This document shows, piece after piece, positions 1 through 64,000 of a stretch of DNA of 64,000 bases; position 1 is the first letter of the stretch, and every line of letters begins with the position of its first letter. A model generated the notes under the pieces. The model was not told the origin of the DNA and searched no databases. It worked only from the letters and a program-made list of their open reading frames with translations. The DNA is from an uncultured Chloroflexia bacterium (GTDB lineage Bacteria; Chloroflexota; Limnocylindria; Limnocylindrales; CSP1-4), in the NCBI GenBank assembly GCA_963819655.1, contig CAWFXA010000003.1, positions 64,001-128,000 on the forward strand. Direction: 5' to 3'. The translations under genes and the position numbers were made by a program.

Positions 1-668
<668 letters not shown>

Positions 669-672
<4 letters not shown>

Positions 673-3128
673 TTGACGTCTCCCGTGATCGCCAGGTCGA
701 GGTTGAAGTTGACGCTATCGCTGAAGTCGTTGACGAACCGGATGAGGACCGTGCCGGTCGCCGAGTCGACGAAGTCCCCAGGCCCGGTGACGGCATAGCG
801 CGACCCACCGGCAAGGTGCGGGAGCCGGCGCCAGGTGCCAGCTGTCAGATCGTACAGCTCGACCTCGGGGAGGCCGTCGAAGACCGGTTGGACGCATCCC
901 TCGATCGGCGGATTGCCACACGCCACGGGGATCGTCCCGAGAGGAGTGATCGCCTTCGGCTCGGCCCCGGGTAGCCCGAACTCTCCGAAGTTGAAGCCGA
1001 TCGCGAGCTGCGTCGCGTCGATCGTGCCGTCGAACGAGATCGGCCGGTACGACATCTCCGCCGAGCCGCGGCCGAAGCCGATGTTGAACGGATCCTTGTT
1101 GAAGAACGCGGCGTCGCTCGAGACGACCGTGTTGCGGAGCAGGTCCTGGCGGAACGTCGTCTTGCCGCTGACGGTGATGTCGGCCGGCAGGAACCACAGG
1201 ACGTTGCCGGTCCGCCGGGCGACCTGGCCCTCGATCTCGACCGGCAGCAGTTCGCGGTCCGACCAACCGAGGACGACGGCGCCGTCTGCCGGCAGTTGGC
1301 CGGTGAAGCCCCAGTTCGGGTCGAACGTGAGCTGGTCGATGATCGTGTGCCGTGCGTACTGCCGGGCCGTGCCTTCGCCGCCCTGGCTCGGGTCACCGAA
1401 GAAGATCTGCCCGACGATCTTGTCAGACAGCTGCTGGCCCATCTGGACGACCTGGAGCGCGACGTCGACGGAGGCCGTCTGGCCGGGAGCGAGATCGGAC
1501 AGCTTGGCCACGGTCCCGCCCAGCACGACCGCCGGCGCCTGCAACACCTCGTCCGAGTCATTGGTGACGGTTCCCTTGAGCCGTCCCTCCTCGAGGCGCA
1601 GGTCGGCCTGGATGAGCGGCACCGTCACCGCGCTCTCTGCGCGGATCGTGCGCAACGAGCCGAAGCCGACGCCGAGGTCGCGGACACGCGAGGGATCGCC
1701 CTGCAGCACGTCGAGGCTGGACTGGCTGCCGTCGACGCCCATGAAGTCACCGCTGATCGGGGAGGACAGGAGGGCGCCACCGGGCACCCGCACCTGGTAC
1801 GACCCGCGCGACGGCGAGAAGACCCCGAGATACGCCTGCGCGAGGCCCTCGGTCGCGCCTGGCGCTCCGCGAACGATCGCGACCTCGTTGACGATGATGT
1901 CGCTGCCGCGTAGCAGAGAACCGAAACCGTACGCGCCGACCGCGAATGCCACGATCAGCGCCGGCATGGTCACCCACGCCCACTCGCGCTTGTCGAGACG
2001 CCGCAGGACCAGGTAGTTCACCGGGCCGATCAGCAGGATGTAACCACCGAGCAGCGCGATCAGGCCGCCGACCGGCGGAAGCGCCAGCGTCGGCAACTGC
2101 GATGCGGCCTGGACGATCTGGCTGTCATCGCTGATGGCGGCTCCGCCTGCGGAGCGGGTCGGGATGAGCCTACGCCACAGGCCTTCCGCGGGGCGCGTGC
2201 CGGTCAGCCAGTCGGCCGTGGGATCGAAGCCGATGATCGTCACGGCGCCCGTGCCGTACGGTCGCTCGGCCGCCACGGTCTGATCCCCGACCGACGCGAG
2301 GGCCCGACCGGCCGTCAGCGTCCCGGACAGTGCCGGCAGGTCCTTGGCATCGTCCGGCACTTCGCCCAGGAGCGCCCCGAGCGAGGACGCAGCGACGTCG
2401 GTCGTCGTCGTCGGCCGATAGGGCAGGATGGCGTCGGGGAATGCAGACAGGCTCGCGGGACCGGACGTGCCGCCCGCGATGATGAGCCGACCGCCGCCGG
2501 CGACCCAGCCTCGCAGCGCCGCGATCTGCTCAGTGTTGAGCTGCGTCGAATCGATGTCCTGCCAGATCAGGCGATCGAGCGCGCCCCACGCCTCGACGCG
2601 CGTCGGCAGGTCGGCGGCATCGAGGCCGACCGTCAACGGCTTGACGTTGTTCATGTTGGGCAGCAGGTCCAGGTCGCCGATGATGTCGCCCGGTCGTTCC
2701 GCGACGATGCCGACGACCATCTGGGTCCCGTCGTGGATCGCATACGCCGCCTTGGCGGTGGCGATCGTCGTCTCGCCGGAATAGAGGCTGACCTCGAGCT
2801 CACGCCCGAAGCCCGGCGGTTGCGCGTACAGGCGATGGGTCTGATCGGACTGGGTCGGCGCCTGGATGAGGGTCCCGAAGCGCGTCCGCCCCTGCGTCCC
2901 GCCCGTGATGCGCAGCTCGCCGACGATCGGTGGGCCGTCGTTCTTGAGCCGGACGTCGATGGCCATCCACGACCCGACCCGGGCGTGCCCATCGAGCATG
3001 ACCGCGGCCTCCATCGTCAGGCCGGGGGGCGGCGTCACGGCGGTCAGCGCCCGCCGGCTCGCCGCGACCGGGGCGACGACGAGCCCGGCGGCAAGCGCGA
3101 CGGCGGCGCCGATACGCGCCAGGCGCAT
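669..3128 (-). CDS. Large membrane-anchored hypothetical protein (class I GATase-like central domain, TM helices), ABC-associated
   Basis: 845-aa ORF; signal peptide from MRLARIG; 'ALRGWVAGGGRLII' and 'GPVNYLVLRRLDKREWAWVTMP' segments typical of proteins in ABC/MoxR clusters. Confidence 0.75.
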
Positions 3129-3348
3129 GACCGGTGAGACCCTCGTGAACCCTGTGTGACGCACGCGGACTCCGAAGCGATGGCCAGATGGGGATGGACG
3201 CACCAAGGACGCCTCGCCCCCGTCGAAAGTTGCGTCTGGCCGTGAGGTGTCGGCTCACCGACGCTTCGGTCGCGGTCCGGACGGGACCTATCGTACGATG
3301 GGGACGTCCCATGAGCCGCAGGCCGCGTGCCGTCATCCCGAGGGATCC

Positions 3349-4681
3349 GTGCCCGATCTCCGCCCATTTCGCGCGCTCCGCTTCGATCCGTCCAGCGTCG
3401 GGGACATCGGGGCGGTCGTCGCGCCGCCGTATGACGTCATCGATTCGACAACGCGTTCCCGGCTGATCGCCCGTCATCCCGCCAACGTCGTCCGGCTCGA
3501 CATGCCGGTCGAGGAGACCGGCGATCAGCCGGATGACCGCTATCGGCGCGCGGCCAGGACACTCGCGACCTGGCGTTCCGACGGGACCCTGCGCAAGGAT
3601 CCGCATCCGTCCGTCTACGCCTACGAGCAGTCCTATCGCGTGCCGGGCACCGCCATCGACCGGACGCAGCGCGGGTTCTTCGCGCGTCTGAAGCTCGAGT
3701 CGTTCGGCCCTGAGTCCGGCGTGTTGCCGCATGAACGGACCCTCGCCGGGCCGAAAGAGGACCGCTACAAGCTGCTCCGCGCCACCGGGGTCAACACGAG
3801 TCCGGTGGTGGGGCTGTTCGACGACCCGACCGAGGGCACCGCGGACCGGCTCGCCGCCGTCGCCGCAGGCCCGCCCGATGTCGACCTGACCGACGACGAT
3901 GGTGTCCGCCACCGGCTGTGGGCCTTGCCCGCCGCGGGCGACGGGCCGGCCAGCATCGTCGCCGGGGAGCTGCTCGCCGCGGCCGAGGCGGGCCCGATCA
4001 CGATCGCCGACGGGCATCACCGATACGAGACGGCGTTGCACTACCGGGATGAGCGGCGGATGTCGCGGTCCTGCGAGGAGGACCCGCCGTTCGACTATCT
4101 GTTGGTGCTGATGCTCGAGGTGACCCACCAGGACCTGACCGTCCTGCCGACCCACCGGCTCATCCGCGGGATCGGGTCCGAGCCGGCGGCCCGCGTCCTC
4201 GCGCGCGCGCACGACCTGTTCGACGTCGAGCCCGTCGGCTCGTCGGACGAGCTGCTCGCGAGGATGGCCGGCAACGACGGCGACGCGGGCGTTCGTGACG
4301 GTGGAGCGCTTCGGTCTGTGGACGCGTGATGGCGGCGCGCTCCTGACGGCACGACGATCCGCCTTCGAGCCGTACCTCCCGGCGGGTGGCGAGGCACTCC
4401 GGTCGCTCGACGTCACCCTCCTCGGTGTGGCCCTCGAGCAGCTCGCCGGCCTCGACGCCGAGGCCGTCGCCGGTGGTGCCGTCGACTACACGAAGTCCGC
4501 TGCCGACGCGATCGCCGCCGTCGACGCCGATGACGGCATCGATGCGGCATTCCTGCTCCAGCCGACGCCCGTCGCATCGGTCGAGGCGGTCGCCCGCGAG
4601 GGCGACGTCATGCCTCAGAAGTCGACGTATTTCTTTCCCAAGGCCCTGACCGGCCTCGTCATCAACCCGCACGAATGGTGA
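3349..4681 (+). CDS. DUF1015 family protein, frameshifted near 4295
   Basis: PFRALRF, APPYDVI, PHERT and IADGHHRYETA in ORF 3247..4329; C-terminal MPQKSTYFFPK in ORF 4295..4681. Confidence 0.88.
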
Positions 4682-5565
4682 ACCGGATGCCCGACCCGAT
4701 CCCCGAGCCGATCCTGTCTCGAGCGCAGGTGCCGCCATCGAACGGCAGGCCGGTCCGCAAGGACGAGATCGAGCTGCACGACCGCGGGATCTATATCGAA
4801 TCCTGGCTCCCGGAGCGGCGGTCACGACGGAAGCCGCTGCTGTTCGTCCACGGCGAGCTCGCCGGCTCGTGGGTGTGGGAGCGGTTTCTCGGCTACTTCG
4901 CGGGTCGCGGCTGGGAGGGCCACGCCCTCAACCTGCGCAACCACCACTGGTCGCTGACGGCGGATCCGGCCACCCTGTCGTTCGACACCTATGTCGAGGA
5001 CGTCGTCGCCGCGCTTGACCGGCTGGGACCCTCGACCGTCGCGATCGGGCACGGCATGGGCGGGCTCCTCGCGCTCAAGGCCGCGGAGCGGGTCGCGCTT
5101 TCCGGCCTCGTGCTCATCGCGCCGCAACTGCCCCGTGACCTTCGTCCGCCGGTCCGGCCGTATGAGCTGCGCGAGGTTCCGGAGGTCTATGGGCGCAGCG
5201 TGATCGGCTGGGAGACACTCCCCGAAAAGTTGCTCCGCGACGACCGCGACCTCACCCTGGCCGACGTGCTGCGCATCCAGCACCTGCTCGGCCAGAAGCC
5301 GCATGAAGCCGGAGCTGCGCGGCGGCAGGTCCTGGCCGGCATCCCGGTCGACCGGCGGGTCGTCGCCGAGGTCCCTCGACTCGTCATCGGCGGCGGGCTC
5401 GACCGGACGACCACGCTGGACGACGCCGAGCGCCTCGCCGAGTGGCTCGACTCGGAATTCGAGCCGTTCGGAGCGCATTCTCATTTCGGTCTGATCCACG
5501 GCGAGCACAGCTATCAGCAGGTCGCCGAGGCGGTCCGCAGCTTCCTCGAGCTGCACCGGCTCTGA
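4675..5565 (+). CDS. Alpha/beta fold hydrolase
   Basis: LLFVHG motif; nucleophile elbow reads GHGMGG; C-terminal HSH; coupled to upstream gene. Confidence 0.8.
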   Translation: MVNRMPDPIPEPILSRAQVPPSNGRPVRKDEIELHDRGIYIESWLPERRSRRKPLLFVHGELAGSWVWERFLGYFAGRGWEGHALNLRNHHWSLTADPATLSFDTYVEDVVAALDRLGPSTVAIGHGMGGLLALKAAERVALSGLVLIAPQLPRDLRPPVRPYELREVPEVYGRSVIGWETLPEKLLRDDRDLTLADVLRIQHLLGQKPHEAGAARRQVLAGIPVDRRVVAEVPRLVIGGGLDRTTTLDDAERLAEWLDSEFEPFGAHSHFGLIHGEHSYQQVAEAVRSFLELHRL

Positions 5566-5850
5566 CCGATTGGCGGTGCGCGGACGCACCGGCCGACTGG
5601 AACGTGCGTGTGATGCCCGTGGTGCGCCCTGTCACCTCTCTGCCATGTCTGAGACAATGACCCCAGCAGGGAGTCCCCCCGGCGTCCGTTCGCCGCCGCA
5701 TCGCCGCTGACCGAGCGGTCGCCGACCCCCAAGCCCCGCGCTCACTGCGGGTTCCCCCCAGCTCCCTGTCACATCCCGGACCGTGCATCGGCGCGTCCCG
5801 GACAGCCTTCGTTCGCCGCCCCCAGCGGCGTCCAGGTAGAGAGGAGCGTC

Positions 5851-7920
5851 ATGTCGTCGCTCTCGAACGGCGCCCAGTGGGCGTCTCGTCGAGTCATCCC
5901 AGCGTTGATCGTGCACGTCGTAGCCTTCCTGCTGGCCTTTGGCACGATCCTGATCGTCGCCCGCATGAGTCCGACCTCGGCGGCCACCGACACCATCCTC
6001 ATGTCGCGATCCGAGCTTCTCTCGCGACCGACCAGCGGGACCGCATGGACCGCCCTCAAGGCCCGCGCCGACTCGTCGATCGGCACGCCTGACATCTCGA
6101 ATCAGGACGAGTCCGCGGACGTCACAACACTCGCCAAGGGCCTGGTCTATGCGCGCATCGGCGGTGCCGGCTACCGGGGCGACGTCATCTCCGCCCTGAA
6201 GAGCGCCGTCGGTTCCGAGACCGGCGGGCGGACTCTCGCCCTCGGGCGCAACCTTCCGGGCTACGTCATCGCGGCGGACCTCGTCGACCTTCCGTCGGCC
6301 GATCCATCGTTCGACCAGAACACGTTCCGTCCGTGGCTGCGGTCGCTGCTGACCAAGACCCTCGACGGGCGGACGCTCGTCAGCACGCACGAGGATCGTC
6401 CGAACAACTGGGGCACCCATGCCGGGGCCGCGCGCGCCGCGGTCGCCGGGTACCTTGGCGACAGCGCCCAGATCGCTCGGACCGCACAGGTGTTCCGGGG
6501 CTACCTCGGCGATCGCACCGCCTACGCCGGGTTCAGCTACGGCGAGCTCAGCTGGCAGTGCGACCCGCTCCGACCTGTCGGGATCAACCCGCCGTGTTCG
6601 CGTGCGGGCATCAACCTCGATGGCGTCCTGCCGGACGACCTGCGTCGTGGCGGCGCGCTGCAGTGGCCGCCCGCCTCCACGGGCTATCCGTGGGAGGGGA
6701 TGCAGGGCGCGGTCCTGCAGGCCGAGCTCCTGCGGATGCAAGGCTACGACGCCTGGTCCTGGTCGAATCGCGCACTGCTGCGAGCGACGACGTTCCTCTA
6801 CAACCGCGCCGGCTGGCCGGCGACGGGCGACGACGAATGGCAGCCGTGGCTGATCGACAAGCGGTACGGCACGTCGTTCCGCGCGCCCGCCCCCGCACGG
6901 ACAGGCAAGAACTTCGGCTTCACCGACTGGTTGTACGGGGCGGCCGGCACCACGTCCGGACCGCCGCCGGCGCCGGCGACCCCACCCCCGACAGCGACGC
7001 CGAGGCCGACCGCGACGCCAGGGCCGACACCGGTCCCGACGCCCGTGGGGACTCCGGCTCCGACGCCGGGTAGTACACCCGCTCCAACGCCAGGTCCGAC
7101 GCCGACCGGCGCGACCGTGCCCACGGCACAGCCGACGCCGACGCCGGATGGCACGCCGGGACCGGCCGCCACGCCGACGCCGACACCCGCGCCGACCACT
7201 GCCCCCACGCCTGAGCCGACACCGACCTCGTCTCCGTCGAGGCCCCAGTCGGCGAAGCCGCCCAAGGTGAGCCGTCCACTGGTCACGCTGTCCGACACCT
7301 CGGCGGTCCCGAGCGTTGGCGTGCCGGTCATCGTCGACTGGGCGCTGACCGACACGCAGGCGGGCATCCGGAACTACCAGCTCCAGGTCCGCATCGGCGA
7401 TGGCAGCTGGGCTCCGCTCAGCCTCACGTCCCCCGCCTCGAGCGTCTCGAGGCGCACGGTACCGGTCGGGACGACGTTCCGCTTCCGGGTCCGTGCGATC
7501 GACCGTGCGGGCACGGTCGGCGACTGGGTCAGCTCCGCCACGTACCGCGCGAGCGCGGTGTCGGACTCGTCCAGTGCCGTCCGCTGGTCGGGTTCATGGG
7601 TCTTCGCCTCGCACAGCGGCTATCTCGGTCGTCGGGCGCACTCGACGACCCGCCGTGGCGACATCGCCACGATCGATTTCAATGGCACATCCATCGCGTG
7701 GGCCGGCCCCGTCGGCCCGACGCGCGGCAAGGCAATCGTGCTGATCGACGGCAAGGCGGTGGCCACCATCGACCTCGGACACGCGACGTTCCGGGCGAGG
7801 GACATGGTGTTCGCTCGCAACCTGCCCGAAGGTCCACACACCCTCCGGGTGCAGGCGCAGGGCACGAGCGGGCGACCGACGGTCGCCATCGACCACATCT
7901 ACATCCTGAGCCCGCAGTGA
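5851..7920 (+). CDS. Secreted alginate-lyase-like (alpha/alpha) protein with Pro/Thr linker and C-terminal FN3/beta-sandwich domains
   Basis: RBS GAGGAG, N-terminal TM/signal, NNWGTH motif, PT-rich linker, 'FRFRVRAIDRAG' FN3-like strand, 'GKAIVLIDGK' beta domain. Confidence 0.65.
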   Translation: MSSLSNGAQWASRRVIPALIVHVVAFLLAFGTILIVARMSPTSAATDTILMSRSELLSRPTSGTAWTALKARADSSIGTPDISNQDESADVTTLAKGLVYARIGGAGYRGDVISALKSAVGSETGGRTLALGRNLPGYVIAADLVDLPSADPSFDQNTFRPWLRSLLTKTLDGRTLVSTHEDRPNNWGTHAGAARAAVAGYLGDSAQIARTAQVFRGYLGDRTAYAGFSYGELSWQCDPLRPVGINPPCSRAGINLDGVLPDDLRRGGALQWPPASTGYPWEGMQGAVLQAELLRMQGYDAWSWSNRALLRATTFLYNRAGWPATGDDEWQPWLIDKRYGTSFRAPAPARTGKNFGFTDWLYGAAGTTSGPPPAPATPPPTATPRPTATPGPTPVPTPVGTPAPTPGSTPAPTPGPTPTGATVPTAQPTPTPDGTPGPAATPTPTPAPTTAPTPEPTPTSSPSRPQSAKPPKVSRPLVTLSDTSAVPSVGVPVIVDWALTDTQAGIRNYQLQVRIGDGSWAPLSLTSPASSVSRRTVPVGTTFRFRVRAIDRAGTVGDWVSSATYRASAVSDSSSAVRWSGSWVFASHSGYLGRRAHSTTRRGDIATIDFNGTSIAWAGPVGPTRGKAIVLIDGKAVATIDLGHATFRARDMVFARNLPEGPHTLRVQAQGTSGRPTVAIDHIYILSPQ
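6960..7260 (+). repeat. Low-complexity Pro/Thr linker (ccgacg-type repeats)
   Basis: Tandem PTPTPG/PTPAP codons within the CDS. Confidence 0.8.
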
Positions 7921-7997
7921 ACGGGAGCCCGGGCGACCGGGCTCCAGTCCTCTGGTATCCTGTCGGCCGTCGCGGCGGTCCCCGCCCGACGGCCGGC

Positions 7998-8074
7998 GCC
8001 GCATTCGTCTAGAGGCCCAGGACACCGCCCTCTCAAGGCGGAGATCACCGGTTCGAATCCGGTATGCGGTACCA
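7998..8074 (+). tRNA. tRNA-Glu (CTC)
   Basis: Acceptor gccgcat/atgcggt; anticodon arm ccgcc-ctCTCaa-ggcgg; T arm accgg-ttcgaat-ccggt; encoded CCA; upstream TATCCT -10-like hexamer. Confidence 0.97.
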
Positions 8075-8197
8075 AAATCGCCAGTTTCGGCCCGATCCAC
8101 GCTCGGATCGGGCTCGATTGCGATCGGCCTGCGGAAGGTCATCGCCTGGACGGACATCACCCGCGACCCGACTCGCTTCCGCTTCGACGGCCGATGA

Positions 8198-8623
8198 TCA
8201 GAGGGCAGTGACCTCGTCGCCGACGGAGATCACCCCATCGGTCAGGATGTCGGCGTTGATGCCGCCGCGGTGCACGAGGTCCCGGATGATCCCCGGGCGG
8301 GTCCGCTGCTCGAGTGATAGACAGGGCTCGCAGATCTCGACCCCGTAGCACTCGACCTCGCCGACCCGGAAGCGCCGGCCGATCAGCTCGTTGAGCCGCA
8401 CCCCGCGCACGGTCACCTGCCGGCGGGTGGCCCCCGGCGGCAGGCCGACCTCGTCGACGACCTCCTCCTCGACCAGCGTGAGGGCCTCGCCAGGATCGGC
8501 GCCGCCCTGGGCGTGGAAGTGGCGGTCGCCCTCGAGGCCCATGCCCGCCCGTGCCCGGACCGACGGCACCGGCGCGACCGGGCCGCCGTGGTCAGCGCCG
8601 AGGTGGATCGCGACGACCTGCAC
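8198..8623 (-). CDS. MOSC domain protein
   Basis: GLEGDRH, TRRQVTVRG, CEPC and RGGINA motifs; GGAGGT RBS. Confidence 0.88.
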   Translation of the reverse strand: MQVVAIHLGADHGGPVAPVPSVRARAGMGLEGDRHFHAQGGADPGEALTLVEEEVVDEVGLPPGATRRQVTVRGVRLNELIGRRFRVGEVECYGVEICEPCLSLEQRTRPGIIRDLVHRGGINADILTDGVISVGDEVTAL

Positions 8624-8705
8624 TCTGGGACCTCCTGCTGAGCCCGCGACCGCCCTTGGCGGGCATTCGTCAGGTCAAGGCTAACGCTGCGGCCCATCTT
8701 CCGTT

Positions 8706-8753
8706 AGTACCGTCAGCCGCTGGGAAATCAACGAGTACCTGACGCTGTTCTGA
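8706..8753 (+). pseudogene. C-terminal remnant resembling glutamine synthetase (STVSRWEINEYLTLF*)
   Basis: Manual translation matches the VSxWExxxYL C-terminus of GlnA/GlnT-type enzymes; no upstream gene body. Confidence 0.5.
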
Positions 8754-9045
8754 GCGATCACAAGGATGGGTGACCACCCAACACGCGGCCGGCTCGGTCA
8801 GCGCCAAGCCGGATACCTTCCCCTTGTTGGGCTACGTGTCACGGTCGGTCGGGACTCGTAGCCGCTCGAATCCGGCGGAGCGCCTAGGTTACTGGTCAGG
8901 CGAATTGCGTGGCGCTTCGGGTTTGTCGCGCAAGCACCCCTGTCCGGACAGGTCGCACGTCCGACTAGTGATTCGAGCGCGCCCGACAGGAACCCCGACG
9001 GCACCGGCGCCCCGGACTCGTCCGGGCCATCTCTCGGCGCCGGAC

Positions 9046-9204
9046 CTGAACCCCTATCTGAACCCTTATGGATCCTGTGTCTTGTGTCTCATGTGTCTCT
9101 TGGATGTACTCGTTGAACGCGGCTGAGACACATGAGACGGTTCACTAGGCATCCGGTATGCGGTACCACTACACCACGACATGTAGTGGTTTGTTGCGGT
9201 TTGA
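9046..9204 (+). repeat. attP-like junction module 1 (tandem CTGAACCC(C/T)TAT, hairpin, tRNA-Glu core, NrdR-like box)
   Basis: 12-bp tandem at 9046-9069; perfect 14-bp inverted repeat 9086-9099/9125-9138; core atccggtatgcggtacca at 9151-9168. Confidence 0.85.
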
Positions 9205-9248
9205 TGGTCGCGCCAACCTGTCCTCTCCGACCCCGAGGGCGCGGTCAG

Positions 9249-9490
9249 CTACAGGTCGACCTGGACCTCGCCGTTGGCGACGTGGAGGGGGTAGCTGCGC
9301 ACGGGGTCCTCAGCCGGACCGCGCACGACCGCACCGCTCGTGACGTCGAAGCGGCTTCCGTGGCAGGCACACTGCACCGTGGACCCGTCGAGCTTCCCAT
9401 CACCCAGAGAGCAACCCCTGTGGGTGCACGTGTCGTCGATGGCAAAGAGCGTCCCGGCCACGTTCGCGAGGGTGATCCGCGTTCCCTTGG
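9249..9490 (-). pseudogene. Rieske-type ferredoxin, N-terminally truncated
   Basis: CTHRGC and CACHGSRFD [2Fe-2S] motifs; sequence upstream of GTRITLANV does not look ferredoxin-like. Confidence 0.75.
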
Positions 9491-9684
9491 AGCGACCGGC
9501 CCCGATCGTCCTTAGGAGCGGGATCCGGCTCCGACCGACCGCTTCGGCGCCGTGCTCAACGGACCTCGAACGCCCGCACATGCCCCGGCTCGACGTCGGT
9601 CGTGCGCGCAATGGTTCTCAGCATCTCTGAACCTCCTCGAAGGACCACTTTGATCTCTCGTCAGGTGTCGTGTCCGCATGGGCC

Positions 9685-10092
9685 TCAGTTCCCGACAAGG
9701 CCCGCGCGAGCGGATGGCGTCGAGTCCTGCGCAGTACTGTCGGGGCCCGCGAAGACGTAGACGATCATCGCGACCCAGCCAAGGCTGACGAGCCCCAGGA
9801 CGAGCAGCACGACGAACCAGGTCTTGTCATCGAGTCGGGACGTGTTGAGCAGCGCACCGACCCACGAGGCGATCGCGGCCAGCGTGCCCGCCGCCAGGAC
9901 GAGCGAGGCGACGATGAGAGCGGCGATGGCCCAGGCGAACGGTCCGCCGCTCAGGGTCACGACCTCGGAGCCACGGATGACGACCGCGCCATTTGCGAGC
10001 GCCGCCACGACGCCAGCGATCCCGATGGTCAACCCCACGACGACCGTGGCGATGGCACCGGCGAACAGCCGGGTAATGGTTGACTTCGACAT
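9685..10092 (-). CDS. Hypothetical membrane protein
   Basis: 135-aa ORF, about three TM helices, GAGGT RBS. Confidence 0.8.
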   Translation of the reverse strand: MSKSTITRLFAGAIATVVVGLTIGIAGVVAALANGAVVIRGSEVVTLSGGPFAWAIAALIVASLVLAAGTLAAIASWVGALLNTSRLDDKTWFVVLLVLGLVSLGWVAMIVYVFAGPDSTAQDSTPSARAGLVGN

Positions 10093-10125
10093 TTCGACTA
10101 CCTCGCTGTTGGAGTCCGATGACCC

Positions 10126-10521
10126 TTACTCCCCGATGACCTCGATCACCATGCCGGGATGCCATGTGCAGACGAACTGCGTAGTTCCCTTTGGCACCGT
10201 GGCGGTCACCGTCACAATGCCCCCGGACTCCATCGGGCCGGTGCTGACATTCAGGTCAGTACTGGTGAAGTTGTGGTTCGACTGCCCCGCGTTGCGCAGC
10301 TCGAACGTTGCCGGGACTCCCGCGTCAACCTGCACGCTCGCGGGCTGGAACGTGTCGTCCTGCATGACGATCTGCGTGGCGTCCTGTCCGCCCGGGCCCG
10401 GCCGAACATCACCGGCCGCGTTCTCGCCCAGCGCATTTCCATAGATGGCCGCGGCACCTGCACCGATCACGACGACCAGCAGCAGCGCCGCGACCCCGGC
10501 GACAATCATCCATCGACGCAT
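10126..10521 (-). CDS. Cupredoxin-domain exported protein
   Basis: Signal/TM anchor, HNF and FVCTWHPGM copper-ligand pattern; GGAGGA RBS. Confidence 0.85.
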   Translation of the reverse strand: MRRWMIVAGVAALLLVVVIGAGAAAIYGNALGENAAGDVRPGPGGQDATQIVMQDDTFQPASVQVDAGVPATFELRNAGQSNHNFTSTDLNVSTGPMESGGIVTVTATVPKGTTQFVCTWHPGMVIEVIGE

Positions 10522-10716
10522 CTCGAATCCTCCTAGCCCGATAGGGCACTTATGGATCCGGCCGTTGGCGACGCCAGCGCAGTCCGGACCCGTAGTCCGG
10601 CCACGACCGTATGTCTCAGAGAGTCGCGAGTCGTCACTCGGAAGTGCAGTAGCGGGGTGGAATTCCGACGAGGAACGAGCACCGTCCCGAGGTTGGCAAG
10701 CCCTGGTCGGCGGGCC

Positions 10717-11841
10717 CTACGAGCGGAGCCGCAGCCCGAGTACTCGTATCGTTCGAAGGAGCGCATCCACCACTGGACCCGGGGCACGGTCACCGATGTT
10801 GATCATGACGCCCAGCTGTCGACGGCCATCCGGCGTGCTGAGGATCATGGTCAGGAAGCCGGGGATCCCACCGGCGGCGCCGACCAGTGGCCCGCCGGGT
10901 GTGTCGGTCTCGATGATCCCCAAGCCGTTTCGGTCAAACAGGGGCAACGGGAGGGAGGCCCGTGGGACTGCGACGCTGGTGAGCATCTCTGATAACAGCT
11001 GGGACGGCAGTAGCTCGCCACCGAGTAGGGCCCGAAAGAAGAGCTGGAGATCCTGGAGATTCGAGATGAGCGCGCCCGCTGCCCAGGCATATGAGGGGTT
11101 CTGGGCAGTGAAATCGATCAGCGGGCCGTCCACCACGTCCAGCTGCGGAGTCAGTGGCAGGCTGTATCCGCGCGACATCGGGCTCGGGATGCCAGTGCCT
11201 GCGACAGGGAAGGACGTGTCGCGGAGTCCGAGCGGCCTGAGGATCCGCCGTGACAGCTGCGTGCCGAGCCTCGTGCCAGTCGCCGCCTCGATGATGAGCC
11301 CGAGCAGGGTGTACCCGACGTTGGTATAGGCCCACGCGGTGCCCGCCGGAAAGAGCTGCGGGCGATCGGCAACGAGTGCGACCTGCGCTCGCGGGGTCCA
11401 GGTGCGAAATCGTCCGTCTGGGGACCCATACAGCGAGCGCCAGAGCATTGGCGCGTTGTGGGGCACGCCACTCGTGTGGTTGAGGAGCTGCCTGATGTTG
11501 ATCTGGTCGCCATAGGACAGGACGCCCGGCAACCACCGCTCCACCGAGTCCGAGAGCGACAGCATGCCGTCCGCGACCAGCTGGAGCACGACCGCTGCGA
11601 CGAACGGCTTCGTCACGCTGCCCGCCCGAAAGTGCAGGTGAGGCTGCATGGCACGGCCGGTTCGAAGGTCGGCGACGCCGCTCGCGACCTGTGCGACGAC
11701 GCGCTCATCCACGATCCGCGCCGCGGCCCCGGGCGCACCGGCCGCCACTAGCTTCCTGACCAGCTGCAGCAGCTCACCGGGATCATCAACGATCCGATCG
11801 ACAACGGTGGTGGCCGAAGGGGCACGCGACATCTCGCTCAC
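10717..11841 (-). CDS. Serine hydrolase (beta-lactamase class C / D-Ala-D-Ala peptidase family)
   Basis: FRAGSVTK (SxxK), LLNHTSG and YTN motifs. Confidence 0.9.
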   Translation of the reverse strand: MSEMSRAPSATTVVDRIVDDPGELLQLVRKLVAAGAPGAAARIVDERVVAQVASGVADLRTGRAMQPHLHFRAGSVTKPFVAAVVLQLVADGMLSLSDSVERWLPGVLSYGDQINIRQLLNHTSGVPHNAPMLWRSLYGSPDGRFRTWTPRAQVALVADRPQLFPAGTAWAYTNVGYTLLGLIIEAATGTRLGTQLSRRILRPLGLRDTSFPVAGTGIPSPMSRGYSLPLTPQLDVVDGPLIDFTAQNPSYAWAAGALISNLQDLQLFFRALLGGELLPSQLLSEMLTSVAVPRASLPLPLFDRNGLGIIETDTPGGPLVGAAGGIPGFLTMILSTPDGRRQLGVMINIGDRAPGPVVDALLRTIRVLGLRLRS

Positions 11842-12275
11842 CGTCCGCCCCCCTCGAGGAGTCCCTTGAGAACGCCCAAGTTCTCGGCCACAGACGAGCG
11901 GATACGGCCGCCAACGAGGTCGGTGAGGGGTCCAAGCGGCACCTGCGGATCAAGCTCAACGAGGTTCTTGAGCCGCGTTCCCTGGGCGGTCGGTTCGAGC
12001 TCGTATCTCACCCGGGCTCTGAATGCCCCGATCGATCCTTCGACCTCGACCGTTCGATCGGGGACGAGGCGGGTGAGCTCGAGGAGCTCGACGGCAGGCC
12101 GCGGTACCTCTCGAGTCTGTCGGTAGCGAGTCCCCACGCCGACCGGGCCCGGAGTCACCTTGCGGGTGCTCGTGATCGCCCAGTTCCATTCCGGGGTGTG
12201 CTCGAGGTCAGCGAGGTAGGTGTAGACGACTCGTGGATCCCGCGCGATCTCGAGGGTGTTCTCGAAGTGCATCAT
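11838..12275 (-). CDS. SRPBCC (polyketide cyclase-like) protein
   Basis: 'VYTYLADLEHTPEW' and 'GPVGVGTRY' motifs. Confidence 0.85.
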   Translation of the reverse strand: MMHFENTLEIARDPRVVYTYLADLEHTPEWNWAITSTRKVTPGPVGVGTRYRQTREVPRPAVELLELTRLVPDRTVEVEGSIGAFRARVRYELEPTAQGTRLKNLVELDPQVPLGPLTDLVGGRIRSSVAENLGVLKGLLEGGGR

Positions 12276-12317
12276 GATCTCCGTCCTCCGATCGATACGT
12301 AGGCCGCCGGCGCGTGA

Positions 12318-12893
12318 TCACGGGTCCCGCTCGTCTACCGGTGGCCGCGTCCGCAGATCGATCAGCTCGGCGACCCAGGCTCGGAGTCGACCGAGGTGCT
12401 CGCCGTAATGCTCCGCGCCGGCCTTGCGAACCCAGCGGTCGGCCGCGTCGTCTGGCTCGCGAAGTGCGAACCACGCCTGGAGCATCCAGATCCGGGCGCC
12501 GTTGGCCTGCGTCCACACGACGTCCCAGGGCTCGTCCTTGAGGGCCGCCAGCGTCGCGGTGCTCCGGCGGTCGGCATCGAACTCGTGCGGCTCGTACGAG
12601 TTGGCCGCGATGTTGATCAACTGCGTTTCCGCTTCAGTGAGCCACATCCCAAGGTGAGCGATGAGGTCCTTCGCACTCCAGTCGGGATCCACGAAGTAAC
12701 CGGGGGCGAGTCGCTCGCCGGGTGTCAACAGATTGGTGAGTGCCGTGATCTCCGCCCAGCGAGCACGCTCGATCTCGATCTCGGCGATCAGCGACTGGTC
12801 GAATGCCGGCCACGCCGGAGGGCCGGTGACCGGTAGGCGTAGACGACCGTTGAGCGCATCGGGGCTGCGACCGTCCTGCAATTCGTGCGCCAT
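12318..12893 (-). CDS. DinB/ClbS-DfsB-like four-helix protein
   Basis: WSAKDLIAHL and C-terminal EHYGEH motifs. Confidence 0.75.
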   Translation of the reverse strand: MAHELQDGRSPDALNGRLRLPVTGPPAWPAFDQSLIAEIEIERARWAEITALTNLLTPGERLAPGYFVDPDWSAKDLIAHLGMWLTEAETQLINIAANSYEPHEFDADRRSTATLAALKDEPWDVVWTQANGARIWMLQAWFALREPDDAADRWVRKAGAEHYGEHLGRLRAWVAELIDLRTRPPVDERDP

Positions 12894-12910
12894 GGCAAGC
12901 GCCTCCTTCG

Positions 12911-13345
12911 TTACTGTGGGGTTTGGCTACGGCTTGTGGTGCGGCCCGTCGCGGTCGACCGCTTCGATGCGTTTGTGCGCACGCCCTCCCAATACCAGCG
13001 AGCGCCTTCCCACGCGGGCTGCCCTTCGGGCGGCCGAGCCACGTAGGTCCAAGTCGGGTTGGGATGAGCGCGGTGGACGGGTCGAGCCATCGGGGCGGAG
13101 GCGGCGGGCCGGTGGCGAACGAGCGGCGTCGCCGACGGAACTCGATTGAGAAGAGCCTCATAGGCCGCCTGGATGGACAGAAACGTGGCCAGGCCTTCGC
13201 CACCCGCGCGGTCGGGATGGAATCGCTTCGCGAGCCGTCGGTAGGCGACCTTGATCTCCGCGGGCGAAGCGCCCGGCCGCAGGCCGAGCCGTGCATATGC
13301 ACCCGATCGGAGGCCGGATCGGTGTGTTCGATTGATCGTGGTCAT
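12911..13345 (-). CDS. Small J-domain protein
   Basis: 'EIKVAYRRLAKRFHPD' J-domain signature. Confidence 0.85.
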   Translation of the reverse strand: MTTINRTHRSGLRSGAYARLGLRPGASPAEIKVAYRRLAKRFHPDRAGGEGLATFLSIQAAYEALLNRVPSATPLVRHRPAASAPMARPVHRAHPNPTWTYVARPPEGQPAWEGARWYWEGVRTNASKRSTATGRTTSRSQTPQ

Positions 13346-13364
13346 CGTCTCGTCCGATCTGCCG

Positions 13365-13742
13365 CTACCCGACGGTCAGGCTGCCGCTCATGTCCGGATG
13401 GACGTCGCAGCGGAAGAAGTAGGTGCCCGATCCCAAGGCCGGCACGTCATAGACGACGACAGCGGGGCCGCTGAACGGCTCCTCGACGAGGACCTTCTCG
13501 GCCGCCGACGCGTCCCGGTAGATCGCGACGTTGTGGAGGGCGGCTTCCTGGTTGTCGAAGACGATCTGGAAGGGCTTGTCGGCCGGGGCAGTCAACGAGG
13601 TCGTCGAGAATGCGAGGCCATTGGCCTCGATCGACAGGGCGTCCGGACCGACCGACGGCTGAGTGGTCGGGTTGGCCGAGCCTCCTGCACAGGCGGTCAG
13701 CGCAGCAATCGGGATGAGTAGGGAGGCGAGCAGCCTCATCAT
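13365..13742 (-). CDS. Cupredoxin-domain lipoprotein
   Basis: Lipobox LTAC, HNV and FRCDVHPDM motifs. Confidence 0.87.
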   Translation of the reverse strand: MMRLLASLLIPIAALTACAGGSANPTTQPSVGPDALSIEANGLAFSTTSLTAPADKPFQIVFDNQEAALHNVAIYRDASAAEKVLVEEPFSGPAVVVYDVPALGSGTYFFRCDVHPDMSGSLTVG

Positions 13743-13781
13743 CGGAAGGCTCCTATCGGGGTGATCTGAACTTGCTTCCTG

Positions 13782-13824
13782 AGGCTAGGAGCCGGCCCCG
13801 CGGCGGTCGTCACCCGAAGGTGGA
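13782..13824 (-). promoter_or_regulatory. Operator plus -10 promoter module of putative MalT-like regulon
   Basis: Minus strand TCCACCTTCGGGTGACGAC-N18-TAGCCT; near-identical module at 16040-16083. Confidence 0.65.
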
Positions 13825-13980
13825 TAGGGCAGGTGGAATCCTGCATAGGCGAACTCGGGGGATCGAGTGGCGTCGCGCCACCGGGTGGCGGCGGGGCTCG
13901 GGTCAAGGCCGTCTTGCTGGCGCGACGGCCGGGACGCGGGCGGGTGCCGCTCGACGCTCAGGGCCCGGCGGGCTCCGACC

Positions 13981-14199
13981 TCACGAAGCTCGGGCGCGGT
14001 CGTCCTCGATTCGGCGTACCGAGATCAGCACCAGGCCGAGGTCATTTACTCTCGACAGCAGTCCGTGCAGCGCAGCCTGGTCCGCGACCTGACCCACGAT
14101 GAGCGTCTCGTTCTCGCCAATGGTCCGGACTTCGAGCCCGTCGAACCAGGATGACCAGCGCTCGTCGAGGAGTCCCTCGACCCGGATCTCGTAGCCCAT
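13981..14199 (-). CDS. Small uncharacterised protein (YEIRVxG...DQAALHG family)
   Basis: 72-aa ORF from ATG 14199; homologous to 28855..29067. Confidence 0.82.
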   Translation of the reverse strand: MGYEIRVEGLLDERWSSWFDGLEVRTIGENETLIVGQVADQAALHGLLSRVNDLGLVLISVRRIEDDRARAS

Positions 14200-14242
14200 C
14201 AGACGCGGATGCCCATGTCGAGCCCAACCACATCGTCCCGCC

Positions 14243-15994
14243 TCATTTGGTCGATGACGCCGCGGAGCGGTATCGCTGAACCTGCTGGCTCGCCGCGGCA
14301 CCCTCGCCCACGGCAGCGGCAACACGTTTCATCGAGTCATGGCGGACGTCGCCCGCCGCGAAGACGCCGGGCATCGTCGTTTCGAAAGGCAGCCGGGTGT
14401 GCCCGTCAGCTGACGGCACGTCGTCGCCCGTCAGGACGAAGCCTCGCTCGTCGCGGGCAATCGCTGACGGCAGCCATGCTGTTTGTGGCTCGGCGCCGAT
14501 CAGCAGGAATAGGCCCGTCGCGTCGCGTTCATCGATCGTCCCAGCGGCGTTGTCGCGGATCACGAGCGAGCGCAATCGCCGGTGGTCCCTCGCCTCGGCG
14601 ATCTCGCTGCTGAGACGCACCTCGACGTTGGGCAGGTCGTTCAGCTGCTCGAGCAGGTACTCCGACACGGTCCCGGCAAGCGAGTGGCCACGCACGATGA
14701 CGGTGACCGTTCGGGCGTAGCGGGCGAGGTGGATGGCCGATTGGGCGGCCGAATTTCCGCCGCCCACGACCGCGACTGGCTCACCGGCCATCGCGCGGGC
14801 CTCCGTCGCCCCCGAGCCGTAGAACACGCCACGGCCGACGAGGCCTTCGACGCTCGGGATCCCGATCCGCCGATACGACGCGCCCATCGCCAGTACGATC
14901 GCCCGCGCCCGCGCCTCGGAGCCGTCATCGAGCAGGACGATGCGCTCATCACCGTCAGCCCGAATCCCGTTCGCACCTCGGCCTATTCGCGCCTGGACGC
15001 CGAACATCCACGCCTGCTGCCAGGCTCGCCGCAGGAGCTCCGCGCCGCTCAGGCCGCTGGGGAATCCGAGGAAGTTTCGGATCATTGGACTCGAGCCCGC
15101 CTGACCGATGCTCGGCTCGACCAGCAACACGCGCAAGCCTTCTGAACCGAGATTCACCGCGGCCGACAGGCCCGCAGGCCCCGATCCGAGGATGGCCACG
15201 TCGAACGGTGTCGAAAGGGGCTCGGCGTTCGCGCCGAACGCTTCGGCAACCTCGGATAGCGACGGACGCGCCAGGATCCGGCCGTCGGGCAAGACGGCAA
15301 CCGGCATCCGATCGCCCGGATCGAGCCCGGCGACAAGGCGGAGGCCTTCGGCCGTTTCGGCAACGACGAACCCCACGCGGGCTCCCCCCCAGCGTTCGAG
15401 GACATCGGCGAGAGCCTGCCCCTGGACATCGGACCGCTCGCTGACGATCGTGATTCCAGAGGTGAAGCGGCCGTGCTCACGTGCCCAGTCGGCCAGGATG
15501 TCGCCGACCAGCGCCAGGAACTGCTCGTCGGTCTCGTTCCAGGGCAGGCTCGCTTGATGGTCGATCTCGCCGAGCGTCGCTGCGCGGGCGATCGTCGGCA
15601 GTGCCGACAGGTCGGACCATCGCGTCACGACGAGTCGTCGTGCGGTCGGAAAGGCGTCCCGGGTGCGGGCCAGGAAGGCGGTTCCGGTCTCTGGTTTCAT
15701 CCATTGACCTGCGACGATGAGGGCGACATCGGCCGCCTTGTCCCGAAGACGCAACAGCTCATTGAACGCGGCGACGGGTCCCGGCAAGGACATGACGTCG
15801 TAGTCGGTCCCGTACCGCCTGTTGAGGCATTCCTCCAGGACGTCACGGGCGCTCCGATCGTCCTCGACGACGAGGATCGTGGGCCGGTTCTGCGTCGGGT
15901 TCGCTGCAAATGTGCTGGTTGGGACGTCCGGCGGCAATCGCCAGCCGGCTGCCCAGCGACTCCGTCCATCGTTCCCGAGGGTGCTCTCGCTCAC
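14243..15994 (-). CDS. Receiver-fused thioredoxin-reductase-like FAD oxidoreductase
   Basis: N-terminal ILVVEDD receiver; GSGPAG, GGGNSA and GVFAAGDVR motifs. Confidence 0.88.
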   Translation of the reverse strand: MSESTLGNDGRSRWAAGWRLPPDVPTSTFAANPTQNRPTILVVEDDRSARDVLEECLNRRYGTDYDVMSLPGPVAAFNELLRLRDKAADVALIVAGQWMKPETGTAFLARTRDAFPTARRLVVTRWSDLSALPTIARAATLGEIDHQASLPWNETDEQFLALVGDILADWAREHGRFTSGITIVSERSDVQGQALADVLERWGGARVGFVVAETAEGLRLVAGLDPGDRMPVAVLPDGRILARPSLSEVAEAFGANAEPLSTPFDVAILGSGPAGLSAAVNLGSEGLRVLLVEPSIGQAGSSPMIRNFLGFPSGLSGAELLRRAWQQAWMFGVQARIGRGANGIRADGDERIVLLDDGSEARARAIVLAMGASYRRIGIPSVEGLVGRGVFYGSGATEARAMAGEPVAVVGGGNSAAQSAIHLARYARTVTVIVRGHSLAGTVSEYLLEQLNDLPNVEVRLSSEIAEARDHRRLRSLVIRDNAAGTIDERDATGLFLLIGAEPQTAWLPSAIARDERGFVLTGDDVPSADGHTRLPFETTMPGVFAAGDVRHDSMKRVAAAVGEGAAASQQVQRYRSAASSTK

Positions 15995-16039
15995 GTGGTC
16001 TCCTCGATCAAGGCGGCGGCTGCCGCGCGGTTCTCGAAG

Positions 16040-16083
16040 ACGCTACGAGCCGGAGCTGATCGCGGTCATCACCCGAAGGTGGA
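16040..16083 (-). promoter_or_regulatory. Operator plus -10 promoter module of putative MalT-like regulon
   Basis: Minus strand TCCACCTTCGGGTGATGAC-N19-TAGCGT upstream of the gene starting at 15994. Confidence 0.65.
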
Positions 16084-16115
16084 CGAGAGCGGTGGAAATG
16101 TCGCGATGGGTTCGG

Positions 16116-18914
16116 CTACGGAATCAATCCAAGCTCGCGAGCGTGGGCGGCCGCCTCGGTGCGGTTCGTAGCGCCGAGCTTGCCCAGGATGTGGGTGGCG
16201 TGCTTCTTGACCGTATCGAGCGTGACGAACAGCTCATCGGCGATCTCGCGATTCGACTTGCCGGCCGCAAGGAGCTGGAGCACCTCAAGTTCACGCTCGC
16301 TCAGCGCCTCGATGAGGCCCGGGATCGTCGTGGAGCGTGAATCGACGAGCCGGTCCCCGGGCGAGGCGCCCCGCGCTGACGCCGGCTCCAATGCGGCGCC
16401 CAGACGGCTGAGGTAGCCCAGCGACACACCCGCGCTCGTCAAGTCCCGACCGCGTTTGGCGACAAGCCGGGCGAGCAGGGTGGCCATCGTTTGCCCCTCG
16501 TCGACGAAGACCCGCACCCATCCCTGTGGGGCGGCGAAGGTTACTGCCTCGGCCAGGGCGTCGAGCGCGCCGTCCTCCTCGCCGCGCGCCGCGCGCGCCA
16601 GCGCCCGAAGGCTATGGATCTCGATCGCACTCCCGAAGCGGCCCTGCTCGGTCGCTGTCCGCAACAGCCGATCCAATAGCCTCGAGGCCTGTTCGGGGCG
16701 GTCCTGCGCGATCAGCACGCGGGCCAGGAGAAGATGTGCCGGCTCGCGGGGGTATGTCGGCTCATCGTCAGCGTCGAGGCCCCGCTCCACCGTCCAAGCA
16801 GCGGCCGCGTCGACGTCACCCAGGACGAGCAGCAACCGTGCCCGCGATGCGGGCACGGGGTTAAGCAGGTCGACCACGTCGGAGCCGGGTGCAACCTCGA
16901 TGGCCTCGGACATCGCCTCCAGCGCCCCGGCTGGATCGCCCTGCGCCTGCCGGATCCAGGCCATGTCGGCCAGACCCGTCGCCAGTGGCTGGGTGTATGC
17001 CAGCTGGCGGCATAGCGCGATCCCATCGGTGATGTGCCGCATCGCGCTGGCGAGATCGCCCCGCTGGTAGGCCACCTCGGCGATGCCCACGTATGGGATA
17101 CCGGCGGCCGGCAGCGGCGGGCGGCCCGGGACCGCCGTGATCTCCAATGCCCGGTGGTAGGTCTCGAGTTCCGCGTCCAGGTCGCCCAGCGCGCGGTGGA
17201 CCTGGCCGAGGCGATGGCACTGCGAGGCGACTTGGAAGGACAGGCCGGCCGCGTGCCACCCGTCGATGATCGACGACAGCACGCGCTCGGCATCGGGTAG
17301 CCGGCCGGACAGCCAATCCGCCACGGCCAGGTGCGCGCGGACCAGCGACGCCATCATCGACTGGCCATCGCCGAATTCGACCAGCGCCCGCGAGGCGAAC
17401 GCGATCGTCGCGTCGATGTCGCCGTGGAGCTCGGCGACGTATGCCCGGTAGTGGGCGATCCTCCCGGGGACGTTCGCGAGGCCCCCGGTTGCTCCGTCGA
17501 CAGAAGGCGCTTCCGACTCCGGCCCGACTTCCGCGTAGGCGCGCTCGGCGGCATCCAGCAGCCCATCGACTGCCTCCACCTGTCCACCCTGGATGGCCAG
17601 GACAACCTGCGCCAGTAACAGCCGCGGACGGCCTTGGATGATCTGGCCGGGCAGCGCGGCGAGCCACCGTTCGACGGTCGCTCCCTCCCCCCGCAGCAGG
17701 AGCTCGCCGGCGTGTTGCTCGATGAGTCTGGCCGCGAGATCGACATCTCCAGCCGCCCGCGCGTGACGCACAGCTTCGTCGGCCAGCGCATGCTCCTCGT
17801 ACCACGCGGCGGCGCTCCGATGCAGCTCCGTGAACCGCGCGGGCTGCTCCTGCTGCAGGCGCGCGCGCAGCAGGTCGGCAAACAGATGGTGGTAGCGCCA
17901 CCAGCGCCGCATCTCGTCCATCGGCACAAGGAACAGGTTCGCTCGCTCGATCTCCTCCAACAGCTGCTGGCTATCGCTGCGGCCTGTGACGGCGTCGCAC
18001 AGCGGCCCCGACAGCCGCTCCAGGATCGACGTCTCCAGCAGGAAGTTCCGAATCGATCCTGGCTGGCGCTCGAGTACCTCCTCGGTCAGGTAGTCCAGGA
18101 TGTATCGGTGGCTGCCCGAGAACGCCTCGAGGAAGGCAGTCACGTCAGGTCGCCCGCGAAGCGACAGGGCAGCGAGCTGTAACCCGGCCGCCCACCCTTC
18201 GGTGCGGTCCGTGAGAGTTGCCACGGTCGTATCGGGCAAGGGCAGGTCTGATCCGACCGCGTCGCGCAGGAGCGCGGCAGCCTCGTCGATCGTGAACCTC
18301 AGATCCGCGGCTCGCAGTTCGGCCAGCTGTCGGCGGCCTCGCAGCCGCGCGAGAGCCAATGGAGGGTCGGCGCGGCTCGACAGCACAAGGTGAACTCGCG
18401 GCGGCAGATGCTCCAGCAGGAACGTCACCGACTTGTGCACCGCCCACGAGTCGATAACGTGGTAGTCGTCCAGGACCAGCACCACTTCGTCGCTGCCGGG
18501 TCGGGCGGCGAGCTCATTGACCAAGGCCGCCACCGGCCCCTCGAAGGATGGCGGTGCGGGTGGACCAAACAGGGGGCCGGTCAGCTCGGCGACGCCGGGC
18601 TGGACGCGGTCAAGGGCCGCAATGGCGTGGCGCCAGAAGCGTGCCGGGTCGTTGTCGCCAGGGTCGAGCGATATCCAGGCCGGCGCCCATCGGCCGGTCT
18701 GGCTCCAGTCGGCGAGCAGGGCCGTCTTCCCGAACCCAGCCGGAGCGCAGACGAGGATGAGCGCCCGCTCCAACCCCTCGTTGAGCTGCTCCACGAGCCG
18801 GGGGCGGGGGACGAAGCCCGGCTGACGGGGTGGAACGTACAGTTTGGTGGCGAGCACCCCGTCCGAGGCGCCGGAGGCGACCGGCCGGGAGGTCGCTCCA
18901 GGCGGTTGAGACAT
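16116..18914 (-). CDS. MalT-like STAND ATPase/LuxR transcriptional regulator
   Basis: LATKL, APAGFGKT, LVLDDYH, TEGWAAGL, YHHLFAD, TPR region, C-terminal LSERE..SNREIA LuxR HTH. Confidence 0.93.
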   Translation of the reverse strand: MSQPPGATSRPVASGASDGVLATKLYVPPRQPGFVPRPRLVEQLNEGLERALILVCAPAGFGKTALLADWSQTGRWAPAWISLDPGDNDPARFWRHAIAALDRVQPGVAELTGPLFGPPAPPSFEGPVAALVNELAARPGSDEVVLVLDDYHVIDSWAVHKSVTFLLEHLPPRVHLVLSSRADPPLALARLRGRRQLAELRAADLRFTIDEAAALLRDAVGSDLPLPDTTVATLTDRTEGWAAGLQLAALSLRGRPDVTAFLEAFSGSHRYILDYLTEEVLERQPGSIRNFLLETSILERLSGPLCDAVTGRSDSQQLLEEIERANLFLVPMDEMRRWWRYHHLFADLLRARLQQEQPARFTELHRSAAAWYEEHALADEAVRHARAAGDVDLAARLIEQHAGELLLRGEGATVERWLAALPGQIIQGRPRLLLAQVVLAIQGGQVEAVDGLLDAAERAYAEVGPESEAPSVDGATGGLANVPGRIAHYRAYVAELHGDIDATIAFASRALVEFGDGQSMMASLVRAHLAVADWLSGRLPDAERVLSSIIDGWHAAGLSFQVASQCHRLGQVHRALGDLDAELETYHRALEITAVPGRPPLPAAGIPYVGIAEVAYQRGDLASAMRHITDGIALCRQLAYTQPLATGLADMAWIRQAQGDPAGALEAMSEAIEVAPGSDVVDLLNPVPASRARLLLVLGDVDAAAAWTVERGLDADDEPTYPREPAHLLLARVLIAQDRPEQASRLLDRLLRTATEQGRFGSAIEIHSLRALARAARGEEDGALDALAEAVTFAAPQGWVRVFVDEGQTMATLLARLVAKRGRDLTSAGVSLGYLSRLGAALEPASARGASPGDRLVDSRSTTIPGLIEALSERELEVLQLLAAGKSNREIADELFVTLDTVKKHATHILGKLGATNRTEAAAHARELGLIP

Positions 18915-19093
18915 CGCGCGCGGGGCCTCACTCGTACCCGGGCTCCCGGGTGCGGCCGCGGGGCGCGGGCGGTCATTGTATGTCGCCCGCCACTGGCCCC
19001 AGTCGCGGTACCCACCGCCACCAGGCGATGCCACTCGCCGGATCCCAGCTGAATGCAGGGGCCGCCGGCGCTTGAGGATTCCACCCCCAGACG

Positions 19094-19136
19094 CCACTTC
19101 CGAGTGACGACGTGTGGGCCCACCCCTCCGTAGCGT
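19094..19136 (+). promoter_or_regulatory. Operator plus -10 promoter module of putative MalT-like regulon
   Basis: CCACTTCCGAGTGACGAC-N19-TAGCGT upstream of gene 19200. Confidence 0.6.
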
Positions 19137-19199
19137 GCTGGCACAGCCGCGACCCGCAGCGGCCACCTGTTCGACATAGCTTGCAAGGAGTTTCACCAC

Positions 19200-19700
19200 A
19201 TGTCCGCGAACATCTTCACTTCCCGGGGCGCCGGCAGTGCGCTCCTCACGGCAGTCGTCCTCGAACTGACCGCCGCCACGGCCTACATCCACGTCAGCCT
19301 CGGCGGGACGCTCTTCCTGCTCAACGCCCTCGGTTACGTGGTCCTCGGACTCGCGTACGCGCTCGGTTCCGTCGCACCGATCCGGATCGTCCAGCGATTC
19401 AGCTGGTTGCCTCGGGTCGCGCTCGCCGCGTACGCGCTCGTCACGATCGGCGCGTACCTCGTGACCGGCCCCTACATCGTCCTTGGCTGGGTTGCCAAGG
19501 GGATCGAGGTCGCGATCGTCGGCCTGATCTGGCTTGACCTACTCAGCAAGTACGGCAGCCCGAGCGGACTCACCCGCGCCGCCGCCGATTTCGATCAGGA
19601 CGCCGTTCCCACCCCGCAATCCGCTCCGTGGGTGAGCGGGCCGTGCGCGGCCAGCCACGGAAGGGCGGGAGGATGCCCGCCAAATCAGCAGGAGATCTGA
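19200..19700 (+). CDS. Hypothetical membrane protein
   Basis: AAGGAG RBS; four TM segments; 'TAYIH', 'FLLNALGY' and 'KGIE' motifs. Confidence 0.78.
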   Translation: MSANIFTSRGAGSALLTAVVLELTAATAYIHVSLGGTLFLLNALGYVVLGLAYALGSVAPIRIVQRFSWLPRVALAAYALVTIGAYLVTGPYIVLGWVAKGIEVAIVGLIWLDLLSKYGSPSGLTRAAADFDQDAVPTPQSAPWVSGPCAASHGRAGGCPPNQQEI

Positions 19701-19701
19701 A

Positions 19702-19941
19702 ATGAACGCAACGATCACCACACGAGGCGGCACCGGGTCGACAGCCCGGGGCGGTGAGCCCGAACTGCCTGCGGTCACCTACCGCCTGCTCGGCTCGAGG
19801 GGTTTCCGCTCCGACGAGGCGGGGAACCTGACGGCCTATCTGCATGGCCTCCGGCCCGTCAAGGGCGGCTGGGCCGTCGGCGAGATCGAGCGCCTGCTAT
19901 TCCTGCGCCACCTCGTCGCGCGCGGCAATCTGGGCTCGTGA
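19702..19941 (+). CDS. Small hypothetical protein
   Basis: AGGAG RBS; 79 aa with 'EAGNLTAYLHG..W..EIERLLFLR'. Confidence 0.72.
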   Translation: MNATITTRGGTGSTARGGEPELPAVTYRLLGSRGFRSDEAGNLTAYLHGLRPVKGGWAVGEIERLLFLRHLVARGNLGS

Positions 19942-20109
19942 GGAGAGGCGTGGCCGAACCACGCAAGGATCCGCGGAGAGGAGTTGATCGTGAACTACCG
20001 ATTTGAGGTTGCAAGCCGAAGGCCCGTTGAAGGCGTCACGAAAGTCGTCCGCTGCCGACGCCTGTCATGTGCCCAACGCAGATGCCCACCGGGCTCAGGC
20101 CTTTGAGGT

Positions 20110-20315
20110 CTGAACCCTTATCTGGATTGATCCATGCTGCCCATGGCGCTCTAGGACGTCCAATGTGAGCGCTGTGGGCCGCATGCGACAAGCCGACAAG
20201 CATCCGGTATGCGGTACCACTCCACCACAGCAAATGTAGTGTTCTGTGCGGCTCAGACCACAGCATCCTGTGGTTCTACCGAAATCGAACGTTGTTGACC
20301 CTTCTGGACCCTTAT
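20110..20315 (+). repeat. attP-like junction module 2 (arm repeats on both sides of tRNA-Glu core)
   Basis: CTGAACCCTTAT at 20110; core at 20202-20219; TTGACCCTTC/CTGGACCCTTAT at 20295-20315; homologous to 9046-9204. Confidence 0.85.
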
Positions 20316-20427
20316 CCTGCGATGGCCAGCAGTACTCGACCAGATGCAGCCGAGAGTCGACCGGATAGGGCGGAGGTCGATGATGCGTCGGCGCTCCTCG
20401 GCGACCTAGCATGTCCGGTGGTCAAGT

Positions 20428-20532
20428 GGAACACCTGTACTGGCGCGCCCGACAGGAGTTGAGCGCGCGGATGCCATATATATTCGCATCCCCGTCGAAG
20501 GGGCAGGGAAGACCGCGGCGGCGACGGCATGA
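20428..20532 (+). repeat. att scar: antisense tRNA-Arg(CCG)-like 3' end fused to putative serine recombinase C-terminal tail (copy A)
   Basis: Minus strand ctcctgtcgggcgcgcca; 35 bp identical to 29276-29310; reads ARPTGVERADAIYIRIPVEG. Confidence 0.7.
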
Positions 20533-20708
20533 CAAGGCGAGCGAAGACCTGCGGTTAACCGACCGCGTGGGGCCCCGACCGTTGTTGCCCAAGCTAGGCG
20601 CAGCTCGATCCCGATGTCATCGAGCCAGCGTCGGAGATTCCGATAGAGCGCCGGACAAGCCACGACCGCCGACCAGGATGGTCGGCGGTCGTGTTCGTTG
20701 AGGGGGAT

Positions 20709-21143
20709 TTAGCGGCGAGCCGCGGCCACTGACTTCTCATCCGCTTCGCGTCGGGCGAGGATCGCGTCGAGGACGGCGTACTCGGCCCCCTCGATCGCGG
20801 AATACGCGTAGTCGATCGCGAGCTCGGCGTCGGCTTCGGCCCACGCTGCGCGGTCCTCGGCGTTGTCGGCGTTGAACTCGGCCTTCTGGTGGGCCATGTC
20901 CTTGCGGGCCTTGGCGAGGTGCGCGTTCCACGAGTTCTGGACGTCGCTCCAGTCGTCGCGGGCCCGCTGGCCGGCGGCCTGGGTCTTGGCCTGGAGCTTC
21001 TTCGCCTCGGCCTCGGCCGAATCGCGAACGTTGGTCACGCTCTGCTCGAGCTCGGCTCGAGCCTGGTTCCTGGCCGCCGCGGCGTGGTCCTCGGCGGTCT
21101 TGGCCCGATCGGAGAGCTTCCTCAGGTCATCGGATGCTGCCAT
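20709..21143 (-). CDS. Coiled-coil hypothetical protein
   Basis: AAGGAG RBS; MAASDDLRKL... with 'AIDYAYSAIEGAEYAVLDAILAR' motif. Confidence 0.82.
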   Translation of the reverse strand: MAASDDLRKLSDRAKTAEDHAAAARNQARAELEQSVTNVRDSAEAEAKKLQAKTQAAGQRARDDWSDVQNSWNAHLAKARKDMAHQKAEFNADNAEDRAAWAEADAELAIDYAYSAIEGAEYAVLDAILARREADEKSVAAARR

Positions 21144-21208
21144 GGTGTGGTTCTCCTTTTCTGAATGTGCGAACGTGCGCCTCGGGAGAGTGGTCGTCCT
21201 GACGGGCG

Positions 21209-21715
21209 TCAGGCCGTGACGTAGCTCGTCGGGTGACGGAAGACCACGCCGCCGTGCCGCCAGACCGCCTCGTCGACGTCCTGGGTCGAGTACTCTTCGA
21301 CCTCCGCGACGAGCGCGGCGTGGCCCGGCAGCAGACGGCCGGAGACTGCGGCGATGTAGTCCTCCTTGATGCCCGTGTCGGCGATATCGACGGTCGTGCC
21401 CATGGTGCCGCCGAGCACGCTGCCGGTCGCGGCACCCGCGGCGCCGACCTGTGCTCCCGTCAGCGTACCGGCCGGGCCGGCGAGCGTGCCGACCAGCGCC
21501 CCGAGGAGGGCGCCGGCGGTGGCGCCGCCGATGCCGCCCCACGGATTCGCGATCCCCTCGTCGTCCAGCCAGTTGATATTGCCGGCCAGGTCCTTCTCGA
21601 CGATCGCGCCACTCTTGATGTCGATCACGCTCTGGTCCAGCTTGTCGATGTCCCTCGCGGCGTCGTACGCCTGGTTGCGGTTTTCGAACGTCGCGATGAT
21701 GACGTCTCGGGCCAT
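21209..21715 (-). CDS. DUF1269-like glycine-zipper membrane protein
   Basis: GGAGGA RBS; Gly-zipper GALLGALVG; 'LLPGHAALVAEVEE'. Confidence 0.78.
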   Translation of the reverse strand: MARDVIIATFENRNQAYDAARDIDKLDQSVIDIKSGAIVEKDLAGNINWLDDEGIANPWGGIGGATAGALLGALVGTLAGPAGTLTGAQVGAAGAATGSVLGGTMGTTVDIADTGIKEDYIAAVSGRLLPGHAALVAEVEEYSTQDVDEAVWRHGGVVFRHPTSYVTA

Positions 21716-22084
21716 GGTTCGTTCCTCCTGTGGGTTGATGGGTCGGTTGACCTGGGCACAGCGTCGCGGCGCGGAGGATGAGCGGTCGTCACCCGGATCG
21801 GTCGATTACGGGCGCCTCCGCGGCGCCGCGCGGGCCGGTCCGATCGACCCCCACACCTCGTCGACCTTCTTCCATGGCCCGGTACCCCGACCATCGACGC
21901 GCTCATGGTCGGCCTGACCGGGTCCCGTGTCGAGCGTCGTACTCGCATCGCTCACCCGGCGTGCCGGCGCCTTCTCCCTCGACGATCGCCTGAGGTCGAA
22001 TCGCCCGGATCGGACGACGGCAGATCGTCCGGTCGGGGCGGAACCTCATGGGATTGATCGCCCTTGATTGGAGGAACTCCGGCC

Positions 22085-22507
22085 ATGACAGCGCTGACGC
22101 TCCCACACCCGCCCCAACACCCGGTTGTCATCCGCTTGAACAAAGAGCGCGCCGCGGATTTCGAGCTCCGGCTCGCCGACGGCATCACTGCGTTCGCAGG
22201 CTCGATGCGATTCGTGTACTTCCATGCCGTGGCGTTCGCTCTGTGGATGCTCTTCTTCGAGAAGAATCCGTGGCCGACGTTGACGCTTGCGGTGTCCCTC
22301 GAGGCGATCTTCCTAACCTCCTTCGTGATGATCGGGCAGAACCGCCAGGCCACGTTCCAGCAGGAGAAGGCCGACCACGACTTCGTCGAGGGCGAGCAGG
22401 AGTTGAAGCTGAACACCGACCTGACACGTGAGATCCACGAGCTAACCCGCGAGCTCCATGAACGCGTCCTTGGAACCCCTGTACAAGACCGGCAGGAACA
22501 GCGCTAG
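22085..22507 (+). CDS. DUF1003 membrane protein
   Basis: ADGITAFAGSM and SLEAIFLTSFVMIGQNR motifs. Confidence 0.88.
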   Translation: MTALTLPHPPQHPVVIRLNKERAADFELRLADGITAFAGSMRFVYFHAVAFALWMLFFEKNPWPTLTLAVSLEAIFLTSFVMIGQNRQATFQQEKADHDFVEGEQELKLNTDLTREIHELTRELHERVLGTPVQDRQEQR

Positions 22508-22560
22508 TGAGCATCCAAGGGCAGCGATCGATTGGTGGCGGGCCTCATGGCTCTCGCGTA

Positions 22561-23679
22561 ATGCCGGACGCAGCACCGGATGGGACGGTCGCGGGCGCTC
22601 CGGTCGGGACGCCGGCGCAGCCGACGCCGAGCCGTCGGGCGATCGCGGGGCGCGCGGTCGTGCTCGTCGGGATCTTTCTGTTCGTGTTCGGGGTCGTGTT
22701 GCCGCGCCTGATCGACTACGACGCGGTTCGCGCCGCGCTCGCAGCGCTGACCCCCGGTCAGCTCGGGCTGCTCGGTGCCGCCAGCGTGGTCGCCTACGTC
22801 GCCAACGCCGGTCCGACCCGGGTCCTCGTGCCCGGGCTCTCATGGCCGCACGCAGTCGGGTCGGACCTGGCCGCGCGGGCGGTCGTCAGCACCGTGCCCG
22901 GGCCGACTGACGTTGCCACGCGGCTCGTCCTGTACCGCCAGTGGGCGATCCCCACCGCCATCGCGAGCGCCGGGATCGTCCTCGCGGCCCTGTTCGAGAC
23001 GTTCTCCTTGTTTGCCCTGCCGCTGACCGCCACCGCAGGTCTGCTCGTCACCGGTCACCCGGCCGAGTCGCGTGCGCTCCAGCTCGCGCTGATCGGCCTC
23101 ATCGTGCTGGTCGCCGGCGCGGTCCTGATGGTTACCATCGTGCGCTCGGAGGACCTAGCCCGGAGGCTGGGCGGCTGGCTCGACCGGATGGCCCAGCGCA
23201 TCTGGAAGTTCTTCCGGAAGACGCCGCCGACGGGCATCGTCGAGGGCATCCTGGACCTTCGAGAGCGCTCGAAGGCCATCCTCACGCAGCACGGCCTGCG
23301 CGGGTTCGTCGCAGCCGTGGTCGCCAAGCTCGCCTGGTTCGTCGTTCTCGAGATCGCCCTCTGGTGCGTCGGGGTCGGCCCAGATGTGCTCCCGCCGTCG
23401 GCCGTGCTGGCGGCGATGGCGGTCGTCGGGATGGTGTCGCTCATTCCCATCACGCCGGGCGGCGTGGGCGTCACCGAGGTCGCCTACATCGGCATCCTGT
23501 CGAGCGTGGCCGGCTCGGGGCTGACCGAGCAGCTCACGGCCGCCGTGATGCTGTTCCGGATCGCCCAATGGTTCGTCCCGATCCCGGTCGGCTGGGTGCT
23601 TCTGCTCGTGATGCGCCGGGGCCACTTGGGCGAGCTGCTCGGGGGTCCCGACAAGGTTCCGACGCCGTCTTCGAGCTGA
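22561..23679 (+). CDS. Lysylphosphatidylglycerol synthase TM / YbhN flippase-like protein
   Basis: Multi-TM; PITPGGVGVTE and AVMLFR motifs. Confidence 0.85.
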   Translation: MPDAAPDGTVAGAPVGTPAQPTPSRRAIAGRAVVLVGIFLFVFGVVLPRLIDYDAVRAALAALTPGQLGLLGAASVVAYVANAGPTRVLVPGLSWPHAVGSDLAARAVVSTVPGPTDVATRLVLYRQWAIPTAIASAGIVLAALFETFSLFALPLTATAGLLVTGHPAESRALQLALIGLIVLVAGAVLMVTIVRSEDLARRLGGWLDRMAQRIWKFFRKTPPTGIVEGILDLRERSKAILTQHGLRGFVAAVVAKLAWFVVLEIALWCVGVGPDVLPPSAVLAAMAVVGMVSLIPITPGGVGVTEVAYIGILSSVAGSGLTEQLTAAVMLFRIAQWFVPIPVGWVLLLVMRRGHLGELLGGPDKVPTPSSS

Positions 23680-24019
23680 TGGGAGCGCGCGTCGGCCGCG
23701 GTCGGCGACGCCGTCCTGGCCGCTCGGTGAGAGCGAGCTCCGAGTGCCAACGAAGTCCGTCGCTCGACACGCTGAGGTCACGACGCGAGCCGCGATGTCG
23801 CGGGGCTCCAGGATGCGCGCGGGCCGTAAAGCAGTCGCTCGAGGCCACGCGCGAGGCGCTCGTGTCCTGACGGGGCGAGCGATGCGGAGCACCGAGCGCG
23901 TGAGGCGCGGTGGCCCAGCCAATGGCCGAATTGGCCGAATCGTGGGACGACCGCTCATCCTCGCGGATCGGACGCTTCGTCCCTATTCCACAGAGTTCAA
24001 TCGAAAGGAGAAGGTTCCA

Positions 24020-24588
24020 ATGCTTGGTTTGGTGGCGCGCGACTGGTGGGTGTTCGCGATCCGTGGCATCGCTGCGATCGTGCTCGGCATCCTCGCATTC
24101 ATCTGGCCTGAGAGGACGCTCACGGTGCTCGTCTTCCTGTTCGGCGCCTACTTCACTCGTCGACGGCGTCGCGCTGCTCGATCGCGCTCGCTCGCGGCGA
24201 CGCAGAGGCGCGGCGGGACGCCTGGGCCGTGGGGATCATGGGCGTCCTCGGCATCGTCGTCGGCGTCGCCACCTTCGTGTCGCCAGGCCTGACGGCTCTA
24301 ACGCTGCTGTACCTCGTGGCCTTCTGGGCGATAGCGACGGGCGCCTTCCAGGTTATCGCGGCCATCGCCCTCCGGCGCGAGCTCGAAGGCGAGTTCTGGA
24401 TGGCACTCGGCGGCGTGGCCTCGATCGTATTCGGCGCACTGCTCGTCGCCTCCCCCGGAGACGGGCTGATCACGCTCGTGTGGCTCGTCGGGATCTGGTC
24501 GGTCGTGTTCGGGGTCTCGAACCTCGGCCTCGCGAATCGGCTCCGTAAGGTCGACGCGGCCATGCCCGCGCCCGCCGCGCAGCACTGA
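24020..24588 (+). pseudogene. HdeD family acid-resistance membrane protein, frameshifted near 24155-24190
   Basis: N-terminus WWVFAIRGIAAIVLG; continuation LVDGV in a second frame; C-terminal half in ORF 24229..24588. Confidence 0.8.
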
Positions 24589-24652
24589 CCCGCTCGGGTC
24601 GCGATCGTCCACGAGGGCTGCATGCGACAGACGACTGTGTGGACAAACAAGA

Positions 24653-24692
24653 GCAGCGGTGGGAGCGGCGGCAACGCCGCTCCCACCGCTGC
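24653..24692. terminator. Perfect 18-bp stem with GCAA tetraloop
   Basis: gcagcggtgggagcggcg-gcaa-cgccgctcccaccgctgc downstream of the hdeD-like gene; no U-tract. Confidence 0.55.
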
Positions 24693-24754
24693 GTGAGTTC
24701 GGCTGAGCCGACCAACATCAGGGAGGGCCAGGATGCCCGGGAGCGACGTAGAAC

Positions 24755-25873
24755 GTGCGGGCGGCGGTGTCGTTGGGGATCGCCCGCGACGATGAGTCGC
24801 GCGCGGACGGGCTGATGCTGTCCGCCGGCCCGCTCACGGCCATCGGCGGGCTCGTGCTCGTCCTCGTCGCGGTGCTCGCCCTACGCGAGGTGGCGTCGCT
24901 CGTCGTCCCGGTGGTGTTCGGTCTCTTCATCGCCCTCACCGCCTGGCCGATGGTCGGGGCGCTCGAGCGGCGTGGCGTCCGGCACGCGTTCGCGCTTGGC
25001 GGGAACGATGGCGGTCGTCCTTGCCATCGGTCTCGTTGCGGCCTGCGTAGCCGCGCTCTCGGTGGGCGAGCTGGCGGTCAAGATTCCCACGTACGAGAGC
25101 CGCCTGAGCGCTGCCCTCGCGGCCCTGCGCGATCTCCTTGGGCAGCTCGGGATCAGCGTCGATCTCGGCGCCATCACTGCGATCATCTCGCCGGAGAGGA
25201 TCTTCGGACTCGTCAAGCCCGTGGCGTCGGCCGTCTCCGAGGCCGGTGGCGCAATGTTCGTCCTCGCCTTCACCATGATCTATGCGCTCGCAGGCGGGAC
25301 GTCGCTCCGGGCGCGGGCGGTTGCGGCGTTCGGTGAGCAGCACGCGCTCCTGCTCGGCATGGAGCGGTTCGGTACCGACCTGCGACGCTACCTCGTCGTG
25401 CGAGCCAAGCTCGGGCTATTCGCCGCCGTGCTCTCGTTCGTGCTTCTAGCTCGTGCTCGGCGTGCCGTTTCGCCGTCCTGTGGGCGATCCTCGTATTCGC
25501 CGCTAGCTTCGTCCCGAACATCGGCGTCCGTGATCGCCGTCGTACCGCCGACGATCCTCGCATATCTCGACAGCGGGCTTGGCGACGGCGGCGATTGGTG
25601 GTCATCGGATATGCCGTCATCAACTTCGCCCAGGACCAGTTCCTCCAGCCGGTGGTCATGGGGAGCGAGCTCAACCTGAGCCCGCTGGTTGTCTTCATCG
25701 CGGTCGTCGTGTGGGTGTGGATCCTCGGCCCGGCTGGCGCGCTTCTCGCGGTCCCGCTAACGGTCGGGCTGGTCATGCTCCTCGAGGTGTTCCCCTCCTC
25801 GCGGGGCGTTGCCGCCGTGCTCCGCAACAACGTCGAGGCGCAGCCCGGGATGCGCGAGACGCTCGTGCCCTGA
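24755..25873 (+). pseudogene. AI-2E family transporter, multiply frameshifted
   Basis: Segments in ORFs 24755, 24972 and 25595: 'RRYLVVRAKLGL', 'FVPNIG', 'LNLSPLVVFI..W.WILGP.GALLAVPLT'. Confidence 0.82.
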
Positions 25874-25994
25874 CCGGCCGGCGGTCAGTTCGCCGGCTGC
25901 CCTGACCCGACGTACGCGAGGCGACGGCGAAAATGACGCCCTCGAAGGCCGGGAATGCACGTGACGGGATGACGCCGTCGGCCGACGGCCGCGC

Positions 25995-28661
25995 CTATCC
26001 GCGCCTCCGCGTCGCCGCGGCGAGCAGCCCGAGATCGCGAGCGCGTTCGACCGCCTCGGTGCGTCGATGGACGCCGAGCTTCTCGTAGACGTGGCGCATG
26101 TGGGTCTTGACCGTGCTCGTGGAGACGAACAGCTCGCCGGCGATGTCCGGTGCCGACAGGTTGCTCGGCAGGTAGCGAAGGACGCGAAGTTCGCTCTCGC
26201 TGAGCGGCTCGGCCAGGGTCGCCAGCTCTCCCACGCCGGCTGGCGGCAAGCCGGCATAGCATGCCGCGGATGTCGGTCAGCAGGGTGGCGTGAGCCGTTC
26301 GGTGGCGAGGGTGGCGATCGAGGAGATCCGTCCACGGGCGTGATGAGGAACGGGAAGACGACGGCGTCGGCCTCGGTCAACGTCGAGCGCACGCTCGACG
26401 TCCGCTTCCGCGGCGTCCCCCTGGCCGAGCCGCTCCCGGGCGAGCGCATCGATGAAGCAGCGCCTGGACCAGCGTGAACACGCGGATCACGGACGCCTCG
26501 CCGTTGAGGACCGGGGCGAGGACCTCGATGGCCGACGACGCGTCCTCGTCGGCGAGGTGGATCGCAGCCGCCGCGCACCGGGTCTCGCCCCAGTCGCGCT
26601 GTTCCTGACCGACTCGAGCGAGCGTGGCGCGCGCGGCCTCGCGCTGGCCCATCCGCAGACTGCGGTCTGGACGAGGAAGTTCCGCACGAGGGCGGTGTTG
26701 ACATGCATCGTGACGAGGGACGCCTGCGTTCGCTCGGCGGCCGCGAATACGCCGGCCGCCTCGTCGAGTTGACCCTCACCGAAGCGCTGGATGCCGCGCA
26801 CCAGGAACAGGAACAGCGCAGTGGCGGGCTCCACTTCCGTGCGCAGCGCGCGCTCTGCTCGATCGAGCCACTCGCCACCTTCGGCTATCCGACCCTGGGC
26901 GACGTCGACCGCCGCCATGGTCGCCAGCGCCATGCACGCGATCGGTTCGGTCTCCCAGCCGTGGCGCTCGGCGATCGCGACCGCCTCGGCCGTGACCGGC
27001 CGCTGCCGGGTCAGCGGCCGAGTCGGCAGGAGTGCCATGTGAGAGAGGCAGCCGATCTCGAGGTACGGCCGTCCGGCTCGACGCGCGAGCCCAAGGGCGT
27101 GCTCGAGGTCGCGTTCGGCATCGTCCGGGCGACGCGCCCACAGCTCGAGGATGCCGAGGTTCATCAAGGCCTTAGCGCGCGCGTCGTCTCCGAGGAGCAC
27201 CCCGTCGAAGGCGTTGGCTGCCGGCTCGAGGAGCGTGCGGACCTCGGCGAGCACGGACGCGTCGTCGCCGCGACGGCGCGCAAGGGCGAGCCGGGCGATG
27301 GCGAGGTTGAGCCCGAAACGTGCCCGCCGGTCGGGCGGAACGTCCTCGTGATGCTGCTCGGCCAGCGCGATGTACGACGCTGCGGTCCCGAGCGAATGGG
27401 CCGAGAGCTCCTGGTAGGCCATGAACGCCGCGAGCTCGGGCTCGCGTCGAACTTCCGCCGGTAGGGCCGCGAGGAGGCCGTCGACCGCCGCTCCCTGCCC
27501 GTCGAGCGAGAGCGTGAGGCCGTGCTCCGCGAGGAGGCGGCCCGCGTAGTCCCACGCCTCGGCTCGCTCGGCGTGGCGGACCGCCTCGAGCACGTTGCCA
27601 TGGGCGACGTACCAATCGGCGGCGGCGAGGTGAAGCTGGGGCACGTCCTCGGGGCTCGTGCGGCGGAGCTCCAGCCGCAGGAGATCTGCCAGCAAATGGT
27701 GGTAGCGGAACGTCGTCCTCGCCGCATCGACCGCCACGACGAAGGCGTTCTCGTCCTCGAGCCAGAGGAGGATTCGTTCGGACCCCATGGACCTGAGGAG
27801 GTGGTCTGCCAGCGGCCCGGTGACGTTGTCGAGGATCGAGGTTCGAAGGAGCAGGCGACGGACGTCCGCGGGCAGGCGGGCGAGCACCTCGGCGAGCAGG
27901 TAGTCGGCCACGGTCCGCTCATTGCCCGAGAACTCGGCGACGAAGCGGCGCGGATCCGGATGACCAGCGAGCGAGAGCGCGGCCAGGCGGAGCCCGGCTG
28001 CCCAGCCCTCGGTCCTGCCATGGAGCTGCGACAGGCTGTCGTCGTCGAGCCGGACGTGCGCCGCCTCCAGAAGTCTGTGCGTCTCGGCGAGGTTGAACCG
28101 CAGATCGGCCTCGCGAATCTCCGTGAGCTGGCCGGCCAGGCGCAGTCGATGGAGCCCGAGCTGCGGGTCGTGGCGCGTCGCCAGCACGATGCAGAGATGT
28201 TCGGGACGGCCCGCGATGAGTTCGGCGAGGTCGTCGCGCGCCAAAGCGGCGCGGAGTTCATGGAGGTCGTCGATCACCAGCAGGATCGGCCGATCGAGCC
28301 CGGCGAGCTGGGCGATCAGCCTCTGTACCAGGGCAGCACCGTCGAATTGCGGTGATGGAGCGAGCGGCGCAAGGACGGCGTCCGATCCGACGGCCGCGCG
28401 GAGCTGTTCGAGCACTGAGAGCCAGAAGCGCTGGGGGTCCTGCTCGTCCCGCCGGACCGAGACCCAGGCGGCGCGGTCGGCGAGGTTCGCTTCGTTGATC
28501 CACGACCGCAGCAGCACGGTCTTCCCGCTGCCAGGCGGCGCCGAGACGAGCGTGACGCCGCCTGCCAACCCGGCGGACAGGCGCTCGAAGAGGTCCGGCC
28601 GCGCGACAACGGACGGAGGGTGCGCACCCGAGGTGATCGAGGATGTCCTCACCTTGCGCAT
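25995..28661 (-). pseudogene. Second MalT-like STAND/LuxR regulator, several frameshifts in C-terminal part
   Basis: APPGSGKT, LVIDDLH, TEGWAAGL, FRYHHLLAD; LuxR HTH 'LSESELRVLRYL..STVKTH' in ORF 25995..26249. Confidence 0.87.
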
Positions 28662-28802
28662 CGTCCCACGCCGGAACTCACCGAGGAAGGCAGGCGCGTG
28701 ATGGCCAGGACCAGGGCGACGGGCATTGCGATGCGACCCTGCTCAGTCTAACCCTTCGAGATTACCGACCTGGCCGGTCGGCCGGTCTTCGGCGGACCTC
28801 GA

Positions 28803-28848
28803 TCGTCCTATCGGGATGATGCGGACTCATCCGCTCGAACACGACGCT
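28803..28848 (+). promoter_or_regulatory. Palindromic operator TCGTCC-N5-GGATGA plus -10 GACGCT, leaderless start
   Basis: Same spacing as the other island modules; ATG lies 6 nt after the -10. Confidence 0.55.
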
Positions 28849-28854
28849 CACGGC

Positions 28855-29067
28855 ATGCGCGATCTTCGGAATGGTGCCCGGTACGAGATCCGCATCCGTG
28901 GAATCCTGAGTGGAACGGTCGCCGGTGCCTTCTCGGGCCTCCTAGCCCGGGAGGATCGCGGCGAGACGGTGCTCACCGGCCGGCTCCCGGACCAAGCCGC
29001 ACTCCACGGAGTCCTTGCCCAGATAGAAGCGCTCGGACTCGAGCTCATTGAAGTCCGGCGTCGGTAG
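28855..29067 (+). CDS. Small uncharacterised protein (YEIRIxG...DQAALHG family)
   Basis: 70-aa homolog of 13981..14199, divergent from the MalT-like gene. Confidence 0.82.
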   Translation: MRDLRNGARYEIRIRGILSGTVAGAFSGLLAREDRGETVLTGRLPDQAALHGVLAQIEALGLELIEVRRR

Positions 29068-29259
29068 AGGGAAACGCTCCTGGCGGACGCGCCTAGGGAC
29101 ATCTCAGGCCTCCAGCCATGACCCTGAGGCACGCCGATCGCTGCACACGTCGTCAGGGGGCCTGCGGACCGCGAGCAAGGAGGGTTGGCTCGCGTGTCGA
29201 CTCGCGGACCGGGCAAACTTGTGCGGGCGCAAGTCGAGGATGCCGCGTCTCGCGTAATT

Positions 29260-29367
29260 AGAACATCTGTTCTGTCGCGCCCGACAGGAGTTGAGCGCGC
29301 GGATGCCATAAATATCCGAATCCCGACTGAGGGAGTCAACATTGGCATAATGGCCGAAGGCGCCTGA
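29260..29367 (+). repeat. att scar / recombinase tail copy B, preceded by AGAACATCTGTTCT palindrome
   Basis: 35-bp identity with 20444-20478; reads SRPTGVERADAINIRIPTEG. Confidence 0.7.
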
Positions 29368-29488
29368 TCGCTGACAGCTCCGGGAGTGGTCGGGCAGATG
29401 CCAGAGCGCAGGCTCACCAGTTGAGGCCTCTGACCCCTCGACCGGCGGCGTGGCCGTCGGCCGCCGTGAGTAAACGAGAGGAGTCCCG

Positions 29489-29950
29489 ATGAGCGCGAGA
29501 TCGATCGACGAGCTGGGTCCCGTCGACTACCTGGTGGTCGAGTTTCCGGCGGGGCAGCAGAACTTCACCGGCGAGGCAGTCGACCAGCTCCTGCGGTTGC
29601 ATGACTCGGGGATCATCCGGGTCATGGACCTTGTCATCATCGGCAAGGGCGACGACGGGACGGTCATGGCCCAGGAGCTCGCCGACCTCGACGACATGGG
29701 CGAGTTCGCCCGGCTCGAGACCGAGCTGGCCGAGACCCTCGCCGAAGAGGACGTCCTGAAGGTTGGGGCGACGATGGAGCCCGGTAGCCTGGGCGCCGTG
29801 CTCGTCTACGAGAACCTGTGGGCCGCAGGGTTCGCCTCGGCCGTCCGCCATGCCGGCGGCCAGCTGGTTACCCAGGGCCGGATCCCGATCCAGGCCATCA
29901 TCGCCGCCGTCGAGGCGGACGAAGCGGCGCTTGTCGCCGAAGGAGTCTGA
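29489..29950 (+). CDS. DUF6325-like protein
   Basis: GPVDYLVVEFP and LVYENLWA..GRIP motifs; GAGGAG RBS. Confidence 0.85.
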   Translation: MSARSIDELGPVDYLVVEFPAGQQNFTGEAVDQLLRLHDSGIIRVMDLVIIGKGDDGTVMAQELADLDDMGEFARLETELAETLAEEDVLKVGATMEPGSLGAVLVYENLWAAGFASAVRHAGGQLVTQGRIPIQAIIAAVEADEAALVAEGV

Positions 29951-29951
29951 G

Positions 29952-30134
29952 ATGCCGCTCCGATCATCGCGTCTGGGCAGGGCAGCGGTCGTAACGGCCG
30001 CCGTCACGCCGGGACCGTCGCCCATCGCCAAGGCCGCCGTCGTTGGTGCCGCCGTTTCGAAGCCCGGGCCCGCCCCGATCGCCAAGACCGCTGTCGTCGC
30101 GGCGGCCATCACCCCGGGGCGCCGCCGCTTCTAG
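29952..30134 (+). CDS. 60-aa peptide with three internal Ala/Val/Pro repeats
   Basis: AAGGAG RBS, ATG immediately after the upstream stop; repeats of AVVxAA(V/I)x(K)PG. Confidence 0.7.
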   Translation: MPLRSSRLGRAAVVTAAVTPGPSPIAKAAVVGAAVSKPGPAPIAKTAVVAAAITPGRRRF

Positions 30135-30199
30135 TCGACGATCATGCCGTCCGCGGGCGTGGGACCCTCCTCGACGCGCCGGATCGCGCCGCGCGGGGA

Positions 30200-30345
30200 T
30201 GCTGCTGGCCGAGCCTCGCGCAAAGGTGACCCATCGAGGTCTCGATGGTCTGCGGGGTGCGGGCTGCCGGTCGGTCGCGGTGGCAAGTAGTTTGGGGCGC
30301 ACAGGTGCGAGCCGCCCTTCACGACCATCCGCGGGAACCGCTCGT
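30200..30345 (-). pseudogene. Formylglycine-generating enzyme (FGE/SUMF1) C-terminal fragment
   Basis: RMVVKGGSHLCAPNY, then frameshifted ..RPAAR.PQTIETSMGHL; begins at the att core. Confidence 0.8.
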
Positions 30346-30360
30346 CGGTATGCGGTACCA
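30346..30360 (+). repeat. tRNA-Glu 3'-end copy (15 bp; attR-like)
   Basis: cggtatgcggtacca followed by atcgcc; compare tRNA ...cca-aaatcgcc. Confidence 0.75.
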
Positions 30361-30379
30361 ATCGCCCCGAGCTGTATTT

Positions 30380-31819
30380 TCAGCCGGGTCGAAGCGCGGC
30401 CGCTGGACTCGGTGTGAACGTCGACGCCTGGGCCATGAGCGAGGCCACCACGGTATTCGTTGCGTAAGCCGGCTCGCCGGCCACACCACTCGTCTGGATC
30501 GAGAGGGTGCCGCCGTCGCCGTAGTCGATGATGTACGAGTACAGCGTGGTCCCTACGGGAGTCCCGCTGTCCACGGTGGTCGATGTCGCCTCGACGAGGG
30601 TCGCCGGTAGATCGGACACGGTCGTCTCCAGTTTCTGGACGACGGTCCAGTTCGCCGGATCCGTCGCGGCCGCGACGGCATCGCTGTACGACGAGACGTC
30701 GGGTCTGACGGTGATCGCCGCGTCGAGCGTGCCCGGGTCCGTTGGCACGGTGATGGGGTTCGGGTCGAAGTAGCGACAGGCAGCCTCCGGCGGCTCGGTC
30801 AGGGTGAACCACGACTGGGGATAGACGATCGAGGCGAGCTGGGCGCCGCTTGGGCTGGTCAGCGTGCACGCCGCCGTGGGCGGCGCCGAGGGCGGCGGCG
30901 GCAACGTCGGTGCCGCGGTCGGCTCAGGGGTCGGCGTCGGTGTCGGCTCCGGGGCCGGGGTCGGACTCGGCCGCTCGGTGGCAGTCGGGGATGGCGTGGG
31001 CGACGGCGCCGGCTCCTCGGTCGGGATCGGGGAAGCGGAGGCTTCTGCCTCGGCTCGGGGCCTTGACATCGCGACGACCACGTCGTCGTTCCTGTCGCGG
31101 AGCACGAGCGTCTCGCCGCGGCGTTCGACGAGCGCGGCACCTTGGAGCGCCGCGAGGAAGGCGCTCTCCTGGTTCATCACGTCGTCCGCGCAGGCCATGC
31201 GCGTCGTCGCGAGCCGGCCGACCCTTACGACGGTGCCATTGGTCCCGTAGGTGCCGTCGTACCTGTTGCAGCCACTCGACCCGCCGACGTTCGTGATCCC
31301 GAACACCGCTGTCAGCTCGGTCCCGCTGATCGGGACCGTCTGGGATCCGGGCCCTGTGGCATACGAATCGACGATCCACGACCCGAGCATCGGGTTCTTC
31401 GGTGCAGCGTCGAAGACCAGGATCGCCTGCCCGCCCGGACCGAAGATCTTGAGCGTATCGGCGCGGATCCCATAGAACCGGCTGTCATGAAGGACCGTGA
31501 GATAGGTCGACTCGAAGGTCATGAGGACGTCGCTGCAGGCCTTCTGGGTGGCATGGGCCTGCGAGATCAGGAGGGTCCGGCCATCGGCACGGGCCAATGC
31601 GCCGTAGTCATTGCAGCCGGCGAACCCGTCCACGCGAGCTCCGCGGAACCGTGCGTCGGCGTAAAGCCCGTCCGGGACGATCTCGAGCGTCCCGCCGTTG
31701 GCGTACGAGCGCAGGACCCAGGTCGTGCCGTCCAGCTCACCGCCAGAGCCGTCGCCCGAAGAGCAAGCGACGAGGCCAAGCGCCAGGGCCAGCAGGACGG
31801 CGAGCCGCACGAGTCGCAT
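30380..31819 (-). CDS. Lipoprotein with two META (HslJ) domains and Pro-rich linker
   Basis: Lipobox LVAC; GFAGCN..TQKAC and GSSGCN..TRMAC. Confidence 0.88.
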   Translation of the reverse strand: MRLVRLAVLLALALGLVACSSGDGSGGELDGTTWVLRSYANGGTLEIVPDGLYADARFRGARVDGFAGCNDYGALARADGRTLLISQAHATQKACSDVLMTFESTYLTVLHDSRFYGIRADTLKIFGPGGQAILVFDAAPKNPMLGSWIVDSYATGPGSQTVPISGTELTAVFGITNVGGSSGCNRYDGTYGTNGTVVRVGRLATTRMACADDVMNQESAFLAALQGAALVERRGETLVLRDRNDDVVVAMSRPRAEAEASASPIPTEEPAPSPTPSPTATERPSPTPAPEPTPTPTPEPTAAPTLPPPPSAPPTAACTLTSPSGAQLASIVYPQSWFTLTEPPEAACRYFDPNPITVPTDPGTLDAAITVRPDVSSYSDAVAAATDPANWTVVQKLETTVSDLPATLVEATSTTVDSGTPVGTTLYSYIIDYGDGGTLSIQTSGVAGEPAYATNTVVASLMAQASTFTPSPAAALRPG

Positions 31820-31820
31820 G

Positions 31821-32084
31821 TCAGGCGGACTTGCTGCCGATGTACAGGGCAAACAGTCGGAGGGCGTATCCGAAGCCGGCGACGACGAAGGCGAGGAAGA
31901 TCGGCACGCCGATCGAGCCGGCCGAGATCGCGAACGCCTCGAACACGTTGAATGCCGGTCTTTGGGCGAGATCGATCCACCAGGCGATGCCGGCGAGCAG
32001 GGTGTAGATCACGAAGATCCAACCGACATAGATGAAGAACGTCCCGATGGACGCCAGGCGACGGACGTCGTTCGTGAGATCCAT
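31821..32084 (-). CDS. Small two-TM hypothetical protein
   Basis: GGAGG RBS; MDLTNDVRRL...; coupled to the META gene. Confidence 0.72.
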   Translation of the reverse strand: MDLTNDVRRLASIGTFFIYVGWIFVIYTLLAGIAWWIDLAQRPAFNVFEAFAISAGSIGVPIFLAFVVAGFGYALRLFALYIGSKSA

Positions 32085-32167
32085 TGGAACCCTCCTGTGA
32101 CGATGGCTCGATAGCCAGTCTGACCCTCCGGCCGCTGCCCGCATCACCGACTTCGGGTGATGTGTCC

Positions 32168-32297
32168 TCAGGACGTCGTCGGGGCCGCGGGACTTCGGTC
32201 GTACAGCCTGATGGCCCAAACATAGCCACCGACCGTGATCACCACGCACCAGGCGACGGCCAAGGCCCCAGCATCGCCGATGGCTGTTCCGAGCAAA
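32168..32297 (-). pseudogene. C-terminal remnant resembling an ABC-2 permease
   Basis: LLGTAIGDAGALAVAWCVVITVGGYVWAIRLYDR resembles DrrB-type permease ends; no gene body. Confidence 0.5.
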
Positions 32298-32414
32298 CAT
32301 GTCGAGATCGGGCGTCTGGACTGCGAGCTCGCGGCGCGTCCGGTGGAGCCGCGCACCGCGTCTCGTGGTGGCGGATCGACCGCTTGGTATACTCGGCGAG
32401 CAGAAATCTTCCGA

Positions 32415-32450
32415 CGCCCCCGGACCGCGCCCCGGGGGCGTTCTCGTTTT
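32415..32450 (+). terminator. Intrinsic terminator-like hairpin
   Basis: cgcccccgg..ccgggggcg followed by ttctcgtttt. Confidence 0.6.
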
Positions 32451-32465
32451 CCGTAGACTGCCCGG

Positions 32466-33548
32466 ATGTTGCCGACCGAACCTCGTCGCCTGGTCATCAT
32501 GACCGAGGGCCAGTTCGGGATCCATGACGCGAAGACCGCGATGGGCGTCATCCGCTACGGGCGGGACACCATCGTCGCGATCCTCGACTCCACGATGGCC
32601 GGGCGCAACCTGCGCGAGCTCCTCCCTGCCTTCGACATCCCCTTCGTCGGGACGCTCGGCGATGCCCTCGGCGGCCCTGTCAGACCGGACGGTCTGCTCA
32701 TCGGCATCGCGCCGACCGGTGGCAGGCTCCCACCGGACTGGCGAGGGTCGATCCTCGAGGCGATCACGGCCGGTCTCGATATCCATTCAGGGCTGCACGA
32801 TCTCCTCGCCGACGATCCAGAGTTCGCCGCAGCGGCGGCGACGGCCGGCACCCGACTGATCGACTACCGACGACCGCCAGACCGGATGGAGACGACTACC
32901 GGTCGGCGGCACCTGCCCGGCAAGCGTGTGATCCTGACCGTCGCGACCGATTGCGCGATCGGCAAGATGTCCGTCGCCCTCGAGGTCGTCGCCGCGGCCA
33001 GGCGCGACGGGGCATCGGCCGTCATGGTCCCGACCGGCCAGACCGGGATGATGATCGAGGGCTGGGGCGTTGCCGTCGACCGCGTGATCAGCGACTTCAC
33101 GAACGGTACCGTCGAGTGGCTCGTCGAGCAGGGCGAGAGCCGTGCCGACTGGGTGTTCGTCGAGGGCCAGGGGTCGATCGACCATCCCGCCTACAGCGCT
33201 GTGACCATGGGCCTGATCCATGGTGCGACGCCACACGCCATGGTCCTCGTCCACAAGCCCGGTCTCGTCGAGCACGACTTCGATCATCTGCCGGACGCCT
33301 CGTTCCCGATCGCCGACCTGCCCCCGTTCATCTACCTCCACGAGCGGATCGCCGGGATGGTCGCACCGTCCCGGGTCGTGGCGATCGCGCTCAACACCTC
33401 GCTCTACCCCGATGACGGCGAGGCCCGGCTGGTCATCGAGAGGATCGCCGCCGACACCGGATTGCCCGCGGATGACCCGGTCCGCTTCGGGGCCGACCGG
33501 CTGTGGCCGGCGATCCGCGATGCCGTGAACGGCCTGCCATGGGTCTGA
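32466..33548 (+). CDS. DUF1611 domain protein
   Basis: AKTAMGVIRY, TDCAIGKM, TGQTG and VEGQGS motifs; leaderless TAGACT promoter. Confidence 0.92.
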   Translation: MLPTEPRRLVIMTEGQFGIHDAKTAMGVIRYGRDTIVAILDSTMAGRNLRELLPAFDIPFVGTLGDALGGPVRPDGLLIGIAPTGGRLPPDWRGSILEAITAGLDIHSGLHDLLADDPEFAAAAATAGTRLIDYRRPPDRMETTTGRRHLPGKRVILTVATDCAIGKMSVALEVVAAARRDGASAVMVPTGQTGMMIEGWGVAVDRVISDFTNGTVEWLVEQGESRADWVFVEGQGSIDHPAYSAVTMGLIHGATPHAMVLVHKPGLVEHDFDHLPDASFPIADLPPFIYLHERIAGMVAPSRVVAIALNTSLYPDDGEARLVIERIAADTGLPADDPVRFGADRLWPAIRDAVNGLPWV

Positions 33549-34588
33549 CGCTCACCCACGAGGTCCTGTCGCTGCCACTCCGCGACCCGTTCCGGATCGC
33601 TCGCGCGGAGCACGGCGAGGGCACGCGGATCACGACTGTCATCGTCGAGCTGCGTGACGAGCGTGTCCCGGACGTGGTCGGAGTGGGGGAGGGCTATCCC
33701 GGCACCTACTACGGCGAGACCCCCGAGACCATGGCGGCCGTGATGCCTCTGCTGCTCGACGCCATCGGCGAACCGGCCCTCGACGAGCGCGGGGTGATCG
33801 CCGCGGATCACGCGATGGAGCGGATGATCCGCGGGCACGGGGCAGCGCGCTGCGCGATCGACATCGCACTGCACGACCTCGTCGCGAAAGTCGCCGGCAT
33901 CCCGGTCTACGAACTGCGCGGCCTGTCGGCCGAGTTGCCACCGACCGATTTCACCATCGGCATCGACGACCCGGCGGTCGTCGCCCAGCGGGCACAGCGC
34001 GCAGCCGACTTCCCGGCGCTCAAGATCAAGGTCGGCGGACCGTCCGATCTGGCCACGCTGCAAGCCGTCCGCGAGGTGTACACAGGCCCGATCCGCGTCG
34101 ACGCCAACACGGCCTGGACACGCGCGGACGCGCAACGTCTGCTGCCCGAGCTCGTCGACCTCGGGGTCGAGCTCATCGAGCAGCCGTTCCCGGCCCGGGC
34201 GTACCGCGATCTCGCGTGGCTGCAGGAACGATCGACGCTGCCGATCGTCGCCGATGAGTCGTGCGTCCTGCCCGAGGATCTCGAGGCGCTCGACGGTGTC
34301 GTCGCGGGCATCAACGTCAAGCTCGCCAAATGCGGTGGTATCGGGCCTGCCTATCGGATGCTCGAGCGGGGCCGCGAGATGGGTTTCCGGACCTTCCTTG
34401 GCTGCATGGAGGAGACGTCGGTCGGGATCGCGGCGTCAGCGGTCGTCGGCTCGCTCGCGGAGTGGATCGACCTCGACGGCAACCTGCTCCTCGCCGACGA
34501 CCCGTTCGAAGGACTGCGGCTCATGCCCGACAAACGCTGGCAGTCGTCCGACCGACCGGGCCTGGGATTGACGCGCAAGCCCGCCTGA
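33539..34588 (+). CDS. Dipeptide epimerase (enolase superfamily)
   Basis: KIK, RVDAN, EQP, ADES, NVKLAKCGG, GCMEET and DLDG motifs. Confidence 0.92.
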   Translation: MGLTLTHEVLSLPLRDPFRIARAEHGEGTRITTVIVELRDERVPDVVGVGEGYPGTYYGETPETMAAVMPLLLDAIGEPALDERGVIAADHAMERMIRGHGAARCAIDIALHDLVAKVAGIPVYELRGLSAELPPTDFTIGIDDPAVVAQRAQRAADFPALKIKVGGPSDLATLQAVREVYTGPIRVDANTAWTRADAQRLLPELVDLGVELIEQPFPARAYRDLAWLQERSTLPIVADESCVLPEDLEALDGVVAGINVKLAKCGGIGPAYRMLERGREMGFRTFLGCMEETSVGIAASAVVGSLAEWIDLDGNLLLADDPFEGLRLMPDKRWQSSDRPGLGLTRKPA

Positions 34589-34625
34589 CCCGGTCCACGC
34601 ACGTTCCGTACGGGTGTTCTAGCGC

Positions 34626-34669
34626 CTATCCACCGATGTGGACAACTTCGTGGATGAAGTCGTGGACAA
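34626..34669. promoter_or_regulatory. Cluster of DnaA-box-like 9-mers
   Basis: CTATCCACC (34626), then minus-strand TTGTCCACA (34637), TCATCCACG (34649) and TTGTCCACG (34661). Confidence 0.55.
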
Positions 34670-34887
34670 GCCCCCTTCCGACTCGTCCTGCGGACGCCTA
34701 GGATGGCGCGACACCCGGCCGCTGCGGACCCCAAAACGGCGACCGGGACACCAGGAACCACCGTCCGGCGAACGGTTTCCGGCACGACCGTCCAGCCTGG
34801 GCTGGTTTCGTGGTGCCGTCGTATGCTGAGCGCGCAAGCGTCCCATCCGGGCCGCGGGCCGTCCGGCGAAGGGAGGGCCTGCCATCG

Positions 34888-35277
34888 ATGGAACCCCGGT
34901 ATGCCGCCACGCGAGTCCCCGACCCGGACGCGGCCGACTTCATCCGATTCTGCTACCGGCGCCGACGCGTGGGCTGGCCGGAGCTCTATGACGAGATGTG
35001 TGCCGTCGCGGCACGCGGTCTGTTCCGCGGCTTCGGGACCGAGGATCTCGCGGCGCACGGGATCGGTTTCAGTCTCTTCGACATGCCGGCCCTGGCCGGG
35101 ATGGCGTCCGGGATCATCGCCGAGGAGCAGGCGCTCCGGCGACCGATGACCGTGGTGATCACCCCACTCGAGCCGGTGGTCGAGGACATCCAGCCAGCCG
35201 TGGCCGACGGGGCTGCGGAGTCAAGGGAGCGAGGCGAACGACCCGTCCGGTTCGCCGCGGTGCCCGCCGGGGCGTAA
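34888..35277 (+). CDS. Hypothetical protein
   Basis: GGGAGG RBS; upstream TATGCT; 'FIRFCYRRRRVGWPELYDEMCAVA'. Confidence 0.78.
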   Translation: MEPRYAATRVPDPDAADFIRFCYRRRRVGWPELYDEMCAVAARGLFRGFGTEDLAAHGIGFSLFDMPALAGMASGIIAEEQALRRPMTVVITPLEPVVEDIQPAVADGAAESRERGERPVRFAAVPAGA

Positions 35278-35294
35278 CCGGCACCGTCCTCATC

Positions 35295-35325
35295 CGAAAC
35301 CCCGCCGGGATCCGGCGGGGTTTCG
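35295..35325. terminator. Bidirectional terminator hairpin
   Basis: cgaaaccccgccgg-gat-ccggcggggtttcg between convergent genes. Confidence 0.8.
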
Positions 35326-35345
35326 TCTTGTCAGGCGCGGATCGT

Positions 35346-35573
35346 TCAGGCCCTGATCTGGCGCCTGGCCATCTCGCCCTCGATCTGGCGCTCCGCCTCG
35401 ACGTAGCGGTCGATCTGTTCGCGCAGCTGGTTCGCCTCGGGCGTGTACAGATGGACCTGCTGTTGGAGGATGTACGACAGCCGGCGGCTGGTCATCCGGA
35501 CGTGGTCGAGGTTCTTCATCAGGACGAGCGGGTCCATCGAGGCCAGGTCCGACGGGTGGTACATCTGCTGCAT
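35346..35573 (-). CDS. Small helical hypothetical protein (75 aa)
   Basis: Typical codon usage; leaderless TAGAAT-N6-ATG. Confidence 0.8.
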   Translation of the reverse strand: MQQMYHPSDLASMDPLVLMKNLDHVRMTSRRLSYILQQQVHLYTPEANQLREQIDRYVEAERQIEGEMARRQIRA

Positions 35574-35626
35574 GGCGGCATTCTAGGGTCGATGGCCGGT
35601 CGCGCGGGCCGGGCCTGCGCCGCCGG

Positions 35627-37026
35627 TCAGAGCCCCCGCAGCGCTCGTGGCGGCCAGGTCCAGTCGATGTCGAGGACGCGGCGGCGAGAGCCCGTCGACG
35701 GCCGGACTCCGTCGCCCCGAGGACAAGGATCCGGTCGGTCTTCGTCGCGCGGCCAGCCTCGTCGCCCCACAGCTTGGTCATCTTGCGGACCGCTGCGACG
35801 TCGTCGAGAGCGACGCCTGCCAGTCGATAGCCCTCGGGGGCGGCGGCCTGTTCCCAGGCGCGCTCGGCCAGCCCGACGCCGCCTCGGATCCGCCGGCCGC
35901 GGTCGGTCTCCACGTCGCCGATCACGAGCACGACGATGGCGTCGTCCGTGAGCACCGACCTGAGATCGGCGAGCACTTCCCGGAGGAATGCCAGGTACGG
36001 CTCGCGGTGGTGGGCATCGTCGAGCGTTGCGTCGATCTCCTTCGCGTCGAAGCCGAGGAACCACGTCCGCAGCCAGTTGTAATAGCCGTACTTGACCACT
36101 CGGAGATACGGCGGAGAGGTGACGACCAAGCGGGCGCGGTCGGGCCGGCCTCGGGCACGGAGGGCGGCTCGGACACGTGGTGAGACGTCACGAGCGTCGC
36201 CAAGGAGCGCGACCCCGTCCACCGACGGAGCCGGCTGCCGGAAGAGGCGATCGAGCTTGGAGCTGAGCCCGTCGAACACGTCGCGCCGGGGCGAGGCGAA
36301 TGCCGTGCGTGCCGCGAACTCGCGGACGTAGCGCGGCGCCATGCTGAACGTGTTGGGCATGAGCTCCGACAAGTAGCTCGCGCTCTTGCCGTGCAGGATG
36401 CCGGTGATGGCGGCAGCAAGGAACCGGTCGGTTCGCTCATCGAATCGAAGGCTCGTCCGGACGTACAGGAGCTGACCGAGGGTCTCCGGATGGAACGCCA
36501 GCGCCACCTCGACGGGCACGCGCTCCGTGCCGGAAACCGCGCCGGTCCGCGAGCCGGCGGCGGGGATCATCGTCGATCCAGGATCGGTCGTCACCCGCGT
36601 GGCGAGGGCCGTCCAGTCCTCGGCGTCGGCGTTCCAGCCCAGGCGCAACTGGGTCAGCCGGGTCATGGCGGCGGCTCGGGTCGCAGGCTCGACCTTGGAC
36701 GCGGTCAGGAGGTGGGCGAACGGGTTCAGGTCGTTCCCCACGCCGATGCGGCCCTCCGCGCATGCCTGGAGTGGAGTCGTGCCGCGGCCCGAGAACGGAT
36801 CGAGGACGACGTCGCCGGGCCGCGAATAGCGGGCGATGAAGGCATGGGCCAGCGACGCGGGGAAGCTCGCGAGATACGAGCACATCGGATGGAAGGAGTG
36901 GCCCCATAGGCGCTGCTGAGCCTTCCACTCGGGCTCGATCGAGATAGCCGGCAGTGCGACCGGCAGGTCCAGGGCCAGCTGTTGCGCGGCGGTGGGCGTT
37001 CGCGCGCGAGTCGGTCCGGCCGTCAT
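35627..37026 (-). CDS. Orphan DNA methyltransferase (N4C/N6A type), frameshift near 35680
   Basis: LDPFSGRGTT (motif I) and VTSPPY (motif IV); C-terminus DIDWTWPP in another frame. Confidence 0.85.
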
Positions 37027-37182
37027 GGGCGGATCGGTCCTCTGACACACGCACCGATCCCGGCCGGTGCGATGGGGCGCGGAGTGTAGCACGGGGGCAT
37101 CGGCGCCTCGTCCTCCCCCGAAGGTCCCAGATCCGCCAGAAAGCGGGTGGGCACACTGCGCGCTCGTGGCGTACGCTAGCAC

Positions 37183-37374
37183 CGGGTCCGAGGATCACGC
37201 GGAACCGAGCGATGGTCCCGAACGCCAGGGAGACGGTCTCGGTCGACTCCGTGGCGTCCGGTCGGCGCTCAGCCCCGTCCCCACCGTCCGGCCTTCGCCG
37301 GCGAAGGGGCCACCTCGGACCCGACAAGCTCGTCGCCCCGGCTCAGTCCGGGCTCGCGGCGGGCTTTCTCTTTT
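37183..37374 (+). ncRNA. Candidate standalone structured RNA (~190 nt)
   Basis: TACGCT -10 at 37172; 11-bp closing helix 37183-37193/37313-37323; long internal hairpin; terminal G-U-containing hairpin with U-tract; no credible ORF. Confidence 0.6.
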
Positions 37375-37535
37375 GGTGACTCATACGCCCCTTGAGTTAG
37401 CTGCGAAATCAGCAGACCCGGATCGCCAGGGGGAAGAGCGAGCCGGGTCTTTCCAGAGGCTATGAAAGTGAACGTCCGTACGGGAATACGTCGGAATACC
37501 TATTCATCTTCCCGTCGTTGCCTCGCGACGAAGGC

Positions 37536-38573
37536 TCAGTGGCAGCTCTCGGAGCCGGTGTCGGTGTAGGTCTTGCCGGCCTCGGGAAGGAACTCCCACG
37601 AATAGGAATCGGGCTTGAGGGTGAGCTTCAGGACCCCGAATGTGTCGTCGTCGCCGGTCTCGGTATTCGGGTGGATCGCCCCCTCCGAGAACTTGTAGTG
37701 GCCTCGACCGCCGGTCCCGACCACGAACTGGCGGATGCCGCCGGCGGCGTCCAGGCTGCCGTCCGGCGTCATCGGAGCGAGACGTTCGTAGGCGTGGTTA
37801 TCCCCGCTCAGGACTGCCTCGACACCCGCCGCGTGGAGGGCTTCCCAGAGTGGCTGGACCCGCGGCTCGTTCTCCTTGCGCCCTGAGCTGAAGCGCGGAT
37901 TGTGGAGGACCGCCAGCGAGCATGTGGCGGGGTGGTCGGCCAGCTCCTGGGCCAGCCACGTTGCCTGCGGCGATCCGCGATCACAACCATCAACCCGGTC
38001 GCAGATCGAGTTCAGCACGATGACGCGCCACGCGCCCAGGTCGTAGGCGTACCAGCCCATGCGCGGGTCGCTCGCCGTCGCGCCGAGGGGCGCGAGGACG
38101 CCGGCGAAGTAGCCGAAGTACCCGGCCGCATCCGGGGTCATGTAGTCGTGACCGCCGAGCGCCGGATGCGTCCGCTCGAGCGCCACGCCCCACGTATCGT
38201 CGTAGCACGCGAATTGACGAGGAGTGCCCTTGTCGTACGCGTTGTCGCCGAGGGTCTGGACGGTGACATCGGGATAGCGCGCGAGGATCTCGGCGGTCGC
38301 CGAATCGCCCTCGTGGCTGCACGCGGCGATGTCACCAGCGGCCAGAAGCACCTGATCCCCGATCGGCGCGGGAGTCGGATTTGGGCTCTGGCTCGTCCCC
38401 GAGGTCGGTGGAGGGGTGCCGGACTGCCCCGACGTCTCAGGAGACGGTGACGTCTGGCCGGAGGGCGGGACCACCGCCGGCGTGGGTCCGCAGGCGATGA
38501 GCACGGCCATCAGGACGCCGAGCGACCCGACATACAGCCGGCCGGCGCGGGCGGACCGGATGACGGCCCTCAT
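37536..38573 (-). CDS. Metallophosphoesterase lipoprotein (calcineurin-like)
   Basis: AAGDIA, LGDNAY, LGGHDY and SGDNHAYER motifs; lipobox LIAC. Confidence 0.85.
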   Translation of the reverse strand: MRAVIRSARAGRLYVGSLGVLMAVLIACGPTPAVVPPSGQTSPSPETSGQSGTPPPTSGTSQSPNPTPAPIGDQVLLAAGDIAACSHEGDSATAEILARYPDVTVQTLGDNAYDKGTPRQFACYDDTWGVALERTHPALGGHDYMTPDAAGYFGYFAGVLAPLGATASDPRMGWYAYDLGAWRVIVLNSICDRVDGCDRGSPQATWLAQELADHPATCSLAVLHNPRFSSGRKENEPRVQPLWEALHAAGVEAVLSGDNHAYERLAPMTPDGSLDAAGGIRQFVVGTGGRGHYKFSEGAIHPNTETGDDDTFGVLKLTLKPDSYSWEFLPEAGKTYTDTGSESCH

Positions 38574-38912
38574 CCTCCACCGCGATCTCGACACTGCACC
38601 CCCCGATCGATCCCAACGAGCCCTTGATCCGGCGACCGTCGCTCGTCTCATCGCCGTCTCGTCGCCCATCCGACGGCTCGTGCCGACCGATGTTACGGCA
38701 GCGGCCTCAGAGGGTGCCCTCTTGATGATGCTGTGGCGGCGGCGTCCCCCGAAACTTGGTGACGGCTCGCACCGACCCGCGCACGACGGGTGCCGCGCGA
38801 CCGGGCTCCGCGCGCCTTTGGGACCGACGATGGACACATCGCGTGCGGTTGCCGGTATGCGGGTGCAAGGTGCTGTGGCCGACAATCGGGGGCGACGCCG
38901 AGGTCAGCCACC

Positions 38913-39125
38913 GTGCCAACGGCCCTTGTCTTGAACCCGCGCAGCGACATCGCCTTCGTGGCCTTCGCGGAGGCCGCGCTGGCGAATGGCGTGGCCGCGC
39001 CCGACGCATTCCAGGAACGCCTCCGTGAGCGGTATCCTCGCGCGGTCGTTCGCCAGCGTGAGCTCGCCAGCGAACCGTTCACGATCTGGTACTGCTACCG
39101 TGACGGTCGGTGGGTCCAACCATGA
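38913..39125 (+). CDS. Small hypothetical protein
   Basis: GAGGT RBS; 'LNPRSD..LRERYPRAVVRQREL..WYCYRDG'. Confidence 0.7.
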   Translation: MPTALVLNPRSDIAFVAFAEAALANGVAAPDAFQERLRERYPRAVVRQRELASEPFTIWYCYRDGRWVQP

Positions 39126-39152
39126 CCGACCGAGCAGGGAGGAGGGGCGCGA

Positions 39153-39380
39153 ATGTCAGACCTGGAAGGCGACCTGCGCGCGACCGCTGAAGACATCGCC
39201 GCCGATGCCGGCAGGCTCAAGGAGATCGAGGAGACGAAGGCCGACCTCGACCCTGCCGATCCGCGCACACAGAAGCTCTCCCATGAGAGCGAACGCATCG
39301 CGCGACGGATCGTGCCCAAGACGGTCGCCGAGCGCGAGATCACAGAAGAGATCGGCAACGGGGAGCCGCCCCAGGGCTGA
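39153..39380 (+). CDS. Small coiled-coil hypothetical protein
   Basis: GGAGG RBS; 75-aa ORF. Confidence 0.72.
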   Translation: MSDLEGDLRATAEDIAADAGRLKEIEETKADLDPADPRTQKLSHESERIARRIVPKTVAEREITEEIGNGEPPQG

Positions 39381-39454
39381 TCCGCGCGAGGCGTCCAGCC
39401 GTCGAGGGGCGGTAGAGTGTGCGCGCCCAGCGGCCCGCCGAGCAGGCGATCCGC

Positions 39455-39530
39455 GTCCCCGTAGCTCAGTGGACAGAGCAGGCGCCTTCTAAGCGCAAGG
39501 TCGCAGGTTCGAATCCTGCCGGGGACGCCA
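39455..39530 (+). tRNA. tRNA-Arg (TCT)
   Basis: gtccccg/cggggac acceptor; tagctcagtgga D arm; ctTCTaa loop; ggttcgaatcc; CCA. Confidence 0.96.
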
Positions 39531-39569
39531 CACCGCGTGGTGTGGCCCGGGCCGCGTCAGTCGAGCGTG

Positions 39570-39764
39570 TCAGTCGAGCGGCGTCTGCTCGATCCTTCGC
39601 GGGATGAGTGCCTGGCGCCCGCCGGCCAGATCGAACACCGAGCGTCGGCGCAGACGACCCAGACTGACCCAGGGCTCCGGCACCAGGTCGTAGAACGAGA
39701 TCGACAGGAAGAACGCGACGCTCAGGCCGAGCAGGGCCGAGACGAATGCGACCACGAGATCCAT
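39570..39764 (-). CDS. Small single-TM hypothetical protein
   Basis: 64-aa ORF with hydrophobic N-terminus; upstream TAGCGT -10. Confidence 0.5.
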   Translation of the reverse strand: MDLVVAFVSALLGLSVAFFLSISFYDLVPEPWVSLGRLRRRSVFDLAGGRQALIPRRIEQTPLD

Positions 39765-39862
39765 GGCCCAACGCTACGTCCATCCGGCCCGGATGCGAGC
39801 GGGCCCTTCGTACTGCGGAGGATGGGAGATGCGGCGGGTCCGTCGAGAGGCAGTGGGTTCGC

Positions 39863-40972
39863 TCAGATGGTCGGGACGCCGACGCCTCCCTCGATGATCG
39901 GATCGGCCGGGTTCGGCACGACGAGGCCAGGCCGGTCCAGTTCGCCTGCGCCACGGCCGCCACCGCGCTCCCACCGGAGACCCTTGCCGGCCGCGACCGC
40001 ATCGGCGTCGATCGAACCGTCGGCGCGTGCGCGCCCCGACACGCCGATCGCCATGTCGACCGTGATGTCGCCGAGGTCGGCGTTGTCGACACCCGCGACG
40101 CGATACGTCGTGTCGGCGTCGACGTGGATGGTCAGGCTGGTGCCGTCACGCCGCGTGATCGTGATCGTATCGGCCGTCTTGGCCGTCACGGTCCCGACAG
40201 CTCGGTCGCCTGCGACCTGGACGTTCAGCGCCGTGATCTGATTGTCGGCGGTCGTGGTGCCCTGCACGCGCACGGGCTGACCATCCTTGACATCGGCCAG
40301 CGTGCCGGTGCCCTGGCCGTATGAATAGGTGGTCGAGCCGTTGACTGTGACGGTCCAGACGGAACCATCGCGCGTGGTCACCTTGAAGCCGGTCGACGTG
40401 ATCGCGCTGGCTGTGCCTTTGACGGTCGGGACGACGACCGCGACGGCGGTGATTGTGTAGCTTCCGTCGGCATTGCGCGTCTGACGGAACCGGACCTGAT
40501 CGCCGACCTTGAGGTCGGATACAGCGATGTCCTGGCCGCCCTTGGTGAGGTCGACCGTGTCGCTGATCGTGATCGTACGGCTCCAGCCGTCGGGGGTCCC
40601 GAGCGTGACGGCGTTGCCGCTGATCGCCGTGATCGTGATCTCTCCGAACCCGTGTCGCCCGAAGCGTCCCTGGGTGAGCTCGCCGGCATCGCCCCAAGCC
40701 GGATCGTTGCCACCGAGGGCGAAGTTCGCGCCTCCGAGCACCGCGTCGCGGCTGGGCGCATCCGCCGCCATCGACGTCGCGGCGGCGATGATGGCGAGGA
40801 CCGCCCCGGCACCGAGCACGAGGCCGATGCGTCGCTTGCTCGGAGCGCCGGTCGTCCCGCTGAACGCAGCGCCGGGGGTCGCGGCGGGCACGGTCGCGGG
40901 CGGCAGGGCGGCCGGATCCAAAGCTGTCGCCTCGCCCGGGGCGACGGCCGGATCGGTCTCGTTGGATGGCAT
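39863..40972 (-). CDS. DUF5666-like repeated OB-fold exported protein
   Basis: TM anchor; three GTxTAI..D(L/V)K(V/D)G repeats; AAGGAG RBS. Confidence 0.8.
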   Translation of the reverse strand: MPSNETDPAVAPGEATALDPAALPPATVPAATPGAAFSGTTGAPSKRRIGLVLGAGAVLAIIAAATSMAADAPSRDAVLGGANFALGGNDPAWGDAGELTQGRFGRHGFGEITITAISGNAVTLGTPDGWSRTITISDTVDLTKGGQDIAVSDLKVGDQVRFRQTRNADGSYTITAVAVVVPTVKGTASAITSTGFKVTTRDGSVWTVTVNGSTTYSYGQGTGTLADVKDGQPVRVQGTTTADNQITALNVQVAGDRAVGTVTAKTADTITITRRDGTSLTIHVDADTTYRVAGVDNADLGDITVDMAIGVSGRARADGSIDADAVAAGKGLRWERGGGRGAGELDRPGLVVPNPADPIIEGGVGVPTI

Positions 40973-41039
40973 CCACGTCTCCTTTGGGTCGGCGCTCGTG
41001 GTCGAGAGTGCTCGACGCTGTCGAGGGTCGCGGCCGTTC

Positions 41040-41056
41040 CTGAGTCAGTCCTGAGA
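41040..41056 (-). promoter_or_regulatory. OmpR/MprA-type direct repeat TCTCAG-N5-ACTCAG
   Basis: Upstream of the DUF5666-like gene; matches the hexamer-N5-hexamer MprA box pattern. Confidence 0.45.
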
Positions 41057-41082
41057 ATCCGCGTATCGCGAATACTTGGTTC

Positions 41083-41772
41083 GTGAATGACGGACGCGAA
41101 CGCGTCACCGCGCTCATCCCGGCGTATCAGGAAGGGCCGCGCATCGCGGCGGTCGTGGAGACCGTGGCGCGGCACCTGCCGGTCGTGGTCGTCGACGACG
41201 GCTCGACCGACGACACCGCAGAGCGTGCCGAGTCAGCCGGCGCGACGGTCCTCCGCCAGGTCCCCAATGCCGGCAAGGGCGCGGCGCTGCGGGCGGGCTT
41301 TCGCGATGCGCTGGCGGCGGGATCGATCGCCGTCGTCACGCTCGATGCGGACGGCCAGCACGACCCCGCCGAGATCCCCGCGTTCCTCGCGGTCTTCCGC
41401 GAACGCCGGCCCGGGTTGATCGTCGGGCGTCGGGATTTCTCCGAGATGCCGCAGGTGCGGCGGGCGTCGAACGTACTCGGCGGAGTCGCCCTGTCCGTGG
41501 CGCTCGGCCGCGACGTGCCCGACAACCAATCCGGCTATCGACTGATCGGCCGCGAGCTCATGCAGGCGATGCTCCCGTCCGAGGAATCGGGCTTCGAGTT
41601 CGAGGTCGAGATGATCGCGCGCTGCATCGCGCTCGGCCTGCCGATCGACTGGGTGCCGATCCGCACGATCTATGCCGGCGAGCCGAGCCATATCCAGCCG
41701 TGGCGGCATTTCAGGGAGTTCCTGCGGGTCACCCGCAAGGCGCGGCGGATCGCCCGCGGTGAGGACGGCTGA
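41083..41772 (+). CDS. Glycosyltransferase family 2 (DPM1-like)
   Basis: IPAYQE, VDDGSTD, GKGAAL, DADGQH and DNQSGYR motifs. Confidence 0.92.
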   Translation: MNDGRERVTALIPAYQEGPRIAAVVETVARHLPVVVVDDGSTDDTAERAESAGATVLRQVPNAGKGAALRAGFRDALAAGSIAVVTLDADGQHDPAEIPAFLAVFRERRPGLIVGRRDFSEMPQVRRASNVLGGVALSVALGRDVPDNQSGYRLIGRELMQAMLPSEESGFEFEVEMIARCIALGLPIDWVPIRTIYAGEPSHIQPWRHFREFLRVTRKARRIARGEDG

Positions 41773-41775
41773 GGC

Positions 41776-43791
41776 TCAGATACCCTCCGTGTCCTCCCGG
41801 CGATAGGGCACGTTCACCACGACCGTGTGCGGCCGGCCGAGCAGGATCGATCGAAGTCGCTTCGCCGACTGGTTGTAGAGCAGGCGCTCCCACCAGCGGC
41901 GCGCGACGTACTCGGGGATGACCACGAACGTGATGGGTGAGGGCTTGTCCGGCGGCCACGCCAGGTCGAGTACGTCGAGATAGGCGAGCAGCGGACCAGC
42001 GAGCGCGCGGTACGGCGACTCGACGACGACGAGGGGGACACCCGGGACCTGTCGCTCGAACTCCTCGCGCACGCGGCGCGCCTCCTCGGGATCGTCCGAG
42101 ATGAACACGGCCCGGACATCGTCGTCGATCGAGCGGCCCACGTTGATCGCCTGGACGCTCGCCCGGTCGAGTCCCGGGATCGGGACGACGACGCGTTCCT
42201 CGCGCATGGGTGGTTGCACGACGGTGTCGGACTTGACCGCCAGCTCGCGCCGGGATCGGGCGTATTGCCGCGAGATGAACATCATCATCCCGACGAGGAC
42301 GGGGACGAGGATCACGACCAGGTACGCGCCATCGGCGAACTTCTCGAACACGACGATGCCGAGGACGACCGCCGTCAGGACGGCCCCGCCGGCATTGATG
42401 GCCAGGCGCCACCGCCAGCCGCGCTCGCGGACGCGGAGCCAGTGGCGGACCATGCCGCTCTGGCTGAGCGTGAAGCACAGGAAGACACCCACCGAATAGA
42501 GCGGGATCAGGGAATGGGTGTCGCCACCGAATGCCCACAGCAGCCCGAATGCGACGGCCGCCAGCAGCACGATCCCCCAGGAGTAGGCGAGGCGGTCTCC
42601 GCGGAATGCGAACTGGCGGGGCATGTATCCGTCCTCGGCCAGGATCGCGCCGAGGCGCGGGAACGCGTTGAAGCTCGTGTTCGCGGCCAGGAACAGGATC
42701 AGTGCCGTCGCCGCCGCGAACACGTATGCCAGCACCGAGCCCTCACCGAAGGCGACCTGGGCGGCGAGTTGCACGACCGACGGCCCGCCCGGCTCGGTGG
42801 GTCGCAATCCGAACGCGATGGCGACGACCGTGAGGCCGACGAACAGCACGCCCAGCAGCACGGCCATGATCGTCATCGTGTTCGCGGCGTTCTTGGCTTC
42901 CGGGGGCTTGAACGCGGGTACGCCGTTGGCGATCGCTTCGACGCCTGTCAGCGCGACCGAACCCCCGGCGAATGCCTTGAGCAGTAACAGGATCCCGACC
43001 ACTTCGGTACCGAAGGGCACGGCCGTCGGCTCCGATGGGACAGGTGCCGCCGACCCCGTGACGATGCGCCAGCCGCCGATCGCCACGATGGCGAGCGCCA
43101 TGCCGACGAACAGGTACGTCGGGACCGCGAAGATGTTGCCGCTCTCGCGGAGTCCGCGCAGGTTGGCGACCGTGATCAGGCCGATGGACACGAAGGCGAT
43201 CTCGATCCGGAACTCGTAGGCAGCCGGCACGACCGACTGGATCTGGGCGATCGCCGACGCCGTCGACACGGCCACGGTCATGACGTAGTCGATCAGCAGC
43301 GACGCGGCGGCGATCAGGCCGAAGATCGGCGCAAGGTTGGTGCGCGCGACGACGTACGCGCCGCCTCCGTTCGGGTACGCGCGGCACACCTGGCGGTAGG
43401 ACAGCGCGACGACGGCCAGCAGGACGGCGATCGCGATCGAGACCTGGACCGACAGCAGCATCGCCGCCGCTCCGCCCAGGACCAGGACCCGCAGGATCTC
43501 CTCGGTGGCGTAGGCAGACGACGAGATCGCGTCGGAGCTGAAGATGGCGAGTGCCTTCTTCTTGTCGAGGCGCTCCTCGATCTCGGCCTCGCTGGCGAGC
43601 GGTCGCCCGAAGACGATGCCGCGCAGCCGCGCCAGCGCCCTGCCGGTTCGGGTCCGCGGCAACGATGCCGCCTCGCGCGCCACGAGCTGCCCGGGTCCCG
43701 TGTAGCGGAAATAGGGTGCGTGCGGTCGCTCCACACGCACGCGCCGGTCGCCGGCCTTCCGACCTGTAAGCGGCCGCCGTCCTCCGATCAT
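41776..43791 (-). CDS. APC-family permease, KimA/YdaO-like K+ importer
   Basis: FSSDAISSSAY, GVEAIANG, AANTSF and LIPLYSVGVF motifs; cytoplasmic SPYR..IPE domain. Confidence 0.9.
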   Translation of the reverse strand: MIGGRRPLTGRKAGDRRVRVERPHAPYFRYTGPGQLVAREAASLPRTRTGRALARLRGIVFGRPLASEAEIEERLDKKKALAIFSSDAISSSAYATEEILRVLVLGGAAAMLLSVQVSIAIAVLLAVVALSYRQVCRAYPNGGGAYVVARTNLAPIFGLIAAASLLIDYVMTVAVSTASAIAQIQSVVPAAYEFRIEIAFVSIGLITVANLRGLRESGNIFAVPTYLFVGMALAIVAIGGWRIVTGSAAPVPSEPTAVPFGTEVVGILLLLKAFAGGSVALTGVEAIANGVPAFKPPEAKNAANTMTIMAVLLGVLFVGLTVVAIAFGLRPTEPGGPSVVQLAAQVAFGEGSVLAYVFAAATALILFLAANTSFNAFPRLGAILAEDGYMPRQFAFRGDRLAYSWGIVLLAAVAFGLLWAFGGDTHSLIPLYSVGVFLCFTLSQSGMVRHWLRVRERGWRWRLAINAGGAVLTAVVLGIVVFEKFADGAYLVVILVPVLVGMMMFISRQYARSRRELAVKSDTVVQPPMREERVVVPIPGLDRASVQAINVGRSIDDDVRAVFISDDPEEARRVREEFERQVPGVPLVVVESPYRALAGPLLAYLDVLDLAWPPDKPSPITFVVIPEYVARRWWERLLYNQSAKRLRSILLGRPHTVVVNVPYRREDTEGI

Positions 43792-44032
43792 CGCTAGAGG
43801 CTCGGTCGCCGAGACCGGTGGCGGATGATGACTATCGGTCGTACAGGACCGATCAGAACGGCTGGCACGGTCATACGGTGCCACGTTGGCGCATGGGCGA
43901 TGTCGTCAGTCCGTGCGGACCGCTCAACGATCGCTCAATACCTCGACCTGGTCATCTCCTACGCGGCGCGACGACACGGGACTTCAGCCATGTGTCGGCC
44001 GTCGGCCGACCCTGCCAGGAGGCATGGTGACG

Positions 44033-44278
44033 CTAGTCCGTCGGCCCGAAGATCAGGCGTGTGGCCCCGCCCGCGCGGTCAACTCGGAAGGCGATGCCAC
44101 CTTGTTGGGCGCGGGCTAATGCGATGGAGGCGGCCGCGTCCGGCGCATTCAGACCGACGAGTCGAACGCGGACCGCTGCGCCACGCGCCACGAGCGCGAT
44201 CGCGACGTCGATCTCTCGGAGGTCGATGTCCAGAGGATCCTCCGCACGGGGCAGGAGGAAGAGGCCCGCGGTATCCAT
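44033..44278 (-). CDS. Small hypothetical protein
   Basis: 81-aa ORF between the response regulator and the permease. Confidence 0.55.
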   Translation of the reverse strand: MDTAGLFLLPRAEDPLDIDLREIDVAIALVARGAAVRVRLVGLNAPDAAASIALARAQQGGIAFRVDRAGGATRLIFGPTD

Positions 44279-44346
44279 GCTTCAAACGTAATCCGGGGTC
44301 CAAGAAGGACAGCGGTCGTGGCCCGGTCAGACCACTCAAAGCTCGC

Positions 44347-45061
44347 TCAACGCCTCGTGGCAGGATCGCCGATTCGGTAGCCGATCCCCGGTTCGGCGGT
44401 GATCAACCCGTCGGCACTCCCGCTCGGATCCGCCGCGTGCGAGCTTGCGGCGCAATCGGGACACGTAGACGTGCAGGTAGTGTCCCTCGTCCGTGTAGGC
44501 CGTCCCCCACACCGCGCGCAGCAACCGGCCCTTCGTCAGCAGGCGACCGGGCTGGGCGATCATGACCTTGAGCAGCTCGTACTCACGCGGCGTGAGCTCG
44601 ACCTGTGTCCCGTTGACCGTCACGCGGCGCGCAGCGACGTCGACCGACACAGGCCCCAACGTCACGACGCCACCCTGGTCGGCCGCAGGCCCGGCCGCCC
44701 GCCGGAGCACCGCGCCGATGCGGGCGCGCAGCTCGTCCATGCCGAACGGTTTCGTGACGTAGTCATCGGCGCCGGCTTCGAGCGTCGCGACCTTGACTCG
44801 CTCGTCAGTCCGCGCCGACAGGATCAGGATCGGCGTCGTGGCATCCCGCCGAACGTGTCGGACGACGGTGGCTCCGTCGAGGTCGGGCAGACCGAGGTCC
44901 AGCAGGATCAGGTCGGGTCGTTCGGCATCCCAGCGCCGGAGCGCTTCCGCGACGGTCCCGCTGGTCGCCACCCGGAAGCCATGGCCTTCGAGATTCCGAG
45001 CGACGGCGTCTCTGGTGGCCCCATCGTCCTCGACCAGCAGGATGCGCGCCATCGGCGTCAT
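44347..45061 (-). CDS. kdpE: OmpR-family response regulator (KdpE-like), frameshift near 44438
   Basis: LLDLGLPDLDG, GADDYVTKPF, LRAVWG..YLHVYV..LRRKL; EPGIGYR in the shifted frame. Confidence 0.82.
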
Positions 45062-46624
45062 CGATCGGGATCCGCCGGAGCCTGGCGGAGTGTGACGATG
45101 ACCGCCAGACCTCCGATCGATGCGGGCGCCGCCGCGACCTGGCCGCCCATCGACTCGACGAGCCCACGCACCACGCTGAGCCCGATCCCGAGTCCCCGTC
45201 GGGATCCCTCCGGTCGCGACGTCGCCCGCTTGAAGCGCTCGAAAAGCGACGAGAGCTGCTCGGTCGACACGCCCGCCCCGCCGTCCTCGATCGTGAGGGT
45301 CACCGTAGCCTCGTCGCCCGAGGTCGGGGCCGAGGCCGCCGAGATGGCGATGGCCGCGTCGTCGGGCGTGTGGGCCACGACGTTGTCGAGCAGGTTCGTC
45401 ACGACGAGGTCGAGCAGGACGGCGTCGGCGAGGACCGCCGGGAGGCTGTCCGGGATCGAGATCGTGATGGGGCGGGCACCCAGGCTCGGCCGCATGCGGT
45501 CGACGACAGGTTCGACGACCGCCCACAGCTCGTGGGGCTCGAGATCGGGGTGGATCGCGCCGGACGCGATGCGGCTCAGGTCGAGCACACCGCCGACGAG
45601 ACGATCGAGCCGGGTCGCTTCGGCGTCGATCACGAGCGCGGCCGCGCGCGAGGCCTCCTCGCTCCAGGCGACCTCGGGATCGGCCAGTCCGCCGGCCGTC
45701 GCACGGATGCTCGCGAGCGGCGTGCGGAGGTCGTGCGAGACCGAATCGATCAATGCGGTCTTGAGGGCATCGGTCTGGCGGGCGACCTCGAGCTCCGTGC
45801 GGGTCTGGCGGAGCTGATCCCGGCGGAGCGAGACCGCGATCTGGTCGGCCGCGAGCGCGAGCACACGCGTCTCGACGCGGTTCGGATCGCCGTGCGCTCG
45901 GTCGCGCGATCCGATGAGCGTCCCGAGCCCCACGGCATCGGCCTCGATGCGGACGCGGTACTGGGGATGGTCGGCCGCCGACGGCCCCGGCCGCCGGTCT
46001 CCTGTATGGGTGCGGATCCAGTGCGCCGGCTCGTCGCCTGGCGTTCGCACGAGGTTCGACGTGATGCTCGGGGTCGGCGGCGCGGGACCCTCCCCGGTGT
46101 CGGCGAGGAGCCGCTCGGCGCTCGTGGGGCCCGCGAGGATCCAGACGCGGTCCATGCCCGCCGCGCCACGCACGCGTGCCGCGATCTCCCCGGCGGCCTC
46201 GGCGGTCGATGCGGCCGTCGCCAGCGATCGACTGAGGGCGAACAGGGTGTTGGCTTCCTCGGCTCCGCGGGCGGCCTCGTCGGCGCGGGCGTGCTGGGTC
46301 GCGACGAGCCTCCCGATCGCGAGCGCTACGAACAGGAACAGCACGAGATCGAGCAGCTCGCGCGGGTCGGCGACGGCCAGTGAGAAGCGTGGGTTCGTGA
46401 ACAGGAAGTCGTAGGTGAGGAACGCGGCGATCGCCGTGGCAACCGCCGGCGCCGTGCCAGCGACGGCGCCCACCGCGACGACCGCCACGAGGTAGACGGG
46501 CGACGCGTCGTCGATGCCGACGAGATCGCCCTCGAGCACGGCGACGATGAGCGTCGTGATCGCGAGCGACCCGAGCGCCGAGCATGACGACCGCCGCCGT
46601 GCCTCGCCAGCTCGGGGTGGCCAT
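45058..46624 (-). CDS. kdpD: KdpD-like sensor histidine kinase (DUF4118 TM + HisKA + HATPase), frameshift near 46575
   Basis: 'YDFLFTNPRFSL' DUF4118 segment, SVSHDLRTPL, NLLDN and GLGIGL motifs. Confidence 0.78.
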
Positions 46625-46842
46625 GGCCGACCGACGAGACCCGATCGGGATCGATGGCGAGAGGCGCACGCGCTGATGGTAGGCCGAGGGCGAGTCTGGT
46701 ACTGGCGGGTATCCCAAAGTACGGCTTGGAGCGACCGGGCCCGCACCCCTACTGTCTGGCACGCAGCGGTCACGACCCTACCCCTGAGTACCCCAGGGGA
46801 CCGGAGCCGCCGAGAAGTGCGCAGAACGAGGCAACCTGACAA

Positions 46843-47037
46843 ATGGCATCGATGGCCGTCAACGAACTGGGACCGATGCTCACCGCGACCGAGGTCGCCG
46901 AGATGCTCCACCTGCACGTCAACACGGTGAAGCGCCTGGGCGACCGCGGCGAGCTGCCGTTCTATCGCGTCTGCAAGCGGGGCGATCGCCGCTTCCGCCT
47001 CGACGACGTGATGAAGTTCCTGGCCCAGAACCGCTAA
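46843..47037 (+). CDS. Standalone HTH_17 (excisionase/BldC-like) DNA-binding protein
   Basis: MLTATEVAEMLHLHVNTVKR..GELP..GDRRF. Confidence 0.88.
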   Translation: MASMAVNELGPMLTATEVAEMLHLHVNTVKRLGDRGELPFYRVCKRGDRRFRLDDVMKFLAQNR

Positions 47038-47146
47038 GCACGACCGATCGTCGGTGGCGGTCCGCGCCGCCGGCGCGTCTCGATCTCGTCGCCTTCCTTG
47101 AGCGCCCGGTCCCTCCCCGGGCGCTCGTCTCATCCCCGGGGGATAT

Positions 47147-47183
47147 GAAGAGGCCCGCCGGCTGCAGCCGGCGGGCCTCTTTC
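47147..47183. terminator. Bidirectional terminator hairpin
   Basis: aagaggcccgccggc-tgca-gccggcgggcctctt between convergent genes. Confidence 0.8.
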
Positions 47184-47203
47184 GTATCGCTGACGTGGGT
47201 GCG

Positions 47204-50185
47204 TCAGGGTCTGTTGTCGACGTTGACGATGGTGCGGCCCATGAGGCCGCTCGGACCGGTGTGCGACACCGCGCCGATGAACCAGTCCCCGATGGCGCCG
47301 CTCGTGATGCCGGACCAGCCGGCCACGACGGTCCCGACCGTCCCGATCGTCGCGGACGTCGGGGCCGACGTGATCGACAGGCTCCCACCGCCCGCGGCGG
47401 CTGGCACAGCCCACGTCCACATGTGGTAATCGGAATCGCCACCTGGCGCGGACCAGCCGTGGACATAGACCTTCCAGATCCCGTTGGCCGGGTTCGGGAT
47501 GTCGATCAGCTCATCGGTCCCTCCAGCGGTGCTGGAGGCGACCATGACGTTGCTCGGGTTGAACACGTAGATGTCCAGGTCGGCAGCCGCCTCGGTCGCG
47601 TCGGGAGGCATCGCGATGCGGAAGTGTCCGGCGCCAGACAGGGTGAACTCGTGCAGGTTCGCTCCGCCGGTGCCCACGTCAGCCGGTGCGAACGTCTGGT
47701 TGGCGTCCTGCTTGACGTTAGCGGTCGTCACGGTCGCGGCGACGAGCCCGTGGGCTGACGCCGCGTACGAGCCGGTGTACCCGAACTCGACCGGGATGTT
47801 CACGGACCCACTCGTGCCGATGCCCGCGACTTCCTCCGGCGCGTCGAACAACGCACCGCGCACGGCCAGCGGGCTGCGGACCGTGTAGTCGTCGCCCTTC
47901 CACGTGAGCGATCCGAACCGCCACTCGCCGATCGGCGCGCTGACGTTGGTGACCGTCACGGTGAATGTCCTCGACTCGCCGCGGCGGATGGTGAACGTCG
48001 ACGGCGAGACCGTCACGGTATAGCCGGTCGGGGCCTGGACGTTCGCCTTGTAGGTCACCTTGGCGTTGCCGTTCGTGACGCTGGTCACGGTCCGGGTGAT
48101 GGTCTGACTGCCGGCGACCTCGGAGATGCCGATGGACGGCAGGTTGAGGTCGACGGGCGCACTCGGCACGCCGAGTCCGTCGAGGAAGTCGCAGCTGCCA
48201 GGGGTGAAGACGCCCCAGTCCATGCCGCAGGTGAAGGCCGCGTATTCGAAGAGGCCTGCGTCATAGACGAGCCCGGGCTGCGAAACGGAGCCCTTGCCCC
48301 ATTTGCCGCCGGGTCGGACATGACCTGCGCCCATATCGAACGGGTCGGCCTGACTGGTCCGGTCGTTGTCGCGGACCTTCTGATGGGCGGTCGTCATGAG
48401 GGCGGACTTCGCCGCCGCTGCCGACCACTCCGGGTGGGCCTGCTTGAGGAGGGCGAACAGGCCGGCCACGTGCGGGCTCGACATCGAGGTCCCCGCGATG
48501 GCCTGGAACAGTTCGCCCGGCGGCGTGCCCGCGTCCGGGAACGGCGAGTTGCCGGCCAGGATCTGGATGCCCGGCGCGGTCACGTCGGGCTTGATGACAT
48601 CGGGCGCGACGGCGTTCGGGCCGCGCGACGAGAAGATCGTCATGGTCGGGGCGTTCGGCCACGTCGATGTGCGTGGTTCGCCGCCGGAGCGCGTGTCGAT
48701 CCGCGCCGTCGGGCTGGTGGTCGATGCGATGTACGCCTTGACCGCCAGGCCCGGCGTGTTGTCGAGGTGGACGGACGGCACCCAGTGGGGGTCCGTGAAG
48801 AGGTTGTCGACGTTGTTGGTGTTGTACTGGACCATCCCGACGCCACCGGCGTCGAAGACGGCCTGGCTCTTCGCGATGCGGCCGACGACGCCACGGATGC
48901 AGAGCACGATCTTCCCGGTCACCTTGGCCGGGTCGAGCTTGCCCGGCTCGCAGATGTCGCTGCCGGCGGCAGCCGCATCGACGAGCGCGGTCGTGCCGAT
49001 GCTCGGCGTCAGGGAGGCGCCGTTGTAATGGGCGCCGTTGCCCAGGGTGACCACACCCTCGAAGAAGCGGCTCTGGGTGCTCGCGCCGACGCTCGTGACC
49101 CACGGCATCGTGGCTGGGTTGCCGAGGGTCGATATGCCGGGGCCGGAGTTGCCGGCCGACGTGGCAGTGAACACGCCAGCCTCAGCCGCGAACAGGAAGG
49201 CGATCTCGTCGGCACTCGGCAGCCCGGCGCCGCCGCCGATCGAGTAATTGATGACGTCGACGCCGTCGAGGACGGCCTGGTCGATCGCCGCCGCGAGGTC
49301 CGATGTGAAGCCGCCGAGGTTGCCGAGGCCCTTGTAGGCGATGACGTGAGCTCGCGGCGCGATGCCCGAGATCGTCGCGGCGGGCAATCCGAACGCGGTC
49401 GCGTTGACGTCGGCGTTGCCGGCGGAGGTCGATGCGGTGTGGGTGCCATGGCCGCTGTCGTCGCGCGCGGAATCGAACTCGTCGGCCGCAGCCCCGAGCA
49501 CGGCGCGATAGGTGGCCAGCATCTGGCGCGCGCCGATCAGCTTGTTGTTGCAGGCGAACGCCGCGTCGTTGGGATTGTGGGCGGTGTTCCCGAACTGGCA
49601 CGGGAGCGGGCCGGTCGGGGGAGCCGCGTAGCTCCCGTCGTCGTCGAATGACGGGTGCTCTGGCCAGATCCCGGTGTCGATGACACCGACGACCACGCCC
49701 TCGCCCGTGAAGCCGCGGTCGTATGCGCCGCTGTCGACCGTCAGACCCATGAACTCGGGGCTGCTGTCGGTCTGCGGCTGGCGCATCACGTCATCGAGGA
49801 CGCGCATGACGCCCTTCTGCAGCTTGATGGCGGCGACTTGCGTCGGCGTCAGCAGGGCCGCATAGCCGTTGAGCGCGACCGTGTAGTCGTGCAGCTTGTT
49901 CTTGGCAGCGACCTTGGCCTGGCTCAGCGACTTGTCGTGAACCGTGCGCAGGAAGGTCTGGTACTTGAGGACGGCGGCGTCGCGCCGATCCAGCTTCTTA
50001 CCGGGGACCGCCTTCGTCGGCGCGAGCCCGGCGACACCGCCGTCGTACGCCGCGACGGGGTTCGCGGCCATGACGACGACGTAGGGTTTGGCGCTTTCCT
50101 GCGCCAGCACGGGAGCCGCCGCCGGCATCGCCAGCGCGACGGCCACGATCAGAGCAAAGAACCGAAGCAGCCTCGTTCGCCGCAT
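47204..50185 (-). CDS. Secreted S8 subtilisin-like protease (I9, PA, FN3 and PPC domains)
   Basis: Catalytic IDTG, HGTH and GTSMS; GGAGG RBS; signal peptide. Confidence 0.95.
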   Translation of the reverse strand: MRRTRLLRFFALIVAVALAMPAAAPVLAQESAKPYVVVMAANPVAAYDGGVAGLAPTKAVPGKKLDRRDAAVLKYQTFLRTVHDKSLSQAKVAAKNKLHDYTVALNGYAALLTPTQVAAIKLQKGVMRVLDDVMRQPQTDSSPEFMGLTVDSGAYDRGFTGEGVVVGVIDTGIWPEHPSFDDDGSYAAPPTGPLPCQFGNTAHNPNDAAFACNNKLIGARQMLATYRAVLGAAADEFDSARDDSGHGTHTASTSAGNADVNATAFGLPAATISGIAPRAHVIAYKGLGNLGGFTSDLAAAIDQAVLDGVDVINYSIGGGAGLPSADEIAFLFAAEAGVFTATSAGNSGPGISTLGNPATMPWVTSVGASTQSRFFEGVVTLGNGAHYNGASLTPSIGTTALVDAAAAGSDICEPGKLDPAKVTGKIVLCIRGVVGRIAKSQAVFDAGGVGMVQYNTNNVDNLFTDPHWVPSVHLDNTPGLAVKAYIASTTSPTARIDTRSGGEPRTSTWPNAPTMTIFSSRGPNAVAPDVIKPDVTAPGIQILAGNSPFPDAGTPPGELFQAIAGTSMSSPHVAGLFALLKQAHPEWSAAAAKSALMTTAHQKVRDNDRTSQADPFDMGAGHVRPGGKWGKGSVSQPGLVYDAGLFEYAAFTCGMDWGVFTPGSCDFLDGLGVPSAPVDLNLPSIGISEVAGSQTITRTVTSVTNGNAKVTYKANVQAPTGYTVTVSPSTFTIRRGESRTFTVTVTNVSAPIGEWRFGSLTWKGDDYTVRSPLAVRGALFDAPEEVAGIGTSGSVNIPVEFGYTGSYAASAHGLVAATVTTANVKQDANQTFAPADVGTGGANLHEFTLSGAGHFRIAMPPDATEAAADLDIYVFNPSNVMVASSTAGGTDELIDIPNPANGIWKVYVHGWSAPGGDSDYHMWTWAVPAAAGGGSLSITSAPTSATIGTVGTVVAGWSGITSGAIGDWFIGAVSHTGPSGLMGRTIVNVDNRP

Positions 50186-50406
50186 CCTGTCTCCTCCAAG
50201 GGGATTCACGTGCGTAGGTCAACGAGAGTGCGGTCGTGTTGCGCTGGGGGTCACCTCCCTGACCTGATGCGCAGTGCGAACGGTGGGGGTCCATTCTGCG
50301 CGCGACAGCATCGCCGCGGTACGCTTGGCGGCGAAGGATAGGTTGCCCCGATGATGGCGGTTCGACGGTGCAGCCGCAACGCGACGACGCGCGGCATCGA
50401 TGCACG

Positions 50407-50877
50407 ATGGTGTCCACACGCAACGGCTTGAGTCTATGTCTTGCCCGGCAGCTGGGATTGCTGCTCCCCGTGCTCCTCATGGCGTGCTCCGGACCCGGAG
50501 TGTCGGCGCCGGCGTCATCGCCAGCGCAGTCGTCGGCGCCGTCGTCGGCTCTCCCGACGCTCGAACTGGCAACGGCCGAACCATCGAAAGGTCCTCCAGG
50601 CGTGGATGAGCCACAGGTCTTCAGCGGCACTCTCGGTTCGGATGCCATCGAGGGCGGCTGTGTCTATCTCGAGACCCCGGACGGCCGCCGCCTCGAGGTG
50701 ATCTATCCGGACGGCTGGCGCGTCCGCCGCTCCCCACTGGCGTTGATCGGCCCTGATGGGTCGGATGTCGCCGGGCCGGGCGACACGATCACGATCCGTG
50801 GCGCCGAGGCGCAGGACATGGTGTCGATCTGTCAGATGGGCCCGATCGTCCGCGCCTTCGAGGTACTGCCCGGGTAA
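50407..50877 (+). CDS. Hypothetical lipoprotein
   Basis: Lipobox LMAC; 'IEGGCVYL..SICQMG'. Confidence 0.72.
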   Translation: MVSTRNGLSLCLARQLGLLLPVLLMACSGPGVSAPASSPAQSSAPSSALPTLELATAEPSKGPPGVDEPQVFSGTLGSDAIEGGCVYLETPDGRRLEVIYPDGWRVRRSPLALIGPDGSDVAGPGDTITIRGAEAQDMVSICQMGPIVRAFEVLPG

Positions 50878-50909
50878 CGCCGGGCATCGATCGCCGGACC
50901 CCACCCGAA

Positions 50910-51235
50910 GCGCTCGTTTCTTGCGTTCGACGCAAGCGGCCTGACTCCGGAACCCCATGTGAGCCGCGTCGCGCTCGTTCCTTGCGCGTCACGCAAGCGG
51001 CCTGCCCGACTTTGCGTCAGACGCATCTACGGTCGGCGTCAGAGCCTCGAAGCGCTGGCTTCTTGCGTCTAACGCAAGCGATCGACCTGATGCGTCCCAA
51101 GACGGCTAGGTTTCTTGCATCAGACGAAGGAATCTGGACAGATCGCGGCTCCGGAGACCCTGCTGGCGACGGTACGTGCGTCTGACGCAAGTCCGACCGC
51201 ATCGGCTTCAGGCGATGAGCAGAAGGCGACGCAAC
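50910..51235. repeat. Cluster of palindromic CTTGCG-N5-CGCAAG repeats (REP-like)
   Basis: Copies at about 50920, 50981, 51011, 51062, 51114 and 51175, plus degenerate halves. Confidence 0.8.
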
Positions 51236-51294
51236 CGAGGCCGCCGAGCGCTTCAACGACCGTTTGGCGCTTGGCCGCCCCGTGGGCGCCGACC

Positions 51295-52581
51295 CTAGAC
51301 CCGCGGGATACCGGCGAGCGACTCCCCGAAGATCTCCACGGCCTCACTGATCTCGGCCGCCGTCACGTCGAGGGGCGGGATCCAGCGCACGACCTCGTGC
51401 TGCGAGCCGCAGGTCAGCACCAGCAGGCCGTGGTCGGCGCAGGCCGCGCTCAGTCGGTCGGGGAGGGAACCATCCGGCTCGCGGGTCGAACGATCCCGCA
51501 CGAACTCGACCCCGATCATCATGCCCGGACCGCGGATGTCACCGATCCGATCGTCCTCGGCGGCGATCCGCTCGAGGCCCGCGCGCAACTCCGCGCCGCG
51601 GGCGGCAGCGTTCTCGACCAGACCCTCGGAACGGATCGTCTCGAGCACCGCGATCCCCGCCGCGCACGCCACAGGGTTCCCCCCATACGTCGAGCCGTGC
51701 GCGCCACGCCCCCAGCGTTCATGCAGCTCCCGCGACGCCACGACCGCCGACAGCGGCAGTCCGTTCGCGATGGCCTTGGCCAGGACGACCACGTCCGGCA
51801 CGATGCCGGCGTGCTCGAATGCCCACATCCGGCCGGTCCGGCCATAGCCGCACTGGACCTCGTCGGCGATCAGCAGGATCCCGTGCTCGTCGCAGAAGGC
51901 GCGGAGCTCGCGCAGGAAAGCCGGGGGAGCGGGAGTGAAGCCGCCCTCGCCCTGGACCGCCTCGATCAGGATCGAACCGACCGCCGACGGCGGGATCGTG
52001 GTCGACGTCAGCGTCCGCAGGTCGGCCATGGCGCGAGCGACGGCAGCGCCCTCGTCACCGCCGAAGTCGCGGTAGACGGCCGGGAAGGTCGACAGATGGA
52101 CCGATGGCAGCAGCGGTTCATACCCGACTCGGTAGTTGATGGCGGAGCTCGTGACCGACATCGCGCCGAACGTCCGACCGTGGAACCCGCCCCGGAACGC
52201 GATGATCCCGGGCCGGCCAGTCACGCGCCGCGCCAGCTTCATCGCCGCGTCGATCGCCTCGGACCCGGAGTTGAGGAAGATCGTCGTATCGAGCTGCGCC
52301 GGGAACACCGACGCGAGCTCGTCGGCCAGCCGGGAGATCGGTTCCGTGAAGCCCATCGCCGACACCGGGCCGATCAGCTTGTCGACCTGGGCATGGATGG
52401 CCGCGGTCACCCGTGGATGGACGTGCCCCAGCGCCGTGACGGCGATGCCGTTCGCGAAATCGAGGTATGCGCGACCCTCGGTGTCGAACAGTCGATGCCC
52501 CTCGCCATGACTCCACTGCCTCTGGAAATACCGGCCCAGGACAGGCGTCAGGTGGGGCGCGGGCGTGACGGCGACGTCCAT
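51295..52581 (-). CDS. Class III aminotransferase (4-aminobutyrate aminotransferase-like)
   Basis: SGSEA, FHGRT, EAVQGEGG, DEVQCGYGRTG and TYGGNP motifs. Confidence 0.92.
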   Translation of the reverse strand: MDVAVTPAPHLTPVLGRYFQRQWSHGEGHRLFDTEGRAYLDFANGIAVTALGHVHPRVTAAIHAQVDKLIGPVSAMGFTEPISRLADELASVFPAQLDTTIFLNSGSEAIDAAMKLARRVTGRPGIIAFRGGFHGRTFGAMSVTSSAINYRVGYEPLLPSVHLSTFPAVYRDFGGDEGAAVARAMADLRTLTSTTIPPSAVGSILIEAVQGEGGFTPAPPAFLRELRAFCDEHGILLIADEVQCGYGRTGRMWAFEHAGIVPDVVVLAKAIANGLPLSAVVASRELHERWGRGAHGSTYGGNPVACAAGIAVLETIRSEGLVENAAARGAELRAGLERIAAEDDRIGDIRGPGMMIGVEFVRDRSTREPDGSLPDRLSAACADHGLLVLTCGSQHEVVRWIPPLDVTAAEISEAVEIFGESLAGIPRV

Positions 52582-52656
52582 CGGCGGAGTGTAGCGGGCG
52601 CACCGCGCGCGATTTGAAAGGCCTTCGGAGGACCGCCGCCGCGTACGATGCGCGGC

Positions 52657-53877
52657 ATGGTGGATTTCACGCTCACGGACGAGAACAAGCTCGTCCAGCA
52701 GGCGGCCCGGGCATTCGCGGAGGCCGAGATCCTGCCCCACATCCGTGCATGGGACGAGAAGGGCGAAGTCCACCGCGAGGTCTTCGAGAAGATGGCCGAG
52801 CAGGGGTTTCTCGGGGCGCCGATCCCTGAGACATACGGCGGCGGCGGCATGGACTACATCAGCTTCGCGATCCTGTGCGAGGAGCTCGAGCGTGCCGACA
52901 CCGCGTTCCGCGTCGTCCAGAGCGTCCACGTCGGCCTGAACTCGCTGGCTCTCCTGCAGTGGGGGACCGAGGAGCAGCGCCAGCGCTGGCTGGTGCCCCA
53001 GGCGAAGGGGGAGAAGCTCGCCACGTTCGGGCTCACCGAGCCGGGCGTCGGCACAGACGCCGGCAACCTGCAGACGACAGCCCGCCGGGACGGCTCGGCC
53101 TATCGACTCAACGGCCAGAAGATCTGGATCAGCCTGGCCGACCTGGCCGACCATTTCCTGGTCTTCGCGACCATCGACCGGTCGATGAAGCACAAGGGCG
53201 TGACGGCCTTCCTGGTCGAGCGAGGCATGCGGGGTCTGAGCACGGGCACGCTCCACGGGAAGCTCGGCATCCGGGCCGGCAACACCGGATTGATCAACCT
53301 CGACGACGTCGCCGTTCCCGAGGAGAACCGCATCGGTGAGGAAGGGGAAGGGTTCCTCGTCGCGATGAGCGCCATCGACCAGGGCCGCTACACCGTCGCC
53401 GCTGGTGCCGTCGGGCTCGCCCAGGCGTGCGTCGACGCCAGCGTTCGCTACGCCCACGAGCGCAAGACCTTCGGTCAGGAGATCGGCGAACACCAGCTCG
53501 TGAAGCAGCTCATCGCCAAGATGGTCGCTGGCACCGAGATCGGCCGATTGCTCGTGTGGCGCGCCGGTTGGCTGAAGAACCAGGGTCTCCGGAACACCCG
53601 GGAGACGAGCCTCGCCAAATGGCACGCGACCGAGCATTCGGTCCAGAGCGCGCTCGACGCCATCCAGGTCCACGGCGCCAACGGCTACTCGAACGAGTTC
53701 CCGGTCGAGCGCTACCTGCGCAACTCGAAGGCCGCGGTCATCTACGAAGGCACAAGCCAGCTGCATACGCTGATCCAGGCCGACTACGCGATGGGCTACC
53801 GCGAGGATCGACCGCTGCGCTGCGAACCCTGGCCGGCACAGGGCTGGGAGCGCAGCGCGGCCCGGACCGGCGCATGA
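52657..53877 (+). CDS. Acyl-CoA dehydrogenase
   Basis: FGLTEPGVGTD, LNGQKIWIS, QVHGANGY and IYEGT motifs. Confidence 0.95.
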   Translation: MVDFTLTDENKLVQQAARAFAEAEILPHIRAWDEKGEVHREVFEKMAEQGFLGAPIPETYGGGGMDYISFAILCEELERADTAFRVVQSVHVGLNSLALLQWGTEEQRQRWLVPQAKGEKLATFGLTEPGVGTDAGNLQTTARRDGSAYRLNGQKIWISLADLADHFLVFATIDRSMKHKGVTAFLVERGMRGLSTGTLHGKLGIRAGNTGLINLDDVAVPEENRIGEEGEGFLVAMSAIDQGRYTVAAGAVGLAQACVDASVRYAHERKTFGQEIGEHQLVKQLIAKMVAGTEIGRLLVWRAGWLKNQGLRNTRETSLAKWHATEHSVQSALDAIQVHGANGYSNEFPVERYLRNSKAAVIYEGTSQLHTLIQADYAMGYREDRPLRCEPWPAQGWERSAARTGA

Positions 53878-53914
53878 GGGCGACGGCGGTCCTGCCAGAG
53901 CCGCAACCCGATCC

Positions 53915-55927
53915 ATGAGCGCCTGGACCGAGCGTGAGCTCGCGACGCTCGCCGAAGTGGCCGAGACATTCGTCCGCGGAGACGCTCGACGCCGCGCGCG
54001 GCTCACGACCGAGGTCCTCGAGCGGGCGGCGGACCCAGCCCAGGTCCGCCAGTTCCATCGCCTGCTGCGCATCCTGGAGTCGCGCTTCACGAACCTGCTC
54101 ATCGCGCGAGGCCCGACGCCGTTCTCGTCGATGTCCCCTGCCGCCCGCGAGCACTACCTCCTGAAGTGGTCGACCTCGCCGTTCGCGTCGCGGCGTACCG
54201 CATTCGCCACCTTGCGCAAGCTCATGACGTTCCTCGCCTATGCCGACCCGGGGGCGGATGCCTCCGGGAATCCCCGCCATGCTGTGATCGGGTACGAGCC
54301 GGAGCGGCCGCCGGTGACCGCGGATCGCACGCCGATCCGCCCCGACGCGCTGCCGTTCGACGAGGGCTCGGCCGACGAGCCGATCACCCTCGAGGCCGAC
54401 GTCGTCGTGGTCGGGTCGGGTGCCGGAGGAGGCGTCGTGGCGGCCGCCCTTGCGGAGGCAGGCCGCTCGGTCGTCGTGCTCGAAGCCGGTCCGTTCGTCG
54501 ACGAGGCGTCGATGCCGCGCGACGAGCTCGATGCGTTCTCGCGGCTCTACCTCAACCACGGGCTGCTCTCGACCTGGGACGCGTCGATCACGATGCTGGC
54601 CGGCTCGGCGGTCGGTGGCGGCACGCTGGTCAACTGGATGACCATGATCGAAGCGCCCGAGGCAGTCCGGGCATCTTGGGCGCGCAACCACGGCATCGAC
54701 GACCTCGGCAACGGCGAGGCCTGGACCGAGGACGTCGGCACGCTCGAGAATGAATTGTCGGTGTCGGCGGTCAGGCGCGTCCCGCCCAAGGATCAGGTCA
54801 TCGTGCGTGGCGCCGAGCGGCTCAACTGGGAAGCGGCGCCTGCACGGCGCAACGCGGCGGCGGACTGCGATGACTGTGGCAGTTGTGCGTTCGGCTGCCG
54901 TCGCGGATCCAAGCAGTCCGGCATCCGCGTCCACCTGGCCCGTGCGTTCGAGGCGGGCGCCCGGATCGTGCCCCAGGTGCGTGTGACGAAGGTCTTGATC
55001 GAGCGCGGCAAGGCCCTAGGGGTGGAGGGGCGGGCGCTCGTGCCGGGGACCGAAGCGGCCCCGCGGACGCGCCGTCTGATCGTCCGTGCCCCGCAGGTCG
55101 TCGTGGCGGCCGGCGGCCTTCGATCGCCGGGGATCCTCCAGGCGTCGGGTCTCCGGCACCAGTCGATCGGGCGGCACCTGCGACTGCACCCGGTGCCGGT
55201 CGTGGTCGGTCGGATGACCATGCCCGTCGATATGTGGCTCGGACCGATGCAGGGCGCTCGATCGCTGGAGTTCCTCCCCGCAGAACCGGGCCGCAACAGC
55301 TACGTCATCGAATCCGCGCCGGGGCATCCCGGCCTGCTCGCGCTGGCGTTGCCGTGGGACGGCACGGACGCCCACGCTGCGTCGATGCGGGACGCCCGCT
55401 ATCTCGCCCCGCTGGTCGCCGTCACGCGGGACGGCGGACGGGGCCGGGTCACGCTGACGCGGTCGGGCCGGGTCCGGATCGACTACGAGCTCGACCAGGT
55501 CGGCGTCGCGACGCTCCGGCATGCGACGGTGCGGATGGCTCGCCTCGCACGCGCGGGGGGCGCCGGCGAGATCGTCGTCGCGGCCACGCCCGCGATCCGG
55601 TTCCATCCGATCCGCGGCTCGACCGGCGCCGACGCGGCCGCATTCGGCCGGTTCGAGGACCAGATCGAGCGCATGGATTTCAGGCCGAACCGCGGCTCGG
55701 TGTTCTCGGCCCACCAGATGGGCACGGTCAGGATGGGCGCCACGGCGCGTGAGCATCCGTGCGATCCGAACGGGCGCGTTCGAAGCAGGGGCCGTCGCGG
55801 TCGGATCGTGGCGGGCCTGTACGTGGCCGATTCGTCGCTCTTTCCGACGGCCCTCGGGGTCAACCCGATGCTGACCGTGATGGCCTTGGCGCGACGCGTG
55901 GCTCGGACGGTCCTGGCGGAAACGTGA
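53915..55927 (+). CDS. GMC oxidoreductase (long-chain alcohol oxidase-like)
   Basis: GSGAGG, GGGTLVNW, CxxCxxCxxGC, SAHQMGT and GVNPMLT motifs. Confidence 0.92.
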   Translation: MSAWTERELATLAEVAETFVRGDARRRARLTTEVLERAADPAQVRQFHRLLRILESRFTNLLIARGPTPFSSMSPAAREHYLLKWSTSPFASRRTAFATLRKLMTFLAYADPGADASGNPRHAVIGYEPERPPVTADRTPIRPDALPFDEGSADEPITLEADVVVVGSGAGGGVVAAALAEAGRSVVVLEAGPFVDEASMPRDELDAFSRLYLNHGLLSTWDASITMLAGSAVGGGTLVNWMTMIEAPEAVRASWARNHGIDDLGNGEAWTEDVGTLENELSVSAVRRVPPKDQVIVRGAERLNWEAAPARRNAAADCDDCGSCAFGCRRGSKQSGIRVHLARAFEAGARIVPQVRVTKVLIERGKALGVEGRALVPGTEAAPRTRRLIVRAPQVVVAAGGLRSPGILQASGLRHQSIGRHLRLHPVPVVVGRMTMPVDMWLGPMQGARSLEFLPAEPGRNSYVIESAPGHPGLLALALPWDGTDAHAASMRDARYLAPLVAVTRDGGRGRVTLTRSGRVRIDYELDQVGVATLRHATVRMARLARAGGAGEIVVAATPAIRFHPIRGSTGADAAAFGRFEDQIERMDFRPNRGSVFSAHQMGTVRMGATAREHPCDPNGRVRSRGRRGRIVAGLYVADSSLFPTALGVNPMLTVMALARRVARTVLAET

Positions 55928-56876
55928 CCTCGGCGCCGGCGGCGCGCGGGCCCGCCATCCGGCTGCGCGCCGTCACGATGAGCGCGACCGCCCCGACGAT
56001 GATCGCCCCGGCGACGAGCGTCCGCGGCCCGATCGGTTCGGACAGCAGGAGCGCTCCGAGGATGACTGCCACGATCGGATTGACATACGCGTAGGTCGCG
56101 ACAAGCGGCAGCGGCGCCACTCGGAGCATCCAGCCGAACGTCGTGAACGCCAACAGGCTGCCGATGACCGTGAGGTACAGGAAGGCGGTGAACGACTCGG
56201 TCGAGACGGCAGACGCGTCGAACCGGCCTGGTTCGCCGGTCGCGACCGACATCACGGCGAGGACGGCAGACCCGGCCACCATCTGGCTGCCGGTCGCCAT
56301 CAAGGGATGTTGTGGCAGGACCGCGCGATGGGTGGCATACAGCGAGCCGACCGACCAGGCGATCGGCGACACGATGAGGGCTGCCAGGCCGGCGGCATCA
56401 AGGGCATCGCTCGCACCGAGCGCCGTCGGGCCGGCAAGGACCGCGACCCCGACGAACCCGACGACGATGCCGATTCCTGCGATCCGCGGCAGGCGCTCGC
56501 CGAGGAACAGCCGTCCGAGCACGGCGACCCATACCGGCATCAGGGCGATCAGGAGGGCGGCGATGCCGGACGGGATCGTCTGCTCGCCCCACGCGACCAT
56601 GCCCATCCCGCCGCCGAGCAGGAGTGCCCCGACGATGCTCGTATCGCGCACCTCGCGGCGGCTGGGCAGACGGAACTCGCCGCGTCGACGCAGCGCCACC
56701 CACCCGAGAAGCACGAGGCCCGCGAGTCCGAAGCGAAGCGCCGCCATGAGGAAAGGCGGCATCGTGTCGACGGCGACCGCGATCGCGAGGTAGGTCGAGC
56801 CCCAGACCACGTACAGGATCCCGAGGCCGAGCCAGATCGCCCGACGGTCCGGGCTACGGTCGTGCTCGCTTGGCAT
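55860..56876 (-). CDS. EamA/DMT transporter (YedA-like)
   Basis: YVVWGSTYLAI and TYAYVNPIVAV motifs; about 10 TM helices. Confidence 0.92.
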   Translation of the reverse strand: MPSEHDRSPDRRAIWLGLGILYVVWGSTYLAIAVAVDTMPPFLMAALRFGLAGLVLLGWVALRRRGEFRLPSRREVRDTSIVGALLLGGGMGMVAWGEQTIPSGIAALLIALMPVWVAVLGRLFLGERLPRIAGIGIVVGFVGVAVLAGPTALGASDALDAAGLAALIVSPIAWSVGSLYATHRAVLPQHPLMATGSQMVAGSAVLAVMSVATGEPGRFDASAVSTESFTAFLYLTVIGSLLAFTTFGWMLRVAPLPLVATYAYVNPIVAVILGALLLSEPIGPRTLVAGAIIVGAVALIVTARSRMAGPRAAGAEVTFPPGPSEPRVAPRPSRSASG

Positions 56877-56969
56877 AGTCCGATGGTCCAAGGTAAGAGC
56901 ATACGCGGGAAGCGACCGGCGTGCGCCGTCGGTCAGTCGCCGTCGGTTGATCGCCGGGTCAGCCGGGGC

Positions 56970-57767
56970 TCACGCGGCAGCCGCGACGGGGCGGCAGACC
57001 TTGCACGGCCGATAGCCGGCCGCCCCGGCCTCGTCGAGCGAGCGGAACGGCCGACGGTTCTTCTCCAGCATGTGGCGGCCCGTGCGGCACGTCGGCCAGC
57101 ACACGATCCGGGTCGACGCGCAACCGACCAGGCGCTCGCCACGGCGGCCCGCATCCTCCATCGCGTCGGGGTCGAGGCCCTCGGCGGACAGGATCGTCCG
57201 CTTGTTCGCGGGACCGCCGAGCGAGTACTGGCCGATCGAGCCGTCGGTCCGGACGACGCGGTGGCAGGGCACGATCAGAGGCACCGGGTTGTGGCCGAGG
57301 GCGCTGCCGACGGCGCGGACCGCCTTCGGTCGGCCGATCTCCGCGGCGATCCAGCCGTACGGCCGGACCTCGCCGCGTGGGATCTCGAGGGCCTTCCGCC
57401 AGACATCCTGCTCGAACGGGCTATGGCCGCGCAGGTCGAGCGGGATCCTGACCCGCCGGTCGCCGTCGAGGCGGCGGGTGATCGCGTTGGCCAGCCGCGG
57501 TGGCAGGTCGGCCGGGATGGCCCGTCGCCCGGTCGTGGCCAGGTGACGCGCCTCGAACGCGCCGTCGTCCCCGGCCAGGTCGACCGTCGAGACGCCGCGT
57601 CCGTTCCACGCCACGACGAGCTGCCCCAGCGGCGAGTCGACATGGCCATAACCATCCGCGAGCCCGACCTCGACCAGGACCGAGGCACGCAGGGTCGACG
57701 GGGCGGGAAGCACGAGATCGGCGAGGGCCGCCGACTCGATGTCGGTGGCGTCGAGCGGGCTGGTCAT
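56970..57767 (-). CDS. ogt: O6-methylguanine-DNA methyltransferase with C-terminal Ada Zn-binding domain
   Basis: RAVG..NP..PCHRV active site; STRIVCWPTC..GYRPCKVCRP. Confidence 0.88.
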   Translation of the reverse strand: MTSPLDATDIESAALADLVLPAPSTLRASVLVEVGLADGYGHVDSPLGQLVVAWNGRGVSTVDLAGDDGAFEARHLATTGRRAIPADLPPRLANAITRRLDGDRRVRIPLDLRGHSPFEQDVWRKALEIPRGEVRPYGWIAAEIGRPKAVRAVGSALGHNPVPLIVPCHRVVRTDGSIGQYSLGGPANKRTILSAEGLDPDAMEDAGRRGERLVGCASTRIVCWPTCRTGRHMLEKNRRPFRSLDEAGAAGYRPCKVCRPVAAAA

Positions 57768-58363
57768 GCGGTCATCTCCTCGAGCTCGCGGCGGCTCTCC
57801 GCCTCGAGCATCGTGCGTAACAGGGCGATCCCCCGATGGACCTGGGCCTTCACGGTGCCCTCGGGTCGACCGAGCGCGGCGGCGGCCTCGGGATAGGTCA
57901 TCCCGTCCACGTGGCGCAGCACCACCGCCGATCGATACGACGGCGGCAGGGCCGTCAAGCGCGCCGCCCAACGATCCCGTTCGGCGTGTCGTTCGGCGAT
58001 CTCTGGCGGAGCTGTCGAGGCCGGGGCCGCGGGATCCGGCGGACGCGCGCCGTCGCCATCGATCGAGATCGGGCGCGGGCCACGCGTCGCGCGCCGCGCC
58101 CCGACCGATCGACATCGATTGAGGACGATCGTCGTCAGCCAGGGCCGGAGCCGAAGCTCGCGGATCCTGTCCCCGTCGTACGAGGCAAGCGCGCGGTAAG
58201 CGCGGACGAGGGCGTCCTGGGCGGCCTCCTCCGCGTCGCCGGCATCCCCGAGCATCCGGGCGGCGATCGTATAGAGACGGTCCTGGTGGGCGACGACCAG
58301 CGCGTCGAAGGCGCGATCGAGGTCATCCGCGAGGGCTGTCGTCAGGCGGTCATCGGCGTCCAT
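57764..58363 (-). CDS. ECF RNA polymerase sigma factor
   Basis: DAEEAAQD, WLTTIVLN, 'YPEAAAALGRPEGTVKAQVHRG'. Confidence 0.92.
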   Translation of the reverse strand: MDADDRLTTALADDLDRAFDALVVAHQDRLYTIAARMLGDAGDAEEAAQDALVRAYRALASYDGDRIRELRLRPWLTTIVLNRCRSVGARRATRGPRPISIDGDGARPPDPAAPASTAPPEIAERHAERDRWAARLTALPPSYRSAVVLRHVDGMTYPEAAAALGRPEGTVKAQVHRGIALLRTMLEAESRRELEEMTA

Positions 58364-58460
58364 CACTGGCTAGAACCGAGTCGCCGCCGCAACCGTTGCA
58401 CGACGCCACGGTAACCCCGACTCACCTCGGCCGACCGTGGCCCCGTGCGACAATCGGCGC

Positions 58461-59474
58461 ATGGGCCACGACGATCGCTTCGACGACCTGATCGCCAGCC
58501 TCGGGGGCTTCCATCGCTCCTGGCTCATCTACCTCGGGATCGATCTCGGGCTGTTCGCCCGGATCCGCGCCGCCGGCGAAGGCGGCATCACGCCCGACAC
58601 GCTGGCCGACGAGACCGGCACGAAGCGCGAGGCGGTGGCTGCCTGGTCGTGGGCGACCGACGCGCACGATCTGACGACCTTCGAGGATGGCCGCCTGACG
58701 GTCGACGACGACGTCGCCGAGATCCTGCTCGACGACCAGCGTGCCGAGTTCCTGGGCGGCCAATTCGTCCATGCCGTGGTCGCGTCGATGGACTGGGGCG
58801 GCATGGAGGAGTTCTTCCGGACCGGGCAGCCGATCCGGGATCGGCCGGACCGCTATCGGGCGGCAATCGAGCGCCTCACCCGCCAGGACATCGCGGTGTT
58901 CTTCCAGGAGGTGCTGGCCGCCCTGCCCCAGCTGGTCGCGGAGCTCTCGAACGGCGGCCGCGTCGTGGACATCCACTGCGGGGGCGGCCGGTGGCTCGTC
59001 GCCATGGCGCGCCGATTCCCCGCGCTGGAGCTCATCGGCGTGGAGTTCGAGGCGGATTCGGTCGCGCGGGCGCGCGCGACGATCGAGAGCGAGGGCCTGT
59101 CCGACCGCATCGAGATCCGCCAAGCGAAAGCCACGGATCCGGGCCACGTCGATGAATACGATCTGGCGTACCTCCAATACGCCCTCCACCAGCTCGACGA
59201 TGCCCCGCGCGTGCTGGCTGCCGCGTGGGCTGCCCTTCGCCCCGGCGGCCGCCTGCTGGTCCTCGACTGGCCGCTGCCGTCCGGCCCGGACGAATTCCGG
59301 ACGAGGCACGGCGAGATCATCGCCGGGGTCCAGCTCGACGAGCTGTACCAAGGCACGGCGCTCGCGACGCGCGATCAGTTCCTGACCTGGTTCGCGGACG
59401 GGGGTGTGCCCGCCCCCGTCACGATCGACCTGCCATCCGGTGCGGCCGTCTTCCTCGCGGAGCGGCCCGACTGA
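58461..59474 (+). CDS. SAM-dependent methyltransferase with N-terminal wHTH
   Basis: VVDIHCGGG motif I variant; ALRPGGRLLV. Confidence 0.85.
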   Translation: MGHDDRFDDLIASLGGFHRSWLIYLGIDLGLFARIRAAGEGGITPDTLADETGTKREAVAAWSWATDAHDLTTFEDGRLTVDDDVAEILLDDQRAEFLGGQFVHAVVASMDWGGMEEFFRTGQPIRDRPDRYRAAIERLTRQDIAVFFQEVLAALPQLVAELSNGGRVVDIHCGGGRWLVAMARRFPALELIGVEFEADSVARARATIESEGLSDRIEIRQAKATDPGHVDEYDLAYLQYALHQLDDAPRVLAAAWAALRPGGRLLVLDWPLPSGPDEFRTRHGEIIAGVQLDELYQGTALATRDQFLTWFADGGVPAPVTIDLPSGAAVFLAERPD

Positions 59475-59483
59475 AGCCCGAAG

Positions 59484-59936
59484 TCAGCTGACCTCGACCT
59501 TGCCGGCCATGTTCGAGTGGATCTTGCAGATGATGTCGTACGAGCCTGCGACGTTGAACACCATCGCACCGGTCTCGCCGTTGTTCAGGTTGGCGGTCGA
59601 GCAGGTCGTGTCCGACTTGACGGTCGCCGTGTGCGTGGTGCTGTCGTTGTTCGTCCACGCGACGACGTCGCCGACTGTGGCCGTGATCGGCGTCGGATCG
59701 AACGCGAAGTCCGCAATCGACGCTGTGACCGTGCCGGCGTCGGTCGATGGCGCACATGCCGCTCCACCGGTCGCGGCGCTCTCCGAGGCCGCGGCGGGCT
59801 CGCTGGCGGGTGCCTCGCTGGCTGGCGCCGACGCCGCCGGCAGCGACGCCGCCGGGGCGGTCGCTGTCGCGCCTCCGCCACAGGCGCTCACGACCAGCAG
59901 CATGGCGGAGCCGAGGGCAAGGATCGTCCGGGTCAT
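59484..59936 (-). CDS. Plastocyanin/cupredoxin lipoprotein
   Basis: Lipobox VSAC; WTNND..HT and CKIHSNM motifs. Confidence 0.88.
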   Translation of the reverse strand: MTRTILALGSAMLLVVSACGGGATATAPAASLPAASAPASEAPASEPAAASESAATGGAACAPSTDAGTVTASIADFAFDPTPITATVGDVVAWTNNDSTTHTATVKSDTTCSTANLNNGETGAMVFNVAGSYDIICKIHSNMAGKVEVS

Positions 59937-59991
59937 GTCGACCTCCTCCTCGATGGGGGACCGTCCGTCGTCTCTGGGGGACGCCCCTTGG

Positions 59992-60018
59992 TACGCCGCC
60001 GCCGTGGGGGTGGTTTCA
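59992..60018 (-). promoter_or_regulatory. Putative ECF-type promoter TGAAAC-N17-CGTA
   Basis: Minus-strand tgaaac...gcgtac upstream of the cupredoxin gene. Confidence 0.4.
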
Positions 60019-60869
60019 TGAGCGTCGGCCCGCAGGACCCCCGGATCGACGCGGCGACCGTTCGCAGGCTACTCCGCCACGAGGCCGAGGTCCACGCCAT
60101 CCCCGGCCGCTCTCTGCGCGACCTCGATGACGCTCTGCTGCTGTACGACCCGGTCGAGTCCGAGCCGTTCTGGAACCGCGTCGAGGCGATCCGCTGGCCG
60201 GATGACGCGGCCGCCTTCGATCGCCGCCTGGGCGAGGTGGCGGTGGTGTTCGCATCGATCGCCCGCCAGCCGCACGTATGGACATCTCCGCCCCACGACG
60301 AGCCGGCCGACCTCGTGGCTCGCCTCGCGGCGAACGGCTTCGAGGATGTCGGTCATGGGCTCCTGCTCGTGGCACGCGACGTCGAGCTGGCACGCTCCGC
60401 CCTGTCCGGGCGGCCACTGGGAGAGGGTATGACGCTGGATCGGTTGAGCGGCGTGAGCACGATGGGCGCTGATGCTGCGGCCCATGCCATCGCGGAGGTC
60501 CTGCTGGGCGCGTTCGGGGTCGGCGACGATCGGCGCGACGGCGTGGTCGCCGAGATCGGGAGTGCGCTCATGGACGATCGATTCACCCACTACCTGGTCC
60601 GGCGCGAGGGGCTGCCGCTCAGCGTGGCCCGGCGCGCGACGTTCGACGGGATCTCCTACCTGTCCTCGATCGGGACCGTCGAATTGGCCCGGGGGCTCGG
60701 CCTCGGTAGATACGTGACGGCGACCGCGATGGTCGATGCTGCGGCCGCCGGCAGCGAGTGGATCCACCTCGGGGTGTTCGCCGACAACGTCGCCGCACGG
60801 CGACTGTATGAGACGCTCGGCTTCGTGATGAGCGGCGACCCGGGTCCGGACATGGTCTTCGTCGGGTGA
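60018..60869 (+). CDS. GNAT family acetyltransferase
   Basis: ARGLGLG and NVAARRLYETLGF motifs. Confidence 0.85.
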   Translation: MSVGPQDPRIDAATVRRLLRHEAEVHAIPGRSLRDLDDALLLYDPVESEPFWNRVEAIRWPDDAAAFDRRLGEVAVVFASIARQPHVWTSPPHDEPADLVARLAANGFEDVGHGLLLVARDVELARSALSGRPLGEGMTLDRLSGVSTMGADAAAHAIAEVLLGAFGVGDDRRDGVVAEIGSALMDDRFTHYLVRREGLPLSVARRATFDGISYLSSIGTVELARGLGLGRYVTATAMVDAAAAGSEWIHLGVFADNVAARRLYETLGFVMSGDPGPDMVFVG

Positions 60870-61255
60870 GTCGCGTGATCGGGCGTGGCTGGGCGACCGT
60901 CGACCTCGAGCGCGCGGCCGGTGAGCTGGGCGATCTCCTGCAGCCGGGCACGTCGTTCGAGGATGCTCCGCGGTCCGTCGTCCTGGGAGCCCGCTGCCTC
61001 CGAGGTCGGGCTCGCCACGACGGCGACGCCACATCCGACTGGATCGTCCTTCTCGAGCCCGACAGCGAGGGCCGCCTGGCCGCGTTCTTGGCTCGGTCCG
61101 GCGAGGGCTGGGCCGCCACGTGGAGCAGTCCGCCGGCCGGTTGGGCGGACCGGCCGGGCACACCGGGTCCGCTCGGGCAGGAACGGCTGAGCGGTCGGAT
61201 CGGGGCCGCCGGCCCGTTCCCGCTGCTGCTGTCGGCCGCTACCATCGACCCATGA
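60866..61255 (+). CDS. Hypothetical protein (VOC-like)
   Basis: Coupled ORF; 'GWATVDLERA..LLEP..GRLAAFLAR.GEG'. Confidence 0.65.
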   Translation: MSRVIGRGWATVDLERAAGELGDLLQPGTSFEDAPRSVVLGARCLRGRARHDGDATSDWIVLLEPDSEGRLAAFLARSGEGWAATWSSPPAGWADRPGTPGPLGQERLSGRIGAAGPFPLLLSAATIDP

Positions 61256-61689
61256 CCGACGCCACCCTGACGATCCGCCCGGCGGTCGCCACCGATGCCG
61301 AGGCGATCGCCGCACTGTTCACCGACGAAGGCTATCCGGCCGGCCCGAGCGACATCGTCGAGCGCCTGACGCGGTTCTCGTCCGAGCACTCGCAGGTCGT
61401 CGTGGCGGAGCACGAGGGCGTGGTGCTGGGGTTCATCGCGGTCCACGCCCTGCCGCGCTTCGAGCACGACGATCGGATCCTGCGGGTCCTGGCCCTGGTG
61501 GTCGATGCGGGTGCGCGGGAACGCGGCGTAGGCCGCAGCCTCATGGTCGAGGCGGAGCGCATCGCGACGGAGCTCGGGGCCGCATTCGTTGAGGTGACAT
61601 CCGGCCACCATCGGCCCGATGCCCGGCGGCTATACGAGTCGATGGGTTACGACGCGTCGATAGCCGCGTACTTCCGGAAGAAGCTCTGA
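61252..61689 (+). CDS. GNAT family acetyltransferase
   Basis: IRPA, LVVD..RERGVGRSL and LYESMGY motifs. Confidence 0.88.
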   Translation: MTDATLTIRPAVATDAEAIAALFTDEGYPAGPSDIVERLTRFSSEHSQVVVAEHEGVVLGFIAVHALPRFEHDDRILRVLALVVDAGARERGVGRSLMVEAERIATELGAAFVEVTSGHHRPDARRLYESMGYDASIAAYFRKKL

Positions 61690-61748
61690 CCGAACATCTC
61701 GGGCGAACGACATCGCGTGATGATCTCGCTCTGTCACCATTCGCGGTC

Positions 61749-62684
61749 ATGACCGTCACGGCTTCGACCGAACCCGTCATCCGCGTCCGTGGCCTGACCA
61801 AGCGCTACGGCGATGTCCAGGCTGTCGATGGCATCGACTTCGACGTCGCCAGGGGCGAGATCTTCGGGTTGCTTGGGCCGAACGGGGCAGGCAAGACCAC
61901 CACCGTCGAGATCCTCGAGGGGCTGCGCGAGCCCGATGGCGGCGAAGTCACGGTCCTCGACGTCGACGTCACCAAGGACGCCGACGCGCTCAAGCCGCGG
62001 ATCGGGGTGAGTCTCCAGACTGCGGCGTTGTACCCGAAGCTCACGGTGACCGAGCTCATCGACCTCTTCCGGAGCTTCTACCCACGCTCGCGCCCGACCG
62101 CCGAGATCATCGAGGCGCTCGAGCTCGGTGAGCGGCGCAATGCCCGAAGCGAGGTCCTGTCGGGCGGCCAAAGGCAGCGCCTCGCAGTCGCGTTGGCGCT
62201 CGTGAACGAGCCCGAGCTCGTCTTCCTCGATGAGCCGACGACCGGCCTCGACCCGGCAGCCCGGCGGTCGCTGTGGGACATCGTGCGCGACCTCAAGGCC
62301 GGCGGCCGGTCGGTCCTGCTCACGACGCACTACATGGAGGAGGCCGAGATCCTGTGCGACCGGATCGCGATCATGGACCACGGCCGCATCCTCGAGATGG
62401 GCGGGGTGGAGGAGCTGATCTCCAGGCACTTCCAGGAGCGCACGGTACGGTTCGATCGGCTCGACGCCCTGACCCGGGACGAGCTGGCCGCCCTGCCGGC
62501 CGTCACCTCGGTGAAGGAGGACGCCGACGAGGTCCTGATCTACACGCGTGATCCGGGCCGCACCGTCGGGGGACTGCTCGACCTCGCCGACGCGCGCGGG
62601 GTCGAGCCGCAGAACCTCGCGATCCGGCGGGCAACGCTCGAGGATGTCTTCCTCGAACTGACCGGCCGGGCTCTGCGGGACTGA
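61749..62684 (+). CDS. ABC-2 transporter ATP-binding protein
   Basis: GPNGAGKT, LSGGQ, FLDEP and TTHYMEEAE motifs. Confidence 0.95.
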   Translation: MTVTASTEPVIRVRGLTKRYGDVQAVDGIDFDVARGEIFGLLGPNGAGKTTTVEILEGLREPDGGEVTVLDVDVTKDADALKPRIGVSLQTAALYPKLTVTELIDLFRSFYPRSRPTAEIIEALELGERRNARSEVLSGGQRQRLAVALALVNEPELVFLDEPTTGLDPAARRSLWDIVRDLKAGGRSVLLTTHYMEEAEILCDRIAIMDHGRILEMGGVEELISRHFQERTVRFDRLDALTRDELAALPAVTSVKEDADEVLIYTRDPGRTVGGLLDLADARGVEPQNLAIRRATLEDVFLELTGRALRD

Positions 62685-62690
62685 CCGTCG

Positions 62691-63782
62691 ATGACCGCCC
62701 TTCTCGCACTCACGGTCGCCAACATCAGGAGCTACGTCCGCGATCGCGCGGCGCTGTTCTGGACGCTCGCCTTCCCGCTGATCTTCATCTTCATGTTCGG
62801 CTTCATATTCCAGGAAGGCGACCAGAGCCGGCTGACACTTGGCTGGGTCGATGAGGACGGGACGCCGGCGGCGTCCGAGCTGCGAGCTGGGTTCGCCGCA
62901 CAGGAGGGGACCGCGCTCGTCGAGGCGACCAGGGACGAGGCGCTCGCCCAGATGCGCGACGGCAGCGTTGACGCCGTGATCCTCGTCCCCGCCGGCTACG
63001 GGGCGGCGATCGCCGCCGGCGAGGCTGGGAGCGGAGGCCCGACGTCGGTCGAGGTGTACACCGACCCGTCCCGCGCGAACCTCGTGGCGTCGGTGTATCA
63101 GTCCGTCCAGGCCGTGTTCGGCGCCGTCAATCTCGGCGGCCGACCGCCCTTGGTCGTCCCGCAACCGGAGACGCTCCAGACGGAGAACCTCAACTTCATC
63201 AGCTACTTCGTGCCGAGCATGCTCGGCCTGTCCGTGATGCAGGTCGGGATCTTCGCGGCGATCCCCCTGGTGGCCGACCGGGTGAAGCTCATCCTCAAGC
63301 GCCTGGCTGCGACCCCGCTCCGGCGCTGGCAGCTCGTCGGCTCGAATGTCCTGATGCGGCTGCTCATCGCCCTGGCCCAGGCCGTGATCATCGTCGCCGT
63401 CGGCGTGCTCGTCTTTGGCGTCGAGATCGTCGGGTCGTTCCTGCTGACGGGCCTGTTCATCGCCCTCGGCGCGGTGGCGTTCCTGGCGCTCGGCTATGTC
63501 ATCGCGTCGTTCGCCAAGACCGAGGATTCGGCGAACGGGATGACCAGCGTCGTGCAATTCCCGATGATGTTCCTGTCGGGGACGTTCTTCCCGATCGACC
63601 AGATGCCCGACTTCCTGCAGGGCATCGCCCGGCTGATCCCGCTCACGTACCTGTCCGACGCGCTCCGTCAGGTCATGGTCGGCGGGGCGGCCTTCGCGCC
63701 CTTGTGGGTGTGCGCCGCAGTCCTGATGGGGTGGCTCGTGGTGTGCTTCGGGATCGCCGCCAGGAAGTTCCGCTGGCAGTAG
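62691..63782 (+). CDS. ABC-2 transporter permease
   Basis: FWTLAFPL, LKRLAATP and FLSGTFFP motifs. Confidence 0.93.
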   Translation: MTALLALTVANIRSYVRDRAALFWTLAFPLIFIFMFGFIFQEGDQSRLTLGWVDEDGTPAASELRAGFAAQEGTALVEATRDEALAQMRDGSVDAVILVPAGYGAAIAAGEAGSGGPTSVEVYTDPSRANLVASVYQSVQAVFGAVNLGGRPPLVVPQPETLQTENLNFISYFVPSMLGLSVMQVGIFAAIPLVADRVKLILKRLAATPLRRWQLVGSNVLMRLLIALAQAVIIVAVGVLVFGVEIVGSFLLTGLFIALGAVAFLALGYVIASFAKTEDSANGMTSVVQFPMMFLSGTFFPIDQMPDFLQGIARLIPLTYLSDALRQVMVGGAAFAPLWVCAAVLMGWLVVCFGIAARKFRWQ

Positions 63783-63828
63783 CCCCGCATCCTTCGTCTC
63801 GTCCACACCGCGCCCACAGCGCACGCGC

Positions 63829-63966
63829 GATGCGACGATTTCGTCGCATCAGAGGGTTTGGATAGCGGCGTTCACGCACGAGATGCTCGCGGGCAGACGG
63901 TGCGGGAGGCTCGGTCAGGCACGATCCGGTCCATGTAGGTCCAAGATGCGCCGATTTCGTCGCATC
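63829..63966. repeat. Palindromic 22-bp repeats GATGCG(A/C)CGATTTCGTCGCATC
   Basis: Copies at 63829-63850 and 63945-63966. Confidence 0.75.
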
Positions 63967-64000
63967 GGTGGGGTCATGGGCCCGCGGATGTCGCTTGGGA

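Follow-up and report, generated by a model that had tools for sequence, protein, structure and literature searches.

The window analyzed here, a 64-kb stretch of DNA, carries a tRNA-Glu gene whose 3' end recurs several times downstream, between blocks of cargo genes, and raises the question of how these blocks came to lie there and what, if anything, can still move them. The gene (anticodon CTC; positions 7998 to 8074, plus strand; called by ARAGORN, with 61.6 bits to the Rfam tRNA model) ends in the 18-mer ATCCGGTATGCGGTACCA (8057-8074). As the initial annotation had reported, pattern searches recover this core, 18/18, at 9151 to 9168 and 20202 to 20219; a fourth copy (30343 to 30360) matches at 15 of 18 positions and is preceded by no recognizable P arm. 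Alignment adds a weak and tentative fifth copy, a much-decayed 3' part of the tRNA at about 32370 to 32406, on the island's right border. All core copies in the window are in direct orientation on the plus strand, and the match weakens the farther a copy lies from the tRNA (exact twice, then 15/18, then barely recognizable). Allowing up to three mismatches, the window contains four matches to the 18-mer versus a mean of 0.01 in shuffled sequences, with 0 of 100 shuffles reaching four.

The two internal cores lie, as previously described, in homologous modules, and these are attP-like. The arm-type repeat CTGAACCCTTAT has exact copies at 9058 and 20110, i.e., 93 and 92 nt upstream of the cores, and recurs with one mismatch at 9046 and 20304 (four window matches at up to two mismatches versus a shuffle mean of 0.67), and CACTnCACCAC...ATGTAGTG follows both cores. 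The order of parts at the internal junctions is that of an attP, running from a pair of arm-type repeats through an inverted repeat, the core, and one or two hairpins to a second pair of arm-type repeats. The first P arm (subfamily 1; 9046 to 9150, plus strand) contains two arm-type direct repeats (9046-9057 and 9058-9069), a TCTCATGyG-like motif repeated in tandem, and an inverted repeat whose arms span 9086-9099 and 9125-9138, and is 71-93% identical to 22 further instances in other genomes. Behind its core stands the truncated start of a "class II" P' arm (CTACACCACGACATGTAGTGG...; 9169 to 9204, plus strand) without arm-type repeats, with the stop of a Rieske gene then at 9249. At the second junction, a subfamily 2 P arm (20095 to 20201, plus strand; arm-type site 20110-20121), whose inverted repeat differs from that of subfamily 1 in both of its arms and which shows 75-81% identity to L031 (6054-6370) and L092, is paired with a complete class II P' arm (20220 to 20315, plus strand) of two short palindromes and then two arm-type repeats (20292-20315), homologous to L077 13478-13171. 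The junction at 20202 is a complete attP-like site, and that at 9151 retains a full P arm and core. Directly behind the tRNA, sequence comparison assigns 8075 to 8172 (plus strand) to the P' arm, of "class I" type, of the tRNA-proximal element; its hairpin (about 8089-8114) is kept and its arm-type repeats (about 8144-8172) are degenerate. Positions 8060-8114 share 83-93% identity with the post-core sequence of eight other loci (L017, L048, L042, L083, L046, L020, L088, and L071). Each window segment has just one well-preserved arm, and none has two.

The module is not private to this genome. The unit of 105-bp P arm and core occurs in 28 of 122 comparison loci (23 distinct instances, 71-93% identity), often as arrays in the same orientation (L077/L068, L031, L026, L035, L001, L063, L073, and L074). 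The decay gradient of L077 cannot be oriented because its 20 kb include no tRNA. The relatives belong to Chloroflexota and the genome itself is Limnocylindria-like, so that an earlier actinomycete-style framing does not hold. In some other genomes an integrase gene adjoins the P' arm and is transcribed toward the core, a linkage that bears out the earlier reading of the repeats as att sites; the module is a family of tyrosine-integrase element att sites. The core-proximal P arm does resemble a tRNA T-arm plus acceptor strand, and its hairpin shows some covariation, features that would also suit a tRNA-derived small noncoding RNA gene or dispersed repeat rather than recombination scars. We consider that origin highly improbable, given that the exact copies are all direct and bound insertions at one tRNA site that is empty in relatives, that the same arms occur in physical linkage with an integrase gene, and that an Rfam search returned no family match for the module. 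Integrases that target tRNA genes generally have an attP with a tRNA-like stretch.

No recombinase gene is recognizable in the window, in agreement with the initial annotation. Pfam searches found none among 42 + 26 predicted genes of the whole window, nor in 150 of the 252 stop-to-stop pieces (six frames, 60 aa or longer) between 7.9 and 30.9 kb (the remaining 102 are mostly frames overlapping large genes already scanned, plus pieces beyond 30.9 kb), and a family-specific integrase hidden Markov model (--max; six-frame pieces of at least 25 aa, whole window) gave no match at E ≤ 10. The 120 integrase proteins among the matches listed align to att DNA only, at 7.9-8.2, 9.0-9.2, and 20.1-20.2 kb. 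Integrase remnants inside each segment, which had been named as the mark of simple decay, are found in none of the window segments by these proteins or the family model. In relatives the integrase gene starts directly after the class I P' arm, and behind the window's own class I arm it is gone; tails of database integrase reading frames align to window 8126-7989.

The initial annotation had held that the lack of a cognate integrase anywhere would speak against it, and such an integrase exists in other loci and as full-length proteins. In L017, a minus-strand gene (1498-2328) matching PF00589 (E = 1.2e-20) directly follows a class I P' arm, and pieces homologous to it adjoin the tRNA or a core in L065, L007, L035, L011, and L071. 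Truncated remnants occur in five to six loci, with all stages of truncation next to the same att arms (L017, L007, L035, L011, and L071). Full-length relatives in the protein collection are 398-473 aa long, combine PF14659 and PF00589, and are 76-85% identical; in 24 of the 120 integrases among the matches listed, the C-terminal end is an antisense translation of the tRNA-Glu core, and their genes therefore abut tRNA-Glu. No complete integrase-bearing element with both arms is present among the loci, the best example (L065) ending at a contig edge, and PF00589 is found in 2 of 204 cassette-region proteins (36 loci).

With respect to the site itself, the two closest relatives differ from the window and from each other, one (L055) being empty and the other (L054) carrying an unrelated 2-kb insert. 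Identical content in all relatives, which the initial annotation had listed as counterevidence, is thus not what the loci show. In L055 the tRNA is followed by 16 bp and then by sequence matching the window from 32412 onward, and in L054 the counterparts of 1-8075 and 32411-38398 are separated by just 2 kb. This synteny moves the right border, previously placed at 30360, to about 32406 and adds a fourth segment of 2 kb. The original downstream sequence of the tRNA (B'; 32407 to 32445, plus strand, with a G+C hairpin at 32415-32440) is found immediately behind the tRNA in L055 and, in L001, behind the attR core, and the conserved neighbor gene, DUF1611, starts at 32466 (Pfam). The 95 tRNA-Glu loci of other genomes include 34 empty ones, in which DUF1611 lies no more than 300 bp from the tRNA, 17 with 0.4-9.1 kb before DUF1611, 10 that lack DUF1611 within at least 3 kb (a large insert or different synteny), and 34 left unclassified in this tally. 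The tRNA-Glu site is an insertion hotspot.

The island (8075 to about 32406; 24.3 kb) comprises at least four segments, each bounded by direct copies of the tRNA 3' end. Segment A (8075 to 9150; 1.1 kb) holds a MOSC-domain gene (8198-8623, minus strand), about 400 bp without a recognizable gene by Pfam, six-frame searches included (8620-9050 has no match in any comparison locus), and a P arm. In segment B (9169 to 20201; 11.0 kb), Pfam and GC3-based gene calls give, on the minus strand, a Rieske protein (9249-9611), an unknown gene (9685-10092), two cupredoxins (10126-10521 and 13365-13742), a PF00144 beta-lactamase-family protein (10717-11841), an SRPBCC protein (11838-12275), a DnaJ-domain protein (12911-13345), a receiver plus pyridine-nucleotide-disulfide oxidoreductase (14243-15994), and a MalT-like LuxR regulator (16116-19292), with two unknown reading frames on the plus strand (19200-19941). 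Segment C (20220 to 30342; 10.1 kb; Pfam) encodes DUF1269 (21209-21715, minus), DUF1003 (22064-22507, plus), LPG_synthase_TM (22507-23679, plus), a frameshifted DUF308 gene (23612-24585), a broken AI-2E transporter gene (24752-25870), a GerE regulator (25995-26249, minus), an AAA_16/STAND ATPase (26487-28661, minus), and DUF6325 (29489-29950, plus); its interval 22534-23690 is 86% identical to L031 6549-7704, itself between two cores. Segment D (30361 to 32369; 2.0 kb; Pfam, synteny) carries a META-domain protein (30380-31852, minus) and small reading frames, and by synteny is missing from the empty-site relatives. GC3 of island genes (0.72-0.91, mostly about 0.80) is below that of most flanking genes (0.84-0.93).

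Integrons and CALINs, the latter being attC-site clusters lacking an integrase, resemble this locus in that a recurrent recombination site splits their cargo arrays and the vicinity lacks an integrase. Here a repeated site of about 130 bp separates the cargo blocks, the integrase is absent, and the inverted repeat of the P arm stays symmetric through changes on both arms. A strict system of this kind, with promoterless cassettes, folded single-strand recombination sites, and a platform promoter, its integrase lost as in a CALIN, is nevertheless extremely unlikely, and we reject it: the repeat unit is a tRNA 3' end with lambda-type arm repeats, direct and not an attC palindrome, and no attC-type site is present; the segments span 1-11 kb, hold between 1 and about 10 genes, use both strands, and bring regulators of their own; and the cognate recombinase is a phage-type PF14659+PF00589 integrase encoded beside the element's P' arm, not at a platform attI. 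The locus thus departs from integrons in the type of its sites, the size of its cassettes, the orientation of its genes, and the type of its integrase.

We conclude that the window from 8075 to about 32406 is probably a composite island, built by tyrosine-integrase accretion at the 3' end of tRNA-Glu(CUC) and followed by integrase loss. Each newcomer would have recombined with the tRNA-proximal core, restoring the tRNA and pushing older elements outward so as to leave P(new)-core-P'(old) junctions; the integrase would then have been deleted from each element, usually with the adjoining P' arm, leaving cargo plus partial cis sites, with decay greater farther from the tRNA. Because such remains persist after the presumed deletion, the segments can be regarded as decayed, CIME-like elements. 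Signs of decay are the degenerate or missing P' arm-type repeats in segments A and B and the two broken genes in segment C; the arrival order of the segments is one we infer from decay alone.

This history has to be weighed against a set of non-autonomous cassettes, many of which, especially those with class II P' arms, would never have had an integrase. On this view they are cargo between matched att arms, and an integrase acting in trans, from a transient element or another part of the genome, would excise and circularize them and insert them again at tRNA-Glu, which would make the locus an accretion platform used across the class. Cassettes that have conserved arms but no integrase are found in many genomes, and integrase traces are scarce if every cassette brought its own: of 23 junctions that bear a P' arm and have 1.5 kb or more of flank, three have remnants and none a whole gene. 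These traces fall on class I (3/12) and not class II (0/11), although the difference is not significant. A 3.4-kb element in L001 lacks an integrase, has complete P' and P arms sharing the GGAGCCCTTAT repeat variant, and resembles the expected trans-mobilized element; the complete attP-like site at 20202 also speaks for this reading. P arms are 80-93% identical between genomes versus 67-81% for conserved flanking genes (DNA), LPG_synthase_TM/DUF1003 recurs in cassettes of different genomes (86% and 71-81% DNA identity), the receiver-oxidoreductase cargo recurs in another genome's cassette (66%), and 13 of the 95 loci with the tRNA stop no more than 153 bp past it, which fits strain-level variation at the site. 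On the other hand, remnants at every truncation stage indicate that loss in situ occurs; the outer cores are decaying, and therefore the cis sites are not under lasting constraint; among the loci compared, no two genomes have an identical cassette; and the LPG_synthase_TM/DUF1003 block that recurs between genomes has been rearranged with respect to the att sites. We regard trans-moved cassettes as unlikely. Between the two alternatives of the initial annotation, eroded islands are favored, on the basis of integrase remnants elsewhere, the core decay gradient, and one good arm per segment, and the integron analogy fails on anatomy. The segments are not an organized cassette platform. Since 20202 is attP-like and 9151 keeps a P arm and core, both might still serve a newly arriving cognate integrase as recombination sites at which blocks are gained, inverted, or lost, and trans-mobilization of window segments at present is possible.

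Among known systems, SCC and pseudo-SCC composites at rlmH (orfX) of staphylococci are likewise tandem blocks between direct repeats of the target 3' end, some of them without recombinase genes and thought to be excisable by a neighbor's recombinases; they differ in their serine recombinases (Ccr), protein-coding target, and short att repeats without arm-type sites. Another comparison is with the CIMEs, among them islands related to ICESt1/ICESt3 of Streptococcus thermophilus, which, as reviewed in PMC5704250 (citing Pavlovic 2004 and Bellanger 2011), have lost integration genes, keep att sites, lie in tandem at a target gene 3' end, arise by integration, decay, and further integration into the remaining att site, and as composites might be mobilized by the integrase of a newly arriving element. 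In our case the target is a tRNA in Chloroflexota, and any mobilization is hypothetical. With one well-preserved arm per window segment, the CIME property of retaining both attL and attR is half present, and no conjugation or mobilization genes are seen in any member of the array family, so that descent from an ICE or IME stays putative. In Prochlorococcus, the account of tycheposon islands (bioRxiv 10.1101/2020.12.28.424599) describes tRNA-targeting tyrosine-integrase elements, with older elements pushed into the island by successive integrations at one site, partial tRNA copies separating them, fragmented integrases with further partial tRNAs, and mostly material that is no longer a recognizable element. 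These features are shared, whereas the phylum, and perhaps the integrase lineage, differs, no replication module is found in the Chloroflexota array, its att arms (a 105-bp P arm and two P' classes) are still readable across genomes, and its cargo is multigene, with regulators. The tRNA-Glu array belongs to a familiar type, the decayed island array, here in a lineage from which none is known to have been described.

The tRNA-Glu gene (anticodon ctc) is intact at 7998-8074 (ARAGORN), and the core, i.e., its last 18 nt (8057-8074), recurs exactly at 9151 and 20202 and with 15 of 18 positions matching at 30343, all copies being direct repeats (a four-match result was reached in 0 of 100 shuffles). 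The 12-mer CTGAACCCTTAT is positioned 93 and 92 nt ahead of the two internal cores, with one-mismatch copies at 9046 and 20304. Since these positions are reproduced, the core repeats and upstream 12-mer described in the initial annotation are correct. That annotation had also placed an island at 8057-30360; the insertion is real, but collinearity with the two closest relatives (L054 and L055) and the conserved gene order at this site move its borders to 8075 and ~32406 (24.3 kb). The right end is marked by a weak copy of the 3' portion of the tRNA at ~32370-32406. A G+C hairpin follows this copy; it comes directly after the tRNA in L055 and directly after the attR core in L001, a locus from another genome. 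As is typical of a tRNA-targeting element, the insert is flanked by direct repeats of the tRNA 3' end, the tRNA-Glu itself is intact, and the site is empty in relatives (L055 and 33 other loci). Over 7000-40500, Rfam (E ≤ 1) yielded nothing beyond two tRNAs and two sub-threshold chance matches, and a promoter/terminator scan of 7900-9400 gave no result.

Contigs were searched with the core 18-mer and 10-kb flanks, which returned at least 125 stretches from at least 122 loci; almost every match listed is a MAG with the label Chloroflexota, Chloroflexia or Candidatus Limnocylindria, and of these L054 (~81% DNA identity) and L055 (77 to 80%) are closest to the window. An actinobacterial origin, which the G+C content had first suggested, was rejected on this result. 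L054 is collinear with 1-8075 and 32411-38398 and has a 2-kb gap between the two, while in L055 the sequence of 32412 resumes 16 bp past the tRNA. The locus set shares a conserved order: DUF1015, alpha/beta-hydrolase, tRNA-Glu, DUF1611, MR/MLE enolase. Among the matches listed, 95 loci bear the tRNA and were tallied for site state: 34 are empty (DUF1611 within 300 bp; L055 included), 17 have 0.4 to 9.1 kb ahead of DUF1611, 10 have at least 3 kb of flank without DUF1611, and 34 are too short to judge. The tRNA-Glu site is a single hotspot, and at least 27 of the 61 genomes that could be assessed have it occupied. Its content differs even between the three closest genomes among these matches: the window has 24.3 kb there, L054 has 2 kb made up of unrelated genes, and L055 has no insert.

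In 13 of the 95 listed tRNA-Glu loci (L021, L029, L042, L048, L061, L016, L084, L086, L091, L108, L110, L120 and L122), the contig ends at or no more than 153 bp past the tRNA. Such ends are expected if strains differ at that point, and they suggest assembly breaks from strain-level variation or from repeated att modules.

Two further observations concern the sequence beyond the island. In the conserved flank, 35290-37182 encodes a protein of 630 aa that has an N6_N4 DNA-methylase domain, and its gene is also present in the relatives L034, L004, L002 and L011 (75 to 79% DNA identity). Just upstream of tRNA-Arg(tct) (39455-39530, ARAGORN), ~1.9 kb of the window (37503-39452) is replaced by ~42 bp in L055, which makes this another small indel adjoining a tRNA; it contains a 449-aa ORF without a Pfam match (37536-38885, minus strand).

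The P arm (the att arm before the core) plus core, taken from 9040-9168, was matched in 28 of the 122 loci; 23 distinct instances show 71 to 93% identity (among the matches listed). Aligned modules consist, in order, of two arm-type direct repeats (CTGRACCCTTAT or GGAGCCCTTAT), a tandem TCTCATGCG repeat, a spacer of ~28 nt, an inverted partner GAGACGCATGAGAC, ~15 nt resembling a tRNA T-arm, and the core. The symmetry of the P-arm inverted repeat is kept through changes on both arms (e.g., the CG/UA and UA/GC column pairs), with double changes in 6 of 15 predicted pairs, a pattern that would fit either a hairpin or a two-fold protein site. The P' arm, which follows the core, comes in two classes: class I is a hairpin, GGCCCGAT...ATCGGGCC, and class II a set of short palindromes (CCACnACATnTAGTGG, then CACAG..CTGTGG), each followed by two arm-type repeats. 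In the window, the arm after the tRNA (8075-8172) is class I with degenerate repeats, the one after core 9151 is a truncated class II, and the one after core 20202 (20220-20315) is a complete class II. Past 131 exact cores (L068 was left out as a duplicate of L077), the sequence is class I in 26 cases, class II in 17, similar to native B' (the original sequence downstream of the tRNA) in 32, other in 49, and too short in 7. With two putative arm-type repeats (CTGRACCCTTAT/GGAGCCCTTAT) on each of the arms, P and P', the module appears to be organized like a lambda-type attP. Arm-type repeats are seen on both sides of the core at 20202, L017, L071 and L112, and also in L001, which has a P' arm after the tRNA and a P arm at its attR; at junction 9151 they are found on the P side only. 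A BLASTN search in distant mode with module 20080-20330 gave no match in phage and plasmid collections. Together these parts (P arm, core and the two P' classes) form a readable att grammar, by which islands can be delimited in fragmented MAGs.

Modules of this kind also occur in arrays elsewhere. L077 (CAVRFC010000006.1, 1011-21028) and L031, both from one MAG, hold arrays of four and three att modules spaced 0.7 to 5 kb apart, and ARAGORN found no tRNA within the 20 kb examined. In L077, decay is stronger in the two cores closer to the presumed tRNA side, so that, if the tRNA lies on that side, the decay gradient is opposite to that of the window. In L054 (10019-10260), a complete class II P' arm follows the tRNA, with a partial core, ATGCGGTACCA, only ~220 bp on and joined to B'-like sequence; the arrangement resembles an element of which little but the ends is left.

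The core copies divide the island into four segments, from the tRNA outward: A (1.1 kb), with a decayed P' arm on the left and an intact P arm on the right; B (11.0 kb), with a truncated P' arm and an intact P arm; C (10.1 kb), with an intact P' arm and the 15/18 core without a P arm; and D (2.0 kb, 30361 to ~32370), with nothing recognizable on the left and the weak core on the right. They carry genes on both strands, LuxR/GerE regulators included, and D encodes a META-domain protein and small ORFs. Segment C contains broken genes, namely, a DUF308 repeat protein split over two frames (23612-24585) and an AI-2E family transporter (24752-25870) of which only N- and C-terminal pieces match Pfam, in different frames. 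A tblastx comparison of the gene-poor stretches (8620-9050, 19100-20100, 20220-21250, 28650-30345 and 30361-32410) with the 122 loci gave only att-adjacent noncoding similarity and a few cargo homologues.

Two repeated motifs were observed within the segments. A conserved noncoding element is present at 20424-20492, ~110 bp past the class II P' arm, and at 29256-29324, 165 nt ahead of a DUF6325 gene (88% identical), with a partial copy at 8979-8993 and further copies in L077 (~13022-13086), L031 (~8315-8351), L111 (~489-538) and L028 (~598-644). It has no Rfam match; its 45-nt heart is GCGCGCCCGACAGGAGTTGAGCGCGCGGATGCCA, it contains a GCGCGC/GCGCGC palindrome around an AGGAG loop, and the window copies are preceded by GAACAyCTGTwC, which we take to resemble the Gram-positive SOS box. 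The second is a 34- to 37-nt motif (GTCGTCACyCGrAAGTGsA...GGTGGAAT) at 10630-10663, 13806-13842 and 16062-16097 on the plus strand and at 19075-19111 on the minus strand, with related copies at 21774-21807 and 23929-23962. It lies 64 to 110 nt upstream of four segment B transcription units (cupredoxin, cupredoxin, receiver-oxidoreductase and unknown ORF), in constant orientation to the gene, and probably acts as a common operator or promoter of the redox/copper genes in the island.

Pfam revealed no recombinase among the 68 predicted genes spanning the window. The stretch from 7.9 to 30.9 kb has 252 six-frame stop-to-stop pieces of 60 aa or longer, and the 150 of these that were scanned gave no recombinase either (the other 102 mostly overlap large genes already scanned). 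The 120 cognate-family integrase proteins considered (the best 120 of 7,028) match the window in att DNA only, and an HMM built from their 360- to 480-aa members gave nothing at E ≤ 10 when run unfiltered against all six-frame pieces of at least 25 aa. A candidate decayed integrase C terminus at 20316-20412 (minus strand) was rejected, as the family HMM gives no support. By Pfam and this HMM, segments A to D hold no recombinase, relaxase, coupling-protein or replication domain.

An integrase gene beside the att site, absent from the window, is found in relatives in truncated form and is also represented by database proteins whose reading frames run into the tRNA. Pfam was run in two rounds on the cargo of 36 loci that contain an insert or an internal core (69 of 116 called genes, then 135 of 157); this cargo is very varied (cyclases, STAND ATPases, transporters, two-component systems and oxidoreductases), and among the 204 proteins from these listed loci there are only two PF00589 matches and no transfer genes were seen. 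The integrase ORF of L017 (1498-2328, minus strand) comes directly after a class I P' arm, its transcription running towards the core and its first stop lying in the P arm; it starts at a TGMRQGE motif directly past a TPR gene and is therefore 5'-truncated. Pieces with the same position and orientation occur in L065 (1422-2951, cut by the contig end), L007 (5'-truncated, stop codons upstream), L035 and L011 (internal fragments) and L071 (internally deleted), while a match in L056 is 3.4 kb from a core, in an arrangement unlike these. A protein search with residues 1 to 175 of the L017 ORF yielded 7,028 proteins at E ≤ 1e-10. The best 120 include full-length forms (398 to 473 aa, PF14659+PF00589, 76 to 85% identical), mostly from 2- to 3-kb contigs, as well as many forms of 180 to 300 aa, some on long contigs.

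In 24 of these best 120, the last 60 residues contain an antisense translation of the tRNA-Glu core, and those genes therefore abut tRNA-Glu. ORFs of the family have no stop ahead of the core, so that their predicted tails (ending in ...GTAYRIRTGDLRLERAVS) are antisense P' arm and tRNA-Glu, as in L017 1498-2328, L065 1422-2951 and the database proteins P0008, P0010, P0015, P0018, P0036, P0069, P0071 and P0089. An SSV-type integrase gene split by integration was considered, given that the ORFs of L017 and L065 continue across the core, and was rejected since family homology ends at HMM position 373 of 375, ~190 nt short of the core. The long tails are better explained as run-through for want of a stop codon in G+C-rich DNA, and they are probably an annotation artefact of such DNA; the missing stop nevertheless implies that the C-terminal tail changes upon integration. 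The findings at this site explain two artefacts, namely, contig breaks at tRNA-Glu and database integrase ORF tails antisense to the tRNA.

The best explanation of the feature is that decayed tyrosine-integrase islands stand in tandem at tRNA-Glu; the structure is of a known kind, and the element family and host lineage are new. Newcomers would integrate in turn at the tRNA-proximal core, each integration would shift older elements outward, and the integrase would then be lost along with the adjoining arm. Integrase traces are rare, being seen at 3 of the 23 junctions that bear a P' arm and have 1.5 kb or more of flank (among the matches listed; class I, 3 of 12; class II, 0 of 11, counts too small to say whether the classes differ). 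This scarcity, a 3.4-kb integrase-less element in L001 with both arms complete and carrying the same repeat variant, and a between-genome similarity of P arms that exceeds that of the conserved flanking genes keep alive a second reading that we consider unlikely, in which many units are nonautonomous and moved in trans. It is similarly doubtful that the tRNA-Glu(CUC)-DUF1611 gap serves across Limnocylindria as a shared accretion platform for integrase-less cargo, with the integrase supplied in trans. Modules with matched att arms would, on this unlikely account, be captured, stacked and exchanged while donors stay rare and transient, and the class II P' type, the L001 element and junction 20202 would be its examples. 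If true, the platform would be a tyrosine-integrase, tRNA-anchored functional analogue of the integron in which most mobile units are nonautonomous. Should the integrase-less units prove to move in trans, the locus would offer a natural system in which to study nonautonomous integrase-dependent cassettes. As the evidence stands, the array of decayed islands is ordinary in kind and new in its lineage, and it offers a sequence-level view of flexible-genome construction in a widespread, uncultured class of soil and freshwater Chloroflexota.

With respect to known systems, the integron-like platform proposed in the initial annotation is excluded in the strict sense by site type, cassette architecture and integrase type. 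The attC sites of integrons and CALINs are imperfect palindromes that fold as single strands, whereas here we observe a tRNA-derived direct repeat with arm-type repeats and a P-arm inverted repeat beside the core, not across the crossover. Integron cassettes are short, mostly single-gene, promoterless and in one orientation, unlike the segments here, which measure 1.1, 11.0, 10.1 and 2.0 kb, have genes on either strand and include regulators, and IntI acts at a platform attI, whereas the gene of the cognate enzyme here (PF14659+PF00589) neighbours the P' arm of the element. The borders of Xer-dependent elements (IMEX, pdif modules) are dif-like XerC/XerD sites; the repeat bounding the present segments is the tRNA 3' end with arm repeats, to which a dedicated integrase is linked in relatives. 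One full-text search (Limnocylindria + integrase) found no published description of this att/integrase family. The array architecture agrees with that described for tycheposons (bioRxiv 10.1101/2020.12.28.424599), whose integrase lineage may be a different one. A tycheposon combines a tyrosine or serine recombinase, a replication module and cargo at one of a set of tRNA sites; the window has neither integrase nor replication gene, and no complete element was recovered from the listed loci. Loss of integration and transfer genes is common to CIMEs and segments A to D. A CIME retains functional attL and attR; segment A has a degenerate P' arm and a good P arm, B a truncated P' arm and a good P arm, and C a complete P' arm and a 15/18 core without a P arm, while the L001 element has both arms. 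CIMEs derive from an ICE or IME and are moved in cis by an accreted functional element; the 204 proteins from 36 listed loci showed no transfer genes, and these loci yielded no complete autonomous element of the family. The sequential integration, outward displacement, and loss of integrase and adjoining arm pictured for the window match the course of events described for CIME accretion (PMC5704250) and for tycheposon-built islands (the preprint cited above).
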